IMG/VR virus record: IMGVR_UViG_3300004369_000011
Location: 8,081 to 72,080 of that record
Source: a virus
Length of the DNA stretch: 64,000 nt
Direction: 5' to 3' (one strand)
The notes beneath the pieces were generated by a model that was not told where the DNA came from, did not search any database, and saw nothing but the letters and a program-made list of their open reading frames with translations. How positions within the stretch are numbered: the stretch's first letter is position 1; each line of letters begins with the position of its first letter. Below are positions 1-64,000 of this stretch, one piece after another. The translations under genes were made by a program, and so were the position numbers.

Positions 1-168
1 TTTGGTCCTCAGGCTGTTGGAGTGGGCATCGGCGGCAACAATGCCCAAGTGCTCCTCAACAACAATGATGACTTCAGCCGTTTCATTATGATGATTTGGA
101 GCCTGTACGCAGGTTTCGAACTTCTGAACGCTGATTTCATCACAGTTGCCTACTCTTTCGACGCTTGA
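1..168 (+). CDS. Major capsid protein, C-terminal fragment (N4-gp56-like family)
   Basis: Frame 1 reads FGPQAVGVGIGGNNAQVLLNNNDDFSRFIMMIWSLYAGFELLNADFITVAYSFDA*. This resembles the FG..A.G...DDF.R....W....G C-terminus of N4-gp56-type capsid proteins. It is followed by a structural gene and a strong terminator. Confidence 0.65.
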   Translation, partial: FGPQAVGVGIGGNNAQVLLNNNDDFSRFIMMIWSLYAGFELLNADFITVAYSFDA

Positions 169-182
169 AGAGGTAACCAACA

Positions 183-1061
183 ATGACGATCAACTCTAAC
201 CAGTTACAAGTTGCCAAGATTTATCCTGGTAACTACACCAACGTTCTTCGTTACTGGCACGAAGAAAAGACCGTTCAGTATGACAATGCGAACGGTGTTC
301 CAACCACTCTTACCGGACAGCCTGTCGGCGGTCCTGTCGGTGTGGTGTTCCGTCCCGGCTGGATTGCTCAGCAGGCTATTGGTTATGTTGACCTGAGCTA
401 CCAAGCTCTGGGCACCAACAACCAATTGGAGTACTACACCCAGCCTTATGGCTCGGGTCAGAATAGTGCTACTCAGCCTTTCCTGAACGCTAACGTCATC
501 ATTCCTTCACCTGATTTCCACAAGGATATTCGGGCTGACATCACTGATGGCATCAAAGCTCCCGCTGGCGCTTTTGTTTACCGCGCTTCTCTCCGTCTTG
601 ACGGTGGTGATGTGGTCAGCAGCGGCGTGGCCGGCGGATCTGCTACTCCTCAACTGACTCTGGTTCCCGCTGTGGGTGCTGGTCTTCGTAACACAACCAC
701 GGTTGTTTCCGGTCAGTTCGGTGTGTCCTTGACAGGCGCTACTAGTCGAATTGCTAATGGTTCTACCGCTTCGGTAAACATTATCGATTCCAGTTCACTG
801 TCTGCTCTGGGTGCTGAGACTCAGTGGAAACTGTTCGCTACCTCCGATCTTGGCGGTGCGGCAGCTTCCGGTCTGGCGCAAGGTTCCGGCGTGTACGATC
901 CTCGTGCCGGTGCGAACCGTTTGGCAGGTAAGAATAAGGCTCTCGCAATTTGCGAAGTTTGCTGGATTCTTCCTGACAAAGCTCCTGAGCGTTCCGATCT
1001 TGCCCTCCAACCCGGCGGCTTGATCGAGTCCAATGCCTTCACCTCAACTGTTCCTACCTGA
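183..1061 (+). CDS. Putative virion structural protein (capsid-associated)
   Basis: 292 aa, G/A/S/T/V-rich. GAGG RBS upstream. Co-transcribed with the capsid gene up to the terminator. Confidence 0.6.
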   Translation: MTINSNQLQVAKIYPGNYTNVLRYWHEEKTVQYDNANGVPTTLTGQPVGGPVGVVFRPGWIAQQAIGYVDLSYQALGTNNQLEYYTQPYGSGQNSATQPFLNANVIIPSPDFHKDIRADITDGIKAPAGAFVYRASLRLDGGDVVSSGVAGGSATPQLTLVPAVGAGLRNTTTVVSGQFGVSLTGATSRIANGSTASVNIIDSSSLSALGAETQWKLFATSDLGGAAASGLAQGSGVYDPRAGANRLAGKNKALAICEVCWILPDKAPERSDLALQPGGLIESNAFTSTVPT

Positions 1062-1079
1062 TTTTTTCAGGAATTAACG

Positions 1080-1108
1080 ACCCCTTGCTTCGGTAAGGGG
1101 TTTTTTTT
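1080..1108 (+). terminator. Rho-independent terminator after the capsid genes
   Basis: ACCCCTTGC-TTCG-GTAAGGGGT hairpin followed by a T8 tract. Confidence 0.9.
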
Positions 1109-1198
1109 GTCTTGAAATAAAAATTTTGGCTTAATTTATGCAGCCTATTTTAATAATCAGAGGCATAGTTTAGAAGAAAAGTACGCTTCCTACTTTTT

Positions 1199-1462
1199 AT
1201 GTCAGATCGTGCACTGTCAGATTTAAAACTTGCGCGTAAAGAATGCGCTCGGTGTGGGGCTACCTGGCTGAATGGCTGTCACCACTGGGCCACAGGTTGC
1301 GTGGGTAATGAGTTGGATCTTGCTTCTCTCGTTTGCAACGAAGTAAATGACCCAGAGTGTATAAATCCGAAGAAAGGAAGTACCGGAGGGGACACTTGGG
1401 CAAAACGTAGCGCTTTTATAGAAGAAGCGTTACACAAAGTTAAAGCTCAGTTCGAAGTGTAA
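1199..1462 (+). CDS. Cys-rich conserved cyanophage/cyanobacterial hypothetical protein
   Basis: CxxCGATWLNG.H.W.TG...DLASLVCN pattern, recalled from cyanophage hypotheticals. Confidence 0.65.
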   Translation: MSDRALSDLKLARKECARCGATWLNGCHHWATGCVGNELDLASLVCNEVNDPECINPKKGSTGGDTWAKRSAFIEEALHKVKAQFEV

Positions 1463-1472
1463 GCTTTTAAAA

Positions 1473-1916
1473 TTAAAAATTAAGTCCGCCCTCCGTTCCG
1501 TAGCGAGCGTAAGCCCCCGCGTGGGGCTCGGCAACGGCTTGACACTTTCTTAAAGCGGCTTGCATCTGCCCTTTGTAAAATTCAGTTGCTTTACCTTGCC
1601 CCGCTCTTCCAGCTAAATCGCGTAAATGTCTTTCTACATTCAACGCGGGAGCGCATCCCTGAATATCTCTGAGTTGTTGAGGGCCTACAGGGCCGCTAAA
1701 TTCTGTAACTAAATCAATTATTTGAGGAATAGCGTCTAATCCGCCTGTGGCTGCCGTGGCAGCTAGTCCTCCTCCACCCACGATTACAGCATTTTTTACG
1801 CGTTGCTCCAAACTAGGTTCTTTTGGATTAAAAAGCTCTGCTCCTACAGCAAAAGCGTCGCCTACGAGGGGCAAACCTCGACCAATTTGCCCTGCAATAC
1901 GTCTTATGGGGGGCAT
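1473..1916 (-). CDS. Hypothetical protein with RIAG motif near the N-terminus
   Basis: 147-aa ORF. TAGAAT -10 box on the - strand at 1945-1950. Confidence 0.65.
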   Translation of the reverse strand: MPPIRRIAGQIGRGLPLVGDAFAVGAELFNPKEPSLEQRVKNAVIVGGGGLAATAATGGLDAIPQIIDLVTEFSGPVGPQQLRDIQGCAPALNVERHLRDLAGRAGQGKATEFYKGQMQAALRKCQAVAEPHAGAYARYGTEGGLNF

Positions 1917-1993
1917 TATTTTTTGTTTCAGCTTTGTTGGCTCTATTCTACGGGTTTTTGGTCTAAAGTACTGTTCACATACTGTTCTTACGT

Positions 1994-2428
1994 ATGCCTG
2001 CGACTATCTACAAACCTAGCGGCGTAAAAGTCGAGGTCATCTCCACTCACGATGATGGTGAGTACTTTATGGTTCGGTCAAACACCACTGGGAAGGTGTT
2101 TTTTGCCCATAAGGACCAGCTTGATGCCAATGCAGAGGATAAAAGTGGCGAGTTTGGCGAAAAACCCGTGTCAAATCGCCGAAATCGGCGACAAGTTGCT
2201 GTGGTTAAGCCCCAAGTGCCTCTTGATAACCGTTTAAATTTAAATAATCTGACTGCGGAGGGCTTGACCCAAAGTCTTCCGGGTATCGGACTCAAAACAG
2301 CTCAAGAAATTGTTGATCTCAGGCAGTCACTGCCGGGTGAACGGTTTACAAAACTAGATCAGCTCAAATCAATTAAAAAAATTGAGTGGGACGAGGTGTT
2401 TGCGACTGGATCTGTGTATGTGGAATGA
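1994..2428 (+). CDS. Helix-hairpin-helix (ComEA/HHH_3-like) DNA-binding protein
   Basis: C-terminal LNLNNLTAEGLTQSLPGIGLKTAQEIVDLR...F..LDQL matches the HhH signature. Confidence 0.8.
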   Translation: MPATIYKPSGVKVEVISTHDDGEYFMVRSNTTGKVFFAHKDQLDANAEDKSGEFGEKPVSNRRNRRQVAVVKPQVPLDNRLNLNNLTAEGLTQSLPGIGLKTAQEIVDLRQSLPGERFTKLDQLKSIKKIEWDEVFATGSVYVE

Positions 2429-2505
2429 ATTTAGAACTTCTGTATTAGTTCTCTAGAACTTTGAAGATTCGCGTAGAATAACTCTACGGACCGGTTAAAA
2501 GTGTC

Positions 2506-3126
2506 ATGTCCCAGTTGTCTACACAAGAACTGGAGCAAATCCAGAGCTATCTAGCGCAACAGGGTGTCGTATTTCAACCTACGACAACAGACGCTACTAA
2601 GAGAGAGGTAATATACGCTGCAGTTAATCAGATAACCAGGAACCCTGCACAGGTTTTTGGTTATAAATTAGATGATTATAACTTTAGTCGTGTTGCATAT
2701 CACTTGGGTTACAACATAGCAACTGTGCCCGCTGGGGACTACGCTAGGTTACTAGAAGCTTGTAGTAGCGTTCCGAGTGAGTTTTATTACGATAAAATTG
2801 TTCAACAAACAGAGCGTTGTGAAGATGCAGAGCGTCTTACAGAGCTTGCCACGGGTAGGGCTACCAGTCGTCAAGAAACCATTCTTGGGGACGTGTCACG
2901 TTCTATTAATATTCAAGACAAACGAGAAACAGCTCGCATTTGGCGAGAGAACTATCTGTACGAGTGTGATCGATTAGCACATATGCTTTATGTGCCTAAT
3001 TATCGCGACCCCGTGGCCGCTCGGTACCGCTTTGAGAGATCTGGAGGTGAGTTCATACAAGCAATTCCTGGTCCGCCTGATGTATCACGATCCGATCGAC
3101 TGTATTTCTATGCGAATTGGCGCTAA
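2506..3126 (+). CDS. Hypothetical virion protein, possibly head-tail adaptor
   Basis: 206-aa ORF downstream of the capsid genes. Function inferred from position only. Confidence 0.5.
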   Translation: MSQLSTQELEQIQSYLAQQGVVFQPTTTDATKREVIYAAVNQITRNPAQVFGYKLDDYNFSRVAYHLGYNIATVPAGDYARLLEACSSVPSEFYYDKIVQQTERCEDAERLTELATGRATSRQETILGDVSRSINIQDKRETARIWRENYLYECDRLAHMLYVPNYRDPVAARYRFERSGGEFIQAIPGPPDVSRSDRLYFYANWR

Positions 3127-3157
3127 ACTCGGTGTAGGAAAATAGTTATTTACAGCC

Positions 3158-4756
3158 GTGTCGCCTAAAGCTGATCTCTTACGCGGAATTCTGGGTGCTG
3201 TTGAGCAGGGCGGTGACGTCTTAATGAATGTGCTGAGGGGTCTTCCTCGGCAAGACGCACAAGCTGTACGTCAAGTTTTGCAACAAGCTACCCCTAGCTC
3301 AGCTTCTGCCCGTCAGCTTTCCCTACCTCTTCGTGAGTCTGCTGGTTCTCGTACCCTGGCTCCTACCGCCACGCGGAGCGGTCGAGTAACTCCTGCAGAT
3401 ACTTCCGTAGGCGGGCGGATGTATAACCCCAGTTCGGCTGCTAGTCCGCGCAATATGGAAACTGTTCGTCTTTCGCAGCAACCTCGCGCAGTTGATACTT
3501 TTAATCCCCTTACTCCCACTCCGCGTGGGCAGATGTCAATCGACGCGGCTCCCGTTCCCGCTTTTGGTGAAGGATTTAAATTCGGCCCTGCCCCTACAAA
3601 CGCAGTTGTGCCTCTGAGTCCTCGCGCTGTGGAATTGGCTCAGGCCGATCCCGGTACTTTTAATTCGATTCGACAAATTGCCACTGACGCTGAGAATTAC
3701 TATGGCATTCGTCAAGGAGGCCTGGTAAATGCTCTAGTCGAACCCGGCGGTACAGATGTTTTGCGCTATTTAGATGCGGGTGATGATCTGGCCTCTGCTG
3801 TGAGCAAAGCAAGAGGAGGTGCTCTTGCACCTACGGGTTCGGCAGATCTTATGACCCCTGGCGTAGATGTTAATGATTTAGGGTCTGTTGCTGGGCAAAG
3901 GCAGGCTATGCGAAATAGTGCTGCTGGAGTTCAAATGGGTGATTTAAGTCGAATGCTTGACCCTAAGATGCTGGCTCTTATGGGGGGCAGCGCTGCTGCA
4001 GGTCTTGCTTTAGGAAATATAGGGAATATTGCTTCTTCCTTTAACGAAGGAGGCGGTGCTCCCGGCGCAGGCGAAACTCCTCTTCCTCAAGAGTTTCCTC
4101 AAGCTCCCGTTTTATTTCGAGACAATAGTGGGACCCCCCTAGGTGAGGAGTCCTCAGCTTACGAACCTCCTGCATACACTCGTTCTACTGGAGATCCAAC
4201 GCAACCGGCTCCAGTAGTTACCCGTGGCGATGAGCGCTCCAGTGCGCGTCGTCAAGCTCTTGCTCAGTATGCCCCCACGGAAGCTGCGATGGACAGGGCC
4301 TTAGAACCAAAAGACCCCAGTCAATATCGCAGTATTGAAGATTACTACAAAGCTAGGCAGGCTTACTCAAGCGCTCCCACTAAGCGTCAAGAGTTGGTTC
4401 AAGCCGCTCGGCAAATGGAACAAGAGCAAGCAATGCAAGACAATTTGGCTTCCTGGGCAGATGCAAATCCCCAGCTCATGTATGAGTTACAACGGCGGCA
4501 AATGATTAATCCCGCTGCTAACCAGCAAAGCGGGGATTCTGTAACCACAAGCCGCGTGGTCTCTCCTATGGGCTCGGACAACACAGCTAACGCCGTGGGT
4601 AATTCAATCGCTGCAGGAGAAACTGCAACTCAACCTAGTCAAGGTGCGTTTGAAATGATGGATGCTACTCGGCCTATGGAGCAACCTGAGTTACAACGCG
4701 TACAAGATTTTATCTCTCGTATGGCACCACGCAGTCGTGCTTACGGCGGTTATTGA
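3158..4756 (+). CDS. Large low-complexity protein, possible internal virion/ejection protein
   Basis: 532 aa, A/P/Q/G-rich, no Cys, in the late module. Confidence 0.55.
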   Translation: MSPKADLLRGILGAVEQGGDVLMNVLRGLPRQDAQAVRQVLQQATPSSASARQLSLPLRESAGSRTLAPTATRSGRVTPADTSVGGRMYNPSSAASPRNMETVRLSQQPRAVDTFNPLTPTPRGQMSIDAAPVPAFGEGFKFGPAPTNAVVPLSPRAVELAQADPGTFNSIRQIATDAENYYGIRQGGLVNALVEPGGTDVLRYLDAGDDLASAVSKARGGALAPTGSADLMTPGVDVNDLGSVAGQRQAMRNSAAGVQMGDLSRMLDPKMLALMGGSAAAGLALGNIGNIASSFNEGGGAPGAGETPLPQEFPQAPVLFRDNSGTPLGEESSAYEPPAYTRSTGDPTQPAPVVTRGDERSSARRQALAQYAPTEAAMDRALEPKDPSQYRSIEDYYKARQAYSSAPTKRQELVQAARQMEQEQAMQDNLASWADANPQLMYELQRRQMINPAANQQSGDSVTTSRVVSPMGSDNTANAVGNSIAAGETATQPSQGAFEMMDATRPMEQPELQRVQDFISRMAPRSRAYGGY

Positions 4757-4784
4757 TAGTAAACTAGTTTATCGGAACAAACGT

Positions 4785-5309
4785 ATGTCTTACAGCGGTT
4801 TTCCTACGGGATTTTCTTTAGAGTCCGTCATTGGAAACATTGATCCCTATGTCTCTTCGCTGGACCCCAAGGGAGCAATGGGTGTAGGGGAGTTTGCTCC
4901 TATGGACGACGGGTTCTTTAGTGGACCCTATTCCACTGCTTATGATCCGGAAGGAGGTAGGGGCAACTCATTTATTCGAGACCTCGGAAATTTTGCCGAG
5001 GAAATAACTCCAATTTTAGGAGGAACCGACGATATCATTAGGGCCATTAAAGGGATGCCCCGACGGGCAAACCGTTTTGCCGGTGAAGGCTTAGGAGGCT
5101 ATTTTGATCGTCAACGTGGAATGAGGGAGATAGCCCAAGAAGCTTTTAGGCCTTCACGCCCTGTTCAATCAGAAGCAGAAAATATTTCACAAGATTTGCA
5201 AATTGCTCTTCCGGAAAGAATGGCTGAAATTTTTCGTAGAGGTCTGGGTTTAGGCACAGAGACGAAACAAGGGCCTACTCGCTTACCGGTGATTCCCTTC
5301 CGCGATTGA
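4785..5309 (+). CDS. Hypothetical late protein (RFAGE motif)
   Basis: Likely start is ATG 4785 (MSYSGF), downstream of a TAAACT box at ~4760. Confidence 0.65.
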   Translation: MSYSGFPTGFSLESVIGNIDPYVSSLDPKGAMGVGEFAPMDDGFFSGPYSTAYDPEGGRGNSFIRDLGNFAEEITPILGGTDDIIRAIKGMPRRANRFAGEGLGGYFDRQRGMREIAQEAFRPSRPVQSEAENISQDLQIALPERMAEIFRRGLGLGTETKQGPTRLPVIPFRD

Positions 5310-5403
5310 AGCTCAGGAGCCAGTAATTTCCCGCGTGGTTTGCAGTAGAATTTCTTTAATTCCCTAGCAGGCTAAAACCGAAAGGTTATAAAGCCAAGAC
5401 GTA

Positions 5404-5958
5404 GTGGCGAGCACTTCGACCAACAAGTCCCCCCTCATGGTGGACCGCCCTTTTCTTCGGGGCGCACGACTTACTAGCGCCACTTCTATTGTTGATTCGT
5501 CCAATCCTAGTTTTGGTGATTTAGTTCAATTAGTTCGTGTAGGGGATATTCCTTCGGAAGATGGGGCTTTAGTCGAAGATCTTTTTGTTGTTTCCAACGA
5601 AGGTTACCCAAATAATAGTGGAGTCCGCTCGGCTGCTTTTGGAGTTTACGTTTATGCTCCTAATCAAGCAGCTCCTTCTACGTCGGCTTCCTTGATGATT
5701 GGGAAGTTCGAGGTTGGTTTATCCGGAGATACGGAAGGTCTCATTCAACGTGTTGAGCTGCCTGCGATGGTTGCTCCCACCCCCCAAACAGGTGATACCA
5801 ACCTTGTTCGTCCTATTGAAATTGGTAAAGCAGAAGGTCTTTATTTAGAAAAAGGCTACATTCTCTGCGTTGGCTACTTAGGTAACGGACCTGCTTCTGT
5901 TTCTGGTGGTTTAAGCCCCTCGGGTATTACGATCGCGGCTCAAGGTGGTTTTTATTAA
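5404..5958 (+). CDS. Putative virion structural protein
   Basis: 184 aa with beta-strand-like composition, starting MASTSTNK.P. Coupled to the next gene. Confidence 0.55.
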   Translation: MASTSTNKSPLMVDRPFLRGARLTSATSIVDSSNPSFGDLVQLVRVGDIPSEDGALVEDLFVVSNEGYPNNSGVRSAAFGVYVYAPNQAAPSTSASLMIGKFEVGLSGDTEGLIQRVELPAMVAPTPQTGDTNLVRPIEIGKAEGLYLEKGYILCVGYLGNGPASVSGGLSPSGITIAAQGGFY

Positions 5959-5961
5959 TCC

Positions 5962-7509
5962 GTGGCTAAAAAACGAGGCGCAGATAACTTTTCGCCTAAT
6001 GGTCCAAGACCACTTGGTCCTTTTAAACCTATTTCAAAACTTGTTGGATCTGATAAAAAATCTCAATTTTTACGTCCGTTACCTTTTAACCGTAAATTTA
6101 GACCAGTAACCAGTACAAAAGACTATAGCAACAGTGTCGTAAGTGAGTACAACTATGCTTCTCTCTGGTCACGTTGGCGCCGTGGCTATGAACTTAGCAT
6201 GTACGCACAAAACGCATACGGTGGTTTAGTCTACTCTTCTTTTAAATATTATGCCTCTGGTACGGCTGGTGTAGGTGGTTTTATTCCTGGTTTATTTTTT
6301 GCTTACCCATCACAGCGTAGTGATATGCGAATGCACATGGTGGGTATTCGTCCACGGGATACATTTAACTTTTTGGATTTTGGTATTTCAGTTCAATCTG
6401 TTACTCAATACGATTCAACTACGTTTGCAGTTGTTTTAAGCCAGCGGTTTGGCGCTCCTATTTCATTTTTTACTGGAGAAATACTGTCCAATAGATTTAA
6501 CGCTGACGGTACGGATAAATTGGTTGGGTACAACAACTACACCGTTACAGCCGTGGGTTTTAACGGGGTAATCACAACTCCTAGCATTAATCCAGATTTT
6601 AATACCTTATTTTTGTCAGTTACTGACGATAAGAGTTGGTTTGTAGATAACTCAGGTGATTTAGTTATACCGGCTACAGGGCCTCCTTTAGCGGGGGAGT
6701 TTTTAACAACAGAAGTTAGAATTCAGTGTTCTTGTCAAGATTTTTTAAGTCGAGAAAGTTTTAATTTTTATAATCTTTCTCTAAAACAAAAGTATCCCTA
6801 TACAAATATATTAAACATTGATCCTGGTTTTTTTGACGCCGGTTCTACCGCTTCTGAACGAATTAGTCCTTCAATGGACTATCCGGGTTACGCTAGAACT
6901 TTTGGTTTTGTTTACTTAAATAAAGTTTATACAATTCCTCCTAAGGCCGACCTACTAGCTAATTACTCTGATCCCTCTTTATTTTATTTCCAACCTAGAT
7001 GGTGTAAGCATATATACGCTGCCTATTGGGATATGCAACGTAGATTTGATTTATTTAGCGTAACTAATTTTCGCTTGTATCAGCCCAATGATGAGCCGAT
7101 GGACGAATATTATCGCGAAAAATTTGAAGTTGAGCTAGAAAAACAAACTACTTTCTTAAAACGAGAGGAAGATCTTGTTTGGTGGTTACGGTACAGTCCT
7201 TCTCTTGGCGGACTACCAAAGCATCTTATGTATTCTGATAAGTACAATATGATTGCTAAAACACTAAATTTTGGTCAATTAGATGACATAACTGAGCTTC
7301 AAGATACAAATTTTGAACTTTTTACTATAGATCAGTTTAATCCTTTGTCTCCTGGTAGTTTTCCGAGAGAAATTTATGACGGGGGGAGTTACGCTAATGG
7401 AGTACGTATTTCTAGTTCATCGAACGTTTTGGATGGTGGCCAGTATAGTAATGGTGTTCCTTTACCGCCAAGCGGTCCCCCTACTTTTATAAACGGAGGC
7501 ACTTATTAG
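5962..7509 (+). CDS. Virion-module protein with SWIM-type zinc finger
   Basis: CSCQDF...WCKHIYAA gives the CxC...CxH SWIM ligands. C-terminal DGG.Y repeats. Confidence 0.6.
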   Translation: MAKKRGADNFSPNGPRPLGPFKPISKLVGSDKKSQFLRPLPFNRKFRPVTSTKDYSNSVVSEYNYASLWSRWRRGYELSMYAQNAYGGLVYSSFKYYASGTAGVGGFIPGLFFAYPSQRSDMRMHMVGIRPRDTFNFLDFGISVQSVTQYDSTTFAVVLSQRFGAPISFFTGEILSNRFNADGTDKLVGYNNYTVTAVGFNGVITTPSINPDFNTLFLSVTDDKSWFVDNSGDLVIPATGPPLAGEFLTTEVRIQCSCQDFLSRESFNFYNLSLKQKYPYTNILNIDPGFFDAGSTASERISPSMDYPGYARTFGFVYLNKVYTIPPKADLLANYSDPSLFYFQPRWCKHIYAAYWDMQRRFDLFSVTNFRLYQPNDEPMDEYYREKFEVELEKQTTFLKREEDLVWWLRYSPSLGGLPKHLMYSDKYNMIAKTLNFGQLDDITELQDTNFELFTIDQFNPLSPGSFPREIYDGGSYANGVRISSSSNVLDGGQYSNGVPLPPSGPPTFINGGTY

Positions 7510-7510
7510 T

Positions 7511-8089
7511 ATGACATCAATTCCGGTAACTTCTCTTTTATTGAGATCTGGTAATGCTTCAGATAGACCTAGTGGCAATAGTTTCGTTAACGGAGAGCTT
7601 GCTATTAATTTTGGCGCCGCCGATCCAGGACTTTATTTTGAAGATTCTGCTGGAGGCGTAATCAAAGTCGGCCCTTCCACTTATGGAGTGAACCCTCCCA
7701 ATGCAACTCCCGTAGGTTTAGCAGGTAATTCACCAGGCGAAATCTGGACGGACTCCACTACCTCTGCCTATTATCTAAAAGTCTGGAACGGCACAGCGTG
7801 GCAGAAGATTGGTGCCGCTTTTGCTGACAATGCTCTGCAAGCCAGCGTAACAATAGCCTCTGGTGCTTTATTTGCTAACTCAGCTCTAGTTGCTTCAGGT
7901 GCTTTATTTGCTAACTCAGCTCTAGTTGCTTCAGGTGTCTTAACTGCTACCGGAGTAGCTTGTGCTGATATTTATACAGGAACTTTAACCGGTACTGCAC
8001 CTAGTGGATCTCTTCGGTATAAAACCGATGACACTAGCAGCCCTAGCGGTCTTTATGTTGCTTTTGCCGGAGGCTGGGCGCTAACTTAA
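7511..8089 (+). CDS. Tail fibre/appendage protein
   Basis: N-terminal LRSG...RP......GELAINF fibre-type motif, GE.W.D....LKVW.G..W repeat and ASG repeats. Confidence 0.65.
   Translation: MTSIPVTSLLLRSGNASDRPSGNSFVNGELAINFGAADPGLYFEDSAGGVIKVGPSTYGVNPPNATPVGLAGNSPGEIWTDSTTSAYYLKVWNGTAWQKIGAAFADNALQASVTIASGALFANSALVASGALFANSALVASGVLTATGVACADIYTGTLTGTAPSGSLRYKTDDTSSPSGLYVAFAGGWALT
7862..7937 (+). repeat. Exact 36-bp tandem duplication (GALFANSALVAS x2)
   Basis: ggtgctttatttgctaactcagctctagttgcttca occurs at 7862 and 7898. Confidence 0.9.
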
Positions 8090-8634
8090 ATAGCGCTCCC
8101 TTTGCGCAGAGTGGCCTTAAGCATCCAAGCGGATTTGAAGTAGTGCCCAAGTATTGTGGCTACTTCGTTTTCGACATCTGGTGCTCCAATTTCTCGCGCC
8201 ATATTCACAACTTCTTTACCCATAAGCCCCGCAGTCTCAAGATTTTTTGTGTAGGTAGTCAGGCCTTCGGTGGCGTCATAAGATTTGACATGTTTAAATT
8301 CTTTACACATCCCCAGTAAACCTTTTTGACACATCGGGAGCAGGAAGTCCATGCTCCTAACAAGTTCACTTAATACATCGAAATCAGCAATGTGCTGTTC
8401 GTACTGTTTTCCGAGGAATTTATGGACAGACAGAAATAGAGGTGTTTCTAGATTTAGGTGGAGTAGATGTGCTTGCGTATTTAAGTGGTAGGTAAAAGAC
8501 GCGTAACTGACGAGTTTGTAAACGAGGTTTTCGACAGTCGCTTCTTTTACCATTACAACCTCCTCTGTAATTACTTCTTCCCTCGGAGCTTCGGCTGCTG
8601 CTTGGAAGATTTGCTGCAAAGTAGAGGAGGTCAT
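8086..8634 (-). CDS. dps: Dps/ferritin-like protein
   Basis: HLLHLN...F.SVH.FL..QYEQ....D.LSE.VR aligns with the Dps H..HWN...F..LH..FE.QY......D..AER.R ferroxidase pattern. The KSAWML C-terminus also fits. Confidence 0.7.
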   Translation of the reverse strand: MTSSTLQQIFQAAAEAPREEVITEEVVMVKEATVENLVYKLVSYASFTYHLNTQAHLLHLNLETPLFLSVHKFLGKQYEQHIADFDVLSELVRSMDFLLPMCQKGLLGMCKEFKHVKSYDATEGLTTYTKNLETAGLMGKEVVNMAREIGAPDVENEVATILGHYFKSAWMLKATLRKGSAI

Positions 8635-8643
8635 CTAACCGTA

Positions 8644-8898
8644 CTAGTAACCGCAGACTGCGGGAGTCTCTTCCAGTTTAGTCTCTTCCTCATCTCCTTT
8701 CAAATAATTTTGAAGAGACTCTTGGTTGATGCGGTATAAAGATTTAGCTCCGTTTGGTTGCAGATTGACAAAAGTTGCTTTCGGCCATCCGCCAAGTTGA
8801 TTCGATTCGGTTAGGGCGATCCGCTTGCGCACAAAGCCTGCAGAACAGTTCAGCAGCTCAGCGGTCTGAGCAATGGTAAGAAGCTTCGCGGGTTCCAT
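8644..8898 (-). CDS. HTH_17/excisionase-like DNA-binding protein
   Basis: LLTIAQTAELLNCSAGFVRKRI...YRI. Start probably at MEPAK. Confidence 0.65.
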   Translation of the reverse strand: MEPAKLLTIAQTAELLNCSAGFVRKRIALTESNQLGGWPKATFVNLQPNGAKSLYRINQESLQNYLKGDEEETKLEETPAVCGY

Positions 8899-9030
8899 GA
8901 AATACAGGTGTTGAATAAACACAACGTAAGAAGATTAGCAGGGATTTGCGTTAAATGACTGCGTGAGTTTTTCTTACGGCGTTTCTTTAGGTTTGGGTTT
9001 AGTATCATAAGACAAGAGTCAAGGCACCCC

Positions 9031-9282
9031 GTGGCGAAAATTCGTATCGCTGGTGAGGTTTTTTCAGGGTATAACAAACCTCGGCCAGACTCTGATGGGG
9101 GTAAAAAATCTGCTGTTGCTGCTAAAGAGGGAGATACTGTGCGTTTAGTGCGCTTTGGAGACCCCAACATGACCATTAAAAAACATATTCCTGAGCGTCG
9201 CGCAAATTTTCGAGCTAGGCATAATTGTGACAACCCCGGTAGCAAGCTCAAAGCTCGTTATTGGAGTTGTAAGGCCTGGTAG
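9031..9282 (+). CDS. Conserved small basic phage protein (RFGDPNM...FRARHNC...YWSC family)
   Basis: Motif familiar from cyanophage/aquatic phage hypotheticals. N-terminal RIAGEVF. Confidence 0.75.
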   Translation: MAKIRIAGEVFSGYNKPRPDSDGGKKSAVAAKEGDTVRLVRFGDPNMTIKKHIPERRANFRARHNCDNPGSKLKARYWSCKAW

Positions 9283-9323
9283 GACGACTAGACTCCCTCT
9301 ACTAGAATTAAAAGAGCAGATCT

Positions 9324-9563
9324 ATGGACGTGTCCTCTCACCAGGGAAACCTAAATATCGGTTTGACTCTGGAAGATGAGTTTACGCTTACTCGTATACG
9401 TAATGCGGCTACGGAGCTTTCAGGCAAAGCGAGGGATCAGTATCTGTGGGCCAGAATCTATCGCTTTGTATGCCGTGAAAGAGCGTATAAGGCAGTAGCA
9501 GACGAACTGGGAGTGATTATTGACACTAATATAAATATATTCGACCAAGAGCAAGCGGAGTAG
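9324..9563 (+). CDS. nblA: NblA-like phycobilisome degradation protein (copy 1)
   Basis: LTLEDEFTL......ELS...RD.YL......V.RERAYK matches NblA LSLEQQF.L......MS.EQA..FL......M.RE..YK. Confidence 0.6.
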   Translation: MDVSSHQGNLNIGLTLEDEFTLTRIRNAATELSGKARDQYLWARIYRFVCRERAYKAVADELGVIIDTNINIFDQEQAE

Positions 9564-9565
9564 AC

Positions 9566-10438
9566 ATGAGTAAAGCTATAACTCCCGCAGAGAGGCAGTG
9601 GCTTAATTTAATTTCGTACGCTGAGGGCACTTGGAACCCCAAGTCAGGACCCCAGTACAACATGATGTTTACAGGGAAGCGATTTAACGATCTCAGGCGT
9701 CACCCCGATATTGTTAATAAAAGTCCTGGTTACGCTAGTAGTGCCGCAGGAGCCTATCAATTTGTAACACCCACTTGGCGTGGGGTCAGTCAGCGAGAAG
9801 GATTAAAAGATTTTGGCCCAAGATCTCAAGATTTAGGGGCTCTTCATCTTATTCGTCAACGCGGAGTGGATCCAGCTCGCGATCCGATTACACCTCAAAC
9901 AGTTGCCAAGTTGGCTCCCGAATGGGCTTCATTACCTACACTTCAAGGTCGTAGTTTCCACGGACAACCTGTTAAATCTTACGGAACTTTAATCAATTTT
10001 CTTAAACAGCAAGGAGGTTTTGTCCCTCAGAATGTGGCGCCTGCTGCTCCTCAACTCCCTTCCTCAACCGGTTCAAATCAAAATCAATCTTCTACGGGAT
10101 CCAGTGAGGAGGAGCGCTTAATTGCAGAAAGTCTTAGTCGTTCTTTGTTAGACAGCACGCTTAAATCTTTAGTTAACCCTCAAGGAGCGGCGGTCCTCTC
10201 TCGGTTAGCTCCTCCTCCGTTACCCTCTGCTTCTGAAGAAGAACAAACTACAGCAGATGAAGGAGATACCGAAAGTTTGTTACTTGCACTAAGTGAGCGT
10301 TTGGGAGCCATAGAGGATGAAGTTTTGGAAACTTCTAGGCCAAACCCAGCATCAGAGGCGCTTAAAACGCAAGAACGTATGCAACAGCTTATGCGGTCTG
10401 CTCAGCAAGCGTTTCAACCAGGAGTATCCGTTATTTAA
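9566..10438 (+). CDS. Lambda-R-type (GH104) lytic transglycosylase with low-complexity C-terminus, probably virion-associated
   Basis: LISYAEGT...YN.MF.G..F.DL.RHP...SSAAGAYQF...TW...DF.P.SQD...EWASLP. Confidence 0.85.
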   Translation: MSKAITPAERQWLNLISYAEGTWNPKSGPQYNMMFTGKRFNDLRRHPDIVNKSPGYASSAAGAYQFVTPTWRGVSQREGLKDFGPRSQDLGALHLIRQRGVDPARDPITPQTVAKLAPEWASLPTLQGRSFHGQPVKSYGTLINFLKQQGGFVPQNVAPAAPQLPSSTGSNQNQSSTGSSEEERLIAESLSRSLLDSTLKSLVNPQGAAVLSRLAPPPLPSASEEEQTTADEGDTESLLLALSERLGAIEDEVLETSRPNPASEALKTQERMQQLMRSAQQAFQPGVSVI

Positions 10439-10469
10439 CCGTATAATGTAGAAAAGAGGGCGTTTTACC

Positions 10470-11096
10470 GTGGCCAACTCATTCTTTGGTGATCTTGCCG
10501 GAGCATTACCTAAGATAGGGGGTGCGGTACGCGCTGGCCGAGATATTTTTGACACTGTTGAAGGTAATTCCAAGGGCTTGGCTTTTGATGATCAATATGT
10601 CAAAAAAACTACAGAGGAATTAGATAGACGAGCAGCGGACACGTTGCAGCAGATTCGCGATGTATTTGCAGAAGTCAGCGGCTTAACGGGTATTGGCACG
10701 GCTGACGCTGTTCAAAGTTATATGAATCGATTTAAAGATTATTTTGAGCCTACTATTGCTAAATACAGCGAAAATGTATACGGTTTTCAACCAGATGTAA
10801 CTAAGTCTTATGCGACTGCTGCTGGGCGTATTGACGATATGACAAAGCAATATAGTTTGCTAAATCGCCCAGGGTATATGGAGATGGCCCGGAACCCAGA
10901 CACAGTTAAAGTTGACCCCTCGGCAATTACTAGCATTGCGACAGATTATTACACATCGCCACAGGCGGCTAAAAATTACGATTACAGCGGCCCCCAGACA
11001 CAAGCTCTGATCCGTGGGCGGACAGGAGCTATCGATGAAATTGCAAGTGCGTACGCTAATCCTAATGTCAAAGCTTTAATGAACTACAACTACTGA
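10470..11096 (+). CDS. Hypothetical late protein (possible internal virion protein)
   Basis: 208-aa ORF. TATAAT box at 10442. Confidence 0.6.
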   Translation: MANSFFGDLAGALPKIGGAVRAGRDIFDTVEGNSKGLAFDDQYVKKTTEELDRRAADTLQQIRDVFAEVSGLTGIGTADAVQSYMNRFKDYFEPTIAKYSENVYGFQPDVTKSYATAAGRIDDMTKQYSLLNRPGYMEMARNPDTVKVDPSAITSIATDYYTSPQAAKNYDYSGPQTQALIRGRTGAIDEIASAYANPNVKALMNYNY

Positions 11097-11398
11097 TGAG
11101 TAAGCTCGGACGTTCCAATGTCGATAGACGTATTGGCCGTCAACTTGGAAAACGTCTGCGTCATGTAGAAAAAGAGCCCCGTCAGTTTCGACTAGCGGGA
11201 GCTTTGTTTAACACTGGGCCTGCAGAGGTAGCCCAGAAACGAGCACGCCAAGCAAAAAGAAAAGCACAACAAATTAATCCTGTTGGTTTAGGTTTTGCTT
11301 CGCGTGATACTTACGGACCAGACGATAATTGGGATGTTGTTAAATCACTCAATAGTATATCCTACCAAGATTACTATACAGCTCAGCAAACTTACTAA
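11096..11398 (+). CDS. Small basic hypothetical protein (RLAGALF motif)
   Basis: TGATG overlap with the previous gene. Confidence 0.6.
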   Translation: MSKLGRSNVDRRIGRQLGKRLRHVEKEPRQFRLAGALFNTGPAEVAQKRARQAKRKAQQINPVGLGFASRDTYGPDDNWDVVKSLNSISYQDYYTAQQTY

Positions 11399-11927
11399 CT
11401 TGTTTTTCTTGCTCTGTGAGTGATGGTAAATACAAAATAAATCCAAAAACTTTTGCGTGTTTTAAAGGAGTTAATTCGGGTTCGTCTATTAGTAATTTTG
11501 GACGTTCTTTTAAGATACACATAGGAAAATCCAATCCAAGTTTTTGCGTAACAATTAATGCAACCTCTGAAGAGGTTAAAAAAATAATTGCTTGATCAAA
11601 TTCTTTTCTTAGCCATTTGTGGTAGGCCAATTCAAGCCAAACACGTTGACTAGATTTACGAAATTGCCTGATTTTAGTAAACAACCTTGTATCTTTAGGT
11701 TGTTCACTTTTTAAACTAAAATCTCTAGGTGGGTACAAATAAATGTTTTTAGCTTTCCATGTCTGAGTTAAGCCATTATTTTGCCAAGTAAAGTACCTAG
11801 TTGCTTGAACTACTTGGTTAGCGTGCTCGCTTGAGGCCGGATCTAGATCAATTTCTCCACCAAAAAATGCAGCTGTCGTGGCTACAACTTCAGGGGGAGA
11901 TACAAAGTCTCTAGAAGATAAGACCAT
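11349..11927 (-). CDS. Phage N6-adenine DNA methyltransferase-like protein with degenerate catalytic motif
   Basis: DF.SPPEV...IDLDPASS..AN..V.A.RYFT...NGL.Q.W is typical, but NPPY is replaced by YPPR. Confidence 0.7.
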   Translation of the reverse strand: MVLSSRDFVSPPEVVATTAAFFGGEIDLDPASSEHANQVVQATRYFTWQNNGLTQTWKAKNIYLYPPRDFSLKSEQPKDTRLFTKIRQFRKSSQRVWLELAYHKWLRKEFDQAIIFLTSSEVALIVTQKLGLDFPMCILKERPKLLIDEPELTPLKHAKVFGFILYLPSLTEQEKQVSKFAELYSNLGRIYY

Positions 11928-12330
11928 TAGCCATTTCGTCGATACGCTGATTAACCTCTTTCGGATCCAAAATGTGCACAGCAATACCCGTCGACTGAAC
12001 CATCGCTACAAGCGCTAAATCTGATTTACTTTCTTTTTCGACAAGTTTAATAATTTTTTGAAGGCTGTCGGCTAGTTCTGTATTCAATTGTTCTTGAGCA
12101 ATAGAAATATCATCTTCTATGTCAGAAACTGTAACGTAACGGCTTTTTTCAGGTTCTTCAGGATTAAACGCAAGAATTCCTTTGCCTTTTATTTTTTTGT
12201 TTTCAAAGTACAAACGAGTAATGTCAGACAAAATAGTTCGCAAAACACCCGCAGCCATTCGATTTTCAATTTCGCTGCCTTTAAACAGCTGTTTAGCTAG
12301 TGCAGCCGTTTTTTTACTGAAATTAAACAT
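11911..12330 (-). CDS. Hypothetical protein
   Basis: 139-aa ORF overlapping its neighbours in a - strand operon. Confidence 0.65.
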   Translation of the reverse strand: MFNFSKKTAALAKQLFKGSEIENRMAAGVLRTILSDITRLYFENKKIKGKGILAFNPEEPEKSRYVTVSDIEDDISIAQEQLNTELADSLQKIIKLVEKESKSDLALVAMVQSTGIAVHILDPKEVNQRIDEMANGLIF

Positions 12331-12640
12331 TTTTAAAGTTCTCCCAAGCGGAGTTTAAGATTGCGTAAGGGTCGTACAAGAATTTAGAGCTGTTTCGCTC
12401 ATTTGGATCAAGCCTACAGAAGTGTTTACCTTCGATAATGCCGTAATCCCCGCCTGAAGCAAGTCCTTGGTGTATAAGCTTGTCCAACGCTACGGTGGGC
12501 ACAGATAAACGTTGACAGATAACCCGTTTAGTAACAAACGCCGTGGTCCGGTTTTGACTTTTGTTGGCGATGAGTTGAAGAGAAACATCAATGCTCTCTA
12601 AAACGTTTTTAATGTCTTTAAGTTCTTTTTGAGGGTCCAT
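12323..12640 (-). CDS. Hypothetical protein, possible HTH DNA-binding
   Basis: FVTKRVICQRLSVP...LDKLI...EGKHF resembles a wHTH/excisionase-like pattern. Confidence 0.5.
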   Translation of the reverse strand: MDPQKELKDIKNVLESIDVSLQLIANKSQNRTTAFVTKRVICQRLSVPTVALDKLIHQGLASGGDYGIIEGKHFCRLDPNERNSSKFLYDPYAILNSAWENFKNV

Positions 12641-12769
12641 CGAAAAATAAGGGGCTCCCCATTGACCACCTGGTACCAGGCAGGCTGGGCGATTTACAGC
12701 GGACCAGAAAGCGCGAAAATGGATCCCGCACCCCTAGTGCCAGCGAGGCGCTTCTTACACGCTGACGTT

Positions 12770-13198
12770 TTACTTTAGAAGACGAGAGGCGTGGTGCTCG
12801 AAGTCGTCTGAATCCTCTATCAACAGCTCGATTAGCTTACAGAGTTTCTGGTCTGTGTCAACCTGTTCTGGTGTGTTCTTAATTAGCCAGTATTTATAGG
12901 CATTTAGAAGGTAGAAGTGAGTCTGTTTAGCTCGTAGAGCCTGTACTTTCCATTTTTCGTAGTCAAAACTCGATTGGTGACGGCTGTTACCCGTATGTAG
13001 CTCTAATTCTCTAATTTCTACTTGAAGTTCAATATCTTTAATGGTGTACTCCAGAGCAGACACCTTGGCCCGACACTCCTGACTAGACGTAGGAGGTTCG
13101 TTGTCGTTGTAAATCCAAGGGGGTAGGTTCTCGATTACATACTCAGCGTCCCAGAGGCAAGGCTTTGCCGCTGAATTTTTATCACTCGTATAAGTCAT
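12770..13198 (-). CDS. Hypothetical coiled-coil protein
   Basis: Likely start MTYTSD, overlapping the stop of the upstream gene. Confidence 0.6.
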   Translation of the reverse strand: MTYTSDKNSAAKPCLWDAEYVIENLPPWIYNDNEPPTSSQECRAKVSALEYTIKDIELQVEIRELELHTGNSRHQSSFDYEKWKVQALRAKQTHFYLLNAYKYWLIKNTPEQVDTDQKLCKLIELLIEDSDDFEHHASRLLK

Positions 13199-13604
13199 TA
13201 AGAATGTCTTTAACAAATTTGTTGTGGTGACCATTGACGGCGTACAGAACGTGCGCCTCAAATTCAACTCGGTTAACTAAATCGAGTTTTTGTAGCCGCT
13301 TAAGCTGAGATCTCGTGGTAGTTACAGACTGCCCAAGGGCTTCTGAAATCTGAGTGATCTCGGCGGGCTGCATAGACTGTAGCTCATAGATCAAGTACCT
13401 GAGCTTTTGGATTTTGAGATTTCGCTTCTTATTAGTTGTACGGACCTCAGTGATAGTTTTAAAGAGTGCTGATCTAGCAAGAGCTGCTGAATCGCTTTTG
13501 ATGGCACTCCTTTGTCCGTTAGCCGGAGAATAAGTTGTCGAGACGCCTCGGAAACTTTTTGAGCCGGGCTTTTGGAGACCCACAGGTGGTAGGGATTTAT
13601 GCAC
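13182..13604 (-). CDS. Winged-helix (ArsR/MarR-like) transcription regulator; true start probably further downstream
   Basis: PAEITQISEALGQSVTTTRSQLKRLQKLDLVNR....VLYAV is a wHTH pattern. Confidence 0.65.
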   Translation of the reverse strand: MHKSLPPVGLQKPGSKSFRGVSTTYSPANGQRSAIKSDSAALARSALFKTITEVRTTNKKRNLKIQKLRYLIYELQSMQPAEITQISEALGQSVTTTRSQLKRLQKLDLVNRVEFEAHVLYAVNGHHNKFVKDILNDLYE

Positions 13605-14260
13605 GACCTATCTAAGCACTTCACCAGAACACAATTTCCAGATCCAACAGGTTTTCTCCAAAATTGCTCGTAAACAAACCTGCGAGTACGCATGTTTTTA
13701 TCTTCTTCACTCATCCTGCAAAACCCGTGATCCGCAGGAAGATACAAGTGTTGCTCTGTATCGATACAGTTGCGATAACGCGCAAGCCAAGCTGCTAGGC
13801 GCCCTGACTTCCCTCTTGCACTCTTGTCCTCCTCCTGGCAAATCTCGCAAGCCTGCAGTCCTACGGGGAGTCGGATCCTCCTCAGGTCCTCTGCGGCGAC
13901 CAATAGGGGTGCAGAGCGCCCACAGCGGCAAACCCAGCTAGACGCCTCTGAGTGGTGAACGACGGCCCAATGACCTCTGATTTCTTGGTCCAGAACGACC
14001 CCCGTGGGTTCCGTAGGGATTTTCGGTTCGAGTAGCCCCAAGTGAATCAGGGACCTTCGGGGGTCAAATCGAGGCGGAAACAAGGATTTTAGTCGTCTTG
14101 GAGCTGAGTCTAGCGCACAGAACGCACAGAATGGGTAGCTTCCCCAACTTTGCTTAGGAATCTTTCTTTTTTTCAATAACGAGACTGACAACCGATTTTC
14201 GCTGTAGTCCCCCCTCTTTAAATAAATTCCGTATCGCAGCGCAAAAATGTTTTTTGGCAT
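13391..14260 (-). CDS. HNH homing-endonuclease-derived protein with C-terminal HTH (start uncertain)
   Basis: WVCRCG...CEIC zinc motif, RRFVYEQFW...VLVKC.DRSCINPYHL and a C-terminal HTH-like segment. Confidence 0.55.
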   Translation of the reverse strand: MPKNIFALRYGIYLKRGDYSENRLSVSLLKKRKIPKQSWGSYPFCAFCALDSAPRRLKSLFPPRFDPRRSLIHLGLLEPKIPTEPTGVVLDQEIRGHWAVVHHSEASSWVCRCGRSAPLLVAAEDLRRIRLPVGLQACEICQEEDKSARGKSGRLAAWLARYRNCIDTEQHLYLPADHGFCRMSEEDKNMRTRRFVYEQFWRKPVGSGNCVLVKCLDRSCINPYHLWVSKSPAQKVSEASRQLILRLTDKGVPSKAIQQLLLDQHSLKLSLRSVQLIRSEISKSKSSGT

Positions 14261-14428
14261 ACGTATATTAGATATAATTTTCTACAAACTTAAATAACCA
14301 CCTACAGCGAAATTCCCGTGCCAAATAGCATTTCAAGGCACTTTTTTTAAGACGCAGCGCATCAGAAACCGTGGCGATTGCAGTGTGCGTAATCTCTTGT
14401 TAAACTCCTAGCAACCGTACGGAGTTTT

Positions 14429-14599
14429 ATGTCTACTACAGACGACCAGTTCGTAGAAGAGATTTCCTGGGAAGTATTAAGACAGCTAGCTACGCAACTT
14501 AATGTGCCTGCTTGGCAGTTGGCTGAGGACAGTGCTTTTCATATTCGCAATGGTGACCTTGCGCTTAAAGATAAAAAACGACGGGCTGCTATTCATTAA
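14429..14599 (+). CDS. Small hypothetical protein (56 aa)
   Basis: GGAG RBS. MSTTDDQFVEEISWEVLRQLATQLNVPAWQLAED... Confidence 0.55.
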   Translation: MSTTDDQFVEEISWEVLRQLATQLNVPAWQLAEDSAFHIRNGDLALKDKKRRAAIH

Positions 14600-14672
14600 C
14601 TCTTGACGAAACTTTAATTTTTTGGGTTCAGTCAGTTAAACTGGGTCTTACGGGAGGGTGCGTGTAACCTAA

Positions 14673-16070
14673 ATGGAGCTTAATTCGCCACCTTGCCTTA
14701 CGCACGGTTCACTCCCTCGGGCTTTACACAGTGACAATTTCGAAGGAATTGTTACCGTCATTGAACACATTATCGAAACGGTAAGCGGCGTGGGAACACT
14801 CAGCTATTCACGGTGCCCTTACGGGTATCCATATAATTTTGAAGGTGTTGTTCGAGCACTAGAAGATTTAAATGTCAGTATTAGTGGCATAGATCTTGGG
14901 TTTCCTGACCCCATTGGCAGCGGTATTGTCGGCGGATCTGGGATTTACGTCGAGTTCAGTGGTGGTTACGGCATTATTGAGAGCCAAATTACTCAGGTTT
15001 TGCCTGGTTCTGGCGTAACTCCTGTTTATAGTGGGGCAAGCACTGTTTTTGATGTAAATCTTCTTGGTTTTGCAGGTGTTGATGTTGTTTATAGTGGCAC
15101 GTATATTCAAGTGTCGGGTACTAAAGATCAAGCTGTAGCCGTTGTAAGTGGTTTAGTTGGAGGAGAAGGTATAACCATTATTGCCAGTGGAGACACTGCT
15201 GTTGTTTCTACCGATTTAATTGGACAAGGATCTGTAAATTTTTTATACGACGGCATGGGTGTCGGCGTTATTTCTGGACAAGCTCAACAACTTTTAGTCG
15301 CAGGGTCGGGCAGTAGTGTCCGCTCTAGTGGTGACTATCAAATTATTGACATTGGGGTTCTTGGAGGCGGGTTAACAGACGTCGTTTACTCGGGTTCTTT
15401 TGTAACAATTGACGGCGGGTCTGCTTTAGTTGCAGGGTCTGGTACCAGTGTTCGCACAAGCGGTGATTATCAAATAGTAGATATTGGTATTCAAGCCGGA
15501 TCTAATATGACCGTTATTTATTCAGGGCAATTTGTTGGTTTAGCTAGTTCGGCTAGTGCTGGTTCCGCTGTAGTTACCGTGTCCGGTGATCCTGGATTTA
15601 ACTACATTGGCGGTTCGCTTTGGTTTGATACCGATCAAGGGCGTCTATTTATATATGCCTCTGGCAACGGTGTGGACGAGCCCGATTGGTATGTAGCTAA
15701 TGCCGAGTCGTTCGCAATTAAGAGTGAAGTGCCCCCGTCTGGAACCGGCGGCTTTAATGCCCCTCCTTTAGATGGAACGCTTTGGTTTAACACTCTTATG
15801 GGTTCATTGTTTATATATGATTTAACTACAAGTGGTTGGTATGAATCAGCTGCGTCCAGAACTCCAGTATATGGAGATGCAGCTCCAGTTACAGCAGTAG
15901 ATGGTACTCTATGGACAGATTCTACAAATAACATTATTCGTGTATGGGATGGCAACCTGTGGGCGGACGTCACTGCTAGCGGCAGTCCTTTTGTACCACC
16001 CCCCACACCTTCTGGTTTGGATGCTGAAGGTGCAGAAGAAGTTATTGGCTTAATCATGAGTCTCAGCTAA
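14673..16070 (+). CDS. Tail fibre-like protein, Ser-Gly-rich
   Basis: Repeats VAGSG.SVR.SGDYQI.DIG and G.LWF.T..G.LFIY. C-terminus IGLIMSLS. Confidence 0.7.
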   Translation: MELNSPPCLTHGSLPRALHSDNFEGIVTVIEHIIETVSGVGTLSYSRCPYGYPYNFEGVVRALEDLNVSISGIDLGFPDPIGSGIVGGSGIYVEFSGGYGIIESQITQVLPGSGVTPVYSGASTVFDVNLLGFAGVDVVYSGTYIQVSGTKDQAVAVVSGLVGGEGITIIASGDTAVVSTDLIGQGSVNFLYDGMGVGVISGQAQQLLVAGSGSSVRSSGDYQIIDIGVLGGGLTDVVYSGSFVTIDGGSALVAGSGTSVRTSGDYQIVDIGIQAGSNMTVIYSGQFVGLASSASAGSAVVTVSGDPGFNYIGGSLWFDTDQGRLFIYASGNGVDEPDWYVANAESFAIKSEVPPSGTGGFNAPPLDGTLWFNTLMGSLFIYDLTTSGWYESAASRTPVYGDAAPVTAVDGTLWTDSTNNIIRVWDGNLWADVTASGSPFVPPPTPSGLDAEGAEEVIGLIMSLS

Positions 16071-16097
16071 TCTTTTAGGGCACTTCATCAGACTCCC

Positions 16098-16217
16098 ATG
16101 GCCAAACCAAAAAATGTTCAGCAAATTGAGCTAAAGTGTAAAAAAACAAACCAAGGGGACGGGCGTCACAGTAAACCGTCTCACGGGCGTAAATTGTCTA
16201 GAGGGCAGGGACGCTAA
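16098..16217 (+). CDS. Small basic cyanophage-type peptide ending RGQGR
   Basis: MAKPKNVQQIELKCKKTNQGDGRHSKPSHGRKLSRGQGR* matches the widespread KKT.QG.G......RGQG family. Confidence 0.7.
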   Translation: MAKPKNVQQIELKCKKTNQGDGRHSKPSHGRKLSRGQGR

Positions 16218-16244
16218 ACTTAGTAATTAAACTACGGAGTAGTC

Positions 16245-16637
16245 GTGCTTTTATCTTTTATTGCCGAAGAGGCTCTTGTTCAGGGTGAACCTGTAACAAT
16301 TAGCACAACTGTTTCTGGTCAAATAATTTCCTTAAACTCGACCACTCCTCGTGGAGCCACAGCTATCGGCGTTTCTTTGGATACGCTCTCAAGTGGGGCT
16401 CTCTGTCGGGTAGCTCCCGATGGGACAGCTCCTATATATTCTTCTTTAGTTCCTGGAACTACATACTTCGCCAGTACTAGCGGAAACTACTTAGTTGACT
16501 ATCCACAATTTGTTACTGAGTTTAATCAACTTGGTTTTTCTAATATTTATCTAACGCAAATAGGAATTTCTCTTACCCCTTCAATTTTAAAAATTTCAAC
16601 TGCAGAACCTAAACTAGTGGTTAGTGGTTTCCTCTGA
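16245..16637 (+). CDS. Putative virion structural protein (capsid-cement/fibre-like)
   Basis: AEEAL..G.PV...AIGV.......G......G...L.PG..YF pattern. Paralog-like to the next gene. Confidence 0.55.
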   Translation: MLLSFIAEEALVQGEPVTISTTVSGQIISLNSTTPRGATAIGVSLDTLSSGALCRVAPDGTAPIYSSLVPGTTYFASTSGNYLVDYPQFVTEFNQLGFSNIYLTQIGISLTPSILKISTAEPKLVVSGFL

Positions 16638-16673
16638 TAACGTGTAGAATAAAAATATTACAAGGCTACACCC

Positions 16674-17189
16674 GTGGCGAGTAAGTCGATTTTTAATCGA
16701 AATTACACCAGCTATCAAGCTGACGGCACTATAGTCTATCTTGCTAATGGTCGTGGGGTAGTTACTAATCCAACTCCAGAAGTAACATTAACTGCAGGCG
16801 CTAATCTTATAGGAGGAGAGTGTCTATATGCTAGCGGCGCTTTTGTTGTGCCTACCGCAGCATTAAGTGGTCTTGATACTTCTCATTTTTCCGCCATAGG
16901 TTTTGCAACTGAGGCTGCAATTAACAATAATCCTGTTGTAGTTAATTTAGATGGTGTAATTACTTTAAATTCTGCAAATATTTCCGCCGAATCTGCGTTA
17001 ATTCCTGGTGAGTATTATTATGTTTCAAAATTTCAAGGTCAAATTACTAGATTCACAACGACTTCTGGCTCAGTTACTGGTTCAGGTTCCGATGCTTACG
17101 CAGCAGCTGTTACCGTGGGTGTTGCTTTAACTTCAAATCTCTTAAGTATTGAAATTGCAACTCCAGTTCTTCTTTATAATGGAGGCTAG
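16674..17189 (+). CDS. Putative virion structural protein
   Basis: AG.NL..G..LY...AIGFA......N..V.V...G...L.PG.YYY...VGVA pattern. Confidence 0.55.
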   Translation: MASKSIFNRNYTSYQADGTIVYLANGRGVVTNPTPEVTLTAGANLIGGECLYASGAFVVPTAALSGLDTSHFSAIGFATEAAINNNPVVVNLDGVITLNSANISAESALIPGEYYYVSKFQGQITRFTTTSGSVTGSGSDAYAAAVTVGVALTSNLLSIEIATPVLLYNGG

Positions 17190-17200
17190 AGGTAAAAATT

Positions 17201-18712
17201 ATGGTTATTCGGAGACCGATAGTCTTAGTCAGTGGTGCACTTGCTGAGCTTCCATTTGGCGACAGCATTATTACCACGGCTTCAGGAGGAACCCTTGTTG
17301 CCGGAAGTGGTCTTGCCGGTGGCGGCAATACTGATTCAACTATTCGTTTAGATGTAGCTTTAGCCGCGCAACCCAGCGGTTTAATTTTTGTCGGCTCTAA
17401 TTTAAGTGTAGACGGAGCGGCAGCTCGAAAAGCTCAAGAGGCACTCGCCTCAGGTAATGATGCTTTATTAGATGCTTCTTTTGCTCTTGCGTCAGGTAAT
17501 GCCGGTCTTCTAGAGGCTAGTAAAGCTTTAGCATCGGGTAATGCAGCATTAGTTGATTCTGTCACAGCTCAAGCTTCTGGTAATGCGGCTTTATTTATTG
17601 CAAGTAGTGCTTTAGCTTCGGGCGTTAATGCACAAGAAATTGGAGTTAGTGCGCTAGCTTCAGGTAATGCGGCTATTTTTGACGCTTTCGTAGCGCTTGC
17701 TTCTGGTAACGCTGCTTTATCTTTATCTTCAACAGCTTTAGCTTCTGGTAATGCCGGATTAACTAACTCTGTTGTTGCTCTTGCTTCGGGTAATGCTGCT
17801 CTTGCCCTGTCTAGTACCGCACTTGCATCCGGAAACGCTTCTTTAACTGTTGCTGACATTGCTTTATCTTCTGGGAATGCAAGTTTAGTAGTAGCTGTTT
17901 CAGCTTTAGCGTCAGGAAACGCAGGGCTGGCAAACTCAGCTGTTGCTCTTGCTTCGGGTAACGCTTCGTTATCGGTTTCAGTCTCCGCATTAGCTTCTGG
18001 GAATGCAGCTCTTAATGTCTCAACCACAGCACTTGCTTCCGGTAATGCTGCCTTAACAGATGCAGAGGTAGCATTAGCCTCAGGTAACGCCGCTATTGTT
18101 TTATCTAATACTGCGTTAGCCTCTGGCCAGATAGCTCTTGATATAGCTAACACAGCCTTAGCTTCTGGTCTAGCAGCCGATAATAAAGCTAACACTGCTT
18201 TAGCTTCAGGTAATGCTGGAATTATCATAGCTTTAGCTGCACTTGCCTCCGGTAACGCATCTCTTAGTACGGCTGCTCAAGCACTTGCTTCCGGTAACGC
18301 TGCCTTAATAGGTGCAGAAGTAGCATTAGCCTCGGGTAATGCGGGCATTTTTCTCGCTGTCGATGCACTTGCCTCCGGAAATAGTGCTTTAACACTCGGA
18401 GCAGTAGCACTTGCTTCTGGTAACGCAGGTTTAAATCTCGCATCAGCTGCTCTTGCCTCCGGTAACTCAGCTTTAGTTTTAGCTAATACTGCTTTATCGT
18501 CTGGAAATGCCGCTCTTAGTGTCGGCAATGTAGCTCTTGCCTCGGGCAACGCTTCTTTACTTGTTTCAACCAGTGCTCTAGCCTCTGGTAATGCCGCATT
18601 GTTCGTGGCTCCTCAAGCTCAAGCATCTGGAAACGCCGCCTTAGCGCTTTACTTTGCTAATCCTGGTTTATCTGAAGGGGATGCGATTGGTTTAATAATC
18701 GCTTTATCTTGA
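17201..18712 (+). CDS. Fibre protein with about 29 x 14-aa ALASGNAAL repeats
   Basis: Regular ALASGN(A/S)x period of 14 aa. C-terminus IGLIIALS. Confidence 0.7.
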   Translation: MVIRRPIVLVSGALAELPFGDSIITTASGGTLVAGSGLAGGGNTDSTIRLDVALAAQPSGLIFVGSNLSVDGAAARKAQEALASGNDALLDASFALASGNAGLLEASKALASGNAALVDSVTAQASGNAALFIASSALASGVNAQEIGVSALASGNAAIFDAFVALASGNAALSLSSTALASGNAGLTNSVVALASGNAALALSSTALASGNASLTVADIALSSGNASLVVAVSALASGNAGLANSAVALASGNASLSVSVSALASGNAALNVSTTALASGNAALTDAEVALASGNAAIVLSNTALASGQIALDIANTALASGLAADNKANTALASGNAGIIIALAALASGNASLSTAAQALASGNAALIGAEVALASGNAGIFLAVDALASGNSALTLGAVALASGNAGLNLASAALASGNSALVLANTALSSGNAALSVGNVALASGNASLLVSTSALASGNAALFVAPQAQASGNAALALYFANPGLSEGDAIGLIIALS

Positions 18713-18713
18713 T

Positions 18714-20222
18714 ATGACTTCTAGACGCGGCCTTATCTATTCCGGCGGTTTTATTAGTGAAGCGTCGGATCAAGATGTTATACCTATTGTCGGTGATTTA
18801 ATTGCCGGTAGTGGACTTGGAAATCGATTATTTTCGCTTGGGCAAAATGATTTTGTTCAAATACTTGTCTCAGCACAATCTTCAGGATTAATTTATACAC
18901 CTGAGGGTACTTTAAGTCTAGACGGATCCGATATAAATCTTTCTGAACGAGCATTTGCTTCGGGTAATGCGGCTATTGTTTTGGCTGATACCTCTGTGGC
19001 TTCCGGAGACGCCGCAAATTTTTTAAGTAAGGAAGCACTAGCTTCAGGTAATGCCGCTCTTGTAACAGCTTTTGATGCTTTTAATACTTCTCAAACGGCT
19101 GTAGCGTTAACTTTTATAGCACAAGCTTCAGGAAACGCTGCTCTTCTTTCAACTCAAGAGGCTTTAAGTTCTGGAAATTTAGCATTGAATGACACCTTTG
19201 CTGCGGTGTCTTCTGGAAATTTTGCTGTACAAGCTGCGAACACTGCGGCCCTGTCGGGGTCTCAAGCAGTATTTATTGCAGATTCTGCTCAAACTTCCGG
19301 AAATGCGGCTTTATTTGATTTAACCGCTGCTATTGCATCTGGAGCTTTTGCAGTTTTTGTTTCAAATACAGCTGTTTCAAGTGGAGTCGAAGCAGTTCTT
19401 ATTGCCTCATCCGCTTCTGCCTCCGGTGTCGAAGCAATTTTAGCTTCACAACAATCTTTACAAGCAGCTAATGCTGCTTTAATTCAAGCAAATGTTGCAT
19501 TTGCTTCTGGTAATTTAGCGGTGGAAGCTTCCGCTTTTGCCGTTGCTTCGGGCAACGCAGCTTTAAACGCTTCTTTTACAGCACAAGCCTCCGGCAACGC
19601 GGCGGTAACCAATTCAGTGCTTGCGGTAGATAAATCTACAGACGCTACGGGAAAAGCCGTATTTGTGCATATTGTTAGTGATGATGCAGTTGAGACAAGT
19701 CAAAAAGCACTAGCTTCTGGTGCTGCTGTACCGCCAATTTCTACAGCGGCAATCGCGTCTGGTCAAGCTTCTTATGCTTTTTCCTCTGCAGCACAAGCTT
19801 CCGGAAACGCAGCTTTGCTAGTTATACCTAATGCGCAAGCATCTGGTAATGTTTCTATTTTTAATTCGTTACAAGCTTTATCTTCGGGTAATGCCTCTTT
19901 ATCTGCTGTTTTTACTGCTCAACTATCGGGTAATGCAGCTTTATCTCTAGCTTCTACTGCATTTAGTTCTGGTAATTTTTCTATCGGAGCTTCCTTAACA
20001 GCGTTAGCTTCTGGTAACGAGGCAGTACTTTATTCTAGTACTGCTCAATTAAATTCCAATCAAGCTATTTCTTCTGGTTTGTACGTTACTTTATCCGGTA
20101 ATGAGGCGTTGAGCGACAGCGTGGAGGCCTTAGCTTCTGGGAACGCAGCTTTAGAGTTAATTGCGGGCAACCCTCCTATTAACGCAGATAGCATACTAGG
20201 TTTAGTATTTGCGATAAGTTGA
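18714..20222 (+). CDS. Paralogous fibre protein with degenerate 14-aa ASGN repeats
   Basis: Same length (502 aa) and architecture as 17201. C-terminus LGLVFAIS. Confidence 0.7.
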   Translation: MTSRRGLIYSGGFISEASDQDVIPIVGDLIAGSGLGNRLFSLGQNDFVQILVSAQSSGLIYTPEGTLSLDGSDINLSERAFASGNAAIVLADTSVASGDAANFLSKEALASGNAALVTAFDAFNTSQTAVALTFIAQASGNAALLSTQEALSSGNLALNDTFAAVSSGNFAVQAANTAALSGSQAVFIADSAQTSGNAALFDLTAAIASGAFAVFVSNTAVSSGVEAVLIASSASASGVEAILASQQSLQAANAALIQANVAFASGNLAVEASAFAVASGNAALNASFTAQASGNAAVTNSVLAVDKSTDATGKAVFVHIVSDDAVETSQKALASGAAVPPISTAAIASGQASYAFSSAAQASGNAALLVIPNAQASGNVSIFNSLQALSSGNASLSAVFTAQLSGNAALSLASTAFSSGNFSIGASLTALASGNEAVLYSSTAQLNSNQAISSGLYVTLSGNEALSDSVEALASGNAALELIAGNPPINADSILGLVFAIS

Positions 20223-20286
20223 CCCGAATGGTTGAGCTTTATAACGGCACACGGAGAGACCTGACGCAAGCGTGGTTGAGGAGACT

Positions 20287-20417
20287 ATGGCAAGCTTTTT
20301 TAACGTCGCTACGGCTAATGTCGATACTGGCCCAGTTACGCTGCTCTTGCTTTAATTATTAATAACCCACCCGTGGACCAAGGTTCGTTTATTGGTCTGA
20401 TTATGGCTCTGAGTTAA
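20287..20417 (+). pseudogene. Chimeric remnant: 5' end of an adaptor-gene paralog joined out of frame to the 3' end of an ASGN-fibre paralog
   Basis: 20287 reads MASFFNVATANVDTGPVT (compare MATFYNRVVRNVDT at 21261). In another frame it continues AALALIINNPPVDQGSFIGLIMALS*. Confidence 0.65.
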
Positions 20418-20520
20418 AAGCCAGTCGTTTGTCTGTTTATTTTTTTTCGGCGCCCTTACTGAGCTATTTGTGGCATGCCTATAGTAGTATCAGTTGTTGG
20501 TTTATCTTAACTTAATTCTT

Positions 20521-21192
20521 ATGCACCCTGACATCACTAATACTCTTAATTATTGCCCAGAAGCATCTTTATCCTCGTTTATTAAGGAGTATGATGGTTA
20601 CTTTACTGATGACTTAGTTTCTCGGATACTGTCGGAGTACACCTACGACGACCCTTGTTATTGTGACTCTGGCATCAATCAAAATGGTTCTCACGATATT
20701 ACGACAAATCAGAGTATAAGGTCCTCTCGTACGTTGCTAATTTCCGCACCAGAGGTAAAAGCAAAAAACCCTTCTGTGCGAGAGAGTATCGATGCTGAAA
20801 TCTATAGTATTTTAAATAATGTTATTACTGAATATGTTAGTGACGTGATGCCTTTGGCCCGAGTTAGTGCCGACTCAGGCTATGAGCTGACCTCTTACGC
20901 AAAAGGCTCTTTTTTCAGAGAACATATCGATACGTTCTATCCTTCAGAATCTGCTCATTTATCTAGTATGGATATGGTTCTTGCAAGAGCCGCAGCTAGT
21001 AGGCAACTTTCTATTTCTATCCAATTAAACGAAGAATATGAGGGAGGTGAGTTAACTTTTTACGATAAAAAACACACAGTTACGAAGAAAAAAGGATTAA
21101 TAACTGTTTTTCCGTCGAACAACTTGTTTCCTCATCAAGTAACCCCCGTGGAAGCAGGTATTCGTTATTCAATTGTCACTTGGTTCTCCTGA
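20521..21192 (+). CDS. 2OG-Fe(II) oxygenase, prolyl-4-hydroxylase-like
   Basis: Y..G.FF.EHID...RQLSISIQLNEEYEGGEL.F...FPSN..FPH.VTPV..G.RYSIVTW. Confidence 0.9.
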   Translation: MHPDITNTLNYCPEASLSSFIKEYDGYFTDDLVSRILSEYTYDDPCYCDSGINQNGSHDITTNQSIRSSRTLLISAPEVKAKNPSVRESIDAEIYSILNNVITEYVSDVMPLARVSADSGYELTSYAKGSFFREHIDTFYPSESAHLSSMDMVLARAAASRQLSISIQLNEEYEGGELTFYDKKHTVTKKKGLITVFPSNNLFPHQVTPVEAGIRYSIVTWFS

Positions 21193-21260
21193 TTTTTTCT
21201 ACCCTTTCAGTAACGAGATCGGTTCTGCTAAGATTACTGTATTCATCGGTTGCGGGTCTT

Positions 21261-21581
21261 ATGGCCACGTTTTACAATCGTGTCGTCAGAAACGTGGACA
21301 CGGCCAAAATTGTAGCATTTCAGTCTTCTTCGGATAGTACCATCATCCTGAGCATGCTGTGTGCTAATACTGATGGAGCTAACAACGCTGACATCACGAT
21401 TCAGCAGGATGACGCTAGCAATACTGTCGAAGCATATGTCGCCTTTACACTCCCTGTCCCCGCTGACGCAAACGTTGATGCGATCAGTAATAAAATGATT
21501 CTGCCAAGCGGCAAAAAAATTGCTGTTTCTGCCAGCTCCAGTGGCAAGCTTGATGTGATTGTTAGCTATGTAGAGGTCTAA
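21261..21581 (+). CDS. Small beta-rich fibre adaptor/structural protein (MANTF.N-type family)
   Basis: MATFYN...TIILSMLCANTD...VPADA......K.IL..G.KI.V.AS....LDV.VSYVEV. Confidence 0.65.
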   Translation: MATFYNRVVRNVDTAKIVAFQSSSDSTIILSMLCANTDGANNADITIQQDDASNTVEAYVAFTLPVPADANVDAISNKMILPSGKKIAVSASSSGKLDVIVSYVEV

Positions 21582-21583
21582 TT

Positions 21584-22330
21584 ATGGGTCAGTCGAACTG
21601 GAGCGCTTCTTTATTTTATAAAGAGGACGCAGACCCCTTTTTCCTCCCTTACCGTTTCAAACTTCCAGATGGAAGTTCTAGATACGCTTCAGATTGTTCA
21701 CTCGAAGATATACATCTAGCAGGTTTTAAGGGGCCTGCGCCTCAGCCTCCTATTCCTTCTGAAGATACGTTAGAGGCCTCGTGGGACTCTAACTCAGAGT
21801 CATGGATTTTTACCCCTAAACAGAATATCTCAGCCGTGTTAGAGAGTAAGTTGTGTCTCGCTGATATTAAACAACGTCTAAAATATTGTATGCCAGATGG
21901 ACCTTTAGACGGTCCTGAAGAGTATAAAGAGGCTGTTTATAAATATAGAGGGCATCTCTTTACGCTACTTCATGAGTGTGAAGAACATGGTCATCTATTA
22001 ACTTACGGTGATTTAGCTTTCGAACCACCGGATGTTTCTATCGCTACTTGGGATAACGTAAAACAGAGGCAGATAAATTATTTTGAAACGGAAAAACATA
22101 ACCTTCGTTCCATTTACGAATCTCAGGGGGCTATCCCTTCTCCATCTAATGTTTTAGTGTCAGGTTTTTGGGAAGTTAATTCAGTCCCAGATGATTGGGT
22201 GCTGGGTTTTGGACCTATAGCAGCGTATACTCTTCAGAATAATATTATTCCACCCAGTGGGTATGAGATAGCCACGGTTCATATCGAGCCTTCGGGTTAT
22301 TACTACATAGTCCCGGCAGATTCTCCTTAA
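21584..22330 (+). CDS. Hypothetical tail-associated protein
   Basis: P..LP.R..L.DGS.R......EDI..AGF.GP...P...WD...W, recalled from cyanophage tail-assembly hypotheticals. Confidence 0.55.
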   Translation: MGQSNWSASLFYKEDADPFFLPYRFKLPDGSSRYASDCSLEDIHLAGFKGPAPQPPIPSEDTLEASWDSNSESWIFTPKQNISAVLESKLCLADIKQRLKYCMPDGPLDGPEEYKEAVYKYRGHLFTLLHECEEHGHLLTYGDLAFEPPDVSIATWDNVKQRQINYFETEKHNLRSIYESQGAIPSPSNVLVSGFWEVNSVPDDWVLGFGPIAAYTLQNNIIPPSGYEIATVHIEPSGYYYIVPADSP

Positions 22331-22395
22331 TTCGATTATTATCTAGGTAGTCCTTGCTCCGCTTTCTTTTTTCTTTACCCACCCGCTGCTGATCG

Positions 22396-23433
22396 ATGCC
22401 TAATAATAAAAAGATTGGAAATCAGACAGGTAGTGTTCCCCTACCTACTTCTCAGTCTGCTGGAGGTAGCTTCGTCTCTAATGAAGTTGCACGTTTCGTT
22501 GCTTTGAATCAGTGGCCTAAACCTTCGACTGGTTTAGTTACCTCGGCTGGTGATTATATTTTTGCACTATCCTCAGGTACTGTTACAGAGGCTAGTGGTG
22601 CCTATGGTTTCCTCGTTGCATACGGTAACGAAGTATCCCGAACGCTTTATCCGAGTCTTTTTGACCGAATTGGTACTAATTACGGCGACGGTAACGGCAC
22701 CACTACTTTTAACTTACCCGAGGTCTGGGGAGACTATGGGTACCTGAAAGGAGCCTCTACTCCCTCCGGTGTTACTCAATCTGGTTGTCTACCTTTTCAT
22801 ACTCATTCTATTAGTTGTAAAGTTACATATTCCACTCCTATATGGTTTGTTCCTCAGACAACCCCCAATCAGTCACGAACAATTTATACATCTTATGATG
22901 GTCAACGATCAAATGAAGGTGCTCACAAGGAGGTTGTCCCTCTTATTACTACTGCTGAAACCGTAGGGGTACCCGTTGGGTGTGCCATTCAGTTTTTCTT
23001 GCCTAGCACTGTTGCATCGCTAGCTGCTGTATTACCGGATTCTGTTCTTATTGCCAGTGGACAGGCAATTAGTCGTAATGGATATGATCTACTGTTTGAA
23101 AGATTAGGAACCACCTACGGTTCGGGCGACGGCTCCACAACATTTAATATTCCTGACCTTAGAGGGGTCTTCCTAAGGGCACCGTCTGCTGATAAGGCTG
23201 TGCAACCTTTACCGCATATTACTGGTTCAGGGTATGCGCTTTCCGCAACTATTAAACACGCCCATGCTTTTAGCGCTTACACAAACGACGTCGCTCAAGG
23301 TTCTGCCGGAGGCCCTGCTGGTGACGGTGAAATGACACCGCCTGCCTCGGGTCCCTCTAGTATCGGTGGATCCGAGTCCCGAGGACGCAATTTCCTCTGC
23401 TTAAATTGTATTGTTACTTCAGGTACTATTTAA
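22396..23433 (+). CDS. Tail collar domain protein (two collar domains)
   Basis: G..VSR..YP.LF..IGT.YG.GNG.TTFNLP and G..ISR..Y..LF..LGT.YG.GDGSTTFNIPDLRG.F.R. Confidence 0.9.
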   Translation: MPNNKKIGNQTGSVPLPTSQSAGGSFVSNEVARFVALNQWPKPSTGLVTSAGDYIFALSSGTVTEASGAYGFLVAYGNEVSRTLYPSLFDRIGTNYGDGNGTTTFNLPEVWGDYGYLKGASTPSGVTQSGCLPFHTHSISCKVTYSTPIWFVPQTTPNQSRTIYTSYDGQRSNEGAHKEVVPLITTAETVGVPVGCAIQFFLPSTVASLAAVLPDSVLIASGQAISRNGYDLLFERLGTTYGSGDGSTTFNIPDLRGVFLRAPSADKAVQPLPHITGSGYALSATIKHAHAFSAYTNDVAQGSAGGPAGDGEMTPPASGPSSIGGSESRGRNFLCLNCIVTSGTI

Positions 23434-23435
23434 TC

Positions 23436-23954
23436 ATGCTCGGTCAAGTCGTTTACTCCAGCTACTATCGCGGACTGTCGTACATCGACGGTACCAATAA
23501 ACAGTTTGTTTATTTAAACGGTCAAGTAATTGACCGTGCCACATTCCCCGTGTTAGATCCGTTCTTCGCTGCAGGAACTTACGGAAGCACCCTTTCGGAT
23601 ATCGTCCTTCCTGATCTTACTCATGTCTATTGGCGAGGTATCGATTTAGGGAGGGGGGCTGATGTAGATAAAGCATCTAGAATAACTACTTCCGGTACAG
23701 ACCCAACGGGAGATAACTTAGGTGCTTACCAAGATGCTGCCATGCTCCAGCATACTCATGCTAATGGTACGTGCCCTGATTACGGTAGTTTTATAAACGG
23801 AAGTAATTTTAGTAACGTTCGATTAACCGGCGGCACACGTGACACATCTAGTACTCCAGTTATTCAGGGGAGTGGTGTTTTTGCCTCTGGGACAGTCACA
23901 ACAAGTTTTGATCTCGCTTCTGTTACTTATTTTCCTTACTTAGGGGTCGATTAA
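23436..23954 (+). CDS. Tail collar domain protein
   Basis: LNGQ.I.R..FP.L...LPDL...Y.RG.D.GRG.D...G..Q......HTH. Confidence 0.8.
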   Translation: MLGQVVYSSYYRGLSYIDGTNKQFVYLNGQVIDRATFPVLDPFFAAGTYGSTLSDIVLPDLTHVYWRGIDLGRGADVDKASRITTSGTDPTGDNLGAYQDAAMLQHTHANGTCPDYGSFINGSNFSNVRLTGGTRDTSSTPVIQGSGVFASGTVTTSFDLASVTYFPYLGVD

Positions 23955-23964
23955 CTTAGTTGTA

Positions 23965-24549
23965 TTAGTAGAAGTTAAAAGAGATTGAGATACGCTCTTT
24001 TTCGTCCGTTGCCGGCGGCATTACGTAATGGAGTAAATGTCCTGGGAAGAAATATAATGAGTTAGCTTTTGGTATAGCTTCTACTGATGGGGGCTCTTGA
24101 TACCTAAGAGGGCTTGCTGTATCTGGGCGAATTACTGTAAGTGGGCCTGGGTCTTCTGGTACTTGAGCATAGTAAATGGCGATATATTTAGTTGCACCGT
24201 GGGCATGAGGCACATTAAATTGATTTTTTTCGTTTATGTTTACCCACCATTCGTAGGTACCGTTTAGTGGTGTCGATATACCTACAGCTCCGGGTACGAT
24301 GTTTTTACATATTTCGTTTACTGTGCTGACTAATTTTTTTAGTTCTGGTAAATCTGTTTTTGTAATTAACTTACTTTGCCAGCCTCCGATGTTGCTTAAT
24401 TTTCTACCTTCGGGATCTTCTTCTCTTAATGAGAGGCATTCTCGACTAATTGTTTCGCTATCGACTGTAGGCTCGCACAGCAGAATAAATTGAGGGAATA
24501 TGAAATCTACCAGGAGACTATCGGGACGTATAAGTTTTTGGTTTTCCAT
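23965..24549 (-). CDS. 2OG-Fe(II) oxygenase (TIGR02466-like)
   Basis: SNIGGWQS...W.NIN....FN.PH.H...YY..VP...FP..L.H.V......RISISFN. Confidence 0.85.
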   Translation of the reverse strand: MENQKLIRPDSLLVDFIFPQFILLCEPTVDSETISRECLSLREEDPEGRKLSNIGGWQSKLITKTDLPELKKLVSTVNEICKNIVPGAVGISTPLNGTYEWWVNINEKNQFNVPHAHGATKYIAIYYAQVPEDPGPLTVIRPDTASPLRYQEPPSVEAIPKANSLYFFPGHLLHYVMPPATDEKERISISFNFY

Positions 24550-24606
24550 AAAACGAACGGTCGCAGTAGCAGTATAATACTACAGCTCTTTATCTCTTTA
24601 CCTTAG

Positions 24607-25146
24607 GTGGCTGAACGGATCTTTCGTATTCGAAATGTTTTTAGCCAAGGTCAAATACAGAAAACTTTAGACCTTTTAGATGACTACAGGGAGAATCCCT
24701 TTAAACCAGGGTGGAAATTTACTACAGTTAGCTTCCCGGACTCCTCTAATGTTTTCTGGAACTTAGATCTTAAGCGAGATACGTTCTTTACTGAGGAATT
24801 ATTTACCACCATTAAAGAAACCATAGAAACAGAGTTTAATGAACTCGTTGAGTTGTATGATGTATATGCAAATGGACATACTGCTGGTTCGCGAGGTGAT
24901 ATGCATCGAGACGGTCCTGATAATTTCAGAACTTTTTTAATATACTGTAATCGAGAGTGGAATATTGAACATTGCGGAGGCACAGTATTTTTTGATGAGT
25001 ATAAGAACGACTACATAACACATCAATTTATTCCTTTTGACTGTATTTATTTTCACGCAAACGTTGAACATTTTTCACAAACAGTTTCACATAGCTTTAG
25101 AGGTTTACGTACCAGTATCGCCTTCAAACTTAAACTTGCTACCTAG
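24607..25146 (+). CDS. 2OG-Fe(II) oxygenase
   Basis: YANGHT.G..G..H.D...TFLIY.N.EW....GGT.F...H........R.SIAFKL. Confidence 0.85.
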   Translation: MAERIFRIRNVFSQGQIQKTLDLLDDYRENPFKPGWKFTTVSFPDSSNVFWNLDLKRDTFFTEELFTTIKETIETEFNELVELYDVYANGHTAGSRGDMHRDGPDNFRTFLIYCNREWNIEHCGGTVFFDEYKNDYITHQFIPFDCIYFHANVEHFSQTVSHSFRGLRTSIAFKLKLAT

Positions 25147-25787
25147 ATAGATATCCAAGTTCTGTCTTGCTTACAACTAGGATCATTGGTCTGTACCATC
25201 GGAAAACTAACAGAAAATCTTTTGGTTTGCGAAATAGCTAAATGAGGGTAGTATTTAGGTATTGTTATAGTATCTCCTGGACTGAGCACTTCATCTATTA
25301 AAACTTTTTCGTTTATTTTTAAATTACCTTGTTTATTTACATCTCTATTTTCTAACTTAGGCCAGACTTTAAACCGTGTCTTTCCTTCACACTGAACTAT
25401 ATAGTTGTCAGCATTATCCCAATGAATTCCAAAAGGATGTGCAGTCTCTGGGTTTAAACAGATGTATATGTGTGCGTCTGCCTGGCATTGATAAATTTCT
25501 TCCAGTTGTTTTGCTTTCTCGTTTAATTTTTTTGTAAATCTTGACGCATCTCGAAGATAGCAAACGTAATTCTCTAGCATTTTTTTTGATAAACTCGGCG
25601 GCCATGTATTAATGTCCGTTGTCCAACAATCATGAGGCCACTCTACCTCTGCGCTACCTAATACGACAAAACGCCCCGTGGTTATAAGTGGCCTCGTGTT
25701 AAAAATTACGCTTAATTCCTCTCTTGTAAGTAGATTTTTACAGTCTCCTCTTTTCAGGACTGGCCCTTCGATCTGCTTTGTTCCCAT
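25143..25787 (-). CDS. JmjC/cupin_4 (RoxA-like) oxygenase
   Basis: DAHIY....F..HWD.....VQ.EGK..FKVW...L.PGD...IP....H.A. Confidence 0.8.
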   Translation of the reverse strand: MGTKQIEGPVLKRGDCKNLLTREELSVIFNTRPLITTGRFVVLGSAEVEWPHDCWTTDINTWPPSLSKKMLENYVCYLRDASRFTKKLNEKAKQLEEIYQCQADAHIYICLNPETAHPFGIHWDNADNYIVQCEGKTRFKVWPKLENRDVNKQGNLKINEKVLIDEVLSPGDTITIPKYYPHLAISQTKRFSVSFPMVQTNDPSCKQDRTWISI

Positions 25788-25822
25788 CGTGGTAGTATAG
25801 CATCACTAAGTTTATTACATTC

Positions 25823-26416
25823 ATGGAGTCAGCTCTTGTTAAATCTTTAGGTAATACTTACAAGGTCTTACCTGAGTTTATTTCAGCAGAGACTGTAGAA
25901 AAAATTAAGACAAGTTTTTTCGATAGTTTGGCGGCTGGTGATAGTAGTTTTGGTGTTATTTCCCCAGAAGACGATTCCTGCGTTCGAAACGCTGTAGGTA
26001 TTTATATGCATAGTATGTCTGCTATAACGTTGTGCGATAAATTAAGCACTGTAAGTGAGATTACTGGTAGAGATTGTTTACCTTCTTATTGCTATACGCG
26101 TTTAACAAAAACAGGAGGCACCTTAAACAGCCACAGAGATAGGCCTTCTTGCGAAATGACCGTTAGTGTTCACATTAGTGGTGATGAACCTTGGTATTTA
26201 TCCGTAGAAAATATTGAAGGTAATATGGACGATATCTTATTAAACCCAGGGGATGCAGTCATTATGGATGGCTGCAATCATGAGCACATAAGGTTAGGTG
26301 AGTATAAAGGGACGGAGTATCTGCAAATGTGTCTTCACTATATATTCGTCGACGGTGAGTTTAAACAGTGGGTTTTTGATAGCCCTGCCTTGTTCGGGAT
26401 GTGTAATCGAATTTAA
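25823..26416 (+). CDS. 2OG-Fe(II) oxygenase (cyanophage type)
   Basis: LPSY.Y.R....G..L..H.DRPSCE..VS......W...L.PGDA....G...EH.R......Q..LHY. Confidence 0.85.
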   Translation: MESALVKSLGNTYKVLPEFISAETVEKIKTSFFDSLAAGDSSFGVISPEDDSCVRNAVGIYMHSMSAITLCDKLSTVSEITGRDCLPSYCYTRLTKTGGTLNSHRDRPSCEMTVSVHISGDEPWYLSVENIEGNMDDILLNPGDAVIMDGCNHEHIRLGEYKGTEYLQMCLHYIFVDGEFKQWVFDSPALFGMCNRI

Positions 26417-26469
26417 TTGAGACAGGTTGTTTATTTGAGTTAAACTTGTTTAAAGTTGCACACTTTTAG

Positions 26470-26910
26470 GTGGGCGATTCACTTGAACAGGACTTAGTTT
26501 TTTCTCTTAGTTGCCTTCAAAGACGGTCCGCCCGTAAGCGATTTCGAAAAGATATTCTTGATGCATGGGATAATCAGTGTGCTTACTGTGGAGACGGACG
26601 AGCCCACACATTGGATCACATAATCCCTAGAGCTAAAGGAGGTACAACCAAACGCGGTAATCTTTTAGCTTGTTGCCCTACCTGCAATCTGCACAAATCA
26701 GATAGCGAATGGATGACATGGTACAGATTACAAATTTTTTGGTGCGCAGAGAAGGAAGACGCTATATGGAATTGGTTAGCTTATAACCATGAATACAGTA
26801 TTGCGGCACGTGAGTACGAAAAAGCCTGCCAGGGTCCTCTTAGACTCCCAGCAGACTTAGAAATCATCGTTACTAGTGACTTAGACGAAGAAGTGGTTTT
26901 AACTGGCTAG
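26470..26910 (+). CDS. HNH endonuclease
   Basis: CAYCG....TLDHIIPRAKGG.....NL..CC..CN..K, with the motif intact. Confidence 0.9.
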   Translation: MGDSLEQDLVFSLSCLQRRSARKRFRKDILDAWDNQCAYCGDGRAHTLDHIIPRAKGGTTKRGNLLACCPTCNLHKSDSEWMTWYRLQIFWCAEKEDAIWNWLAYNHEYSIAAREYEKACQGPLRLPADLEIIVTSDLDEEVVLTG

Positions 26911-27090
26911 TTATTTTTTAGCAAGTTTGGTCACTAAACCCGCAAGCACTTCGAGTACTCGATAAAATTTGCCGTACAACTCGTTGTCGCGAGGAGTAGG
27001 AGTGGCGTTAATAATCGCCAGAGCTAGAAGATGAAGAGCGCCCCCGATAGCGACAATTTCAGTCCAGTGCGTGGCCAAGAAAGTGAGCAT
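26911..27090 (-). CDS. Putative holin/small membrane protein
   Basis: Hydrophobic helix followed by TPTP.DN....K.Y...E.LAG. Near the endolysin. Confidence 0.6.
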   Translation of the reverse strand: MLTFLATHWTEIVAIGGALHLLALAIINATPTPRDNELYGKFYRVLEVLAGLVTKLAKK

Positions 27091-27171
27091 AATTTTTCCG
27101 CGTATACACGAATTATACAAGCACTTACTAAGACAAAACCTTAATACAAACTATGAACAAAACTAATGAAA

Positions 27172-27516
27172 TTAAGAATCTTGTTCTGAAGCTTCTGTAG
27201 GTGAATAAAAAGGAGCTGTTAATCTGATTTCCCCACCGAGTAAACTCTGAGCGATTGAGTCATCAGGAGGTAACTCACTGTACAAGGGCTCAATATAATC
27301 TTTTTCTTCTTCGTCCCACAGCTTATGCAACTCCTGTACTTGTTTATCTACTTCGATCATCTCACGCTCGGCTCTGTAAGCACACCAGTCTTCGAAACAG
27401 TTTTTTAAAATTTGTTTTATCCACGGATTAGTTTTAAAGAACGCAGAGAACTCCTGTAAGAATAAAATTACTTCGTATATCAAGGCGTTTACTACGATGT
27501 ATTTTTGTTTCTCCAC
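27172..27516 (-). CDS. Hypothetical protein
   Basis: 114-aa ORF with GTG start. Confidence 0.55.
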   Translation of the reverse strand: MEKQKYIVVNALIYEVILFLQEFSAFFKTNPWIKQILKNCFEDWCAYRAEREMIEVDKQVQELHKLWDEEEKDYIEPLYSELPPDDSIAQSLLGGEIRLTAPFYSPTEASEQDS

Positions 27517-27562
27517 GGGTCAGCTAGAATTTGTATAAACAGGCTATCGCGCCCTCGTTGTT

Positions 27563-27961
27563 ATGGCTGAAGTTACTTTCAACCGGGAAGCCGGAGCAGC
27601 TCCTGCAGGCATTACCCGTTTTCGCCAGTTTCGCACCAGCGACGGTTCGAACGTAACCGTTAACAGCTTCCGTACCTTTGCAGGGGACGGACTCTATTCT
27701 CTTGCGGACGTGTATGAGATTACTTTTGGTACTACTGGCACGGCTTCTTTTTCCCTAGGAGCAGGGGCTTTCGCCGTCCGTGGTTACCGCGTGTATGACT
27801 CAACCGGTGTTTTAAAGGGGTCTGTTGAAAGCCCCAAAACTTCTCGTCGTACCACAGCAGATTTAAGTTACAGCGTAACTTCTGGCGATACCGCTACGGT
27901 TTATGTCGATCGGTCTGATCGCAGTCCTACCGAGTATCGTTTGACTGTATCGGCTGCTTGA
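27563..27961 (+). CDS. Putative structural beta-sandwich protein
   Basis: T/S/G-rich beta pattern. TAGAAT box upstream. Confidence 0.55.
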   Translation: MAEVTFNREAGAAPAGITRFRQFRTSDGSNVTVNSFRTFAGDGLYSLADVYEITFGTTGTASFSLGAGAFAVRGYRVYDSTGVLKGSVESPKTSRRTTADLSYSVTSGDTATVYVDRSDRSPTEYRLTVSAA

Positions 27962-27965
27962 CCTT

Positions 27966-29207
27966 ATGCGGTTATCTGAAGCTGGGCTGTCCCTCATTAA
28001 AGAGTTTGAGGGGCTACAGCTTACTGCATATAAGTGTGCCGCTTCCGTGTGGACTATTGGCTACGGACACACTGGTCCCGACGTAGAGGAGGGCCAGCAG
28101 ATCACTGAACAACAGGCTGATCAACTGTTACTCCAAGACTGTGAGTCAAGCCAGCAGTGTGTTAGTTCATTTGTACATGTTCCTTTAAATCAGTATGAGT
28201 ATGACGCTTTAGTTTCTTTTGTATTTAATGTGGGCCCCACGGCCTTTATCAACTCAACACTTTGCAAATTACTACTTTCTGGAACGGAGCGTTCTATTGT
28301 CGCTTCTGAGTTTTCTAGATGGGTCAAAGCCGGAACTAAAATTCTTCCTGGCCTAGTACGTCGACGAACAGCAGAAAAAGAGTTATTTTTACGCAAAATC
28401 AAACACCCGAAATTGACTCACTCCCTTCTGGCTAAGCAAGATACCTGGCTTAAACGTAAGCCTGTCGATGCGGCAAAACTTGCGGCGGAAGAAAAACTTT
28501 TTGTACCCAAAGGCTCCGCGTGGGAGTGGGCCGAGATTCGGCGTTATCCCAGTGAAGCCCATCAACAGATTTTTTTAACGGCTCAACCGGATACCGAATG
28601 GTGGTTTTTTCCAGACCACTGGAAAGTTATAAATGATGCACCCCCCGCACCGGCTCCGTCCGCGCCTGCAATTTCTGCAGAGATTAAGTTAAAGGTTCCT
28701 TATTATTCGCAAAGGGATAATGCGCGAGATCCGATGCGCACTTGTTTTTCGTCCTCTTGTGCCATGCTTCTGGCAGCTTTGAAGCCGGGCAGCATCTCTG
28801 GGGATGATGCCTATATAAACACGGTGTATCGCCACGGAGATACAACGCAGGCTTGGGTGCAACTCAGGGCCCTAGCAGATTACGGAGTGAAAGCAGAGTT
28901 TCTTCAAAACGGTAACTGGACGTCTATCGAAACTCAATTAACCAATGGAATTCCTGTTCCTATTGGTATTCTTCATCATGGGCCAGTCAGTCGTCCTCAT
29001 GGATTTGGACATTGGATTGTTGTTATAGGCATTACAGCTGACAAGCAGCGTTTTATTGTGCACGATCCGTTTGGCGATTTAGATTTGGTTAATGGAGGAT
29101 ATCTTTCTACTAATGGAAATAGCAGACTGTATTCCAAGAAGAATCTCGCCGCCCGGTGGTTAGTCGAAGGTAAGGCCAGCGGCTGGTTTGTTCGGGCAGT
29201 TAAATAG
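27966..29207 (+). CDS. Endolysin: GH24 lysozyme plus C39-like peptidase domain
   Basis: LIKEFEG..L.AY.C...VWTIGYGHT...GL.RRR.AE. C-terminal L.VPYYSQRD....R.CFSSSCAM...GHW.V..G......VHDP.G. Confidence 0.9.
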   Translation: MRLSEAGLSLIKEFEGLQLTAYKCAASVWTIGYGHTGPDVEEGQQITEQQADQLLLQDCESSQQCVSSFVHVPLNQYEYDALVSFVFNVGPTAFINSTLCKLLLSGTERSIVASEFSRWVKAGTKILPGLVRRRTAEKELFLRKIKHPKLTHSLLAKQDTWLKRKPVDAAKLAAEEKLFVPKGSAWEWAEIRRYPSEAHQQIFLTAQPDTEWWFFPDHWKVINDAPPAPAPSAPAISAEIKLKVPYYSQRDNARDPMRTCFSSSCAMLLAALKPGSISGDDAYINTVYRHGDTTQAWVQLRALADYGVKAEFLQNGNWTSIETQLTNGIPVPIGILHHGPVSRPHGFGHWIVVIGITADKQRFIVHDPFGDLDLVNGGYLSTNGNSRLYSKKNLAARWLVEGKASGWFVRAVK

Positions 29208-29374
29208 TGGACTGGCTCAACGTTGCAAAATGCGCGGACAAAAGGGCATCTGCCATCACTTTCTCTTTTGATGGCGAAAGCAGCCCTCTAGGTGAGCTAG
29301 AAACCCGCGAGATGGCTAAAGCCCAGGCGTATAGACAAGTGTTCCTGCGTTATTTTTATGAAACTAAAGATTGA
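29207..29374 (+). CDS. Small hypothetical protein (55 aa)
   Basis: GTG start overlapping the endolysin stop codon. Confidence 0.4.
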   Translation: MDWLNVAKCADKRASAITFSFDGESSPLGELETREMAKAQAYRQVFLRYFYETKD

Positions 29375-29418
29375 CGAGGGCCTCTTTGAGCTAAAGTCAA
29401 ACTTCCCAAAACTTTTTT

Positions 29419-29640
29419 ATGGGCACGCACTACGAGAGTCTTTTGCAAAATTGGGATGCCTCTGAGGAGCAGAAGCGCTCTGATTTTTTAGAATATCTGT
29501 ATGAGTTTTATGAGGTCACAGATGGGTTGTATACGGGCCTTTGGTCTGCTTTTTGCGTGGATATTGGCTTTGTTACAAGAGATTTGATTTTAGAGGGCAA
29601 CCTTAAATGTACCCTCGCTGACGACGTTGAGGTAAAATAA
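29419..29640 (+). CDS. Cyanophage-type hypothetical protein
   Basis: W....EQ.R.DFLE.LY.......G.YTGLW. Confidence 0.6.
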   Translation: MGTHYESLLQNWDASEEQKRSDFLEYLYEFYEVTDGLYTGLWSAFCVDIGFVTRDLILEGNLKCTLADDVEVK

Positions 29641-29659
29641 ATTTAGCTGCCTTGGTTTT

Positions 29660-29893
29660 TTGGCGAGAGATTACGCTAAAGAATATAGAGAGCACGGGGG
29701 TACCGAAAAGCAAAAAAAACGGCGGGCGGCCCGTAATAAAGCTCGTCGGCATATGGAGCGAGCTGGCCGTGTGCATAAAGGGGATGGTAGGGAAGTAGAC
29801 CACAAGGATTACAATCCAGAAAATAACTCACCTGGAAATCTCCGCGTGGTCGACAAAACGACAAATCGCGAAAAGCAACCTAAACGGAGCTAA
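29660..29893 (+). CDS. Small HNH-like protein
   Basis: RDY.KEY...KKRRAARN.ARR......V.KGDG.EVDHKD.NP.NN...NLRV.....NR. Confidence 0.75.
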   Translation: MARDYAKEYREHGGTEKQKKRRAARNKARRHMERAGRVHKGDGREVDHKDYNPENNSPGNLRVVDKTTNREKQPKRS

Positions 29894-29902
29894 AGTAGAA
29901 GC

Positions 29903-30430
29903 ATGGAAAAGAGTAACCTCCTGCAGCGCCCTGGCGGCCTCGGCCCCATGAATGCCATGCAGCCTCTCGGCGGCACAGGGATTCAAAGCCCTGCTGCATA
30001 TGCCGTTACCCCGGAGATGATTGCTGTCCGTAGGGCGGCGGGGATAGACAATATCAATCGAGTGATGGCTCAATACTCTCGTGACAGGGGCGAGACTGTT
30101 CGGGCTGCTGTCGGCCCCACAAACTATCAAGAAGGGAATATCATGCCTTCTATGCAGGCTACGGGGCCTGCTGGATACCAGCATCGTGATCCTCTGGTGC
30201 TGCCTGATAGACCAGCGGATATGACTAAAGCGGATTATTTAGTCAAAGAACAAAACAGCATGAACCCTGATCTGCGAGCCAAAATGCAGATCTTAACTAC
30301 GTTACCCCAACAAAATTTTTACAACGTGCAAGACGTTTCGACGTCGCTGATGACTCAGGATTACAGAACCCCCGCAAGTCTGCCCATGCAAAGGCTTGCT
30401 GGCGAGAGGATGCGCAACCGTGGTAAATAA
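29903..30430 (+). CDS. Hypothetical late protein (C-terminal RLAGE)
   Basis: 175 aa, M/P/Q-rich. Confidence 0.65.
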   Translation: MEKSNLLQRPGGLGPMNAMQPLGGTGIQSPAAYAVTPEMIAVRRAAGIDNINRVMAQYSRDRGETVRAAVGPTNYQEGNIMPSMQATGPAGYQHRDPLVLPDRPADMTKADYLVKEQNSMNPDLRAKMQILTTLPQQNFYNVQDVSTSLMTQDYRTPASLPMQRLAGERMRNRGK

Positions 30431-30557
30431 CGATTTCCCGATTCGTTTAGCAGGTATGCGCCTAGGGCTCACGCCTCCGGACGTCACCAAGTTTGCTACA
30501 AACCCCCGCGAGGTGACAGCTCGCCTTCGGTATCAACAAACTTTCCCAAAAAGCTAG
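30420..30557 (+). CDS. Small hypothetical protein (45 aa, RLAG motif)
   Basis: MVNNDFPIRLAGMRLGLTPPDVTKFATNPREVTARLRYQQTFPKS*. GTG start overlaps the upstream gene and the ORF fills the gap before thyX. Confidence 0.5.
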   Translation: MVNNDFPIRLAGMRLGLTPPDVTKFATNPREVTARLRYQQTFPKS

Positions 30558-30586
30558 TAATCTAAGGCGTTCAAGTTCTTGGATTC

Positions 30587-31282
30587 ATGCTGCATTCCGC
30601 GACTCTTGACTGGATTACTCCCAATGCGGAGCAGGTAATCGCTCGTCATGCACGGGTTTCAACCAAGGATCCTGATCGCTCTGAGTACACTCAACTTTTA
30701 AGCTACTGCATAAAGCACGGCCATTGGAGTGTCTTCGAGCAAGCTGCAGCTAGTTTTGAGATTACTACGACGCGAGCAATATCCCCGCAGATTTTACGGC
30801 ACAGGTCTTGTGCCTTTCAAGAGTTAAGTCAACGATATACAAATCCAAGTGAGACCCTGACCCTGGGTGGACGCCCTCCTCACGAGTTTAGTCTTCGCTG
30901 GCAAGCGGACAAAAATCGTCAGAGTAGTGCGGAGGAAGTGGACGCCGCTACGCAGGCTTTATTCCGCTCCCGCATTCTGCTTTTGCACCAAGATGTTCAA
31001 ACTCTTTACACCGACATGTTAGATGCGGGGATCGCTCGCGAATGTGCTCGAAATATCTTGCCTGAGTACACCCCTACTCGCCTGCATATGCAAGGAACGC
31101 TGCGAAGTTTTTTAACGTACGTCGGTTTGCGCGGGCAAGAGGAGACTCAGCTAGAGCATCGTTTAATTGCGCAGTCAATCGGCAAACTCTTAGCCGAGCA
31201 ACTCCCCGTGGTCATCAAAGCAATTCAAGCAGCAGACGACGCTGGGTTAGGAGGCTGGGCGTTTTTAAATAAACCCTGTTAG
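30587..31282 (+). CDS. thyX: Flavin-dependent thymidylate synthase
   Basis: H.SVFEQ and the RHRxxxxxxxSxRY signature (RHRSCAFQELSQRY). ECAR.ILP. Confidence 0.95.
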   Translation: MLHSATLDWITPNAEQVIARHARVSTKDPDRSEYTQLLSYCIKHGHWSVFEQAAASFEITTTRAISPQILRHRSCAFQELSQRYTNPSETLTLGGRPPHEFSLRWQADKNRQSSAEEVDAATQALFRSRILLLHQDVQTLYTDMLDAGIARECARNILPEYTPTRLHMQGTLRSFLTYVGLRGQEETQLEHRLIAQSIGKLLAEQLPVVIKAIQAADDAGLGGWAFLNKPC

Positions 31283-31284
31283 GA

Positions 31285-31322
31285 TAAAAAGTCGGCGGCG
31301 GGCCTAATTAAGCCCGCTTGCT
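31285..31322. terminator. Hairpin between convergent thyX and the replication operon
   Basis: GCGGGC-ctaattaa-GCCCGC stem with an upstream A-run, which gives a U-tract on the - strand. Confidence 0.55.
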
Positions 31323-31324
31323 AC

Positions 31325-31897
31325 TCAAATTCCCGGCTGAGGCCTCCAAGGATCCTGTTCCTGTGTTCGGGATTTTGCGGCAAGAGCAGAAGCTGCTTGC
31401 TGAGCTTGCATAAACTGCATCGCACGTTTGTACTGCTCTACTTCGGCTTCCAACTTCTGGGTTTGAGCTTGAGCCCAGTCCGAAGCATTTTTTGTTAGGC
31501 CATCCAAAACATTGTCAGGATGGGGAAAGTTAAAAAACACTCCAATTCCCTGGTCAGTTGGAACCTTTTGTCCGTTGCTGTTTTCAGCTAACGTTGAAAG
31601 AAAGTTATGGGATTTTTCCAAAGATATATTTGAAAAGAAAGCTAGTTGTACAGGATCAATTAAGCCTTGATTTTTTTCATACAGAGTCGCAAAGCAACTA
31701 GTCACACGGGTTGCTTGCTCACGTTTGATTTCGTCGTCGCTTCGTCGTCTTTCAACGACAGAGGCACCTCCGAGAATGCCACCTGAGAATGCCAAGGCAG
31801 CCCCGACGTATTGAGGGGCCGTAAATGCCGTGGCAATCCCAGCGATTCCGCCAAGGATCAGAGCTACGGGAATCGTCTTAATTTTTTGCAGGATCAT
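31325..31897 (-). CDS. Hypothetical membrane protein
   Basis: Two N-terminal hydrophobic segments. Start probably MILQKI. Confidence 0.6.
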   Translation of the reverse strand: MILQKIKTIPVALILGGIAGIATAFTAPQYVGAALAFSGGILGGASVVERRRSDDEIKREQATRVTSCFATLYEKNQGLIDPVQLAFFSNISLEKSHNFLSTLAENSNGQKVPTDQGIGVFFNFPHPDNVLDGLTKNASDWAQAQTQKLEAEVEQYKRAMQFMQAQQAASALAAKSRTQEQDPWRPQPGI

Positions 31898-34733
31898 GTT
31901 TCTGAAATGCAGTTTCCCAAAGAAGGGGGTCAGGGTTTTGTGCGAATTCAACTGGGCTTGGAAGCCGATCAGGACCATAGGAAGCCCGATCGGATGTTAG
32001 ATCATAGGCCTTTAGTCGTAAACCAATGACAGCCGGTAATCCGTTCTTAAACGTCAGGCCACAGCTAGAGAGCTTAAGGATGTTAACCAAAGCTTCCCGC
32101 GTTCTTTCTACAAACCGAGGTTTAGCCGCAGCTTTGTAGCCACAGGCCTTACAGAAGTTAACGTAGCTTGCGTACAGCTCTGAGTAAGAGTCTTTGACAT
32201 ACAGCCCTCGCTCTGCCTCGTCTGTTGAAGGCTTAGAAGCACCCCTACCAATGACCGTGGCCGAATTAGGGGAGTACAGGCAGCACTCTCCTAACCAAGA
32301 TACAAACTGATTGTTGAACATCAATGCCTCGATGTTCGTCTTCGCAATGGAAGGGACGTGCTTAACCGGGTTAGCCAAGATGTCACGCATTTTATCGTGG
32401 CTTAGGCTAAGAGCCCATGTCACAATGCCACTCATTTCCGGGACAAAGGAACCAGCTAAGCGGTCCTCGTGGACGCTGAGGAGTTCTCGCCGCTCGCTTG
32501 GGGGCACTACCTTGTCCATCACAATAGTGAGTCGCCGACGCTCCAAACCGCTACTGGAGTCGTTTGAGGAGATGTGCTCATTACTTGCAATGCAAACTAA
32601 GCACTCTGGTTTAAAGCTGATAATTTCTTTACCGTATTTACGTTCCGCACGTAGAGTGTCTGATGCTGATGTAAGTTTTTTAAGTACGTCCATTCGTTTG
32701 TTGTAGTTTGATTCGTCTGTCAGTAGCAACAAACGCTTTCCAATAAGGTTATAAGTCTCGAATTTATTTGTTTCGATGATTTCCAAACTCGATGTGTGGG
32801 AACCGCTAAAACCAGCTAAGGCAATCATCAACTGCTGCATTGTTGATTTACCCGTTCCTCCTGGGCCTACAAGGTGTAGGAACCTTTCACCCGCCGTATA
32901 GCCGGTCAGCAGCGCTCGACAAAAAGATTGAATCAACAGAGCCTGACCCGTATCTAGGGCTTGAGTTACCCATTTAAGAAACTCAGGGCATTTCGCTTCG
33001 GGGTCGTAATCGTAAGCAAGTTTGCTACGAAGATACAAATCTTTTTGCTGCCCCGCTTGAAAGTGAAAAGTTTCGCTATCTAATACACCGTTTTGAAAAG
33101 GAATGTACTTACGTCCCTTAGACCATATGCTGCGACGTCCACCATCGACGGATCTCAACAACTTGGCTTTAAGAATTTGAAAGACACTGCTTACCGTGGC
33201 AGAGTTGTATTTGGACATAACTCCAGCGGTAACAAAGCTGTCTAGCGCACGAATAATGCGCCGCTTGATATGTTGCTCATCTTGCGCATACCAGACACCC
33301 AAATCATTGTCATAAGTATAAAATTGGTCTAGGTTGCTGTCGTAAATAAAATCATCACCCTGATTTGTGACAATGATGTCAGCTACATCGTTCTCAGAAA
33401 ACTGACGATTATTAGTGCCGTTTGCGGTTTGTAGGTTAATAAGCTGTGTAGGGCTTTGCGGCGTATTCATAGTGCTTTGAGGTGACGGTGTAGATGAAGA
33501 TGTAGATGTAGATGTAGATGTAGATGTTGTTGGGGACTGCACGACAGGACCTAAATTAAAGTCCTCAGCAGTCAGAATTGAATTAGAAGGAACTGCCCTG
33601 GTCTGTTTAAGAACTTCCCTGATTGCCTCGGGGACTTTCTGTTCGTATAAGCCGCGATCTTGAGATCGGACTTTTTTCCAAGCAGCAGCGGCGCCTAAGT
33701 CGGAGGCTAGGGACACGGCGGGCAAGAGGTCCGCTGCCCCGTGAATTGAGTTTAAAATCCGATTGAATTTGCCATCTATATCGTGAGGGTAGTCGTAGAT
33801 AGCATAGAACGCATCCTGTGCCACCGTCAAGGGGGACACGCATACAGTTACATTGTTTACCCCCAGCCAATTCGCCCAACCTATAAGCTCTTTAAAGACG
33901 GCAGCCATTGTGGAGGAACGGTCCTCCACTGGCTCCCCATTCAAAACTGAGCGGACGGTTTGCGAAACCAAACTTTTTAGTTCCAGTCCCTCCGCACTGA
34001 CTGGAGTGTTCTGCAGAATGTCCTCTGGATCCCCACCCGTGCCTTGGTTGTCCGATGGGAGTGAAGAATATGCACTGTAAGCTTCGTCTATCTTCTGTGA
34101 CGGAATAAATTTATCTGTCTGTAAGAGAATTGCCTCTGGTGTGCGAGCCCCGTAAAAGAGGTTGGGGCATTGCGTGGCCCTAATATCAAATCCCGGAATT
34201 TGTTTACAGATTTCCCGTGTGAACCATTGGTAAAAACCCGCGTCAATAATCGGTTTTTCTAAACCAAAAACTAAACGAAATCGAGGCCAACCTTCTGCAG
34301 TTGAAGGGGAGTCGTAGGCGAAAGTAAGGTATTTCTTACACAGGTCTAGTTCGAGAGCTTGTTCAAAAGTTAGTTCCTGTTTTTGAATTTTATCTCCCGC
34401 CGCATCTTTACCGTCAGCTTGGTTGTCGATGTCGACAATAATCATGCCGGCTTGAATTAAACCCGTGTTGTTTCTTTGACGCTTTCCTTCAATTAAATGC
34501 CACGCGCACAATCCGGTGCTGCGACCTATCTCTTGGGCTAAGTCACTAATAGATATACATACTGGTTTCCAGTTCTCATTAAACGCGGTGAAGTTACCCC
34601 CCGTGGGTATCTTGCCCGTGTTCTTGTCTAAATGAGAGGCAACCTTCTTGTTTATAGAGCAAATGTAATTCATAGACTGTCGCAGAGTGTCCTCCAGTAT
34701 GCCCCGGATCGTCCAGGACGCCAAGGGGAGCAA
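31878..34733 (-). CDS. Primase-helicase: AEP/PrimPol-like N-terminus plus D5/P4-type SF3 helicase
   Basis: IVDID and Y.SPS.....PRFRLVF in the N-terminus. IPFQNGVLD (D5_N), Walker A GPGGTGKS, LLTDE and CIASN. Confidence 0.9.
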   Translation of the reverse strand: MLPLASWTIRGILEDTLRQSMNYICSINKKVASHLDKNTGKIPTGGNFTAFNENWKPVCISISDLAQEIGRSTGLCAWHLIEGKRQRNNTGLIQAGMIIVDIDNQADGKDAAGDKIQKQELTFEQALELDLCKKYLTFAYDSPSTAEGWPRFRLVFGLEKPIIDAGFYQWFTREICKQIPGFDIRATQCPNLFYGARTPEAILLQTDKFIPSQKIDEAYSAYSSLPSDNQGTGGDPEDILQNTPVSAEGLELKSLVSQTVRSVLNGEPVEDRSSTMAAVFKELIGWANWLGVNNVTVCVSPLTVAQDAFYAIYDYPHDIDGKFNRILNSIHGAADLLPAVSLASDLGAAAAWKKVRSQDRGLYEQKVPEAIREVLKQTRAVPSNSILTAEDFNLGPVVQSPTTSTSTSTSTSSSTPSPQSTMNTPQSPTQLINLQTANGTNNRQFSENDVADIIVTNQGDDFIYDSNLDQFYTYDNDLGVWYAQDEQHIKRRIIRALDSFVTAGVMSKYNSATVSSVFQILKAKLLRSVDGGRRSIWSKGRKYIPFQNGVLDSETFHFQAGQQKDLYLRSKLAYDYDPEAKCPEFLKWVTQALDTGQALLIQSFCRALLTGYTAGERFLHLVGPGGTGKSTMQQLMIALAGFSGSHTSSLEIIETNKFETYNLIGKRLLLLTDESNYNKRMDVLKKLTSASDTLRAERKYGKEIISFKPECLVCIASNEHISSNDSSSGLERRRLTIVMDKVVPPSERRELLSVHEDRLAGSFVPEMSGIVTWALSLSHDKMRDILANPVKHVPSIAKTNIEALMFNNQFVSWLGECCLYSPNSATVIGRGASKPSTDEAERGLYVKDSYSELYASYVNFCKACGYKAAAKPRFVERTREALVNILKLSSCGLTFKNGLPAVIGLRLKAYDLTSDRASYGPDRLPSPVEFAQNPDPLLWETAFQKHDPAKN
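33489..33527. repeat. (GATGTA)n microsatellite encoding a Thr-Ser linker
   Basis: tgtagatgaagatgtagatgtagatgtagatgtagatgt encodes TSTSTSTSTSSST. Confidence 0.85.
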
Positions 34734-34778
34734 GTATTAAATTCCAGCTTATCCCCTCTTTAGCCGGGCAACCCCATT

Positions 34779-35570
34779 CTAGTTTCCACTCGGTGCTGCG
34801 CTTTGTTGGGCGTAGTACTGTTTGACAACCTCAAACCAAGCGGCTTGATCCTTTTCGACTTCCGTTTCCCCGAACGTAAAAATTTGGGTGTTAAATTCTT
34901 TTATTGCGGTTGTGACGATAATTTGCGTCTTTGTGATTTTAAGACCTAGGCACGCCTCAGCCGCTGCTTTGTAGGCGGCAAGTTGCAGTTTTGTTTTTTT
35001 AGTTTTAAAGACCCCTGAGATCAAAGCCTTTCGCGTTCGTTCGTCTATAGGTTGATCTTTTTTAGGAAACCTAGCGGCGTAAGGACCATTACTTGTTTTA
35101 AAGTCCGCCAGGATAATTTCCGCGTTTTGATTCATGTATATAAGATCGCAACAACCTGCGTACCCATGCCCCGTGGTTGCGTCGTAGTAATGTATGCGGC
35201 CCACGCCGTCGTCACCTACGTACTTCGACCAGCGCGGCTGGTTAAAAGGTTTTTCTGACCATAGAACTCGGCCTCCCTCAAGAAGTTCGTCTAAGAGTTC
35301 CGGAACACCTTGCCAGAAAGGATCATATCGCTCGGGGGGAACGACACGCAGACCGCGCAGGTAATTTTCCACACTGTTGTGAATCCATGTCCCCCTCGTG
35401 GCTGCTTCGTCAGCTACACCAGGATTTAATTGATTCCACTTCGAAAGCTTTATCTGCGTTTCTTGTGATTGAGTGGCAGTTAGAATCGAGGTTACAGAGG
35501 GAAGTGGTTTAGGTACCCCATCACATATGTAGTGCCGTAGGCCATTAACTGTTACGCGTGTGTCGGACAC
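34779..35570 (-). CDS. PD-(D/E)xK exonuclease (MGME1/Cas4-like)
   Basis: LPSVTSIL...RGT.IH...E...YAG..D......LADFKTS...QLAAY. Confidence 0.85.
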   Translation of the reverse strand: MSDTRVTVNGLRHYICDGVPKPLPSVTSILTATQSQETQIKLSKWNQLNPGVADEAATRGTWIHNSVENYLRGLRVVPPERYDPFWQGVPELLDELLEGGRVLWSEKPFNQPRWSKYVGDDGVGRIHYYDATTGHGYAGCCDLIYMNQNAEIILADFKTSNGPYAARFPKKDQPIDERTRKALISGVFKTKKTKLQLAAYKAAAEACLGLKITKTQIIVTTAIKEFNTQIFTFGETEVEKDQAAWFEVVKQYYAQQSAAPSGN

Positions 35571-35595
35571 TGATTTGTGTCAATTTGAGCTTATT

Positions 35596-35928
35596 CTAAA
35601 ACGAATTTACCAGTGCGTTTGGACCTGATGAAGTATCATCATCGTCATCCTCCTCATGTGGGTCATCGTCAATAAAGAATTCTTGCTGCTGATACTGATA
35701 ATTTCGATTTCGCTGTTCCAACTCATTTAATAGGTACAGTCCAGCCGAAAAAGATTCTCCTACAATTTCCGCGCAAGTTTCAGCATCCCGCGCATTCCCG
35801 TGGTGGTCAATGCACTCAGTTAAAAGTTGTTGGCTAATCAACAAAGCAGATAGTTTGTCAAGCTTCGCGTTCTGCAACGCTTGCTGCTCAATTAAAAGGT
35901 CCAGTAGGGACTCTAACCGCCGTTTCAT
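35596..35928 (-). CDS. Hypothetical protein with acidic C-terminus
   Basis: Start probably MKRRLE, overlapping the upstream stop. Confidence 0.6.
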   Translation of the reverse strand: MKRRLESLLDLLIEQQALQNAKLDKLSALLISQQLLTECIDHHGNARDAETCAEIVGESFSAGLYLLNELEQRNRNYQYQQQEFFIDDDPHEEDDDDDTSSGPNALVNSF

Positions 35929-36458
35929 GGGCAGATACTTTTCGGACGTTGCCACCCTACTTCAAAATCAATTTCTGTCTTGATGTTTGCGTCGCCACCT
36001 TTTTGGAAAACAAACCACGCAGACGTCACAGAGTCCTTTAATTGCTTCCCATCCGCACGAAATGAGGGACGAGGACTCAAAATAATTAGGTTTGTTAAAG
36101 CACTCGTTTTTAAGAACGATTCGCGTTTCCGCGTGGGCTCTAGGAATGTAAGGCGATCTAAAATGCAAACTCCCTTGCGGGCGACTGTAAGCCCATAGTC
36201 TGTAATCCAATTTGTATTTTCTTTTAATCCCTGCGTGATAGCCACCACCCAATCTACGTCGCTCATATACTGCAGCCACCATTCGGGGTCTTGTACGGCG
36301 GCTTCTATGGAGTTGTCGCGAATATCAGATAGCCCACAACGCTTTAATTCTTCTGCCAGTCCGCCCGTAAAATCCGTTGGAAGAAGGACCGAGCCCGTAC
36401 ATAATTGCCGCTGGGCAATAGGATTAAATATAAAGTTAGGGACTTGGTAGAAGGACAT
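35925..36458 (-). CDS. Degenerate DNA-methyltransferase-like protein
   Basis: Retains RLTFLEPT..R..FL...PRPSF..DGK..DSVTSAWFVF, but motif I is LPTDFTG and the NPPF position reads AITQ. Confidence 0.6.
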   Translation of the reverse strand: MSFYQVPNFIFNPIAQRQLCTGSVLLPTDFTGGLAEELKRCGLSDIRDNSIEAAVQDPEWWLQYMSDVDWVVAITQGLKENTNWITDYGLTVARKGVCILDRLTFLEPTRKRESFLKTSALTNLIILSPRPSFRADGKQLKDSVTSAWFVFQKGGDANIKTEIDFEVGWQRPKSICP

Positions 36459-36699
36459 GGACGGCGTTAAGAGTTTGGAGCGCTTACGGAGCTGGATGAG
36501 TCTAGAGCAAGAGTTTCTTCATAAACAATTCCTAGCTCAAGCTAACAAGCTTGATCGAAAAGAACTCATAGAGATTTTAGAGATTGTTCATGCAAACTAT
36601 CTTGTACGAGGTAGTTTATTTTTACGTCTTTCCAAATGGTGTCAACGCCAGGGTTACCCGTTGCCGGATGCGGATGAAATTACAAATCCAAACAAATAA
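36457..36699 (+). CDS. nblA: NblA-like protein (copy 2)
   Basis: MSLEQEF....F..Q...LDR.ELIE.L......YLVR..LF..L.K matches the NblA helix-loop-helix. Confidence 0.65.
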   Translation: MDGVKSLERLRSWMSLEQEFLHKQFLAQANKLDRKELIEILEIVHANYLVRGSLFLRLSKWCQRQGYPLPDADEITNPNK

Positions 36700-36719
36700 A
36701 AAAGGCGCCGTAGCGCCTT
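36698..36719 (-). terminator. Rho-independent terminator (UACG loop)
   Basis: AAGGCGC-CGTA-GCGCCTT preceded by an A-run, between convergent genes. Confidence 0.75.
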
Positions 36720-36744
36720 CGTGTCCTCTGCTTGTAAGTATAGG

Positions 36745-37569
36745 TTAAAAGTCCAAACCTGCAGCTTTCAGAGCTTCTTTCTGCTCGTCAGTCAGGTCTT
36801 TCTTTTCACCTTTCTTAGATGAGGGCGGCTCAACTTCCTCAGCAGGCTTCCCAGCAATCGCGGCTGACGGCGGGAGAGAAGCAAAACCCCCTCCCTGAGT
36901 CTCCAGACGCTTCGGATAGGTTTCGGCAAAGTCCGCTTTAAGCTTCGCGTGGTCTTGCCCAAGAGGTAGCTCGACCAGATTGCTAGAGGGGATAGTGCTA
37001 CGTAGAGCAGAAGATACCAAATCTCCTCCATCGTTTTCCAACCAGGTAGCGATGTCTTGAATGAGCTTGGTTTCTTCTGAGCCATTTACAGGACGATCCT
37101 TAAATTCCAGGGCATTGAAATTAATTTTCGCACCATCCGCTCCGGTAATGGGATCCCGTTCATTGAAGCTTTTCGTTACAAACTTCGTGCTTGTAATGAT
37201 TTCTCCAACATTGATACGGTTGTTGTAAAGCGTTTGGAAGTACGAAATAAAATTCTTCTGACTTGATTTGCCAGAAATAATGCAGGTAGATACACAGCGA
37301 GGAGGCAGCAAACGGTGGCTAGGACTAACACCGATAAAAGCAACCCGAATAAACTCTTCATGGGAGCGCATTCCGAGGTTCCCGAAAAACGGGGTGAATC
37401 CCAACAGAACAAATTCGATTGGTATCCCGTTATCGTTCGCGTCCGTGATCGCCGAGTCTGGATCAGTGTCGGACTTCCACCGACGTGCCTGAAGATCAAT
37501 TCGTAAGCAGTGTGGGGGGACTTGACAAAGAATTTCATCAACCGAAAATTTACCAGCAATGAAAACCAT
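36745..37569 (-). CDS. Hypothetical replication/recombination protein (possible SSB or annealing protein)
   Basis: Next to the SSB and exonuclease. Charged flexible tail ending LDF. Confidence 0.5.
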   Translation of the reverse strand: MVFIAGKFSVDEILCQVPPHCLRIDLQARRWKSDTDPDSAITDANDNGIPIEFVLLGFTPFFGNLGMRSHEEFIRVAFIGVSPSHRLLPPRCVSTCIISGKSSQKNFISYFQTLYNNRINVGEIITSTKFVTKSFNERDPITGADGAKINFNALEFKDRPVNGSEETKLIQDIATWLENDGGDLVSSALRSTIPSSNLVELPLGQDHAKLKADFAETYPKRLETQGGGFASLPPSAAIAGKPAEEVEPPSSKKGEKKDLTDEQKEALKAAGLDF

Positions 37570-37583
37570 AAGTAGGAACCAGA

Positions 37584-38228
37584 TTAAAGGGAGAAGTCAA
37601 CAGAACCAATAGCGGCGGCAGATACCCGGCCTTTATCAAGGTCGGCTGCTTTTTTAGGAGTGGGTTTAGAAGATTTAGGGAGATAAAGGACTTTATCAAG
37701 ATTGTAATTAAGGTAGGACTTGTCCTCCTTCTCGCTGGTGCTAACTTTGCCTACTGCAATAGTCGGCGTACCTGGAGCTAAGTCGGCTAATTGCTTAGAC
37801 AACTCAGCCCACGCTGTGAGCTTAAACCAGTTGGTTTCGCTTCCTTCGCTTTGCCAAGCGAGAGATCGGTTTGTAACCGTCGTGTCTGAAAGCTCAACTT
37901 CTTCAGCTTTCGGCCCAAGGCCACCCGTGGCAATAAAGAGGTTTACGGCTAGAAGATCGTCAAAGTTTTCATTGGTTACAACAAGCATGGGCTGCATCTG
38001 CAGCATCCCGTCCGGCGTAGGACGTGTTGGTCCAATTGCCAGAATGGTTTGCGCGTCAGTCAAACCCTGGAGAAGTTTTCCTACATAGTGGTCTTTACCT
38101 TGGATTAGTTGAACCTTAGTTGGTACGCGTTTTTCGCTTGAAGGAAGGGATTCCCCAAGTACGTTTACAGTTCCCTCGATCACCTCAGCTTCTGCTGTGA
38201 CTCTCAGGCCTAGAACGAAGACATTCAT
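37584..38228 (-). CDS. ssb: Single-stranded DNA-binding protein (tandem OB-fold)
   Basis: N.....G.LG...E.........SLA......T.WF.L.AW..L...L.....G..I.VG. Confidence 0.7.
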   Translation of the reverse strand: MNVFVLGLRVTAEAEVIEGTVNVLGESLPSSEKRVPTKVQLIQGKDHYVGKLLQGLTDAQTILAIGPTRPTPDGMLQMQPMLVVTNENFDDLLAVNLFIATGGLGPKAEEVELSDTTVTNRSLAWQSEGSETNWFKLTAWAELSKQLADLAPGTPTIAVGKVSTSEKEDKSYLNYNLDKVLYLPKSSKPTPKKAADLDKGRVSAAAIGSVDFSL

Positions 38229-38757
38229 TGGATAAGTTTCTGTAAATGGTTGAGCGGTGGACGTTCAGAACCTCGGCAATCTGCGAAACGCTGATGCCTT
38301 GGCTTCGGTAGGCTACTACCAATTTGATGTCCCCGCCAGTCAGTTTAGAGGCTTGCTTAGCCTTGTATGCGTTGTGATACGGATTAACACATTTTAAACA
38401 CGTGCAAGACATCTTGACAAAGTTATCGCGGTTCATATCCATGTAGTCCAAAATTAAAGGACGTATGTAATAGCGACGTCCAAGCGTATATATAACAGGG
38501 TTATTATTTACATAGCTTCCTTGCCATGGATAGCATTCTGTGTGTTGGAAATCACTAAAAGCTAATTTAGTAAATAGCTGACCAAGTGGTGAGTCCTGTT
38601 GTTTTTCATAAGTAAGTTCAAACTTGTCTATTTGTAGACTTCGAGCGATATCTAGAGCTTGCGCTTGCGCGTGGGCAGCATCGTTAGCCCGCACAGCCAA
38701 CTTTAACTTTTTTTCTTTTCGCTCCAAGTTAAGTTTATAGTGTTCGATAGTGGGCAC
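38185..38757 (-). CDS. HNH-derived (zinc-binding loop) protein with C-terminal HTH_7-like domain
   Basis: ECYPWQGS...VKMSC....CVNPYH...KLT..D...V....QG.S...IAE.LNVHRSTIYR. Confidence 0.7.
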   Translation of the reverse strand: MPTIEHYKLNLERKEKKLKLAVRANDAAHAQAQALDIARSLQIDKFELTYEKQQDSPLGQLFTKLAFSDFQHTECYPWQGSYVNNNPVIYTLGRRYYIRPLILDYMDMNRDNFVKMSCTCLKCVNPYHNAYKAKQASKLTGGDIKLVVAYRSQGISVSQIAEVLNVHRSTIYRNLSNECLRSRPESHSRS

Positions 38758-38806
38758 TGTTTTAGGCTATCTGTTCTCAATATACACGCTCTTACTTTTT
38801 TGCATG

Positions 38807-38831
38807 AAAAAGGGCCCTGTCAGCGGGCCCT
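38807..38831 (-). terminator. Rho-independent terminator
   Basis: AGGGCCC...GGGCCCT stem with an A-run, downstream of the 38849 gene. Confidence 0.65.
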
Positions 38832-38848
38832 GCTTTGTTAGTTAAAAA

Positions 38849-39820
38849 TCAGCGCTTAAACAGTTCGTCATAAAGACCACCGCCACCGGGGACGTTCGTC
38901 CCTCGTAGTAAGTTTTTGTTTGATTGTAAGTAGTTGCGAATAGACTCATCTGACTGTCCCTTAGCCCGTGCAGCCTCTAAATCTTTGTGACCAAAGAACT
39001 CGGGGCTGTCTCCGTACGTTGTAGAAATCTGACTGCTTTGCGAGGCGGCGGCAGGGGAAGAGGATCGTGCGCCGCTAACCACATCATAAACACCGCCCCC
39101 ACCAGGGACGTTGGTCCCTCGGAGCATGGCGATATTTTGGTCAAGAAATTTTTTAACGTCCGTGTCGGCTACACCTTTCTGACGAGCTGCGTCTAGGTCC
39201 GCTTGACCAAAGAAGTCAGGGCTTTCCCCGTAAGCAGAAGAAATTTTTGACATCTGCTGTTGCTGCCGAAGCGCGTCGCCTGAGAAACCCGTTGTTGGGA
39301 CACTCCCCTTCATTAGTTGATCGAATAGGCCACCTTTACCCGGTATGTTTTCCCCCCGGAGTAAACCAACGTTTTTATCAACAAACTCTCTGATCTCTGT
39401 GGGCGAGTAACCGGCTTCTAGATTTCGGAAGTAGTCTTCATGTCCGAAGAATTCTGGGCTCTGTCCAAAGGAGGAGGATATACCGGGTCGGGTATCCTTG
39501 GGTGGCTGTGGCTGCTGCAAGGGTCCGATATTAATGTCACCTATACTCCCCCCTGTGGCAACAACGTTACCTCTTCCTTCTAGACCCCCGTAGGTCTTTG
39601 TTGCCGTGGGTGTGCGAGGAGCTTTAAAGCTCAAAGCACCTCCCCTGCCTTTTTCCGTTGTTTGTACCTGTGTCAAAGGAAGCCCTTGAAACTGGTCACC
39701 AACAATATCTTCTGCACTTTCTGCTCGTAAGTCAAACAGCTCTTCTAAATTTTCAAGCGTAAGTCCAAAGCGCTCTCCTGCTTTAGCTACGGGAGTACCT
39801 TTGTAACGAGAAGAAGTCAT
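38849..39820 (-). CDS. Protein with three ~60-aa repeats, probably late/virion
   Basis: ISS.(F/Y)G.SP.FFG..D...A...G.....I..F...N...LRG.N.PG.GG.(F/Y)D x3. TATACT box at 39844-39849. Confidence 0.7.
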   Translation of the reverse strand: MTSSRYKGTPVAKAGERFGLTLENLEELFDLRAESAEDIVGDQFQGLPLTQVQTTEKGRGGALSFKAPRTPTATKTYGGLEGRGNVVATGGSIGDINIGPLQQPQPPKDTRPGISSSFGQSPEFFGHEDYFRNLEAGYSPTEIREFVDKNVGLLRGENIPGKGGLFDQLMKGSVPTTGFSGDALRQQQQMSKISSAYGESPDFFGQADLDAARQKGVADTDVKKFLDQNIAMLRGTNVPGGGGVYDVVSGARSSSPAAASQSSQISTTYGDSPEFFGHKDLEAARAKGQSDESIRNYLQSNKNLLRGTNVPGGGGLYDELFKR

Positions 39821-39854
39821 CGGAATAGGTGTGCCTTAATTAGAGTATAAAGCA

Positions 39855-40121
39855 TCAGCGAGCCTTGTACCCACTTGGTTTAGCACCAGCAAATAGCCTT
39901 GGGGCTTGTGTTTCGTGTTTTTGAAGTGGTTTAAAGCCCCCAAAAGGAGCCACTGCCCCTGCTTCTCCTACGGAAGAAAATTCTTGTTCTTTTGTTGTAT
40001 TTCCAATTCTCTTCGTAAAGTCTTTAAATTCAGGAAAGTAATCGACGAGGATAGATCGATCCGGACTGTCGTCCATTGGACCGGGGCGATTAAAAACGTC
40101 TCCCGCAAAGCGCCGCGTCAT
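39855..40121 (-). CDS. Small hypothetical protein (RFAGDVF N-terminus)
   Basis: 88-aa ORF. Confidence 0.6.
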   Translation of the reverse strand: MTRRFAGDVFNRPGPMDDSPDRSILVDYFPEFKDFTKRIGNTTKEQEFSSVGEAGAVAPFGGFKPLQKHETQAPRLFAGAKPSGYKAR

Positions 40122-40137
40122 CTTCCGTAGGTTTTTT

Positions 40138-40653
40138 TTAGTATAACGTTTCCTTTGTTTCTACAAACTGGCGCATCAGGTTAAATCCTGGACCAATTAC
40201 TCCTCTCAAGGTGCGCATTGTAGTCTTAGCCTCCTCGTGGCACTTAAAAAGCTTTGCCTTGTCCTTAGAAGGAGAATACTTTACTAGTTGTTTTTTTTCG
40301 TAATTCAAGCAGTCAGAAACGTATTCGTTTCCGTGCAGGATCAGCCAAACCTCTTTAAAGCGTAGAAGAGGCATGGCTTCGACTTCTGCCAGCGTGTATA
40401 GCCGATCTTGCCACGTTACCGTGTTTTTGCTTTTCTTGCTACTTTTTTGTACATTTGGTGAACTCTTCTGAATTGAAACACCTAAATCCTTACGCAGTTT
40501 TCGAGCCGCGTTTGCCGCTTGCAAAGCGTTGGGAAAGGTCTCCGTGGTTATATGGAAGCAAATCTGTGTTTGCACGCACCCTACGTAACCTTTATCTGTT
40601 TTCGCGGTGAAGATATCTTTGGTGTTTGTTGCGGGGATGTCTAGGATTTCCAT
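40138..40653 (-). CDS. Hypothetical protein
   Basis: GGAG RBS before MEILD, downstream of the polymerase. Confidence 0.6.
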   Translation of the reverse strand: MEILDIPATNTKDIFTAKTDKGYVGCVQTQICFHITTETFPNALQAANAARKLRKDLGVSIQKSSPNVQKSSKKSKNTVTWQDRLYTLAEVEAMPLLRFKEVWLILHGNEYVSDCLNYEKKQLVKYSPSKDKAKLFKCHEEAKTTMRTLRGVIGPGFNLMRQFVETKETLY

Positions 40654-40692
40654 TTGTGCTCCAAGCTGACTGGCACTATAGCGCAAGTGTTT

Positions 40693-42588
40693 TTATTTTT
40701 CCGCCCAAGTGTTTCCTATCGACGCGTCTGCTTTAGCGGGCACTGTTTTTAAAATTGTCTCAGCAGCTTCTTTCATACAGTCTTCTAAGATTTTTTTATA
40801 GTGGTTTTCTTTACCTACCTGTACTTCCAAAACAATTTCATCGTGCACACAAGCGATTAAATGCGCCTCGGCACCTAAATGTTCCCCTAGTTTTGCAATG
40901 GAGAGTTTTAAGATATCCGCCCCCGCTCCTTGAATTAAAGTATTAGCGCAAGCCATCATCTGAGCGTCATCATATGACAGGAGCCGGCGACGTCCCATAG
41001 GAGTGCGTACATAGCACCAACCTTCTTCAACCATCGCCGCTCTTTCTCTGTGCCACTGACGCAAGCGTGGATACGCGCTGTGAAACGCTGTGTGTGCAAT
41101 TTTTGCCTCAGAGAGCGTAATAACCTTCCCGCTCTGAGCTGCGTAGGTTTTGTACTTACGAAATCCCATTCCGTACAGCAATGCAAAGTTAAGTGTTTTA
41201 CCATCTTGTCTCTGAGAGTAAGTAACTTGATCGACTGGAACTTTGTAAATTAAGCTTGCCGTGACGTTATGTAGATCCTCTCCGTCTTGAAACGCTTTAA
41301 TCATCTGAGGAATGCCTATTAGTTCAGCCCCAAGTCTCAGTTCTATTTGAGAAAAGTCACAAATTACAAATTTAAAACCCTGTGTGGGTATAAAGCACCC
41401 CCTAAATTCAGAGTTTCTAGGCACCTGCTGAATGTTCACCCCGAACACAGTTTTTTTTACTTTAGCTGTAGTTCTTTTCGCACCTGAAGACGTAAACCTT
41501 CCGCTATTCGCGCCGTATTGATTGTAGCCACTATGTATCCTATGTGACACAGGGTTTATATTGTCTATGAGTTTATTAACGTGCTCTAGTTTAGTTTCTA
41601 TCTTGACTCGCTTCCGATACAAATTAAGAAGAAAATCCTCGCTATCAAATTCCGCCAACGCAACCTGATTCAATGTTGGCTTGCCTGTTACGTTGTCACG
41701 AGGTACAGCAATGCCCAGAACAGCGAAGTAGTTAAGGCACTGCGCGTTTGAGCCGGGATTAAATTCTTTCTTAGGTTTTTTTCCGATGGCTATCGCACCC
41801 TCTGTTGTCTTTAACAATTTCATCTCAATAGGTAATAAGTTATCTAATGTTTCGCAAAATAATTTTGTAGTCGCGTTTAATTCAAGTTCAATAGTTTGTT
41901 TTAAATTTTTTAGCTTAGCTATATCAACGCCAAATCCTCTGTGGCACATTAAAGCCACAGGGCGTATACACTGAGACTCTAAGGTGTATATCTCTAGTAG
42001 ATTCTCTTCAGCTAACTCAGCTAACTGCGACGCCGCCACGCGGGGGAGAATGTCTACGTCTTTTGCGGCGTAAGCAATCTGTTCCTCCGTTAGCTTAGCC
42101 TGAGACCAGTCCGTCAGTCTTTGTTCTTTATCTATTTCTTCTTCAAGCCGCCGTTCTACAACAGCTTTTAAACTACAACTTACATCTGCAAAATAAGGCT
42201 TCTTTGCTTGAGGGGATATTCTTTTTTCCTTGAACCCGGCGCGTAAGCATTTTTCGGCCACGTAAGTGTCAAAAAGCTTGTTTTTAAAATCAATTCCAAG
42301 TTTAAGGTTGAACTGAAGATCAAAGTTTAAATTATGCCCTACCAGCATTTCGCGAGTTTCAATATAGGTTTTTAACTCTTGTAGATCTGTTAATTTAAAT
42401 AAATCAAAAACATAAACTATCCGATCGGCTTGTTCTTCCTTTGTGTCACAGAGCTGAAGCAGACGCGGACGAGCAATGCGAGCGTCCAACCCCGTGGTCT
42501 CGTAGTCCAAACAAACTTTCTTACAGCTTTCTAAGTCTTGTAGCGCTTCCTGGGCTTGCTGTTGCGTTGTGATGTATTTAATTTGCAT
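40693..42588 (-). CDS. polA: Family A DNA polymerase with 3'-5' exonuclease
   Basis: DYETTGL, GHNLNFD, YAAKD, motif A DFSQIELR, motif B R..GK.LNFALLYG and motif C VHDEI. Confidence 0.95.
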   Translation of the reverse strand: MQIKYITTQQQAQEALQDLESCKKVCLDYETTGLDARIARPRLLQLCDTKEEQADRIVYVFDLFKLTDLQELKTYIETREMLVGHNLNFDLQFNLKLGIDFKNKLFDTYVAEKCLRAGFKEKRISPQAKKPYFADVSCSLKAVVERRLEEEIDKEQRLTDWSQAKLTEEQIAYAAKDVDILPRVAASQLAELAEENLLEIYTLESQCIRPVALMCHRGFGVDIAKLKNLKQTIELELNATTKLFCETLDNLLPIEMKLLKTTEGAIAIGKKPKKEFNPGSNAQCLNYFAVLGIAVPRDNVTGKPTLNQVALAEFDSEDFLLNLYRKRVKIETKLEHVNKLIDNINPVSHRIHSGYNQYGANSGRFTSSGAKRTTAKVKKTVFGVNIQQVPRNSEFRGCFIPTQGFKFVICDFSQIELRLGAELIGIPQMIKAFQDGEDLHNVTASLIYKVPVDQVTYSQRQDGKTLNFALLYGMGFRKYKTYAAQSGKVITLSEAKIAHTAFHSAYPRLRQWHRERAAMVEEGWCYVRTPMGRRRLLSYDDAQMMACANTLIQGAGADILKLSIAKLGEHLGAEAHLIACVHDEIVLEVQVGKENHYKKILEDCMKEAAETILKTVPAKADASIGNTWAEK

Positions 42589-42606
42589 GTAATGATTTTA
42601 GAAGAC

Positions 42607-42633
42607 AAAAAAAGAGGCGTCCCGTAGGACGCC
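42607..42633 (-). terminator. Rho-independent terminator (UACG loop)
   Basis: GGCGTCC-CGTA-GGACGCC preceded by A7. Confidence 0.8.
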
Positions 42634-42645
42634 CCTAGTGTAACG

Positions 42646-43425
42646 TCAAGCTCCGCGCTTGTTCCAATAGCCAATAATGTAGTCTTCCATATCGTCCCAC
42701 ATGCGGCACACCTGCATCCCTGTCTCGGTCAGGGTCACGTGGTACACCTTCCGACGGAGGAACTGAGAGTGAGGAATTAGTTCCTTGTCCTCGGGTCCAA
42801 ATGCGATATGCTCCTCCATTACTGCAAGCCCAGAGCTGACGAGGAAGGAGAGCCCGTCACGAAGGGAGGTGTACATGGGCGAGCCGTGGTAGCAGTCAGA
42901 ACGAGCTACGCCTGAGGCCGCGCTGCAGGGCTCCATAAAGCCATCGATTTTTCGGCGGAATCCTCGGAAACAATCGTACTTGTTATCGAGACGAGCATCG
43001 TCTAGCATGTTAACTACCGCAACCGCAGTTTCTTTAAGAGTTACCTTATCGCCTGTTGCGCACATAAATAAGAGTGCGGCAGCTCCTGCGGTTTTTAGAT
43101 TCTGGTTAGTAAGGACTATCTTGAATGTTTCATCCGCTGTAAGTTGGTTAACTGGTTGCTCCCCAATCCTCGAATGACCAGTTTTGGTGTAAGCCCGGCG
43201 CGGCTTGGCAGGCCTATAGATGGCCAGTTTGGCGGCCAAGGTTGCTAATTGCGGATTACGCTGTTCGACGCTGAGATTAAACAGTTTTTTAGCGTCGAAC
43301 AATTTGTGATCGAAATGCTTAGTGATGTCTACCGAAATTGTAGGATTCTTTTCCGAAACGGAAAACAAAGCAGAAACTTCGTTTTTTTCAAGGGGGAGGT
43401 CCCCAAGGGTGAATTCGAGATTCAT
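42646..43425 (-). CDS. Hypothetical protein, possibly wHTH
   Basis: 259-aa ORF ending LTETG, a wing-like pattern. Confidence 0.6.
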   Translation of the reverse strand: MNLEFTLGDLPLEKNEVSALFSVSEKNPTISVDITKHFDHKLFDAKKLFNLSVEQRNPQLATLAAKLAIYRPAKPRRAYTKTGHSRIGEQPVNQLTADETFKIVLTNQNLKTAGAAALLFMCATGDKVTLKETAVAVVNMLDDARLDNKYDCFRGFRRKIDGFMEPCSAASGVARSDCYHGSPMYTSLRDGLSFLVSSGLAVMEEHIAFGPEDKELIPHSQFLRRKVYHVTLTETGMQVCRMWDDMEDYIIGYWNKRGA

Positions 43426-43520
43426 GTCAGTTTGGCTGATAAAGACATGTAGACCTTACTAAGAATGCACTCATATTGGAAGGGGGACCTGGGATTTCTT
43501 TAGGTTTGTAAGGATTATTG

Positions 43521-43751
43521 TTAGGGTACAGCTTTCCATTTCAATACGCCGTTCACTACTCCGTAACAAACTTGTAGTGAGTTAGATGCATTATTGTATC
43601 GAACTGCGCCGATAAACGCTTGCTCCATTAGTTTGTCCGCTTGTTCATCTGTTAGGTCTATAGGATCATTCCATTGTGTTACATAAGATCTTGTTATTTT
43701 GTTTACATCTTCACTGTCCTGTTGTTGTCTGAGTAAAGTTTTCTTTTCCAT
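43521..43751 (-). CDS. Hypothetical protein
   Basis: 76-aa ORF following the VWA gene. Confidence 0.55.
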   Translation of the reverse strand: MEKKTLLRQQQDSEDVNKITRSYVTQWNDPIDLTDEQADKLMEQAFIGAVRYNNASNSLQVCYGVVNGVLKWKAVP

Positions 43752-43756
43752 AAAAG

Positions 43757-45304
43757 CTACAACAATATTTTCTGAAAAACTGTAGAGGATTCGGGATCGT
43801 TTTGGGGGTCCACTACGTACACTTCATCGCTAAATTGTTGGAGTACATCAGCCTCCATTCCTATACAGAAAGCGTAAAAATTAATACTTTGCTCTTCTTT
43901 AAAGTTATTAAGACGTCGTACAAAGGCATCAGGTACATTTGCTTGTCCGTCAGTAATTAATAGTATGTCTGCTTTTGGATCTATGTGAGCCTTTGTCATA
44001 GCATGCTCTAATACCGCAGTGAACGAAGTTCCTCCGGCAGTTCGCCACGTAAGAATAAAATCCAGTAGTTCTTTGTTATTTTTACGGTTGCTATCAAGCA
44101 CCAAGCTGTTACAAATTCTGGCGTCAAATAAATGAATTTGAATTTCTCGCTTTTGCTTAAGACACTCGTCTGCGACAACAAAAGCTATTGCTTTCGACCA
44201 TAATTCAGATTCTCCAGTCATTGAGCCAGAAATGTCGATGTACATTACTACGGGTCCTCTATCAACGTCTTTAGATTTTGCTTCATAATCTTTAGTCAAC
44301 AAAGTTTTTTGTGAATACTTAAGAGCAAACAGGGCACGTCCTTCCTGCGTGGCCGCCAACGCAATTTCAATAGGGAATGCTTTAGTTACTTCGTCAGAAA
44401 ACTTAGCGCCAACTATATCGCTATAGTTCGTTTGAGTTTTTTTAGCTCGTCTTCTGTCATTCCAAGCTTTACGTAAGCCACCTAAACGAGAGGCTAGTTT
44501 CTGCAGTTTTTTATTATGACTTAGTTTTTTAGCTAAAGCTTGTTTTTCTTGCAAATCTCCGCTGTGATGCCCCTGGCCTGTTTCTGTTCCAGCAAGAGCT
44601 GACATAGCATTTTCCAGTTCGTCAGCTTCTTTCTTAGCCCGCTCAACCGCCTCCGCTACCTTAGGTTGTAGTTTATTTCTGGCTTCGTTCAAGACTTGTT
44701 CCACGGCTTGACTCAATTGCTTTCCTTGCTGCCTTAGTTCGGTAGCCTCAAGGTCTTTTCCTTGTTTTTTAGCTTGAATGAAAGCGTCACGTAACTCGTT
44801 TAACTTCTCAGCACTATGCGCCAAAAGCTCTGCGGGCAGTTGACCCAATTCAATTTGCTCTTCTATAATTTCACTTAATTCGTTTAATAAACAAACGGCA
44901 TTGTTGCCGCTATTAAATTGATTGCCTATACAGTGGGTTGCAAGAGTCGGCCACGCGGGAGAATTACAGAGATCATTTAACAGGCCAATCCAAAAAGCAG
45001 ATTCAGGTTTATATCCAGAAGGAAACGGGGGATCAAATCCTTCTTGTTTATTACGAAAATATTCTTCAGCCTCCGTCAAGGAGACTAGAGGAGTTACGTT
45101 GCCGCCCTGATAAAGACATTCAAAAATTTCTTTACCAAATCGAGATAGTTGTCGAATATCATATCGATCAATTAAGTAGTTGACCGTAGGTTTGGTGTCT
45201 CGTACAAAGTCTTCCCACAAATAGTCTGCTAGCGCGGAGACCGCAACTACTATGGGCGCTGCATCAAGCAGGCGAATGTATTCGTGCAGGGTTTTGTTGT
45301 TCAT
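43757..45304 (-). CDS. VWA domain protein (ViaA/CoxE-like)
   Basis: GP....IDISGSM.G (MIDAS DxSxS), GGTSF and ILLITDG. Start probably MNNKTL. Confidence 0.9.
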   Translation of the reverse strand: MNNKTLHEYIRLLDAAPIVVAVSALADYLWEDFVRDTKPTVNYLIDRYDIRQLSRFGKEIFECLYQGGNVTPLVSLTEAEEYFRNKQEGFDPPFPSGYKPESAFWIGLLNDLCNSPAWPTLATHCIGNQFNSGNNAVCLLNELSEIIEEQIELGQLPAELLAHSAEKLNELRDAFIQAKKQGKDLEATELRQQGKQLSQAVEQVLNEARNKLQPKVAEAVERAKKEADELENAMSALAGTETGQGHHSGDLQEKQALAKKLSHNKKLQKLASRLGGLRKAWNDRRRAKKTQTNYSDIVGAKFSDEVTKAFPIEIALAATQEGRALFALKYSQKTLLTKDYEAKSKDVDRGPVVMYIDISGSMTGESELWSKAIAFVVADECLKQKREIQIHLFDARICNSLVLDSNRKNNKELLDFILTWRTAGGTSFTAVLEHAMTKAHIDPKADILLITDGQANVPDAFVRRLNNFKEEQSINFYAFCIGMEADVLQQFSDEVYVVDPQNDPESSTVFQKILL

Positions 45305-45308
45305 GGAT

Positions 45309-46493
45309 TTACTTAGTGAACTCTCCAATGGTTTTAGCGATTCGTTGTGAATTGATATTTAACTCTTGGCACAATTTTGTAGCATCTTGTCGCGCTTTCA
45401 GAGTTACACGATAGTGTTCTCCCTCAAGAACTCCGTTTGCTTTTGCTTCTAGCACTTGTAAATCGTGATGAATCTTACGTAACTTACTAACCACGTGGTT
45501 TAAATCTTCTAGATTCTTGGCTTCTTTTGATTGAATCGCATGAAACTCACTGAGGACACCGGCTTGAGCCCGTTTAATGTCCTTTAACAACCTTTCAGCT
45601 GTAGGGATTACTTGATCCAATACCTCCCGAATTACAGATACATCGTCAGGAGTCTGATAAACAATATGAATCAGGGAGTCGTGAAGATGTTCTGGATAAA
45701 GTTTATCGTCGCCCTGAACAAGAGCCCAGCCCCGCATGAACTTAAGAATCTGTACACGCCGTCGATCACTGATTGTTATGCCCCGCGTGACTAGCATCTC
45801 AAACACCTGAGCAAACGAGTCAAGAAACTCATCACTTGGAGCAATGAGAGCAGCCTCTTCTTGTAACTTGCCTAAATCGGCATAACTTAGATCTGATTCA
45901 ACAGCAGGTCGCTGTTCGATACCCAGAGCCCATGTGTCTAGAAGTCTTTTTGAAATAGGAGCTTTGAGAAGATCTACTGTCGGTCTAAACAGAAAGCGAT
46001 CGCAAAAAGCTTGGAGAGCTTCTTCTTGGGGAAAGCTGTTAGTCGCCGCAACGATAGATTGAATAGGTGTTGTCAACACCTCTTTGCCGTTATTAAACGT
46101 ACGTTCGTTTAGGATCGTAAGCAGAGAATTTAGTACAGCGGAGGAGCCGCGAAAAAGCTCATCTAGGAAAGCTATGTTGGCAGTAGGAAGATAACCCTGT
46201 ACATCCCGACTGTATTCGTCTTTAAGTAACTTACTTACAGCGACAGGACCGAACAACTCTGATGGATCTGTGGTGGGCGAAAGCAAATAACCGAAGAAGC
46301 TAGAACCTGTAAATCCGTTGGAAACGGCGCGAACTAATTCAGATTTACCTGTGCCGGGTAGACCAAACAAGAACGCATTTTGCTTGGTAATAACTGCAGC
46401 CAGTAAGCCGTCGATGACGGGTGCTCGCTCTAAGAAAGCATTGTTAAGTGAGCCTCTAAATTTTTGAAGAGAGGTAAAAAGTGTGTCGTTCAT
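45309..46493 (-). CDS. MoxR-family AAA+ ATPase (RavA-like)
   Basis: G.PGTGKS, T.PSELFGP, FLDE.F, LNSLL..LNER.F.NG, ATN..P and DRF..R. Confidence 0.92.
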   Translation of the reverse strand: MNDTLFTSLQKFRGSLNNAFLERAPVIDGLLAAVITKQNAFLFGLPGTGKSELVRAVSNGFTGSSFFGYLLSPTTDPSELFGPVAVSKLLKDEYSRDVQGYLPTANIAFLDELFRGSSAVLNSLLTILNERTFNNGKEVLTTPIQSIVAATNSFPQEEALQAFCDRFLFRPTVDLLKAPISKRLLDTWALGIEQRPAVESDLSYADLGKLQEEAALIAPSDEFLDSFAQVFEMLVTRGITISDRRRVQILKFMRGWALVQGDDKLYPEHLHDSLIHIVYQTPDDVSVIREVLDQVIPTAERLLKDIKRAQAGVLSEFHAIQSKEAKNLEDLNHVVSKLRKIHHDLQVLEAKANGVLEGEHYRVTLKARQDATKLCQELNINSQRIAKTIGEFTK

Positions 46494-46631
46494 TAGATAA
46501 AAAGTAATAATTTGATAAAGCGTTTAAAGGAAAAGGCGTGTCTTCGTGTCTGGTAGGGGCCAGTCAACGAGTGACTCCTCTGTAGTAGCTCCACGCCTGT
46601 AATTGCTAAGCGACTAGGTAAGTAAAATGAA

Positions 46632-47831
46632 TCAGAAGTCACAGTCTTCATGCTTTTCAGCAATCATGATTTTGGTTTCTGCGATGGTTTCCTCCAAAGG
46701 AACGTTAGAGGCTCGGACAAGCTCCACGCGTTGGTTGTAGAGTTTTTGTAGATGTCTCGAACGTTGATTGTACACATCAGTTTCTGTGACAATTTGAGCT
46801 TCCAACTCCTCTAACTGTTTTTCGGTAGAGGCAGATTGAATTTGGGACACAAGATCTTTATAAGTACCAGACAACGCAAGCGACTTTTGGAGAGTTGCAA
46901 GCCCTTCTGTTGAATCCCGACCCGCCACAATAGTTTCCAATTCCGTTCGAATCTCAAGTTTTACATCGTTATACAACTGAAACGCTTGATCCTTGTCCTT
47001 AATCAAGGGAGAGTTCATCTGCTTACCAACCTCTACTAACCTCTCGGCCAGCGTGGTTAGGTTTTCAAATCCAGGACAGTGCTTACTTATGAGCTGTAGC
47101 TGAGCTGCAGTTAGCTGCCACGAGCCTCGGCGTTTCGAAGTCCCTGTCTGTCGCTCGCCAATTTTACTTGAGATGCGTACATCCAAGTCATCCATCAGCT
47201 CTGCTGCTTTTTCCAAAGCTCGATCTGCTGCACTGTGTTGAGCAGCCTCCAATACTTCCGCTGTGTTAAGGCTCGCCGCCCTTGCGATCCTGTCATCTAA
47301 CAGGTGGTCTTGTGCGCTTGTCGATACCTCCAAGTTGATTGGATTCGGACCTATTACAAAAACTTCAATTGGAGATTCAAATTGTTCTTTGGTCGGAAAC
47401 AAGCGGAGATACGCTTCCCGAGCCATTTTTAGTTCTAGTTCGTCCTTGAAGAGGGGTTCAAGAAAGCCAGCAACAGTAGTGTTCCAACGCTCAAACTCTG
47501 CGGTCCAAAGACCTTTAAGTTCTTTATTAAATACCTTAGCTTCGCGGCGAATTGAAGCGATCTTCTCCATCGCTACATCAAAGTAATCAGCGTGAAGAAA
47601 GTGAACGTCTCCCCTATGGATGGTGCACTCGTCATAAAGTTTGCGCTGTTCGGAACGAAGACAATTCAAATATTCTTTAAGCTTGCCTGAGAGGTTTGGA
47701 CGGATGGATACTGCCTGCTGATTCTCAAGCGTGTCAATAACAGCTTGAGGTAGCTTCAGATCATCAAACTTAATCTGTGTGCTCTGACGCACGTTAGCAC
47801 TAACGGAGCAGTGGAGAAGAAACACGTTCAT
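46632..47831 (-). CDS. Coiled-coil protein, DUF3150-like
   Basis: Helical 399-aa protein upstream of MoxR/VWA. Family call is tentative and based on context. Confidence 0.45.
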   Translation of the reverse strand: MNVFLLHCSVSANVRQSTQIKFDDLKLPQAVIDTLENQQAVSIRPNLSGKLKEYLNCLRSEQRKLYDECTIHRGDVHFLHADYFDVAMEKIASIRREAKVFNKELKGLWTAEFERWNTTVAGFLEPLFKDELELKMAREAYLRLFPTKEQFESPIEVFVIGPNPINLEVSTSAQDHLLDDRIARAASLNTAEVLEAAQHSAADRALEKAAELMDDLDVRISSKIGERQTGTSKRRGSWQLTAAQLQLISKHCPGFENLTTLAERLVEVGKQMNSPLIKDKDQAFQLYNDVKLEIRTELETIVAGRDSTEGLATLQKSLALSGTYKDLVSQIQSASTEKQLEELEAQIVTETDVYNQRSRHLQKLYNQRVELVRASNVPLEETIAETKIMIAEKHEDCDF

Positions 47832-47833
47832 GA

Positions 47834-48259
47834 TTACTTAAGGCGAGAGAAAGCAGTGGTGATTTTGTCAGTGAGCAAGTCGATAGCTCCCATTACTGAA
47901 AGCTGTTCAACTAGTTTCTTCCGCTCGATGCGGGCAACCTTTAGGTCACGTTCGAGTTTTTCGATACGAGCGTTTACCTTGTCGAGTTTTGCGTGCCCCG
48001 TGGGAGCCTTCGTCACGCGCACGATGATGTTCGTTCCGAATTCAGGGAACTTGAACAAGGAATCGGGACCTTGAAAGGTCTCTAGTGAAAGACCAGAAGC
48101 GTCAGCTTGCTCTAGGTCGTTTGTGAGGTTGGAACGAGCCGCCTCGTAGGGAGTCCCAAAAGATTCATTTAGAGCCGTTAGGGCTTGATCGCACTCGTCG
48201 AACAGTTCAGCGGTCCTCCGACCTCGTTCAACTAAATGAGAGATGGTTGGTTTAGGCAT
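47834..48259 (-). CDS. Hypothetical protein, first gene of the MoxR operon
   Basis: Start probably MPKPTI, downstream of a sigma70 promoter. Confidence 0.65.
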   Translation of the reverse strand: MPKPTISHLVERGRRTAELFDECDQALTALNESFGTPYEAARSNLTNDLEQADASGLSLETFQGPDSLFKFPEFGTNIIVRVTKAPTGHAKLDKVNARIEKLERDLKVARIERKKLVEQLSVMGAIDLLTDKITTAFSRLK

Positions 48260-48312
48260 GATGTGCAAAAGATGGGGACGCACCACGTTAAGGGCCGGTG
48301 CCGCCCAGGAGA

Positions 48313-48341
48313 AAGATAGCTCACGCAGAGCACGGTGTCAA
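48313..48341 (-). promoter_or_regulatory. Sigma70-type promoter TTGACA-N17-TATCTT
   Basis: Consensus -35 and a 17-nt spacer on the - strand. Confidence 0.75.
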
Positions 48342-48507
48342 TCCTTTGCTCTACTATACTTTAGTAGACATCTAAAGGATAGCTTGCTCAGGAAAGTTAA
48401 AGTAATAAACTTTTTCTGTAATGTAAGTTTGGCAACTAAATTTCGCATGTTTAATACTATTTAACTTTATGTATTACTTTATACGTCTTTACAGACGACG
48501 CAGTAAG

Positions 48508-49023
48508 CTACAGTCCCTTAGATTCCTGAACTGTTTTATCTGAGTTATAGCGCCCACAATCTCTATAAGAAACGTCAGGCTTAGAAGCTGTACGCATAAA
48601 AATAATTTGACCAATTCGCATCCCAGGCCACATAGGGATCGCATGATACTGGCGAGCGTTCTTTATCTCCAATGTCAGCACACTAGAATTAAAACCAGGA
48701 TCAATCCAGCCAGCCATCAAATGTTCAAAACCTGCACGCGCAAGACTACTCTTTAAAGCAAATTGGCCACACACGTCGTCCGGCATATTAAACATTTCAA
48801 ATGTCTCTGTAAGAACAAACTGATTGGGTTTAAGTAAAAACGGAGTTGTTTTACTGCACGAAGTTAGAGTTATAGGAGATAACTTATCGGTATCTTCTAC
48901 CTCTACGAGCATGTTGTGACCTAAACGCACGTCTAAGCTTGCTGGATTGAGTAGATAGTCCTCAAATGGAGTGACCATGCCTTTCCTACAGAGGCGTTCG
49001 ATCTCGTGGTCACTTAGGATCAC
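48508..49023 (-). CDS. dcd: dCTP deaminase
   Basis: MILSD.EI, NPASLDVRLG, KSSLAR.G, AGWIDPGF, TLEI.N and GM.IGQ..F. Confidence 0.95.
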   Translation of the reverse strand: MILSDHEIERLCRKGMVTPFEDYLLNPASLDVRLGHNMLVEVEDTDKLSPITLTSCSKTTPFLLKPNQFVLTETFEMFNMPDDVCGQFALKSSLARAGFEHLMAGWIDPGFNSSVLTLEIKNARQYHAIPMWPGMRIGQIIFMRTASKPDVSYRDCGRYNSDKTVQESKGL

Positions 49024-49048
49024 ATCAAAAATTAAAAACTGCCCAAGC

Positions 49049-49372
49049 TTAACACTTAAGGCCTAGTGTCACCTTCTCATAAAGAGCTTTTCCTGTTTCC
49101 GTAAGGCTTAGATGGATCAGAGTGCGGTTGAGAGAAAGACGCTCTCTGTAAATTAATCCCATTCCGTTGGTGTTCTTTTGCGTCTTACCTCCTAACAGAC
49201 AACAATTACGGGACACTGCAGAGGTTGAGATGTTTATAAATTTAGTAATGTCAGCTTGTAAAACACCCTCTGGATCGTGCTCTCCAATGATTAGAAAGAT
49301 TGTCAGAGTTGTGCATGAGACTTCGCGGTCATTAAACAGCGTAAAAGGAAGAAGACGTGCTGATAAACGCAT
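49049..49372 (-). CDS. MarR-like wHTH regulator
   Basis: GVLQADI......S.SAVSRN...LG...G.GL.........L.LT..GK resembles early MarR-type regulators of cyanopodoviruses. Confidence 0.7.
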   Translation of the reverse strand: MRLSARLLPFTLFNDREVSCTTLTIFLIIGEHDPEGVLQADITKFINISTSAVSRNCCLLGGKTQKNTNGMGLIYRERLSLNRTLIHLSLTETGKALYEKVTLGLKC

Positions 49373-49380
49373 AGAGCTAA

Positions 49381-49605
49381 CTAACGCGCCAGGGAATAAA
49401 GGGGAAGACAGTAACTTGCGGCACCCACCACGGTCTGCAAAGTAACCACACGTCGGTTGTTTACCCCCCTACATTCTTCTATTTGTTCGCGGTTAGCTTG
49501 ATCTTGAGCCTGAAACGCGGCACAAAAACCGAGGCCCACACCTAATATCAGAGGCAAGGCAGCTTTTGCGTACGTTTTTACGTTACGAATAAAGTAGGAC
49601 ACCAT
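49381..49605 (-). CDS. Small membrane-anchored hypothetical protein
   Basis: One hydrophobic segment. Confidence 0.5.
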   Translation of the reverse strand: MVSYFIRNVKTYAKAALPLILGVGLGFCAAFQAQDQANREQIEECRGVNNRRVVTLQTVVGAASYCLPLYSLAR

Positions 49606-49868
49606 TAGGGAAGATTAGAAAAGGAGTAAGAAACCATACGATTCTTCTGCTCATATTTAATTAGATCTAAAAGTTTTAGAGCTTCCCGACCTGCACTACT
49701 CCCTGAGCCGTGCTTTCCTATAACGTAGCTAGCAAGGTCTTCAAGAGCGCTTATATGCTTTAGTTCCCAACCATCCTCATTACTAGTGTTTTCATACAAA
49801 CTTAGTTGATGAAGCTTTAAAGCAACAATAAGCGCTTCACTAGGAATCAAATCAAGAAGAGTAATCAT
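49605..49868 (-). CDS. Hypothetical early protein
   Basis: In a tightly packed - strand array. Confidence 0.5.
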   Translation of the reverse strand: MITLLDLIPSEALIVALKLHQLSLYENTSNEDGWELKHISALEDLASYVIGKHGSGSSAGREALKLLDLIKYEQKNRMVSYSFSNLP

Positions 49869-49902
49869 GTCAGTTGAAAGAGAAAAAAGAAACATGGTTG
49901 GT

Positions 49903-50082
49903 TTAAATAAGGTCTAAACAGAGTTCTTGATACGCCTCTTCAATCTCAGCGTGGGTAGCAGGGAGGGCCACACGATCTCTAAGGCAACAGGCAGTTCTCT
50001 CAATTTTGAGTAAGTCATCCTCAAGGACGTTTCTATCCCACAGAAAAGAGATGAAGTCGTCGGCAGTTTCGTAGGTTTTCAT
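49903..50082 (-). CDS. Hypothetical early protein (59 aa)
   Basis: MKTYETADDFISFLWDRN... fills the gap in the array. Confidence 0.5.
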   Translation of the reverse strand: MKTYETADDFISFLWDRNVLEDDLLKIERTACCLRDRVALPATHAEIEEAYQELCLDLI

Positions 50083-50084
50083 GT

Positions 50085-50570
50085 TTAGTTACTGAGAATG
50101 TGTACAAGGTGAGAACAGTTGTGATTCAGGTTGTAGCGCTTCGTGGCAATAGCTTGGAGCTTGCTGTATAGAAGCTGGAGTGACTGACTTAGTTGAAGCA
50201 TCTCCAAAGAATCACTTCCGAGAGCTACATCTGATTTAAGTCGAACGTCATCAAAGAGTTCAGCCAGTTGTTCGTTGCTCAGTGCTCCAAGAGTAAAAAT
50301 TAGAGCCTCACAATAGAGAACAGAAAGGGGTTGGTTGGGGTCTCCTGTCACGAGAGGAGCTTCGTATAGAGCGGGCATGGGGGTAAAGGATGCTTTGGGT
50401 GAGTCAGGGGTACTAGGTGAGTCGGCGTCCTGCGAAGCAGGGGTTGGTTTAATACTGTGCAAGTGGTCTAGGATCGCACCTAAGCGGTAGCGAGTGTCTG
50501 CATCAGGTTTAGATACTTCATAGGCTCGATATGTACGTCTATAAAGAGCCTTCCATTCGTCAAGTTTCAT
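50085..50570 (-). CDS. Hypothetical early protein
   Basis: N-terminus similar to the 52386-52538 ORF. Confidence 0.55.
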   Translation of the reverse strand: MKLDEWKALYRRTYRAYEVSKPDADTRYRLGAILDHLHSIKPTPASQDADSPSTPDSPKASFTPMPALYEAPLVTGDPNQPLSVLYCEALIFTLGALSNEQLAELFDDVRLKSDVALGSDSLEMLQLSQSLQLLYSKLQAIATKRYNLNHNCSHLVHILSN

Positions 50571-50862
50571 TGAAGACATCTGTCAATTTAAGAATCTCCA
50601 TGGGCAGGGCAGACCGGGGAACACGCTTACTGTTTAGATAAAAAGTAGCTTTACAGTGATCGCTTGTTCGTCCGGACCGGGTTACCTTAACTGTTACTGG
50701 GTGCCCCATAATGGTTTCAGTACAACTTGAAACGATTGGAGACATAGAGGCAGCTCGGTTAAGTTTCTGCCAAGCAGCCCTAGCTTGACCCGACATTATG
50801 TCGAGCGTGGCCTTTATGTTGTCTAAGACAGTAAGGCTTAGTTTTATCTGGACTCCGTACAT
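50560..50862 (-). CDS. Hypothetical early protein
   Basis: Overlaps both neighbours. Confidence 0.55.
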   Translation of the reverse strand: MYGVQIKLSLTVLDNIKATLDIMSGQARAAWQKLNRAASMSPIVSSCTETIMGHPVTVKVTRSGRTSDHCKATFYLNSKRVPRSALPMEILKLTDVFNET

Positions 50863-51212
50863 TAGGTACCTCGGGCAAAAGAATGACGGCTGCCCAGTTC
50901 AATCTCCCACGGTTCTGTATTTTCTGCTACCCCATACCATTTGTTACTCGATTGGTACACACCGCCCCTACATAGTGTAAATAGAATTACGTTAAGCCTA
51001 GATTTTGTAGTTGAAGTTTGCCAACCGCAGTCACAAACTTCTACTTCGTCGGGGGTGATTGTCGCAATCGTGTGACCGTGAAGCCTGACGTTTATACGAT
51101 CGATCGTATGCTTTTTGGAGGGGAAGTACACACACTGCACCTCAGTGTTAGCAAGTTTCCAATCTTTTCGCTGCTCGATTGCTTCGAGCATTAAGCGTTC
51201 GATTTTGCGCAT
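50862..51212 (-). CDS. Conserved phage early protein (LHG..IA...GW.T.TTKSRLN family)
   Basis: Motif recognised from many aquatic phage hypotheticals. Confidence 0.7.
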   Translation of the reverse strand: MRKIERLMLEAIEQRKDWKLANTEVQCVYFPSKKHTIDRINVRLHGHTIATITPDEVEVCDCGWQTSTTKSRLNVILFTLCRGGVYQSSNKWYGVAENTEPWEIELGSRHSFARGT

Positions 51213-51291
51213 TGGTTTTAGGGTTAAGTAAATTGGCGCCCCGCGAAGCGGGTGATTGTAGAATACAACTCAGTTGTTCATAGGTTTAGTG

Positions 51292-51495
51292 ATGCGTGTC
51301 GCCGGGGAAGTTTTTACATCAGAGGAGAATGAGCCTGCGATTGCATCTTCCTACGAAGACCGGAATCGTGAGCGTGGGGACGCCAAGATTCTGTACAAGT
51401 TCATTATGGGAGGAGGGTTAGGTGACCCTAAACAACATGGGGACACACTGAAGCGGTTACTAGATCAGATCAGTGGGGTTAATTTAGGCGTGTGA
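51292..51495 (+). CDS. Small protein starting MRVAGEVF, on the opposite strand within the early region
   Basis: TAGAAT at 51259-51264. Exactly fills the gap between - strand genes and carries the shared motif. Confidence 0.6.
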   Translation: MRVAGEVFTSEENEPAIASSYEDRNRERGDAKILYKFIMGGGLGDPKQHGDTLKRLLDQISGVNLGV

Positions 51496-51501
51496 GTTGG
51501 G

Positions 51502-51786
51502 TTAGTCTTCCGGCCATTCGTAACCCTCAGGAACTTCCCAAAGGTCCCCATCCCCATCTTGATGTAAACGCCAACGCACACCATTAGATTTTATGACTGC
51601 GTTGTTGAGAATACTTATCCACGCTTCCCAGTACCATTCATGATCTGAGCCTATCTGGCAGATCTGCACATCGCTGTAGTCAACTCCTACATCTTTAGCC
51701 CACTGTTCGTCAGCATCGTTGCAATAGAGTTGGGGAATGTAAACGCCGGGGAAGTTCGAACGTAGAACTAAGTTAGGCTCGTGCAT
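51502..51786 (-). CDS. Hypothetical early protein (G.YIPQ.F...YWEAW..IL family)
   Basis: Start MHEPNL, overlapping the upstream stop. Confidence 0.65.
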   Translation of the reverse strand: MHEPNLVLRSNFPGVYIPQLYCNDADEQWAKDVGVDYSDVQICQIGSDHEWYWEAWISILNNAVIKSNGVRWRLHQDGDGDLWEVPEGYEWPED

Positions 51787-52007
51787 TAGAACATACCTCG
51801 TGAGTCGATGTGATCTTGAATTAAAGCATCGGAGGGTTCCCACCCGTCTATATATTGCAGAGCAGGAATAACATTCTCCTCCAGTTGTTCGATGATGTCG
51901 AAAGGCAGAAGATCAGTGTCGATTAGATACTTGAAGCGGGCTAAAGATTCTTTAGCCAGGGTGTAACAATTCATCTTTTTAATATCAGTCGGAGCGGAGA
52001 AGTTCAT
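51786..52007 (-). CDS. Hypothetical early protein
   Basis: Overlapping array. Confidence 0.55.
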   Translation of the reverse strand: MNFSAPTDIKKMNCYTLAKESLARFKYLIDTDLLPFDIIEQLEENVIPALQYIDGWEPSDALIQDHIDSRGMF

Positions 52008-52192
52008 CGGGAAATAACTTTGTCTTGGGTGTCTTCAACTTGAGAAGTAACAACAACACGTTGACACAGTGAGTTATATGCTGCAGGACATTCGCGCATC
52101 AAGATTTTGCGAAGATCGTGCTGCATGTGATGATTAACAACTGCAAGTAGTTGATCTTTGTGAAACTCTGAAAAGTAAGGGCTGTAGCTCAT
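52004..52192 (-). CDS. Hypothetical early protein
   Basis: Overlapping array. Confidence 0.55.
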   Translation of the reverse strand: MSYSPYFSEFHKDQLLAVVNHHMQHDLRKILMRECPAAYNSLCQRVVVTSQVEDTQDKVISR

Positions 52193-52389
52193 GGGTTTGT
52201 TATGCAAGTGGCAGGGGAGATGTTGACTGTTGAAATGTTGCCCTCAATAGAAATGAGAGCAGCATCAAGTTCACTGATAACTTTCTTGTTGTCTGCGTAG
52301 ATAACTGGATAGTTATTTAGTAGGCGAATCAACTCGGAACGATAGTCAATTAGTGCAGTCCGGAGCGTGGTGGTTTGCAGCGTGATCAT
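52189..52389 (-). CDS. Hypothetical early protein
   Basis: Overlapping array (ATGA junctions). Confidence 0.5.
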   Translation of the reverse strand: MITLQTTTLRTALIDYRSELIRLLNNYPVIYADNKKVISELDAALISIEGNISTVNISPATCITNP

Positions 52390-52538
52390 GTGAGTTCAAT
52401 TAGGTTCTGTTTTTCGAGCAAGATTAGGTGATCAAGTACATCGCCAAGGGTAGATCGAACGTACTCATCTTTCAGTGCAGCTTGATCGTAAGCATCGTAT
52501 ACAGTTGAGTACAATTTGTTGAACTGTTGTTTGTTCAT
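52386..52538 (-). CDS. Hypothetical early protein (50 aa)
   Basis: MNKQQFNKLYSTVYDAYDQAALKDEYVRSTLGDVLDHL... with ATGA overlaps at both ends. Confidence 0.6.
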   Translation of the reverse strand: MNKQQFNKLYSTVYDAYDQAALKDEYVRSTLGDVLDHLILLEKQNLIELT

Positions 52539-52702
52539 GATTCCCTCCATGCTTTGCAGCAACGTGAGCTTACATAATAATCAGCAGAGTAGTCAGCGTA
52601 GCGATACTCTCGCACTACACAAGATGCCTCTTGGTAAGAATCAAACTCGTCCATAGTTTCAAGGTAGTTGTGATTAATTGATCTGCGTTGGATGTAGTAC
52701 AT
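52535..52702 (-). CDS. Hypothetical early protein (55 aa)
   Basis: MYYIQRR...LETMDEFDS..EA.....EY......YYVSSR.CKAW. Confidence 0.6.
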   Translation of the reverse strand: MYYIQRRSINHNYLETMDEFDSYQEASCVVREYRYADYSADYYVSSRCCKAWRES

Positions 52703-52704
52703 AA

Positions 52705-52905
52705 TTAGAAGGTGATTGTTTGTGTAGTGTCAGAGAAAGTCTTGGTGCGTAGGTACTCAAGCGTAGTTAGATCATTCTTTGCCCAATCACCCCCAGGATG
52801 ATTTGGAGTTTCATTAAGTAGTTGTAAAAGATCCTGTTCATATGCACGAATCATGCGGCGCATGAAGTCACGTTCTGCATTGTAGTTAGTGTTGTAGATG
52901 GCCAT
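52705..52905 (-). CDS. Hypothetical early protein
   Basis: Start probably MAIYNT. Confidence 0.5.
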   Translation of the reverse strand: MAIYNTNYNAERDFMRRMIRAYEQDLLQLLNETPNHPGGDWAKNDLTTLEYLRTKTFSDTTQTITF

Positions 52906-52992
52906 GATGTTGTTGTGATTGTGTGATTGATGCCACGCGAAGCGTGATGTCTTGAGACAACTTAAACAGGTCTGGTGTTGCCTCAAGCTAAC

Positions 52993-53310
52993 TTAAACAA
53001 GCCAGAAGTTATCTAGCTTGAACTCATTAACAAACGATTTAGCAATCGCTTCCGCCGCAACTAAACGCTCAGGCTTCGCAAATAGCGAGTTCCACGATGT
53101 AGTTAGTGACCCATACTCTCGCTGATAATCTTTAGCCGCTGGGGTGCACAAATACCGTTCTATGTAACCGATTGCTCGGTCAAGATCGAACGTATTGTTA
53201 AGCCAGAACTTAGATAAAGTCTTGCCCACACTGTTGTAGTGTGCACTAGAGAAGTTAACTGCATACTCTTCTAGTTCGCGTGCAGCTTCAGTGTCGATTG
53301 TGTAAGTCAT
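52993..53310 (-). CDS. Hypothetical early protein
   Basis: Start probably MTYTID. Confidence 0.6.
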   Translation of the reverse strand: MTYTIDTEAARELEEYAVNFSSAHYNSVGKTLSKFWLNNTFDLDRAIGYIERYLCTPAAKDYQREYGSLTTSWNSLFAKPERLVAAEAIAKSFVNEFKLDNFWLV

Positions 53311-53326
53311 AGTTGGGTGATAAGAA

Positions 53327-53503
53327 TTAGAGTGCGGAGTGATAAACAATTTTCGCGTTCTCCCTTGCACTGGCGGGCATCTTTGTGATCTTCATTGCGA
53401 AGTCGATTGCCGCAGTTTCATTAAGTGCAGCAACAATAACGTCACCGATTCTATAACCGGGGAAGCGAACATCGTAGCGCTCCATGATGTCGAAGTTAGC
53501 CAT
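53327..53503 (-). CDS. Hypothetical early protein (58 aa)
   Basis: MANFDIMERYDVRFPGY... fills the gap in the array. Confidence 0.5.
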   Translation of the reverse strand: MANFDIMERYDVRFPGYRIGDVIVAALNETAAIDFAMKITKMPASARENAKIVYHSAL

Positions 53504-53537
53504 AGTTAAGAGGTGATTGTTAGTTAAACGATGATAA

Positions 53538-53852
53538 TTAGGAGTAGTAGCGGCCCATAATAACGTCGTTGTCTTCAGTGAACTTCATAAGAATCCCACT
53601 GAAGAATGAGTCGCCGTGGTAACCCTCCCAGCCTGGGAATGAATCACCCTCGTTGCGCATGAAGTCACCCAGGCAGTAGTAATAACCTTTATAGTTTACG
53701 AATTGGGTATCTTCAAACTCAGTTTCAGTTAGGTAGTCAAACTGTTTGCGGAGTTTGATAGTTTCAGCGTCGCCGATGTACAACTCAGCGCATAACCCTG
53801 AGAATGTTTCTCTAGGCTGATTGTTTGTGATGATGGTTAGAGCAGCAGTCAT
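53538..53852 (-). CDS. Conserved phage early protein (first gene of the early operon)
   Basis: I.TNN.PR...FDYL...F..YKG.YY.L.DF......W.G...DSFFSG. AGGTG RBS. Confidence 0.7.
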   Translation of the reverse strand: MTAALTIITNNQPRETFSGLCAELYIGDAETIKLRKQFDYLTETEFEDTQFVNYKGYYYCLGDFMRNEGDSFPGWEGYHGDSFFSGILMKFTEDNDVIMGRYYS

Positions 53853-54402
53853 GATGATTCACCTGTATGCAATGTGATGTAGTGAGGGAAGAATCCCTCA
53901 GTTTGATGTAGTATCAAAGAGAGAGAATCTGTTAGGTTGGTGATCATAAATGATCTAACCTTAATCTAGATCAACTGTACATCTTGATGATGTAGAGGCT
54001 ATCAGGAACCTACCCCAAGTTAGTTAGGGAAAGTCGGCCTAAACTTAAAGTAACGTACAAAGCGCACTAAATACATGCAAAGCATATACTTAATGCGCCA
54101 AGTGCGTCAGTTCTTTGTATTTAGTTCCACGTTGGCGATGCGTGGTAGAAGTTAACGCCGTTAAAAGTGATGACAGGAAGTCTATGGGCTCTGTCCAGAG
54201 TACCTGCACTAGACACAGTGACTCTGGACAGAGGAAAGGAATCGATACGGCGCACACTTAACGAGTCGGGTTGCAACTCTATTGTGCTCGGGGGATCACT
54301 CGCGCCCCTAGTTCCATTTTCTGGCCATATCTGTTATGCAGAATAAGTTAACTGTGCCTTAGGCTTTCCGTACAAACTATCTCAGTACAGTTAACTATTC
54401 AG

Positions 54403-54465
54403 TTTTCAAGGTGCGATCGGTTGCCCGATGCCTCAGATCCTACAGCATGAAGCGCAGCTTGTCGG
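54403..54465 (-). promoter_or_regulatory. Early promoter 2 with GNRA hairpin and boxA-like element
   Basis: On the - strand: CCGACA-N17-TAGGAT, then ATCGG-GCAA-CCGAT, then GCACCTTGAAAA(CTGAATA). Confidence 0.65.
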
Positions 54466-54579
54466 GATGGTTGTTTCTGAATCGAAACATTGCGTAACGT
54501 TGGCGGGATCCTGACCATTGGTCTAGGGATCACAGGCCTTGCCACGCGTCACCCGATTGGCTGGGCTGGGCTGATCGGA

Positions 54580-54652
54580 TTGTCGAGGTGCTGCCAATCG
54601 GTCTCCCGTTCGGCTTGAGCACAGTATGGGCACACCAGGGGCCCTAGGTCAA
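54580..54652 (-). promoter_or_regulatory. Early promoter 1 with GNRA hairpin and boxA-like element
   Basis: On the - strand: TTGACC-N18-CATACT, then CCGAACGG-GAGA-CCGATTGG, then GCACCTCGACAA. Confidence 0.65.
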
Positions 54653-55145
54653 GCCCTGAAACATTAAGAAAGTCTGAAGCCTAGGTGCGCTGGGTGAGGG
54701 GAGAGGAACCGCACGCGCTCGCGTGTATATATACATACTAAAATTGAAACCTGCCTGCCAGGTCTGACCGACTCAGCACCAGGAGAGGGGATGATAGGAA
54801 GCCTCCCCCGCCTATGTATAACTAACCCTGCTCGCTATGTATAAAGAACTGGACGCAATCTGCCCGCAATGTGCCCTTTTTTTTAATATACAGCCTTGTT
54901 TGACGACGGGGCCGAGAACCCCCTGAGTATCAGGCAGGTAAATTGGGTATAAAAGGTCCCCCCGTCAATAAATTGATACTCAAAACCGGTAAGGCTTGTT
55001 AAAAAAAATTTTGGCCGCCCGTTTTTTAAGGTAAAAAGCTGTTCAGGTCGATAATTTTGTTTAATTTGAGATAAGGGTGGGGTAATGCAGGGTACTGGCC
55101 CCTATACTCTGACGTGTAGACTCTTTTTGAGCTTAGAGAGGTTCC

Positions 55146-55358
55146 ATGACTGACCATGCACTTGTTGATAAGTTAAAAACTGCGGGGGTGTGTTGTGCTG
55201 AGTGCGGGGACAGGTACGGAACCCCCCGTGGAAAGTATTCGTCTTGGTGGATGGGTGTTTGCAATGTGTGCGATGCAGAGGCACCCGTCACCGAGGTACG
55301 TAATTTTCGCTATTTGCATCGTGGGCTTGTTGAACTTGTTGAAAATGCCAAGATCTAG
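55146..55358 (+). CDS. Small zinc-ribbon protein
   Basis: CAECG...CNVC. GAGG RBS. Confidence 0.65.
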   Translation: MTDHALVDKLKTAGVCCAECGDRYGTPRGKYSSWWMGVCNVCDAEAPVTEVRNFRYLHRGLVELVENAKI

Positions 55359-55390
55359 ATAGTAAACTAGGTATACAAACTGGTTTAGTT

Positions 55391-55762
55391 ATGAATCACA
55401 GCGGCAACCTGCGGAATCCTCTGTATCGTCCTGGGGTAGATGAGTCTCGGTATGAGACGATGCCCTTCGCTCCATCTGCAGCTCCGCCTGCTTACGAAAC
55501 AATGCCCTACTATCCCGATTCTCAGGAAGATGAACGAGCTAATTTGGGCGCATTGTTCTTAGAGCAGTTTTTAAGCGGAAACCCCGAGGCTGTTGAAACT
55601 GCAGGACCTAGCTTTGATCTGCTTCCCGACATTGACTCCTCCGTAATGGATAGGTATCTTGAGGAGTACCGTCAGAGCCCTGGCTATACGCCGCCAAAGT
55701 TAAATATGGACGAGATTCGTAGAAATATTCGACGTGCGCGTGCACTGGTCCGAGGCGTTTAG
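55391..55762 (+). CDS. Hypothetical late-type protein
   Basis: TAAACT box upstream. YETMP occurs twice. Confidence 0.6.
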   Translation: MNHSGNLRNPLYRPGVDESRYETMPFAPSAAPPAYETMPYYPDSQEDERANLGALFLEQFLSGNPEAVETAGPSFDLLPDIDSSVMDRYLEEYRQSPGYTPPKLNMDEIRRNIRRARALVRGV

Positions 55763-55853
55763 TTTAAGAATTACAAATTAACATTGTTAACCGTTTTGAG
55801 GGTACATCATGGTGCCTTTTATGTTTAAGATGAGTTAGCGTTCCCTAACAGTA

Positions 55854-56033
55854 ATGAGCTTAACCACCTCTGTGCCCTCGCGTTTACTTTCTTCCGAGGA
55901 GTGGGATGAGCTTAACGCTCTGCGGAAGGTTATCTCTCATAATCCGGCCAGTGTGGTACCCATAAAGCAAGAGCGATTTAGTGCATTGTTCATTAGAAGC
56001 TTAGTGGGCAAAGCGGATTTCCCCTTAACTTAA
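55854..56033 (+). CDS. Small cyanophage-type hypothetical protein (59 aa)
   Basis: LSSEEWDELNALRKVISHNPASV.P.KQERFSALF.RSL. Confidence 0.6.
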   Translation: MSLTTSVPSRLLSSEEWDELNALRKVISHNPASVVPIKQERFSALFIRSLVGKADFPLT

Positions 56034-56069
56034 GCTTCGTGCTTATTGAGAAAGTTAATGAGGTATGTT

Positions 56070-56237
56070 CTAATGCACGACCTTCCAGGCGTTTGTGTCA
56101 ATCTGACATGGGCGATATGTTTTTCCGCGATATTTAAGCTGGAGATCGGGACGATGGATTAAACGCCACCATTTGGTAAATTCTTCTGCAGCTTCTTCTT
56201 TGAAATAGTTTACGCCGCGATAGCAAAGTGTAGTCAT
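56070..56237 (-). CDS. DUF4278-like peptide (55 aa)
   Basis: MTTLCYRGVNY...LKYRGKTY has the twin L.YRG..Y motifs typical of the cyanobacterial DUF4278 family. Confidence 0.7.
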   Translation of the reverse strand: MTTLCYRGVNYFKEEAAEEFTKWWRLIHRPDLQLKYRGKTYRPCQIDTNAWKVVH

Positions 56238-56363
56238 TGTTACAAAAACTCTCTTCTTGAATGCTAAACCCCTTTATTTTTGCGGATTGCAGCGCATTGT
56301 TACACTAATTGTTAAAAGAGTCTTAATTTTTGAGCAAGCAGCAACGGGTTTTTATTGATATTT

Positions 56364-56765
56364 CTAGTAATCCTTTGACATAGTTTCAAGGGAAAGCTGA
56401 ATGTCTACGTAGATTTCGGGGGGAAAGGCGCTGAAGAATTTCAGTGTGGCCGGGCAAAGCCATCCGGTAAGTGTTTTGTCGGTATGCGTTACCAATTCGT
56501 TTATTTTTTGCAGGCTGTACCAGTAACCCCCGCTTTCAAATTCGTGCTGCAGTAAATAAAATTTTGTTTGAGGGAACGGGTTAGAAGAAAAAGTTATGCG
56601 ATACGTGCTGTTTTCTACAAAGCTATATTTGTCTTTAATAATTGTGTTAATCATTTCAGGAATCCCGAGCACAAAAGGCTCGTGCAGCAGATCTCTTTTG
56701 CTGTCGGTAAAGCACCACGTCCCTGCGTGGCGATAAATTTCCAGGGTAAGGAGCGCATTAGCCAT
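56364..56765 (-). CDS. Conserved hypothetical protein (W.F.D....L..EPFV.G...GWLCPA...FF...P family)
   Basis: Recognisable conserved phage/bacterial motif. Start probably MANALL. Confidence 0.7.
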   Translation of the reverse strand: MANALLTLEIYRHAGTWCFTDSKRDLLHEPFVLGIPEMINTIIKDKYSFVENSTYRITFSSNPFPQTKFYLLQHEFESGGYWYSLQKINELVTHTDKTLTGWLCPATLKFFSAFPPEIYVDIQLSLETMSKDY

Positions 56766-56903
56766 GACTGGGTACGGTCTGTGAGTATCAGCGCATCGTA
56801 GCACACTGTGTAAGTATTGGTCTGTCCGCCGGGTTAGCCAATACAAGGGGGAGGGAAGCTGCGGACTATACCGATATAATGAGTTATAGCTTTAATCAGT
56901 CCG

Positions 56904-59900
56904 ATGCCTGTTCCGGAATACTATTCTCCTGAACAAGTTCGTAAGGCCGCCGAAGCAGTTCGAGAGGAAACGCGACGGACATCTGATTTTAGTCGTAACG
57001 CTCGTCGGAGTCTGTTTAATCGCGCTGTAGATGAGGGGTTACTTGCCGATGACATCGAAGAGATTGCCGATGAGTTAGGCGAGGATCCTTCAGATATAAA
57101 TTTTCGCGATTATCGTACGGTAGATGACTACCCAAACTATATTCCTTATAGCTATAGCTCTTCAATAGAGATTGATCCGGATCTAGAAAATTACACGGGT
57201 TATCGGTTGGCAGGGCAGGATCCTAAGGTTCGTCAGTATTTAAGTGACCCTGTAAATCGCTCTTCTTCTGCCTCTCCTGAGCTGCTAGATCAAGTTTTTC
57301 AAGATATTGCAGAAGGTCGAGTTAACCCTAATGACTTAAACGATTTACGTAGTTCTTTTGCATCGGAAATACTTAATGACCCAGACCCAACAGCGTCTCA
57401 GTGGGAAGCCGCTAACTTTATAGAGGCAGAGGGCAATGCTACTTATCCGCTTACGGCTGCAGAACGGTTAAGCTCCCAGCGTGGGAGGGGGCAGCTGGAT
57501 CCCGATATCTATTCTGGGTTTTTAGAGTTAGAAGAAGATGTGCTTGCCGCAACTTCCCTTGCTCGCACAGCTTTAGAAACGGAAACTAGTCGAGTGGGTG
57601 TACAACAAGCGCTTAACAGACGACTTAATGAGCTAGAGGGAAGTGAGGGCGGTTTGTTTCAAGATGATGCAAGACAACGATTAGCCGAGTTGGCGTCGCG
57701 TATTCCGCCTGACGTTATTCCGACCACGAGGCAAGAAGCAACTGATACGCGTAATCTGCTTTATGACCTTCAACGAAATTTAAATACCTTTAATGTTCGT
57801 GATCCTTTTAGAGAGGATTTAACTCCTCAAAGGATGGCTGAGACTGTTTTACCTTCTGTTCGAGATGCGCTAGGGGCAGAAGTAGCGGGAGACGCTGCTT
57901 ATCGAGCTATGCAAAATCGACGAGGCGAACAAAATCGAGAATTACGTCTACAACAAGGCGACTCTGTAAGAGCAAATAACCAAGAAGCTATGCGAATGAG
58001 GAGGGGGGAGCAGCGGGGACGTATTGAAGCGGAGATGGCGCGTATGAATGAGCGGGCCCGTAATCCAGTCGATATAAATACCAGGAGCCTTAGTCCCACC
58101 TTTGTTGGTGATGGTCGGGTCATTAGGCAGGACTCTATTTCAGGACTTGCTGAAAATATTGAGCAGATTCAAAACGAAGCACGGTTGAGACGTGGCCAAG
58201 CAAAGCTTGAGGACCTTAGGAATGTTCTTGCTGACTACCCGGAGGTTGAGAAACTTTTAACAGCACCTCCTCGCAAGGGAGCCCCTCAACGTATCAAGGG
58301 GGAGGAGTTCAAACCATACATGCAATATGCCGATACGACACAACAAGCATCTATGCCTGCTGATCGGGCAGCGTTGTACGACAAAATTATTGGCGGGTAT
58401 GATGATCTTGATCTAGAGAATATGACTCGGGATACTTTAAATAGAGCAGAAAAACTTTATACCTCCGGAAGCACAGAAGCGCAGAACGAAGCTCGGACTC
58501 TTATTCAAGCACTCGCGGATAACAATGAGTTGCAACAAATTGAAAAACCCGCATTCCGTACACAGAGGCCTATCGTTGGCGGTGGTGAGTATGTAAACCT
58601 TAGAGAGCCTCAGCAGAATCTAACTGAGTTACGTAATTATATCGAGCAGCGTTCGTCACGGGTAAATAAAGCACTTGAGGCTGCACAGAATGCTTTGGGC
58701 TCTGAAGTCCTTAAAACGCAATATCCCGGACTTGAAAGTCCAGTCGGCGGTCCCTTACAAGCTGCGTTTAAATTTGATCCCATTACTCGTGAGGTAACTC
58801 CATCTGATATTTTCGAGCCAGATGTGTATCGAGTTAAAGTAAGCCCCGCTAGAGCCGGTCAATTTAGGCTTGAAGATCTGCGGGACTTAGGTATGAGAGA
58901 TAGTGTATCTTTAAATGCTTTACGTTTCTTCCGAGATAACCCTGTGACGGGTACGGGGCAAATTGCCTTTGATACAGCAAAGCCAGGGGAGGACTATTCC
59001 GGCTATGAGGCTCAGACTGATATGCCGACGGAAGTCACACAACGGTTCCAGCAATTTATTCGGGACACTGGGTTAGAGCAAACTCGCCCCGGCACCTTGG
59101 TAATGAACTCCCCCATAGGATCCACTGACTTGTACAACAGACGTGTAAGAGGAGGAGAAACGGCTGATACAAGCAGCACCGTACGGAAACTTCAGCCTTT
59201 TTATGATGCTGGACAGACGTTGCCTAATTTACGAGGTTCCTCTTATATGGCCGCTGGTTTCGGGCCTACCTTACAAGAAGGGCAACAGTATGGGTATGTA
59301 GATGCGCAAGGTAGAGTTGTACCGCTTCAGCCCACGCCTACGGAGTCCGCACTCCGTGGCCAAGTTAGGGTTCCTCAAGTTGGGCCTTCTGTTGTTCGGC
59401 AAGATGTATTACCCTTAGCGTCGACTCCTCGGTATTATTCAGCGGACCCTGTAACAGCACTTGTGCCAGGTGCAATGGAGTTTGGCCGGGCTATTCGACG
59501 CACACCCGCCGCTTTGTTGCCCGGCGCTGCTGATTTAATCCCAAGTCCTGAGGCTATTCAAACGGGTTATAGGGAGGGAGCCGGAGCGATGGCAAGGCAG
59601 ATGGCAGGGGAGTTTATGCAGGGGTTACCTGTATCAGCCGCCGCTGCCTCGGCTTTAGCTAACCCAATTGGTGCTGTTGTTGCACCTGGTATTGGTGCGG
59701 GGATGGTCGGGGTAGCAGGGGCACGGGCGCTGAATGAAGTTGTGCGACAACAAACGGGCGAGGGGATTGTGCCGAAATTGAGGCAGGCTTTGGGTACGGC
59801 GCCTCGAACTGGTGTGGCGGATCGGAATAGGGCGCGTCCTCTTGGGGTTAGTGGTCAGCCGGCACGAGTTGTGCCCACGCGGCAGATGAACCCGATTGTT

Positions 59901-59996
59901 CGAGAAATTCAAAATAGGCTTGGGTTAGCGGGCGCTCGGTTTAATCCGGCACGAGGTGAATTCGTGTTGTCTGAGTTATTAGGGTTATCTAGGTAA
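56904..59996 (+). CDS. Large (1030 aa) protein, possible internal virion/ejection protein
   Basis: No Cys, helical and R/E/Q-rich, A/G-rich hydrophobic C-terminal segment. TATAAT box at 56875. Contains RLAGQ. Confidence 0.6.
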   Translation: MPVPEYYSPEQVRKAAEAVREETRRTSDFSRNARRSLFNRAVDEGLLADDIEEIADELGEDPSDINFRDYRTVDDYPNYIPYSYSSSIEIDPDLENYTGYRLAGQDPKVRQYLSDPVNRSSSASPELLDQVFQDIAEGRVNPNDLNDLRSSFASEILNDPDPTASQWEAANFIEAEGNATYPLTAAERLSSQRGRGQLDPDIYSGFLELEEDVLAATSLARTALETETSRVGVQQALNRRLNELEGSEGGLFQDDARQRLAELASRIPPDVIPTTRQEATDTRNLLYDLQRNLNTFNVRDPFREDLTPQRMAETVLPSVRDALGAEVAGDAAYRAMQNRRGEQNRELRLQQGDSVRANNQEAMRMRRGEQRGRIEAEMARMNERARNPVDINTRSLSPTFVGDGRVIRQDSISGLAENIEQIQNEARLRRGQAKLEDLRNVLADYPEVEKLLTAPPRKGAPQRIKGEEFKPYMQYADTTQQASMPADRAALYDKIIGGYDDLDLENMTRDTLNRAEKLYTSGSTEAQNEARTLIQALADNNELQQIEKPAFRTQRPIVGGGEYVNLREPQQNLTELRNYIEQRSSRVNKALEAAQNALGSEVLKTQYPGLESPVGGPLQAAFKFDPITREVTPSDIFEPDVYRVKVSPARAGQFRLEDLRDLGMRDSVSLNALRFFRDNPVTGTGQIAFDTAKPGEDYSGYEAQTDMPTEVTQRFQQFIRDTGLEQTRPGTLVMNSPIGSTDLYNRRVRGGETADTSSTVRKLQPFYDAGQTLPNLRGSSYMAAGFGPTLQEGQQYGYVDAQGRVVPLQPTPTESALRGQVRVPQVGPSVVRQDVLPLASTPRYYSADPVTALVPGAMEFGRAIRRTPAALLPGAADLIPSPEAIQTGYREGAGAMARQMAGEFMQGLPVSAAAASALANPIGAVVAPGIGAGMVGVAGARALNEVVRQQTGEGIVPKLRQALGTAPRTGVADRNRARPLGVSGQPARVVPTRQMNPIVREIQNRLGLAGARFNPARGEFVLSELLGLSR

Positions 59997-60183
59997 GGGT
60001 TCGGGTTCTGTCGATGGGATACCGATCCAAGCTGTTTAGTTTGTGGGCTAAAGCCCTGGGTGAAAAGACGTCGGACTGCAAGCACGAAGCGGATTTTGTC
60101 GCGTGGATACGGACACTCATTTTCGTTACGTATTTCGTAACCAATTGTTTTATTGTTGCCGGGGTTATTCGACATTGGAACAA
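59989..60183 (-). CDS. Hypothetical protein
   Basis: 64-aa ORF following the methyltransferase. Confidence 0.4.
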   Translation of the reverse strand: MFQCRITPATIKQLVTKYVTKMSVRIHATKSASCLQSDVFSPRALAHKLNSLDRYPIDRTRTLT

Positions 60184-60188
60184 CTAGA

Positions 60189-60890
60189 CTATTTAACTTG
60201 ACAGACGAGTTGCCAACCAGAGAATACAGCGAGTTCCATAGAGGCAAAAGCGTTTAGGGCGCCGTCGACTCCCCGTTGTACGTCCGGGTGGCCGTAATCG
60301 TCAAAGATTACCAGACCACCAGATTTGACCATGGGTACGTAAAGAGTTGTGTCACGTGCTACAGAGGTCGGATCGTGGGCGCCATCGATGTAGAGGACGT
60401 CAATCCAGGGACCCGAGGGAAAACGACGGTTTAGTTCAGGGAATACGTCCCAACTGCACCCTTTGATGATTTCAATTTTGGCTGCGTTATCCGATTTAGC
60501 AATGTTCCCCCTAGCTGTCAGCTCAATTCGGTCTAATTCAGGGTAGTTTTCCGGTTTTGCATGGTGCTCTTCGCTTCCTGTAAAGGGATCTATCGAAATC
60601 AAACGGGAATAAGGGTGGGAAAGATAAAAATCAGACCAAAAACAAGAGGATGCCCCCTCGTAGATGCCTATTTCAACTATCTGTCGGCATTCGTCCGGAA
60701 TTAACGCCAGTTTTTGAGCCTCCGGGTGGGTGTTTAACGCCATATCTGTATTCAATAGGGTGTCATACCACCCTTGGTTAAAGGTGTATCGCTCATCTAG
60801 CTTCTTTTTACCTTGTACAACAACTTTGGCCTGTGTCCCCTCTTTGAGTTGGGACATCAGTTCTTTAAATTTAGGAGCCGAGGTGGTCAT
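60189..60890 (-). CDS. Class I SAM-dependent methyltransferase (Methyltransf_24-like)
   Basis: VEIG.YEG.S, SIDPF, D.LYIDG.H and K.GG..IFDDY. Confidence 0.9.
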   Translation of the reverse strand: MTTSAPKFKELMSQLKEGTQAKVVVQGKKKLDERYTFNQGWYDTLLNTDMALNTHPEAQKLALIPDECRQIVEIGIYEGASSCFWSDFYLSHPYSRLISIDPFTGSEEHHAKPENYPELDRIELTARGNIAKSDNAAKIEIIKGCSWDVFPELNRRFPSGPWIDVLYIDGAHDPTSVARDTTLYVPMVKSGGLVIFDDYGHPDVQRGVDGALNAFASMELAVFSGWQLVCQVK

Positions 60891-60976
60891 GAAGGGTATT
60901 ACGCTCACACTATGGTACCAGTCTTCGGGGAGCTTGCACGCTTACAGGAGATGCGCTATGCTTGTCATGTCACTAG

Positions 60977-61306
60977 ATGCTCTACATGCCTGACATCATT
61001 CGGGTTAACGCCGATACCAAGCACTTGATTGCCATCGCGGCCATTTGGAAATCTCCTGATCTCCTCCGCCTTTTGTTTATGGTGGGGTTTGTGCTTTTGA
61101 TTGTCCTGCCGTTCTGCTCCTACTTCATGGCCAACAGCGAAAAGCAGAACGTTAAGATGCGGGAGTTTCAGTCTTTGGTGCGGAACTGCGAAAAAGTTAC
61201 TTTTGATAAGTATGGGTATGGGTTGTCTCCTGTTCAATCTGGTGCGGTTAATCAGCAGTGCAAGCGGTGGGCAAACGCCAGGGTTCGTATTTATGAAAAT
61301 ATCTGA
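60977..61306 (+). CDS. Hypothetical membrane protein
   Basis: One transmembrane-like segment. Confidence 0.45.
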   Translation: MLYMPDIIRVNADTKHLIAIAAIWKSPDLLRLLFMVGFVLLIVLPFCSYFMANSEKQNVKMREFQSLVRNCEKVTFDKYGYGLSPVQSGAVNQQCKRWANARVRIYENI

Positions 61307-61367
61307 AAGGCTTTCTTGCTCTTTGAGCGTATTTGCCTTACGTTGCCCTTAAGACGTTTCTTTTGTT

Positions 61368-61577
61368 ATGCCCCGCCCTCTAGTGTTCTATCTTTGCCCA
61401 GAGTGCTCCAAGACACTTAGTCTTAGTGGTTCTCGCCTAAAAGAATGGGTTAAGCGTAAGCGCAAGAAACCCAACATTGCAGGTCCCTACTGCGACTATC
61501 GCTGCTCCAGTGCTGCTAATGTGCGGCTGGCTGCGGAAGCCAAACGATTTCGTCTGGAGTCGTTAGACTCCAACTAA
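61368..61577 (+). CDS. Small zinc-finger protein
   Basis: CPEC...YC...C. Confidence 0.6.
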   Translation: MPRPLVFYLCPECSKTLSLSGSRLKEWVKRKRKKPNIAGPYCDYRCSSAANVRLAAEAKRFRLESLDSN

Positions 61578-61591
61578 GTCAGATTGTGCAC

Positions 61592-61673
61592 GCTGTAGTG
61601 CTGGAACGGTATACAGAACGCACTTAAAATGCGTCGGGCTTTGCCCTTATGGGTTCGAATCCCATCTGCAGCA
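61592..61673 (+). tRNA. trnL: tRNA-Leu (anticodon TAA), CCA not encoded
   Basis: Acceptor GCTGTAG/CTGCAGC, anticodon arm ACGCA-CTTAAAA-TGCGT, variable arm GGGC-TTT-GCCC, T arm ATGGG-TTCGAAT-CCCAT. Confidence 0.95.
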
Positions 61674-61689
61674 TTTCTTTACTTAATTA

Positions 61690-62091
61690 ATGGCTTTTGT
61701 TTCTCGGGTTGAAAGCGCTCCTCGTTGCCCCAAATGTGCAAAAGGACGAATGCTTGTTATTGAAATTCGAAAGACTACCACCGCTGTGCGTCGACGTCGC
61801 CAGTGCTCTGAGTGTGAGTACCGCATGACCAGCTATGAAATTGAACAGCCTATTTTCGAAGATTTTAAAAAAGCAAAAGAGTCTATGACAAAGATTCTAA
61901 AGACACTTCAGTTAACTCCCTCGTCAAACCCCGTGGTAGAACATCTCCCCGCAGATATCGAGACTGCCGGGGAAGTACCCTGTTACGACTGTCTTAACTT
62001 TCGCAAACTGTACGGGTGCAGTTTTGATTTCCCTGAGGCTTTTACAGAAGAGGCTAAGGGATGTATTCACTTTGATTCGATAAAGACGTAG
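61690..62091 (+). CDS. NrdR-like zinc-ribbon protein
   Basis: CPKC......V.E.R......RRRR.C..C..R.T.YE, plus a second Cys cluster. Confidence 0.75.
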   Translation: MAFVSRVESAPRCPKCAKGRMLVIEIRKTTTAVRRRRQCSECEYRMTSYEIEQPIFEDFKKAKESMTKILKTLQLTPSSNPVVEHLPADIETAGEVPCYDCLNFRKLYGCSFDFPEAFTEEAKGCIHFDSIKT

Positions 62092-62127
62092 CTTTGAGTT
62101 AATATACTGCTACTGCTTTTGCTGAGT

Positions 62128-62898
62128 ATGAAGTCAATTCCCGTTGTGGGGACAGCCATCGTCAATGCTCCTTATTGGCTGCATCGCCTTTTTATGAGCA
62201 TTGACTATCCGGTTGATAATTTTGTTGTGTTTAACAACAATGGTAGGGGGCAGATTACACAAGAAGTCGATGCTCTTCTACTTACCCCTAACCCCTTTAT
62301 AAAAAAAGTTCATATCTGCCACCTGCCTGCCAATCTAGGTTGTTCCGGTGCATGGAATTTAATCATTAAGTCGTTTATGAATGCATCTTACTGGGTTATT
62401 TCTAATCACGATGTGATGTTTGAACCTGGTTTTTTACAAGAGATGAGCGAGAAAGCTGAGGACTCCGAAGTCGGTGTGGTGCATGGCGCAGGCGGTGGTT
62501 GGGACATTTTCTTATTAAAAGATTGGATGGTTCAGCGTTATGGTCTTTTTGATGAAAACCTATATCCCGGCTATTGCGAAGATATGGACTACGGGATGAG
62601 ATTTATTCATGATGATGTTAAACGTGTATTGGGGCTCGAAAAGGGTTACTACCACGGAGCTAAGAAAAATGATTACGCAGATGGCAGTCAAACTTGGCGT
62701 TCTGAACCAGCTCTTGCTCAGAAAATTCATGCAGCGCATGAACTTAATAAGTGTTATCTCCATTTAAAGTGGGGCGAGCCGTGGCAGGCTCATGTCGAGG
62801 GGGAGACTTATAAGACTCCTTTCGGCGTTACTGAGCTTCCTGTTGATTTCACTACGTATGACTTAAGCTTTGTCCGCCGCAAAAACCTGGGGTTTTGA
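62128..62898 (+). CDS. Glycosyltransferase family 2-like
   Basis: NLG.SGAWN, ISNHDV and G.FDEN.YP.Y.ED.DY..R. Confidence 0.85.
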   Translation: MKSIPVVGTAIVNAPYWLHRLFMSIDYPVDNFVVFNNNGRGQITQEVDALLLTPNPFIKKVHICHLPANLGCSGAWNLIIKSFMNASYWVISNHDVMFEPGFLQEMSEKAEDSEVGVVHGAGGGWDIFLLKDWMVQRYGLFDENLYPGYCEDMDYGMRFIHDDVKRVLGLEKGYYHGAKKNDYADGSQTWRSEPALAQKIHAAHELNKCYLHLKWGEPWQAHVEGETYKTPFGVTELPVDFTTYDLSFVRRKNLGF

Positions 62899-62899
62899 T

Positions 62900-63577
62900 A
62901 TGTTGCCTATTCGTCATGTTATTGAAAGCGCCTGTACGTCTGTTGACGATGATCCGGCGACTCAAATCTTTAACGACTACGACATGCTTTGCCGAGCGGT
63001 TCTCTTGGCCTCTAGGCAAACTATTAAGAGTAAAAATCCTTTCGCAAATTTGTTTCCCGGAGATCACTACAGGATTCTTTCGGGTTTGATGCTGGAGTTA
63101 CAGCCAAAAGTTATTGTTGATATAGGCACTCACTTTGGCGCTGGTACGCGAATTTTTCTAGATTACGCTCCTGGTGCAGTTGTACATACTTTTGACGTGA
63201 CCCCTTGGGATCGTCTTGATACAACTTATTTAACTTCTAAAGATTTTGTTGAAAACGGGGGACGGCTTACTCAGTACATTGCTGATTTAAGTGACCCCAG
63301 AGTTTTTCCTTCTTTTATAGAGATACTCGATACCGCTGATTTTATTATGTGTGACGGACCTAAAGACGGAAATTTTGAAAATAAGTTTTATACTTTACTA
63401 TCCACGCTAAACCTTGTTAAGAAACCACGTTGGTTGTTTCTCGACGACATTCGTCTTTTAAGCGAAATTAACAGTTGGAGAAGCATCCAAAGCCCAAAGA
63501 TAGATATAACTTCTTTTGGGCACTTTAGTGGGTCTGGCCTCGTGGATATCTCCCAGGGTTTTGTTTTCGATCCCTAA
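62900..63577 (+). CDS. Class I SAM-dependent methyltransferase (Methyltransf_24-like)
   Basis: VDIGTH.G, FDV, DFI..DGP.DG, FLDDI and GH.SGSG. Confidence 0.8.
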   Translation: MLPIRHVIESACTSVDDDPATQIFNDYDMLCRAVLLASRQTIKSKNPFANLFPGDHYRILSGLMLELQPKVIVDIGTHFGAGTRIFLDYAPGAVVHTFDVTPWDRLDTTYLTSKDFVENGGRLTQYIADLSDPRVFPSFIEILDTADFIMCDGPKDGNFENKFYTLLSTLNLVKKPRWLFLDDIRLLSEINSWRSIQSPKIDITSFGHFSGSGLVDISQGFVFDP

Positions 63578-63583
63578 GTCAAA

Positions 63584-63862
63584 ATGCCTTTTTACTCAGC
63601 GCACCCGTCGAAAGGCAAGCTTTTCAACAACCTTAAAAGCTTGTTGGAGATTAAAAAGCTTTCTTCCTTTGCTCTTAGTAAGGAAGCAGATCTTTCTCCG
63701 ACCACTACACGTAAGATCTGTGGTGATACAGGCTACATACCTTCGCCTGATGTTTTAGAAAAAATTTGTTTAACCTTAGAGTGCGCTCCTGGCGACGTAC
63801 TAGGAATTCGGAGTACAATGGAATCAGCAGTTGCAGTAGGGTCTGGTGTTTTCTGTTGCTGA
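63584..63862 (+). CDS. Cro/C1-type HTH regulator
   Basis: NLK.LL....LS...LS....LS.TT.........P...VLEKIC..L.C.PGD.L. Confidence 0.85.
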   Translation: MPFYSAHPSKGKLFNNLKSLLEIKKLSSFALSKEADLSPTTTRKICGDTGYIPSPDVLEKICLTLECAPGDVLGIRSTMESAVAVGSGVFCC

Positions 63863-64000
63863 TTATGAGCTAGCTTCCCGCGTGCTGGGGTTGCCGGTTC
63901 CTACTACTCCAGCGGAGATGGCGGCAGCTACTCCCCTAACCGCTCGCGTACTTAGGCAGTTTGGTCGCGTTCAACCCCCCGTTCCTGGGCAAGAAGCTGA
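63846..64000 (+). CDS. Hypothetical protein, truncated by the window end
   Basis: GTG start after TACAAT. Reads VFSVADYELASRVLGLPVPTTPAEMAAA... and is open to the end. Confidence 0.5.
   Translation, partial: MFSVADYELASRVLGLPVPTTPAEMAAATPLTARVLRQFGRVQPPVPGQEA

Follow-up and report, generated by a model that had tools for sequence, protein, structure and literature searches.

A conserved R-hydrophobic-A-G motif on otherwise unrelated small proteins of an S-EIV1-related phage lineage

Short peptides on unrelated proteins in described systems

Poxvirus I7 and adenovirus-type (adenain) proteases process their substrates after A-G or G-G, while encapsulin cargo-loading peptides, which are short, contain Gly and stay uncleaved, dock unrelated cargo inside an HK97-fold shell; these peptides are usually C-terminal, have a consensus of their own and belong to bacterial nanocompartments. 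The bacterial sliding-clamp binding motif has the consensus Q-L-[SD]-L-F. The T4 capsid-targeting sequence (CTS; IPI-III and Alt) is short, mostly N-terminal and the sole common part of diverse, fast-changing small proteins (PMC3012670). In phage 80alpha, the capsid protein and the scaffolding protein have an N-terminal motif in common with ribosomal protein L27, and the host protease Prp cuts it (PMC5744158).

We compared these systems with a motif in the window, by which we mean the whole stretch of viral DNA analyzed (64,000 nucleotides). The motif proper, R-hydrophobic-A-G-[D/E]-x-[F/L/W], is kept in several families of the lineage related to cyanophage S-EIV1. Like the CTS, it is a short peptide that alone is common to otherwise unrelated small phage proteins, and the CTS offers a fair functional analogy. 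Its sequence, however, differs from the CTS, and neither a scaffolding core nor a prohead protease was recognized beside it; some carriers have it internally, one of them within a folded domain, half of its carriers lie outside the late block, and packaging would here be hypothetical. As in 80alpha, where one common factor reads it, the same short N-terminal motif stands on non-homologous phage proteins; the Prp motif mimics a Firmicutes ribosomal protein and has its cleavage site between F and A, whereas weak NblA-like, Kyano_Gp96 and DUF4278 matches make a cyanobacterium the probable host of the window virus, and cleavage is not indicated for its motif. The hydrophobic residue followed by a small A-G pair resembles poxvirus I7 and adenovirus-type sites, but no clan CE protease was found among the ORFs scanned, the only cysteine-peptidase-like domain being the C39_2/C70-like one in the endolysin, and the capsid protein shows no precursor segment. 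If the motif loads a phage head, encapsulin loading would be the closest mechanism, although the consensus differs, several carriers have the motif at the N-terminus and contact with the capsid is here hypothetical. The sliding-clamp binding motif was ruled out, as the position table reads R, hydrophobic, A, G, D/E, x, F, with no Q and no L-x-L-F spacing.

Excess of the motif and its restriction to one lineage

The first-pass annotation had listed R-[LFIV]-A-G in ten carriers and a helicase. A six-frame scan of the window returned 21 such sites and recovered all 11 of those named, each in its ORF, and the near match K-A-G-E-R-F in ORF 38849-39820 was confirmed (Table 1). An excess over shuffled proteomes, without which the annotation would have withdrawn its proposal, was also found, at 11 matches versus about 1.5–1.7. 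The proteome used was a crude one, with 104 ORFs (19,702 aa), three of which had been added because that annotation named them; composition predicted 1.67 matches in it, and within-protein shuffles gave a mean of 1.47 (sd 1.2), with none of 2000 reaching 11; leaving out the three added ORFs gave 8 observed versus 1.88 expected. The pattern ranked second among 8000 of the same form, and when 117 ORFs were scanned over their N-terminal 14 residues it occurred in five proteins versus 0.13 expected, a count in which two of the five matching starts had been picked adjoining the motif. A nearly identical heptapeptide lies within the first 11 residues of three proteins of one genome. Third codon positions, which are synonymous, vary from site to site, indicating that the signal is at the level of protein and not DNA. 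Chance clustering of a four-residue pattern would account for the four of 11 listed matches that are unconserved, and post-hoc patterns can seem enriched, but the shuffles and the rank speak against it and conservation in six families, over dozens of orthologs that have diverged, contradicts it, making it scarcely credible.

Across loci of the lineage, start-proximal R-hydrophobic-A-G formed 8 conserved ORF clusters, compared with 0–4 (mean 1.4) for 23 permutations of the same residues, and the lineage proteomes held 133 occurrences versus 35 expected, both counts being inflated by the collection of these loci via two carrier families. Other phages having the 9031 family gave 17 versus 16.8 expected (ratio 1.0). 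An exact DNA pattern for M-R-F-A-G-D-x-F had 38 matches in IMG/VR, of which 28 were starts of the 39855 family and two were repeat-protein starts of the same lineage. S-EIV1 itself has nine R-hydrophobic-A-G sites (2.3 expected), several within Gly/Ala-rich stretches, and the extended motif is in none of the nine. Judged by these sequence comparisons, the extended motif is specific to the S-EIV1-related lineage, the window being from an uncultured relative of that cyanophage.

Table 1. Motif sites, carriers and two further genes of the window; proteins are named by the first coordinate of their ORF.
Feature	Positions	Strand	Remarks
R-L-A-G, 292-aa protein adjoining major capsid gene (ORF 183-1061)	918-929	+	chance match
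1473 protein	1473-1916	-	147 aa, Gly/Ala-rich; opposite strand within structural block
R-I-A-G in 1473	1890-1901	-	residues 6-9
4785 protein	4785-5309	+	174 aa; flanked by 532-aa and 184-aa structural-block genes
R-F-A-G-E-G-L in 4785	5073-5093	+	internal
9031 protein	9031-9282	+	83 aa, basic; PHROG 7595 match, E 4e-16
R-I-A-G-E-V-F in 9031	9043-9063	+	residues 5-11
11096 protein	11096-11398	+	100 aa, basic
R-L-A-G-A-L-F in 11096	11189-11209	+	residues 32-38; internal, position fixed
R-L-A-G in ORF 29903-30430	30392-30403	+	12 residues from C-terminus
30420 protein	30420-30557	+	~45 aa; upstream of thymidylate synthase
F-P-I-R-L-A-G-M-R-L-G-L in 30420	30444-30464	+	
R-L-A-G, primase-helicase (ORF 31878-34733)	32451-32462	-	chance match
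38849 protein	38849-39820	-	323-aa repeat protein adjoining 39855
Near match K-A-G-E-R-F in 38849	39770-39787	-	residues 12-17
39855 protein	39855-40121	-	88 aa, acidic, predicted disordered; two genes downstream of DNA polymerase A
R-F-A-G-D-V-F in 39855	40092-40112	-	residues 4-10
VWA protein gene	43757-45328		metal site D-x-S-x-S...T...D intact
MoxR-type AAA+ ATPase gene	45309-46493		
51292 protein	51292-51495	+	67 aa; opposite strand within early block
M-R-V-A-G-E-V-F start of 51292	51295-51315	+	
R-L-A-G, 1030-aa protein (ORF 56904-59996)	57204-57215	+	residue 101

Carrier families and their conservation

That the carriers lack other mutual similarity was borne out by profile-profile comparison, in which hhalign alignments between carrier families spanned just 7–15 columns with the motif, the sole segment in common, at the center. 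In four or five families the motif falls in the first ~10 residues, and others have it at a fixed place inside the protein; it is N-terminal in the 39855, 9031, 51292, 1473 and 30420 families, while 11096, 4785 and the repeat proteins carry it internally. The residue after A-G is D or E in most members of four families and differs by family, being Q/K/R/N in the 1473 family and K/R/A in 8 of 17 members of the 11096 family. Both the range of positions and the lack of uniformity after A-G speak against a single docking role.

In the 39855 family, 35 distinct orthologs are 21–39% identical to the window protein (mean column identity 37%); R4, A6, G7 and F10 are invariant in them and D8 is present in 33. 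An exhaustive profile search of 1.84 billion proteins yielded 60 representatives at 50% clustering, 56 of which have R-hydrophobic-A-G within the first 25 residues. The AF2 model of this protein is disordered (pLDDT 58, pTM 0.19). The 9031 model is confident (pLDDT 89.5), with strand 4–6, an A-G turn and strand 9–11 making up an N-terminal beta-hairpin within a folded domain. The motif probably forms such a small hairpin, its turn made by the A-G pair, as modeled in this one family. Among 9031 homologues, the motif variant was found in 30 of 30 loci of one group of phages (G000-like) and in that lineage only, while other phages had Y-[RK]-G-[EQ]-x-F in 50 of 50 loci; the swap between the two variants is one event on the tree, and its agreement with the lineage thus counts as one observation, not many. 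With 6057 proteins, this family is no orphan, as most carriers had been called, and a simple scan of the own-strand sequence upstream of 51292 and 9031 found no promoter-like site of the kind (a -10 box) ascribed to several of them.

The motif in 9031 could be purely structural, and we considered whether the same holds generally, the peptide being a favorable beta-hairpin with a two-residue turn that arose independently or through small recombinations and was kept for local structure, with no shared partner. This would fit the integral hairpin of the 9031 model, the comparable hairpin of different sequence in its sister branch, the varying place of the motif in the protein and the family-specific residues after the turn. 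On the other hand, 39855 is predicted to be disordered and the motif is nonetheless its best-conserved part, a hairpin does not need an invariant Arg two residues ahead of the turn, and neither an excess limited to one phage lineage nor the heptapeptide recurring near three starts of one genome is expected from local structure. We regard this explanation as possible, if on the unlikely side.

The single ortholog found for 51292 (52% identity) starts with M-R-F-A-G-E; all eight distinct members of the 1473 family (28–46% identity) have R-[MLI]-A-G close to the N-terminus (positions 5–28); and R-[LM]-A-G-x-R-[LF]-G is kept in 4 of 4 orthologs of 30420 spanning the site. The A-G-x-R-hydrophobic-G of 30420 also fits the N-terminus of the 38849 family.

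Of the families with an internal motif, 11096 keeps it in 21 of 21 matches; among 17 distinct orthologs (29–46% identity), R32, A34 and G35 are among just seven invariant columns, and the 30 residues ahead of the motif are also conserved. BLAST found no orthologs of 4785, although the same slot in relatives does hold a gene. Comparing ~14 versions of this slot by eye, we found the motif intact in the window and, besides it, in three versions from five relatives, degenerate in four (R-M-A-A, R-L-A-S, R-P-A-G and R-L-G-E) and missing from the remainder. Membership of the 38849 protein in the set is doubtful: among 18 aligned relatives, 16 retain A-G-x-[RK]-[FL]-G but lack R-hydrophobic. In another sub-lineage, however, the gene occupying the slot encodes the full motif at the N-terminus and/or at about residue 60, and repeat-protein orthologs in relatives have [IV]-R-hydrophobic-A-G in 17 of 21 cases, at a domain boundary ahead of a Pro/Thr-rich linker.

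Four further sites fared differently. R-L-A-G was present in 1 of 24 aligned relatives of the 183 protein (elsewhere K-L-S-G, Q-L-R-G, S-L-A-G and others) and in 1 of 36 for the primase-helicase (elsewhere R-I-E-G or H-I-E-G), and this lack of conservation marks both as chance matches. The site in 29903 is probably another, since one of four matches, the window's own, reaches it; the one alignment displayed around the motif, from relative G001, ends at L-P-L-Q-P-L. The site in 56904 appears weakly conserved, with R-L-A-G in two of four aligned relatives, R-L-A-A in one and nothing similar in one. The ten proposed carriers hence do not stand as one set: about four are chance matches. Conservation in orthologs holds for 39855, 9031, 51292, 1473, 11096 and 30420, partially for 4785 and by half for 56904, and fails for 183, 29903 and the primase-helicase.

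Gene context and a shared docking element

By gene position alone, four carrier families (1473, 4785, 9031 and 11096) belong to the structural block, between the capsid gene and the tail-fiber genes, and four to replication, nucleotide-metabolism or early blocks. The description of the carriers as late proteins fails for 39855, 38849, 30420, 29903 and 51292, which sit in blocks of the latter kind. A T4-like leader would take its carriers into the prohead, where a maturation protease would cut after A-G or the next E. Such a role would suit small, highly charged, unrelated proteins with only a short, mostly N-terminal motif in common, as well as the four structural-block families, and T4 provides the precedent (PMC3012670). 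The sole candidate protease is a papain-like Peptidase_C39_2/C70-type domain in the 413-aa endolysin, but this domain shares its chain with a lysozyme, and a peptidase acting on the cell wall is its simplest reading. Neither 108 ORFs scanned with Pfam nor 114 scanned with PHROGs included a prohead protease family, where a very divergent one is possible, and the gene order of portal, 258-aa protein and capsid has no protease gene in between. The alignment of the 371-aa major capsid protein with its S-EIV1 counterpart starts at residue 1, giving no sign of a propeptide, and the protein is without R-hydrophobic-A-G. Moreover, 39855, the 38849 slot, 30420 and 51292 belong to early or replication blocks; in 11096 (with its conserved upstream residues), 4785 and the repeat proteins, the motif is not a leader but internal; and in 9031 it belongs to the modeled fold, which a cut there would break. 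We consider a cleaved leader very unlikely, and the missing protease family, the lack of a propeptide sign and the internal motifs likewise count against the maturation-protease signal first proposed.

The MoxR-type ATPase and VWA genes are present in all five fuller relatives and S-EIV1 has neither. Ligands of VWA domains include short acidic motifs, and terminal tags are often read by AAA+ machines. The motif might be a client tag whose acidic residue, next to A-G, is held by the VWA metal site, while the ATPase remodels or delivers the tagged proteins. Both the absence of these genes from S-EIV1, which is also without the extended motif, and the D/E after A-G in most members of four families would agree with this, but the case is one of co-occurrence, the acidic position varies and we know of no precedent for a tag of this kind; we give it little chance.

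From its conservation, the motif is under strong purifying selection, like a tag or docking signal. We favor, at a probability of roughly 0.5, a lineage-specific docking element that binds one common partner, both the binding and the partner being inferred. The motif would have been put onto, or have evolved within, at least six otherwise unrelated families of the lineage, and as a short linear motif would bring its carriers to one shared partner conserved in that lineage. Its likeliest uses would be to recruit the carriers, with the motif left uncleaved, to the procapsid, the virion or a similar assembly, or to let a hub or chaperone of phage or host capture them. Of the tag first proposed, the shared short peptide proved real, lineage-specific and strongly selected, and the half concerning a maturation protease was unsupported.

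More tentatively, and by analogy, we can envisage this docking element as a protease-independent cargo loader, a hairpin tag docking on the portal, an assembly factor or the inside of the capsid, which we think rather improbable. Small proteins, some acidic and some basic and varying as a set, would then enter the head and be delivered with the DNA. If this is true, the motif would be to phages what cargo peptides are to encapsulins, and would meet the task of the T4 capsid-targeting sequence in a second, independent way.

Enrichment and conservation of the R-hydrophobic-A-G motif

The first-pass annotation had listed R-[LFIV]-A-G strings in ten proteins, and we found every one of them in the window sequence. 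Within a set of 104 ORFs, three of which were put in because the annotation had named them, the pattern occurred 11 times. Composition predicts 1.67 occurrences and within-protein shuffling 1.47, and none of 2000 shuffles reached 11. Leaving out the three added ORFs, which are real genes, each with orthologs, gave 8 matches against 1.88 expected. Only one of 8000 equivalent patterns was more enriched than R-[LFIV]-A-G. That one, A-[LFIV]-A-S (36 observed vs 3.2 expected in the whole window proteome), presumably owes its excess to a repeat-rich protein. Because synonymous codon positions at the motif sites are unlike and the flanks do not align, the signal lies at the protein level; with flanks unalignable and third codon positions differing, a DNA-level repeat or a common promoter is ruled out.

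We then compared carrier families, named here by ORF start coordinate, across 57 loci collected via DNA polymerase, five fuller genomes, 80 loci collected via the 9031 protein and 36 stretches collected via a DNA pattern. The motif was present in all 35 distinct orthologs of 39855, with invariant R, A and G, and an equally invariant F three residues downstream, in a family whose mean column identity is 37%. An exhaustive profile search of 1.84 billion proteins for this family returned 60 representatives, 56 of them with the motif in the first 25 residues; of the other four, three are long proteins matching a different part of the profile and one seems to be truncated at its start. All 21 matches to 11096 carried the motif (R, A and G make up three of seven invariant columns), as did 8/8 members of 1473, 4/4 of 30420 and the single ortholog found for 51292, and the 9031 family keeps it inside the window's lineage. 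At the 4785 slot conservation was partial: besides the window's own gene, the motif was intact in three of about 14 gene versions and degenerate in four. It was not conserved in 29903, in 183 (R-L-A-G in just 1/24 aligned relatives) or in the primase-helicase (1/36), and 56904 kept it in two of four aligned relatives. In the 38849 near match, A-G-x-[RK]-[FL]-G is conserved and the Arg is not. As judged from these alignments, about four of the listed hits appear to be chance, so the proposed ten proteins do not stand as one set; at least six families hold the conserved motif.

Form, carriers and lineage restriction of the motif

By position, the motif consists of an invariant R, a hydrophobic residue, invariant A and G, usually D/E, any residue, and usually F/L/W. 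The first ~10 residues contain it in 39855, 9031, 51292 and 1473; in 30420 it stands at about residue 9, and in 11096 (residue 32) and 4785 at fixed internal sites. Further carriers were found among the relatives. One sub-lineage has, next after its 39855 ortholog, a gene for a 330–630-aa protein with C-terminal Y-N-P-x-x-G-x-H repeats. This protein begins M-R-F-A-G-D-I-F-F or M-A-F-[RQK]-L-A-G and, in 17 of 21 orthologs, also carries [IV]-R-hydrophobic-A-G at about residue 60, immediately ahead of a Pro/Thr-rich linker. A small M-N-R-F-A-G gene adjoins the 30420 ortholog in two genomes. The loci collected amount to ~2.3 Mb, in which R-hydrophobic-A-G near the start marked eight conserved ORF clusters, two or three of them present by construction since the loci were gathered through them, vs 0–4 (mean 1.4) for 23 permutations of the same residues.

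Other short or repeated elements were seen in these proteins. The motif is not the only conserved island of family 39855, the other being S-x-L-x-x-Y-F-P-x-L, and F-[AG]-G-F-K occurs once or twice at the C-terminus of many members; both elements look like further short linear motifs. The three internal repeats of the 38849 protein (~45–50 residues each) were detected as self-matches, and in another sub-lineage its slot is taken by the unlike repeat protein that carries Y-N-P-x-x-G-x-H repeats.

Profile-profile comparison (hhalign) between carrier families aligned only 7–15 columns, centred on the motif, and since BLAST and hhalign align the motif alone, paralogy of the carriers is ruled out. 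In loci resembling G000, the proteomes contained 133 matches where 35 were expected, and 59 of the extended form where 0.7 were expected, counts that are inflated by orthologs and by the choice of loci, whereas other phages with the 9031 family contained 17 matches against 16.8 expected and none of the extended form. The 9031 homologue reads R-[ILV]-A-G-E-x-F in all 30 loci sharing 5–25 genes with G000 and Y-[RK]-G-[EQ]-x-F in all 50 loci sharing 1–3 genes. Between the 9031 and 11096 families, motif variants showed no obvious co-variation within genomes, R, A and G being constant throughout. In a tree built with the motif region left out, one well-supported branch (100/97) splits the two forms, which therefore reflect a single evolutionary event, in either direction. 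An exact DNA pattern for M-R-F-A-G-D-x-F matched 38 times in 2.9 million viral contigs: 28 matches start 39855-family genes, two start the repeat protein and eight look like chance. We set aside the Synechococcus phage S-EIV1 as a guide to the carriers, its genes in corresponding positions being without the motif; the extended form is missing from S-EIV1 as well. By these sequence comparisons, the motif is lineage-specific.

The source record is a 72,080-bp IMG/VR virus, 89% complete, of which the window covers bases 8081–72080. Its portal and major capsid protein are 48% and 69% identical to those of S-EIV1, which was the sole match to the portal among 50,697 phage records. The lineage occurs widely in lakes and seas, is known solely from S-EIV1 and metagenomes, and has mostly genes without known function. 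A weak match to NblA, together with matches to Kyano_Gp96 and DUF4278, suggests a cyanobacterial host; the NblA-like ORF is kept across 53 related loci. In the oxygenase cluster (20494–26416), a JmjC_2 (ribosomal-oxygenase-type) gene, a gene labelled ferrochelatase by PHROGs and three genes resembling 2OG-Fe(II) oxygenases are intermixed with tail-collar and fibre genes, and relatives lack counterparts for most of the cluster.

Layout of features in and next to the window
Feature	Position	Strand	Remarks
Portal, then 258-aa protein, then 371-aa capsid protein	directly upstream of window		
Structural and tail-fibre genes	1 to ~24,000		broken up by accessory genes
9031 protein	9031–9282	+	family of 6057 members; small beta/alpha domain; no Pfam match for window protein
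Several 2OG-Fe(II)/JmjC oxygenases	~20,500–26,400		
Endolysin	27966–29207	+	N-terminal phage lysozyme domain
Thymidylate synthase	30,587		
Replication block	31,878–48,286	-	primase-helicase, exonuclease, SSB-like protein, DNA polymerase A, MoxR ATPase and VWA protein
NblA-like ORF	36457–36699	+	80 aa; weak NblA (phycobilisome degradation) match, E 3.3e-4, below Pfam cut-off
38849 repeat protein	38849–39820	-	323 aa
Operon upstream of DNA polymerase	43757–48286	-	150-aa protein, 399-aa protein, MoxR-type AAA+ ATPase, 523-aa VWA protein
Small early-type genes	48,500–54,000		
tRNA-Leu (anticodon TAA)	61592–61673	+	sole tRNA in window

Structural context and candidate partners

A model of the 9031 protein, made with 30 family members, gave a confident fold (pLDDT 89.5) in which residues 4–6 and 9–11 are paired strands and A7-G8 a turn; the motif in 9031 is therefore the N-terminal beta-hairpin of a small domain. 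A fold search with this model returned no match at E <= 0.001. H64, C66 and C80 are invariant in the family and are possibly a metal site, and a longer antisense ORF (8850–9251) is probably spurious. The 39855 protein, on the other hand, was predicted to be disordered (pLDDT 58, pTM 0.19), with the motif as one of its two conserved islands. The ESM Atlas yielded no entry for 11096 or 1473.

The main rival to a shared signal is that the hairpin is purely structural in each protein, without a common partner; this agrees with 9031 but is at odds with the invariant Arg, the lineage restriction and the disorder of the 39855 protein. Considered together, the invariant Arg and tight A-G turn, and the extreme conservation in fast-evolving, partly disordered proteins of unrelated families in one lineage, point to a shared docking element, which one partner would read on all carriers. 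We consider it likely that the motif is a functional tag.

The annotation's own model, in which a maturation protease cuts a capsid-targeting leader off late proteins, was weakened. We found no prohead protease among 108 ORFs searched with Pfam and 114 with PHROGs; no cysteine-peptidase-like domain was seen in the genome beyond a papain-like one of Peptidase_C39_2/C70 type at the endolysin C-terminus (residues 242–368, E 8.5e-11). Alignment of the capsid protein with that of S-EIV1 starts at residue 1, giving no sign of a propeptide, some motif copies are internal or structural, and half of the conserved carriers sit in replication or early blocks; "late" is not supported for the set. A cleavage-free head-loading tag is possible, four carrier families being in the structural block. 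The capsid gene (L077 7133–8245, ending at window 168) encodes an N-terminus, M-F-I-D-N-D-F-P-K-I-L-G-A-E-L-Y (V-F-I-D-T-D-F-P-K-I-L-G-A-E-L-Y in S-EIV1), that resembles N-N-D-F-P-I-R-L-A-G-M-R-L at the N-terminus of the 30420 protein (window 30420–30470); this resemblance could be chance.

For the partner of such a docking element, the phage MoxR ATPase and VWA protein are a candidate. The ATPase matches bpMoxR (E 3e-54), the D-x-S-x-S...T...D metal site of the VWA protein is intact, and their operon is conserved throughout the five fuller relatives, S-EIV1 having yielded no copy of it, a link of co-occurrence only. Profile searches of the conserved neighbours 46632, 42646, 47834 and 40138 against PDB sequences gave no usable match. 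A JmjC-type oxygenase (25143–25787) was dropped as an Arg-modifying enzyme because its gene was found only in this genome.

Meaning of a motif shared by unrelated families

The motif is real, conserved, lineage-specific and common to at least six unrelated families. Short signals common to unrelated phage proteins are already known; a full-text literature search with six of the heptapeptides, whose coverage excluded ~1.7 million PubMed Central articles and subscription journals, returned no paper. A conserved docking motif would unite at least six families of unknown function into one functional set, and the seven-residue peptide is a concrete handle for tracing their common partner. With a hub of the host or phage as that partner, the carriers would be a set of proteins acting on one target; should it instead prove to be the portal or capsid, they would be cargo, loaded by a system that needs no head protease and could serve for packing foreign proteins.

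Follow-up and report, generated by a model that had tools for sequence, protein, structure and literature searches.

Polar DNA words that recur throughout a genome are known from bacterial chromosomes, as Chi and KOPS, and a few phages carry nick motifs whose purpose is unexplained. Primases also read short words, among them the pentamers GGGTC, TGGTC and GTGTC of T7 gp4. The P4 alpha protein binds octamer iterons at ori and crr, and origins of the P4 type are clusters of repeats.

Three published systems are close to the locus described below. ORF904 of pRN1 requires GTG and one further 3' base in the template, and synthesis begins at the base immediately 5' of this element (PMC2034472); for the NrS-1 PrimPol GTGG and GTGA are the best sites, with a start at the first upstream base (PMC8718748). 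In phage tf, whose genome has convergent gene blocks, 14 nicks lie at the 9-mer TACTRTGMC, all of them in the top strand; one-mismatch variants of this 9-mer are also confined to the top strand, and the nick sites are unevenly placed, 11 of them falling in the left half, with similar positions in relatives (PMC3517423).

A polar octamer in an uncultured aquatic phage

The window analysed here is a stretch of 64,000 bases, namely bases 8081-72080 of a 72,080-base IMG/VR viral contig. This stretch is present in 20 of the 24 public runs listed, all of which are stored as contigs; the runs with this phage span 12 studies. The octamer CCCCGTGG occurs 12 times on the + strand of the window and never on the - strand, and a preliminary description had placed every copy correctly; across the entire contig the count is 14 to 0. 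Five copies lie in + genes according to the ORF map: 3009..3016 (frame D-P-V-A), 21144..21151, 31204..31211 (the ThyX gene), 55224..55231 (a small ORF) and 61929..61936 (encoding an NrdR-like zinc ribbon protein). The other seven are in - genes, at 9027..9034, 14000..14007, 25674..25681 (JmjC/cupin protein), 34599..34606 (primase-helicase), 35169..35176 (exonuclease), 42490..42497 (PolA) and 47996..48003, so that the even six-to-six split first reported has to be corrected. The word is read in several frames, encoding PV, PRG, TG or HG. The PolA copy falls within the ExoI motif D-Y-E-T-T-G-L, whose codons ACC ACG GGG are retained in 23 of 51 relatives while adjoining synonymous sites vary.

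Chance does not account for these numbers. In 100 dinucleotide shuffles of the window the octamer averaged 0.86 copies (maximum 5) and none of the 100 reached 12, and Markov models of order 0-3 expect 0.5-1.0 copies per strand (orders above 3 are inflated by sub-words of CCCCGTGG itself). Synonymous-codon shuffles, which preserve every protein and the codon usage of each gene, gave means of 1.72 on the + strand (maximum 6) and 0.46 on the - strand over 500 rounds, against 14 and 0 observed. Together with the sites in genes of both directions, these shuffles exclude coding or transcription direction as the cause, as the preliminary description had argued. Spacing is also far from random: the largest gap between the 14 copies is 7.3 kb, and when 14 points were placed at random in 200,000 trials the largest gap stayed within 7,321 with P = 6.5e-5, while the observed coefficient of variation (CV), 0.43, was reached or undercut with a frequency of 0.001. 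Flanking sequences hold no extended consensus, in line with the earlier view that they are not conserved. The 7-mer CCCGTGG occurs 17 times on the + strand of the window, which includes the five additional copies listed before (4221, 16671, 20370, 35797 and 37924), and also three times on the - strand (2849, 6352 and 27513), which had gone unlisted.

A degenerate word shared by the lineage

CCCCGTGG belongs to a degenerate polar word, C-N-S-C-G-T-G-G, of which it is the strongest variant and the dominant one. The window has 45 matches to CNSCGTGG, 35 on the + strand and 10 on the - strand, compared with a shuffle mean of 8.74 for both strands summed; in the whole genome the counts are 41 and 12, where synonymous shuffles expect 8.9 and 4.4. 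Besides the octamers, 23 + strand copies lie between 623 and 59359, starting at 623, 1517, 3521, 4552, 4591, 5331, 6178, 7794, 12539, 14786, 20117, 24195, 28516, 29842, 36129, 40540, 44345, 47049, 49947, 53612, 56723, 57477 and 59352. Motif sites split 20 to 20 between + genes and - genes. The copies are dispersed and form no array, the two shortest distances between neighbours being 39 and 570 bases. A period of 5-7 kb, as proposed at the outset, holds for the octamer alone, but the full degenerate word recurs about every 1.7 kb.

The signal is retained in relatives. In 61 relatives' loci CNSCGTGG is found 492:96 (about 53 and 42 expected), with enrichment across all GC classes between 36 and 52%, and in 70 further loci the count is 373:126, with 61 of the 70 biased to the same strand. 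Five oriented larger genomes range from 22:3 to 41:12, five more near-complete genomes have 59:15, 50:15, 42:8, 51:11 and 17:6, and same-strand enrichment is 5-9-fold in every relative set examined. When all sites of one of these near-complete genomes, 81.6 kb long, were listed, the polarity did not reverse anywhere along it. Spacing is regular, the CV being under random in four of six genomes (P = 0.002-0.027), and yet positions turn over: of about 90 homologous positions, 12 retain a site. What persists across the lineage is the density, the polarity and the regular spacing, and hundreds of aquatic phage relatives carry the word evenly spaced on one strand. One viral collection has more than 588 relatives by capsid, and 327 of its members carry this primase.

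The word consists of an invariant 3' half, GTGG, and a variable 5' half, with seven of eight positions constrained. CNSC followed by GTGG is found 642:125, as against 73:74 for GTGA and 137:110 for GTG[CT], and CNS[not C]GTGG shows no polarity (281:277). Further, whatever the gene direction, third codon positions of the motif strand are rich in T in six of six genomes (-0.06 to -0.13), which would be expected if that strand is single-stranded for part of the time. The shuffles, the split between gene directions and the relatives' loci and genomes together support the original proposal of a selected, directional signal at the DNA level. None of the outcomes named at the outset as refuting it appeared: the two strands differ, an excess is left under the models, and the signal recurs in relatives.

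Replication genes and a possible priming signal

The phage encodes, on the - strand, a protein with the order AEP primase, helical domain, D5_N and SF3 helicase (31878..34733, an ORF of 951 aa). Its likely start is Met 21, at window position 34673. Nearby on the same strand are a replication-module exonuclease (phrog_298, 34779..35570), a weak SSB-like protein under the Pfam cut-off (37584..38228) and a family A DNA polymerase with a 3'-5' exonuclease domain (40693..42588). The primase-helicase carries D5_N and DUF5906, and one source names it 'P4 family phage/plasmid primase'. Among Foldseek matches to a full-length model, the top ones are ASFV PrimPol, MPXV E5/VACV D5 and the SaPI5 primase-helicase. 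A model of the N-terminal 362 aa (pLDDT 83) matches best the AEP domain of cyanophage S-2L PrimPol (E = 1.8e-4, prob 1.00), D81-x-D83 is invariant in 32 homologues, and residues 215-358 form a confident helical domain; the two-domain span aligns, more weakly, only with RepB' (AEP plus helix bundle, prob 0.84) and the pRN1 primase (0.20). By these structural models the primase has an AEP fold and is of the PrimPol-SF3 helicase type.

A comparison with cyanophage S-EIVl separates the replication module from the virion module. Its capsid protein is 69% identical to that of this phage, while identity in PolA is 22% and, in its primase, the AEP half can hardly be recognised. CNSCGTGG is found 6:9 in S-EIVl, which has a polar word of its own, CCCTGGTG (13:1). 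Three capsid relatives in cell assemblies, where the AEP domain was not found, showed no CNSCGTGG enrichment. Judging from these sequences, the word appears to follow the replication module and not the virion module.

We infer from this evidence that CNSCGTGG may mark where primers preferably start on the displaced strand, the lagging-strand template, when replication runs one way, a tentative reading to which we assign a probability of roughly 40%; the primer start point and the mode of replication belong to the same inference. The phage's own AEP primase-SF3 helicase would start primers at template CNSCGTGG, with GTGG as a cryptic element that would be read and left uncopied, and the primer would begin opposite the C immediately 5' of GTGG, giving 5'-G-S-N-G. 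All sites would lie on the lagging-strand template of one-directional copying, such as the strand displaced when concatemers are made by rolling-circle synthesis, and selection would hold them at Okazaki-fragment distances and avoid long gaps. Observed distances are about 1-2.3 kb when all variants are counted and, in this phage, about 5 kb for the strongest one. In favour of priming are the presence of a fused AEP primase and SF3 helicase, the fit of the invariant half to the template rule of characterised AEP primases, the tracking of the replication module, the T-rich motif strand independent of gene direction, and lineage-wide selection at the DNA level with regular spacing and turnover of positions. 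Compared with the sites of pRN1 ORF904 (GTG) and NrS-1 (GTGG/GTGA, TTTGGTTA), the invariant GTGG equals GTG plus the 3' base, and the variable 5' half sits where those enzymes begin copying. However, known AEP sites are three to four bases long and were defined in vitro, whereas here seven of eight positions are constrained and GTGA is unused; a genome-wide, strand-polar, evenly spaced footprint of AEP primase sites is not on record.

Several observations weigh against priming. The link between primase and word is one of analogy and sequence, and GTGG alone occurs every 200-300 bases, so that a GTG(G) reader would not obviously need an 8-mer. Nor is it readily explained why a C is required four bases upstream of GTGG. 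The NrS-1 genome has CNSCGTGG at 2:2 and GTGG at no more than 112:69, and NrS-1 accepts GTGA, which here is without polarity. T7 gp4 sites, for which cryptic plus copied bases serve lagging-strand primers as proposed here, belong to a TOPRIM-type primase; its pentamers come about every 250 bases on both strands (161:159) and irregularly. A footprint like the present one is thus absent for these known primase words. That the second domain is a helix bundle has weak support (pRN1 prob 0.2), and the co-variation comes from one sister lineage and incomplete contigs in which many other genes differ too. Copies on the - strand are about twice as frequent as expected (96 against 42 in the 61 loci, 12 against 4.4 in the genome), and a match to GTGG is not unique to primases, as the E. 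coli Chi word ends in the same four bases. We regard as improbable a stricter form of the priming reading, in which an AEP primase of unusually long specificity would set every lagging-strand start, as a programmed Okazaki-fragment signal, and junctions could persist as nicks in packaged DNA, linking the tf and T5 nick motifs to primase sites.

Alternative readings and significance

The preliminary description had offered nicking, lagging-strand priming, packaging/ejection and recombination without ranking them; priming is now favoured, and packaging/ejection and a host recombination signal are weakened. That the word marks programmed single-strand nicks, made by a phage nickase cutting one strand before or during packaging, is unlikely, although it has a close precedent. 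The nick motifs of tf/LUZ24-like, T5/BF23 and phiKMV-like phages are, as here, short asymmetric words on one strand across both gene orientations, and the copy number in tf, 14, is similar to that of our octamer, which has 14 exact copies on one strand. By contrast, the tf sites are uneven and similarly placed in relatives, and those of this phage are even and turn over; the shared positions of LUZ24-group motifs have no counterpart here, given the 12 of about 90 homologous positions retained. Neither an HNH protein nor another nickase was found among about 50 proteins scanned against Pfam or PHROGs, and the opposite strand has more degenerate copies than expected (12 against 4.4), not fewer. 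A Chi-like word for host RecBCD or AddAB, which would protect the end of a rolling-circle concatemer or of injected DNA, is quite unlikely in our estimation. Chi and KOPS/FtsK words are also polar, with density and orientation conserved and position not, the octamer's density is about one per 5 kb, its GTGG 3' half and free second position resemble the Chi words of E. coli and H. influenzae, and its place on the T-rich strand would make it a leading-strand sequence, as for Chi and KOPS. Of 41 genomes sampled from the picocyanobacterial family to which the host of the only cultured relative belongs, 37 have RecC, from which it follows that a reader could exist and no more. But Chi and KOPS are words of host chromosomes read by host enzymes, whereas this word tracks a phage replication module and is evenly spaced, which Chi is not known to be. 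Candidate hosts gave little sign of it: CCCCGTGG was not enriched over its reversed control in the 41 genomes of that family, CNSCGTGG was non-polar and at compositional expectation in one picocyanobacterial genome (104:116 on a 260-kb contig, 73:69 on a 140-kb contig), it reached at most about 2.7 times control in 151 genomes of the same phylum and about 1.9 times in 101 Bacteroidota genomes, and it was not enriched in three cell assemblies holding relatives' contigs. A host recombination signal is weakened because these sampled genomes lack enrichment or polarity. Moreover, the same word is retained in phages of 36 to 52% GC, and since S-EIVl and this lineage differ in their polar word, at most one of the two can be a shared host Chi. 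The S-EIVl word CCCTGGTG is non-polar in host-family genomes, and its abundance in them is equalled by that of the E. coli Chi word, which points to codon usage.

A further reading, in our judgement a long shot, takes the copies as dispersed, oriented loading or origin sites that the C-terminal region of the primase-helicase would bind as duplex in the style of P4 alpha, giving many one-way forks. The protein is of the P4/D5 primase-helicase type, and polarity, even spacing and the link to the replication module would fit; binding of the word by the C-terminal region is a proposal by analogy, however, and the site lists show dispersed copies with no cluster, lacking the clustered direct repeats of P4-type origin iterons. 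Least credible to us is a KOPS-like translocase guide, a packaging or ejection guide, or a target of strand-specific DNA modification, even though the word is polar, genome-wide and evenly spaced. The phage does encode methyltransferase-like proteins (Methyltransf_24, 60189-60908; a Dam-like protein under the Pfam cut-off, 11349-11984), but being a modification target would not account for the enrichment, the polarity or the even intervals. The proteins scanned included none of FtsK type. A packaging or ejection role is weakened because the word does not track the shared virion module, S-EIVl having a different word despite its 69% identical capsid.

A very large lineage of aquatic phages thus keeps a polar word at regular intervals on one strand, and the word appears to evolve together with the replication module and agrees with the rule by which primases of the phage's type are known to read their templates. 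If the primase reading is true, this would be the first case of lagging-strand start sites hard-wired into a genome; the direction and mode of replication would become readable from sequence in uncultured phages, and the word would offer a defined template for studying start-site choice by AEP primases. If the sites are instead nicks or Chi-like, the lineage would add a widespread group and a clean, testable motif to those problems.

A strand-polar octamer in the window and contig

The source sequence is a single, linear IMG/VR contig of 72,080 bases with a CheckV completeness estimate of 89%, and the window covers its bases 8081-72080. The preliminary description had reported 12 copies of the octamer CCCCGTGG on the + strand of the window and none on the - strand, and we recovered all of them, at 3009, 9027, 14000, 21144, 25674, 31204, 34599, 35169, 42490, 47996, 55224 and 61929 (12:0; counts are given throughout as + strand : - strand copies). 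The whole contig holds 14:0. In 100 dinucleotide shuffles of the window the mean count was 0.86 and the largest 5, and Markov models of orders 0-3, orders above 3 being contaminated by sub-words of the motif itself, expect 0.5-1.0 copies per strand. The five extra copies of CCCGTGG that had been noticed are also present, the total for this 7-mer being 17 on the + strand and 3 on the - strand, and the flanks of CCCCGTGG are indeed not conserved, as a longer consensus is absent around it. The copies are spaced more evenly than chance (largest gap at most 7,321 bases, P = 6.5e-5; CV 0.43, P = 0.001).

All 14 copies in the contig lie inside ORFs, six in + genes and eight in - genes, and they are read in several frames (Pro-Val, Pro-Arg-Gly, Thr-Gly and His-Gly). 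When synonymous codons were shuffled within each gene, which preserves all proteins and per-gene codon usage, the expectation was 1.72 copies for the + strand, with a maximum of 6 in 500 shuffles, and 0.46 for the - strand. Codon usage and peptide repeats are therefore ruled out as the cause by these shuffles and by the equal division of sites between + and - genes, which upholds the earlier claim that neither codon usage nor transcription direction explains the pattern.

Further words are skewed in this genome, namely GGTAATGC (16:2), GCTTCTGG and TAGCTTC, all recurring at multiples of 42 bases. They encode a repeat of 14 residues, with peptides such as S-G-N-A, within two adjacent genes at 17201-20222 of the window. 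Neither product (503 and 502 aa) matched a family, and G004, the closest relative, has still more copies (GGTAATGC 21:0). As 42-base periodic coding repeats within two genes, these words were ruled out as comparable polar words. Skewed words were also observed in other genomes. In the cultured Synechococcus phage S-EIVl (KJ410740), CCCTGGTG (13:1), CCCCTGGT (11:1) and C[CG]CTGGT (46:14) are polar genome-wide and sit opposite the strand of its polymerase and primase genes, through both gene blocks. The Nitratiruptor phage NrS-1 (AB746912) carries GGCTCTAT at 8:0 and GGCTCTA at 12:2, a capsid relative in a Bacteroidetes MAG (L091) carries GGCTCTAC at 6:0, and the 51-kb relative G002 (L077-L079) carries GCCGTAGCC and neighbouring words at 17:0.

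The phage and its lineage

The + strand encodes the portal, major head protein, tail fibre and endolysin, and the - strand carries a replication block with a family A polymerase, a primase-helicase (951 aa; D5_N, DUF5906), an exonuclease, a weak SSB-like protein, MoxR and VWA. Other genes encode ThyX, a dCTP deaminase, a 2OG-Fe(II) oxygenase, a JmjC/cupin protein, a ferritin-like protein and methyltransferase-like proteins, and the only tRNA in the window is a tRNA-Leu (anticodon TAA, 61592-61673). No HNH or other nickase was found among the ~50 proteins scanned. Upstream of the window and just upstream of the portal gene, two adjoining ORFs of 271 and 270 aa (L089:1220-2837, genome coordinates) both match the same place in relatives, at 67% and 56% to G001, and could represent either tandem paralogues or one split gene; neither had a PHROG match, and a terminase was recognised nowhere in the genome. 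One complete relative has direct terminal repeats.

S-EIVl is the only cultured phage with this capsid protein (69% identity over 99% of the protein). This is a very large lineage: in the viral collection capsid relatives number more than 588, and the N-terminal (AEP) domain of the primase has 327 carriers, from which the best 80 were taken, all with at least 55% identity; the capsid relatives in the scan, among the matches listed, are all at least 92% identical. Of 24 listed runs, all available as contigs, 20 from 12 studies contain the phage itself. Capsid relatives were also present in a Prochlorococcus single-cell assembly, in a Bacteroidetes MAG and on a 1-kb contig of a Robiginitalea MAG, none of them decisive for the host. 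Natural variants show 812 differences. At 25600-45599, contigs of four runs from four studies (labelled soil, aquatic, freshwater and marine) have many of their differences from the window in common, so one common variant strain is widespread. In one run's contig ~830 bases of the primase N-terminal region (33410-34243) are swapped for 775 other letters, and one contig end at 31209 in run X20 carries no interpretable meaning.

We also examined five larger relatives, each with 28-69 genes in common with this phage and a mean protein identity of 51-59%. Oriented like this genome, they contain CCCCGTGG at 6:3, 4:0, 0:1, 7:0 and 3:0, and their dominant polar words are its siblings: CCGCGTGG (11:1), CTGCGTGG (7:0), CAGCGTGG (10:2) and CGGCGTGG (9:1). 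The flanks of CGTGG on the + and - strands of the six genomes (C at the first position, 245 versus 76; S at the third) define the degenerate word CNSCGTGG, present in these genomes at 41:12, 35:4, 36:9, 27:4, 22:3 and 41:12 where 3-8 per strand are expected, and in the window at 35:10 where 8.7 are expected on both strands combined. The polar word is kept well beyond these relatives, in sets of loci and genomes that are not phylogenetically independent: 492:96 in 61 polymerase-bearing loci (816 kb; expected ~53 and ~42), with similar enrichment across all GC classes from 36 to 52%, 373:126 in 70 further primase-bearing loci (752 kb; bias in the same direction in 61, opposite in 3 and tied in 6), and 59:15, 50:15, 42:8, 51:11 and 17:6 in five more genomes that are 92-100% complete. 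Gene order predicted the motif strand correctly in all five of the latter, and no strand switch occurs over 81.6 kb in the one of them with every site listed. After CNSC, polarity belongs to GTGG alone (642:125 in 62 sequences, 1.08 Mb); in the same sequences CNSC followed by GTGA stands at 73:74, and the word with any other base in place of the C before GTGG at 281:277. The octamer CCCCGTGG is the tip of a degenerate word common to the whole lineage.

Individual sites turn over, being kept at 12 of ~90 homologous positions in five relatives. At the invariant peptide E-T-T-G-L of the polymerase ExoI motif, the codons ACC-ACG-GGG create the word in 23 of 51 relatives, and the other 28 have A/T-ending codons there; the adjoining synonymous positions vary. 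In four of the six genomes CNSCGTGG is spaced more regularly than expected at random (CV 0.65-0.74, P = 0.002-0.027), a regularity not seen in the two most fragmentary. Selection targets the density and spacing of the word, not its location.

Candidate readers of the word

S-EIVl has the virion module in common with this phage, yet its CNSCGTGG count is 6:9 and its genome-wide polar word is a different one, CCCTGGTG. Its polymerase is 22% identical to that of this phage and the helicase half of its primase 29%, the AEP half being barely detectable (E = 0.11); the AEP half of the primase of this phage had no tblastn match among 50,697 cultured phage records. Enrichment of CNSCGTGG is also absent in three other capsid relatives (~70% identity), which come from cell assemblies in which this AEP domain went undetected. 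The word therefore appears to follow the replication module, on the basis of one sister lineage and incomplete contigs. Among the functions proposed in the preliminary description, a reader in the packaging or ejection machinery is disfavoured by S-EIVl, and lagging-strand priming stands as the favoured reading.

We tentatively propose, with a probability of about 0.4, that the word provides preferred start sites for the phage AEP primase on the lagging or displaced strand. A model of the entire protein, built from an alignment, matches full-length AEP PrimPol-SF3 helicases (ASFV PrimPol, poxvirus D5/E5 and the SaPI5 primase-helicase). When the first 362 residues are modelled on their own (pLDDT 83), their best match is the AEP domain of cyanophage S-2L PrimPol (probability 1.00). 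With the following helical domain, the model matches RepB' (0.84) and the pRN1 primase (0.20), making the helix-bundle assignment a weak one. Within this gene, tandem copies of a hexanucleotide (TGTAGA on the + strand, 33489-33519) encode a Thr/Ser-rich low-complexity linker (TSTSTSTSTSSS) joining the primase and helicase halves, where model confidence is very low.

Published work shows that pRN1 ORF904 needs a template GTG plus one 3' base and starts its primer at the first base 5' of GTG, so that the site is cryptic (PMC2034472). For NrS-1 PrimPol, GTGG and GTGA are given as the two most efficient sites, with synthesis beginning at the first upstream base, and an 8-mer, TTTGGTTA, is recognised too (PMC8718748); GTGG is exactly the invariant half of the present word, whereas GTGA, which that enzyme accepts, is not used in the present lineage. 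The variable CNSC half lies where copying would begin, and the primer would start G-S. Replication would be one-way, and the motif strand would serve as the template for lagging-strand synthesis, for instance as the strand displaced when concatemers are made by rolling-circle replication. Third codon positions are T-rich on the motif strand whatever the gene direction in six of six genomes, with a strand component of -0.06 to -0.13. Such a bias is expected of DNA that passes through a single-stranded state, and together with the lack of a polarity switch it fits this scheme.

Against the primase reading, neither T7 nor NrS-1 offers a precedent for a genomic footprint: the known T7 primase pentamers stand at 161:159, and in NrS-1 CNSCGTGG is 2:2 and GTGG merely 112:69. 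GTGG by itself is already frequent, so the need for eight bases is unexplained, and the disuse of GTGA and the weak helix-bundle assignment also count against it. No template preference was found for ASFV C962R, the closest structural match, in the parts of the literature consulted. Literature searches on strand bias of phage primase sites and on S-EIVl yielded no mention of polar words or nicks for the lineage, and neither CNSCGTGG nor CCCCGTGG was found in print within a limited search.

The word could instead mark nick sites, which we regard as improbable, though the best placed of the other named readings. Phage tf is a close formal parallel: its genome has convergent gene blocks, and its 14 nicks all fall in the top strand, at TACTRTGMC. 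Unlike those of the present word, the tf sites are unevenly placed, 11 of the 14 lying in the left half, and tf relatives have them at similar positions. The readings are not all exclusive, and primase start sites could persist as nicks. Somewhat less probable still is a Chi-like host signal. Its reader could exist, since 37 of 41 genomes from the picocyanobacterial host family of S-EIVl contain RecC, but CCCCGTGG is not enriched in the 41 genomes of that family, and CNSCGTGG is at compositional expectation and non-polar along 400 kb of one of them. Relative to a reversed control the degenerate word reaches at most ~2.7x in 151 genomes of that phylum and ~1.9x in 101 Bacteroidota, and it is not enriched in three cell assemblies containing relatives' contigs. 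Oriented helicase-loading sites, read by the same primase-helicase protein, we hold to be slightly less probable again; the remaining odds fall to other readers, or to none of those named.

The S-EIVl word CCCTGGTG at first pointed to a host signal, being 10-25x over the reversed control in larger genomes of the host family. It is non-polar in one of these (46:55, 24:41), where the E. coli Chi word matches it in abundance, so CTG-GTG codon usage is the most plausible explanation of its frequency. In two complete contigs from the family (G036 and G026), the few copies of CCCTGGTG favour different strands in different parts of the chromosome; the final 0.5-0.8 Mb, for example, has 13 on the + strand and 2 on the - strand, and earlier stretches are roughly even or - biased. 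These small counts hint at replication-linked polarity in low-GC members.

The analysis thus confirms and extends the preliminary observation: a very widespread lineage of aquatic phages carries a genuine DNA word that is under selection, polar with respect to strand and evenly spaced.
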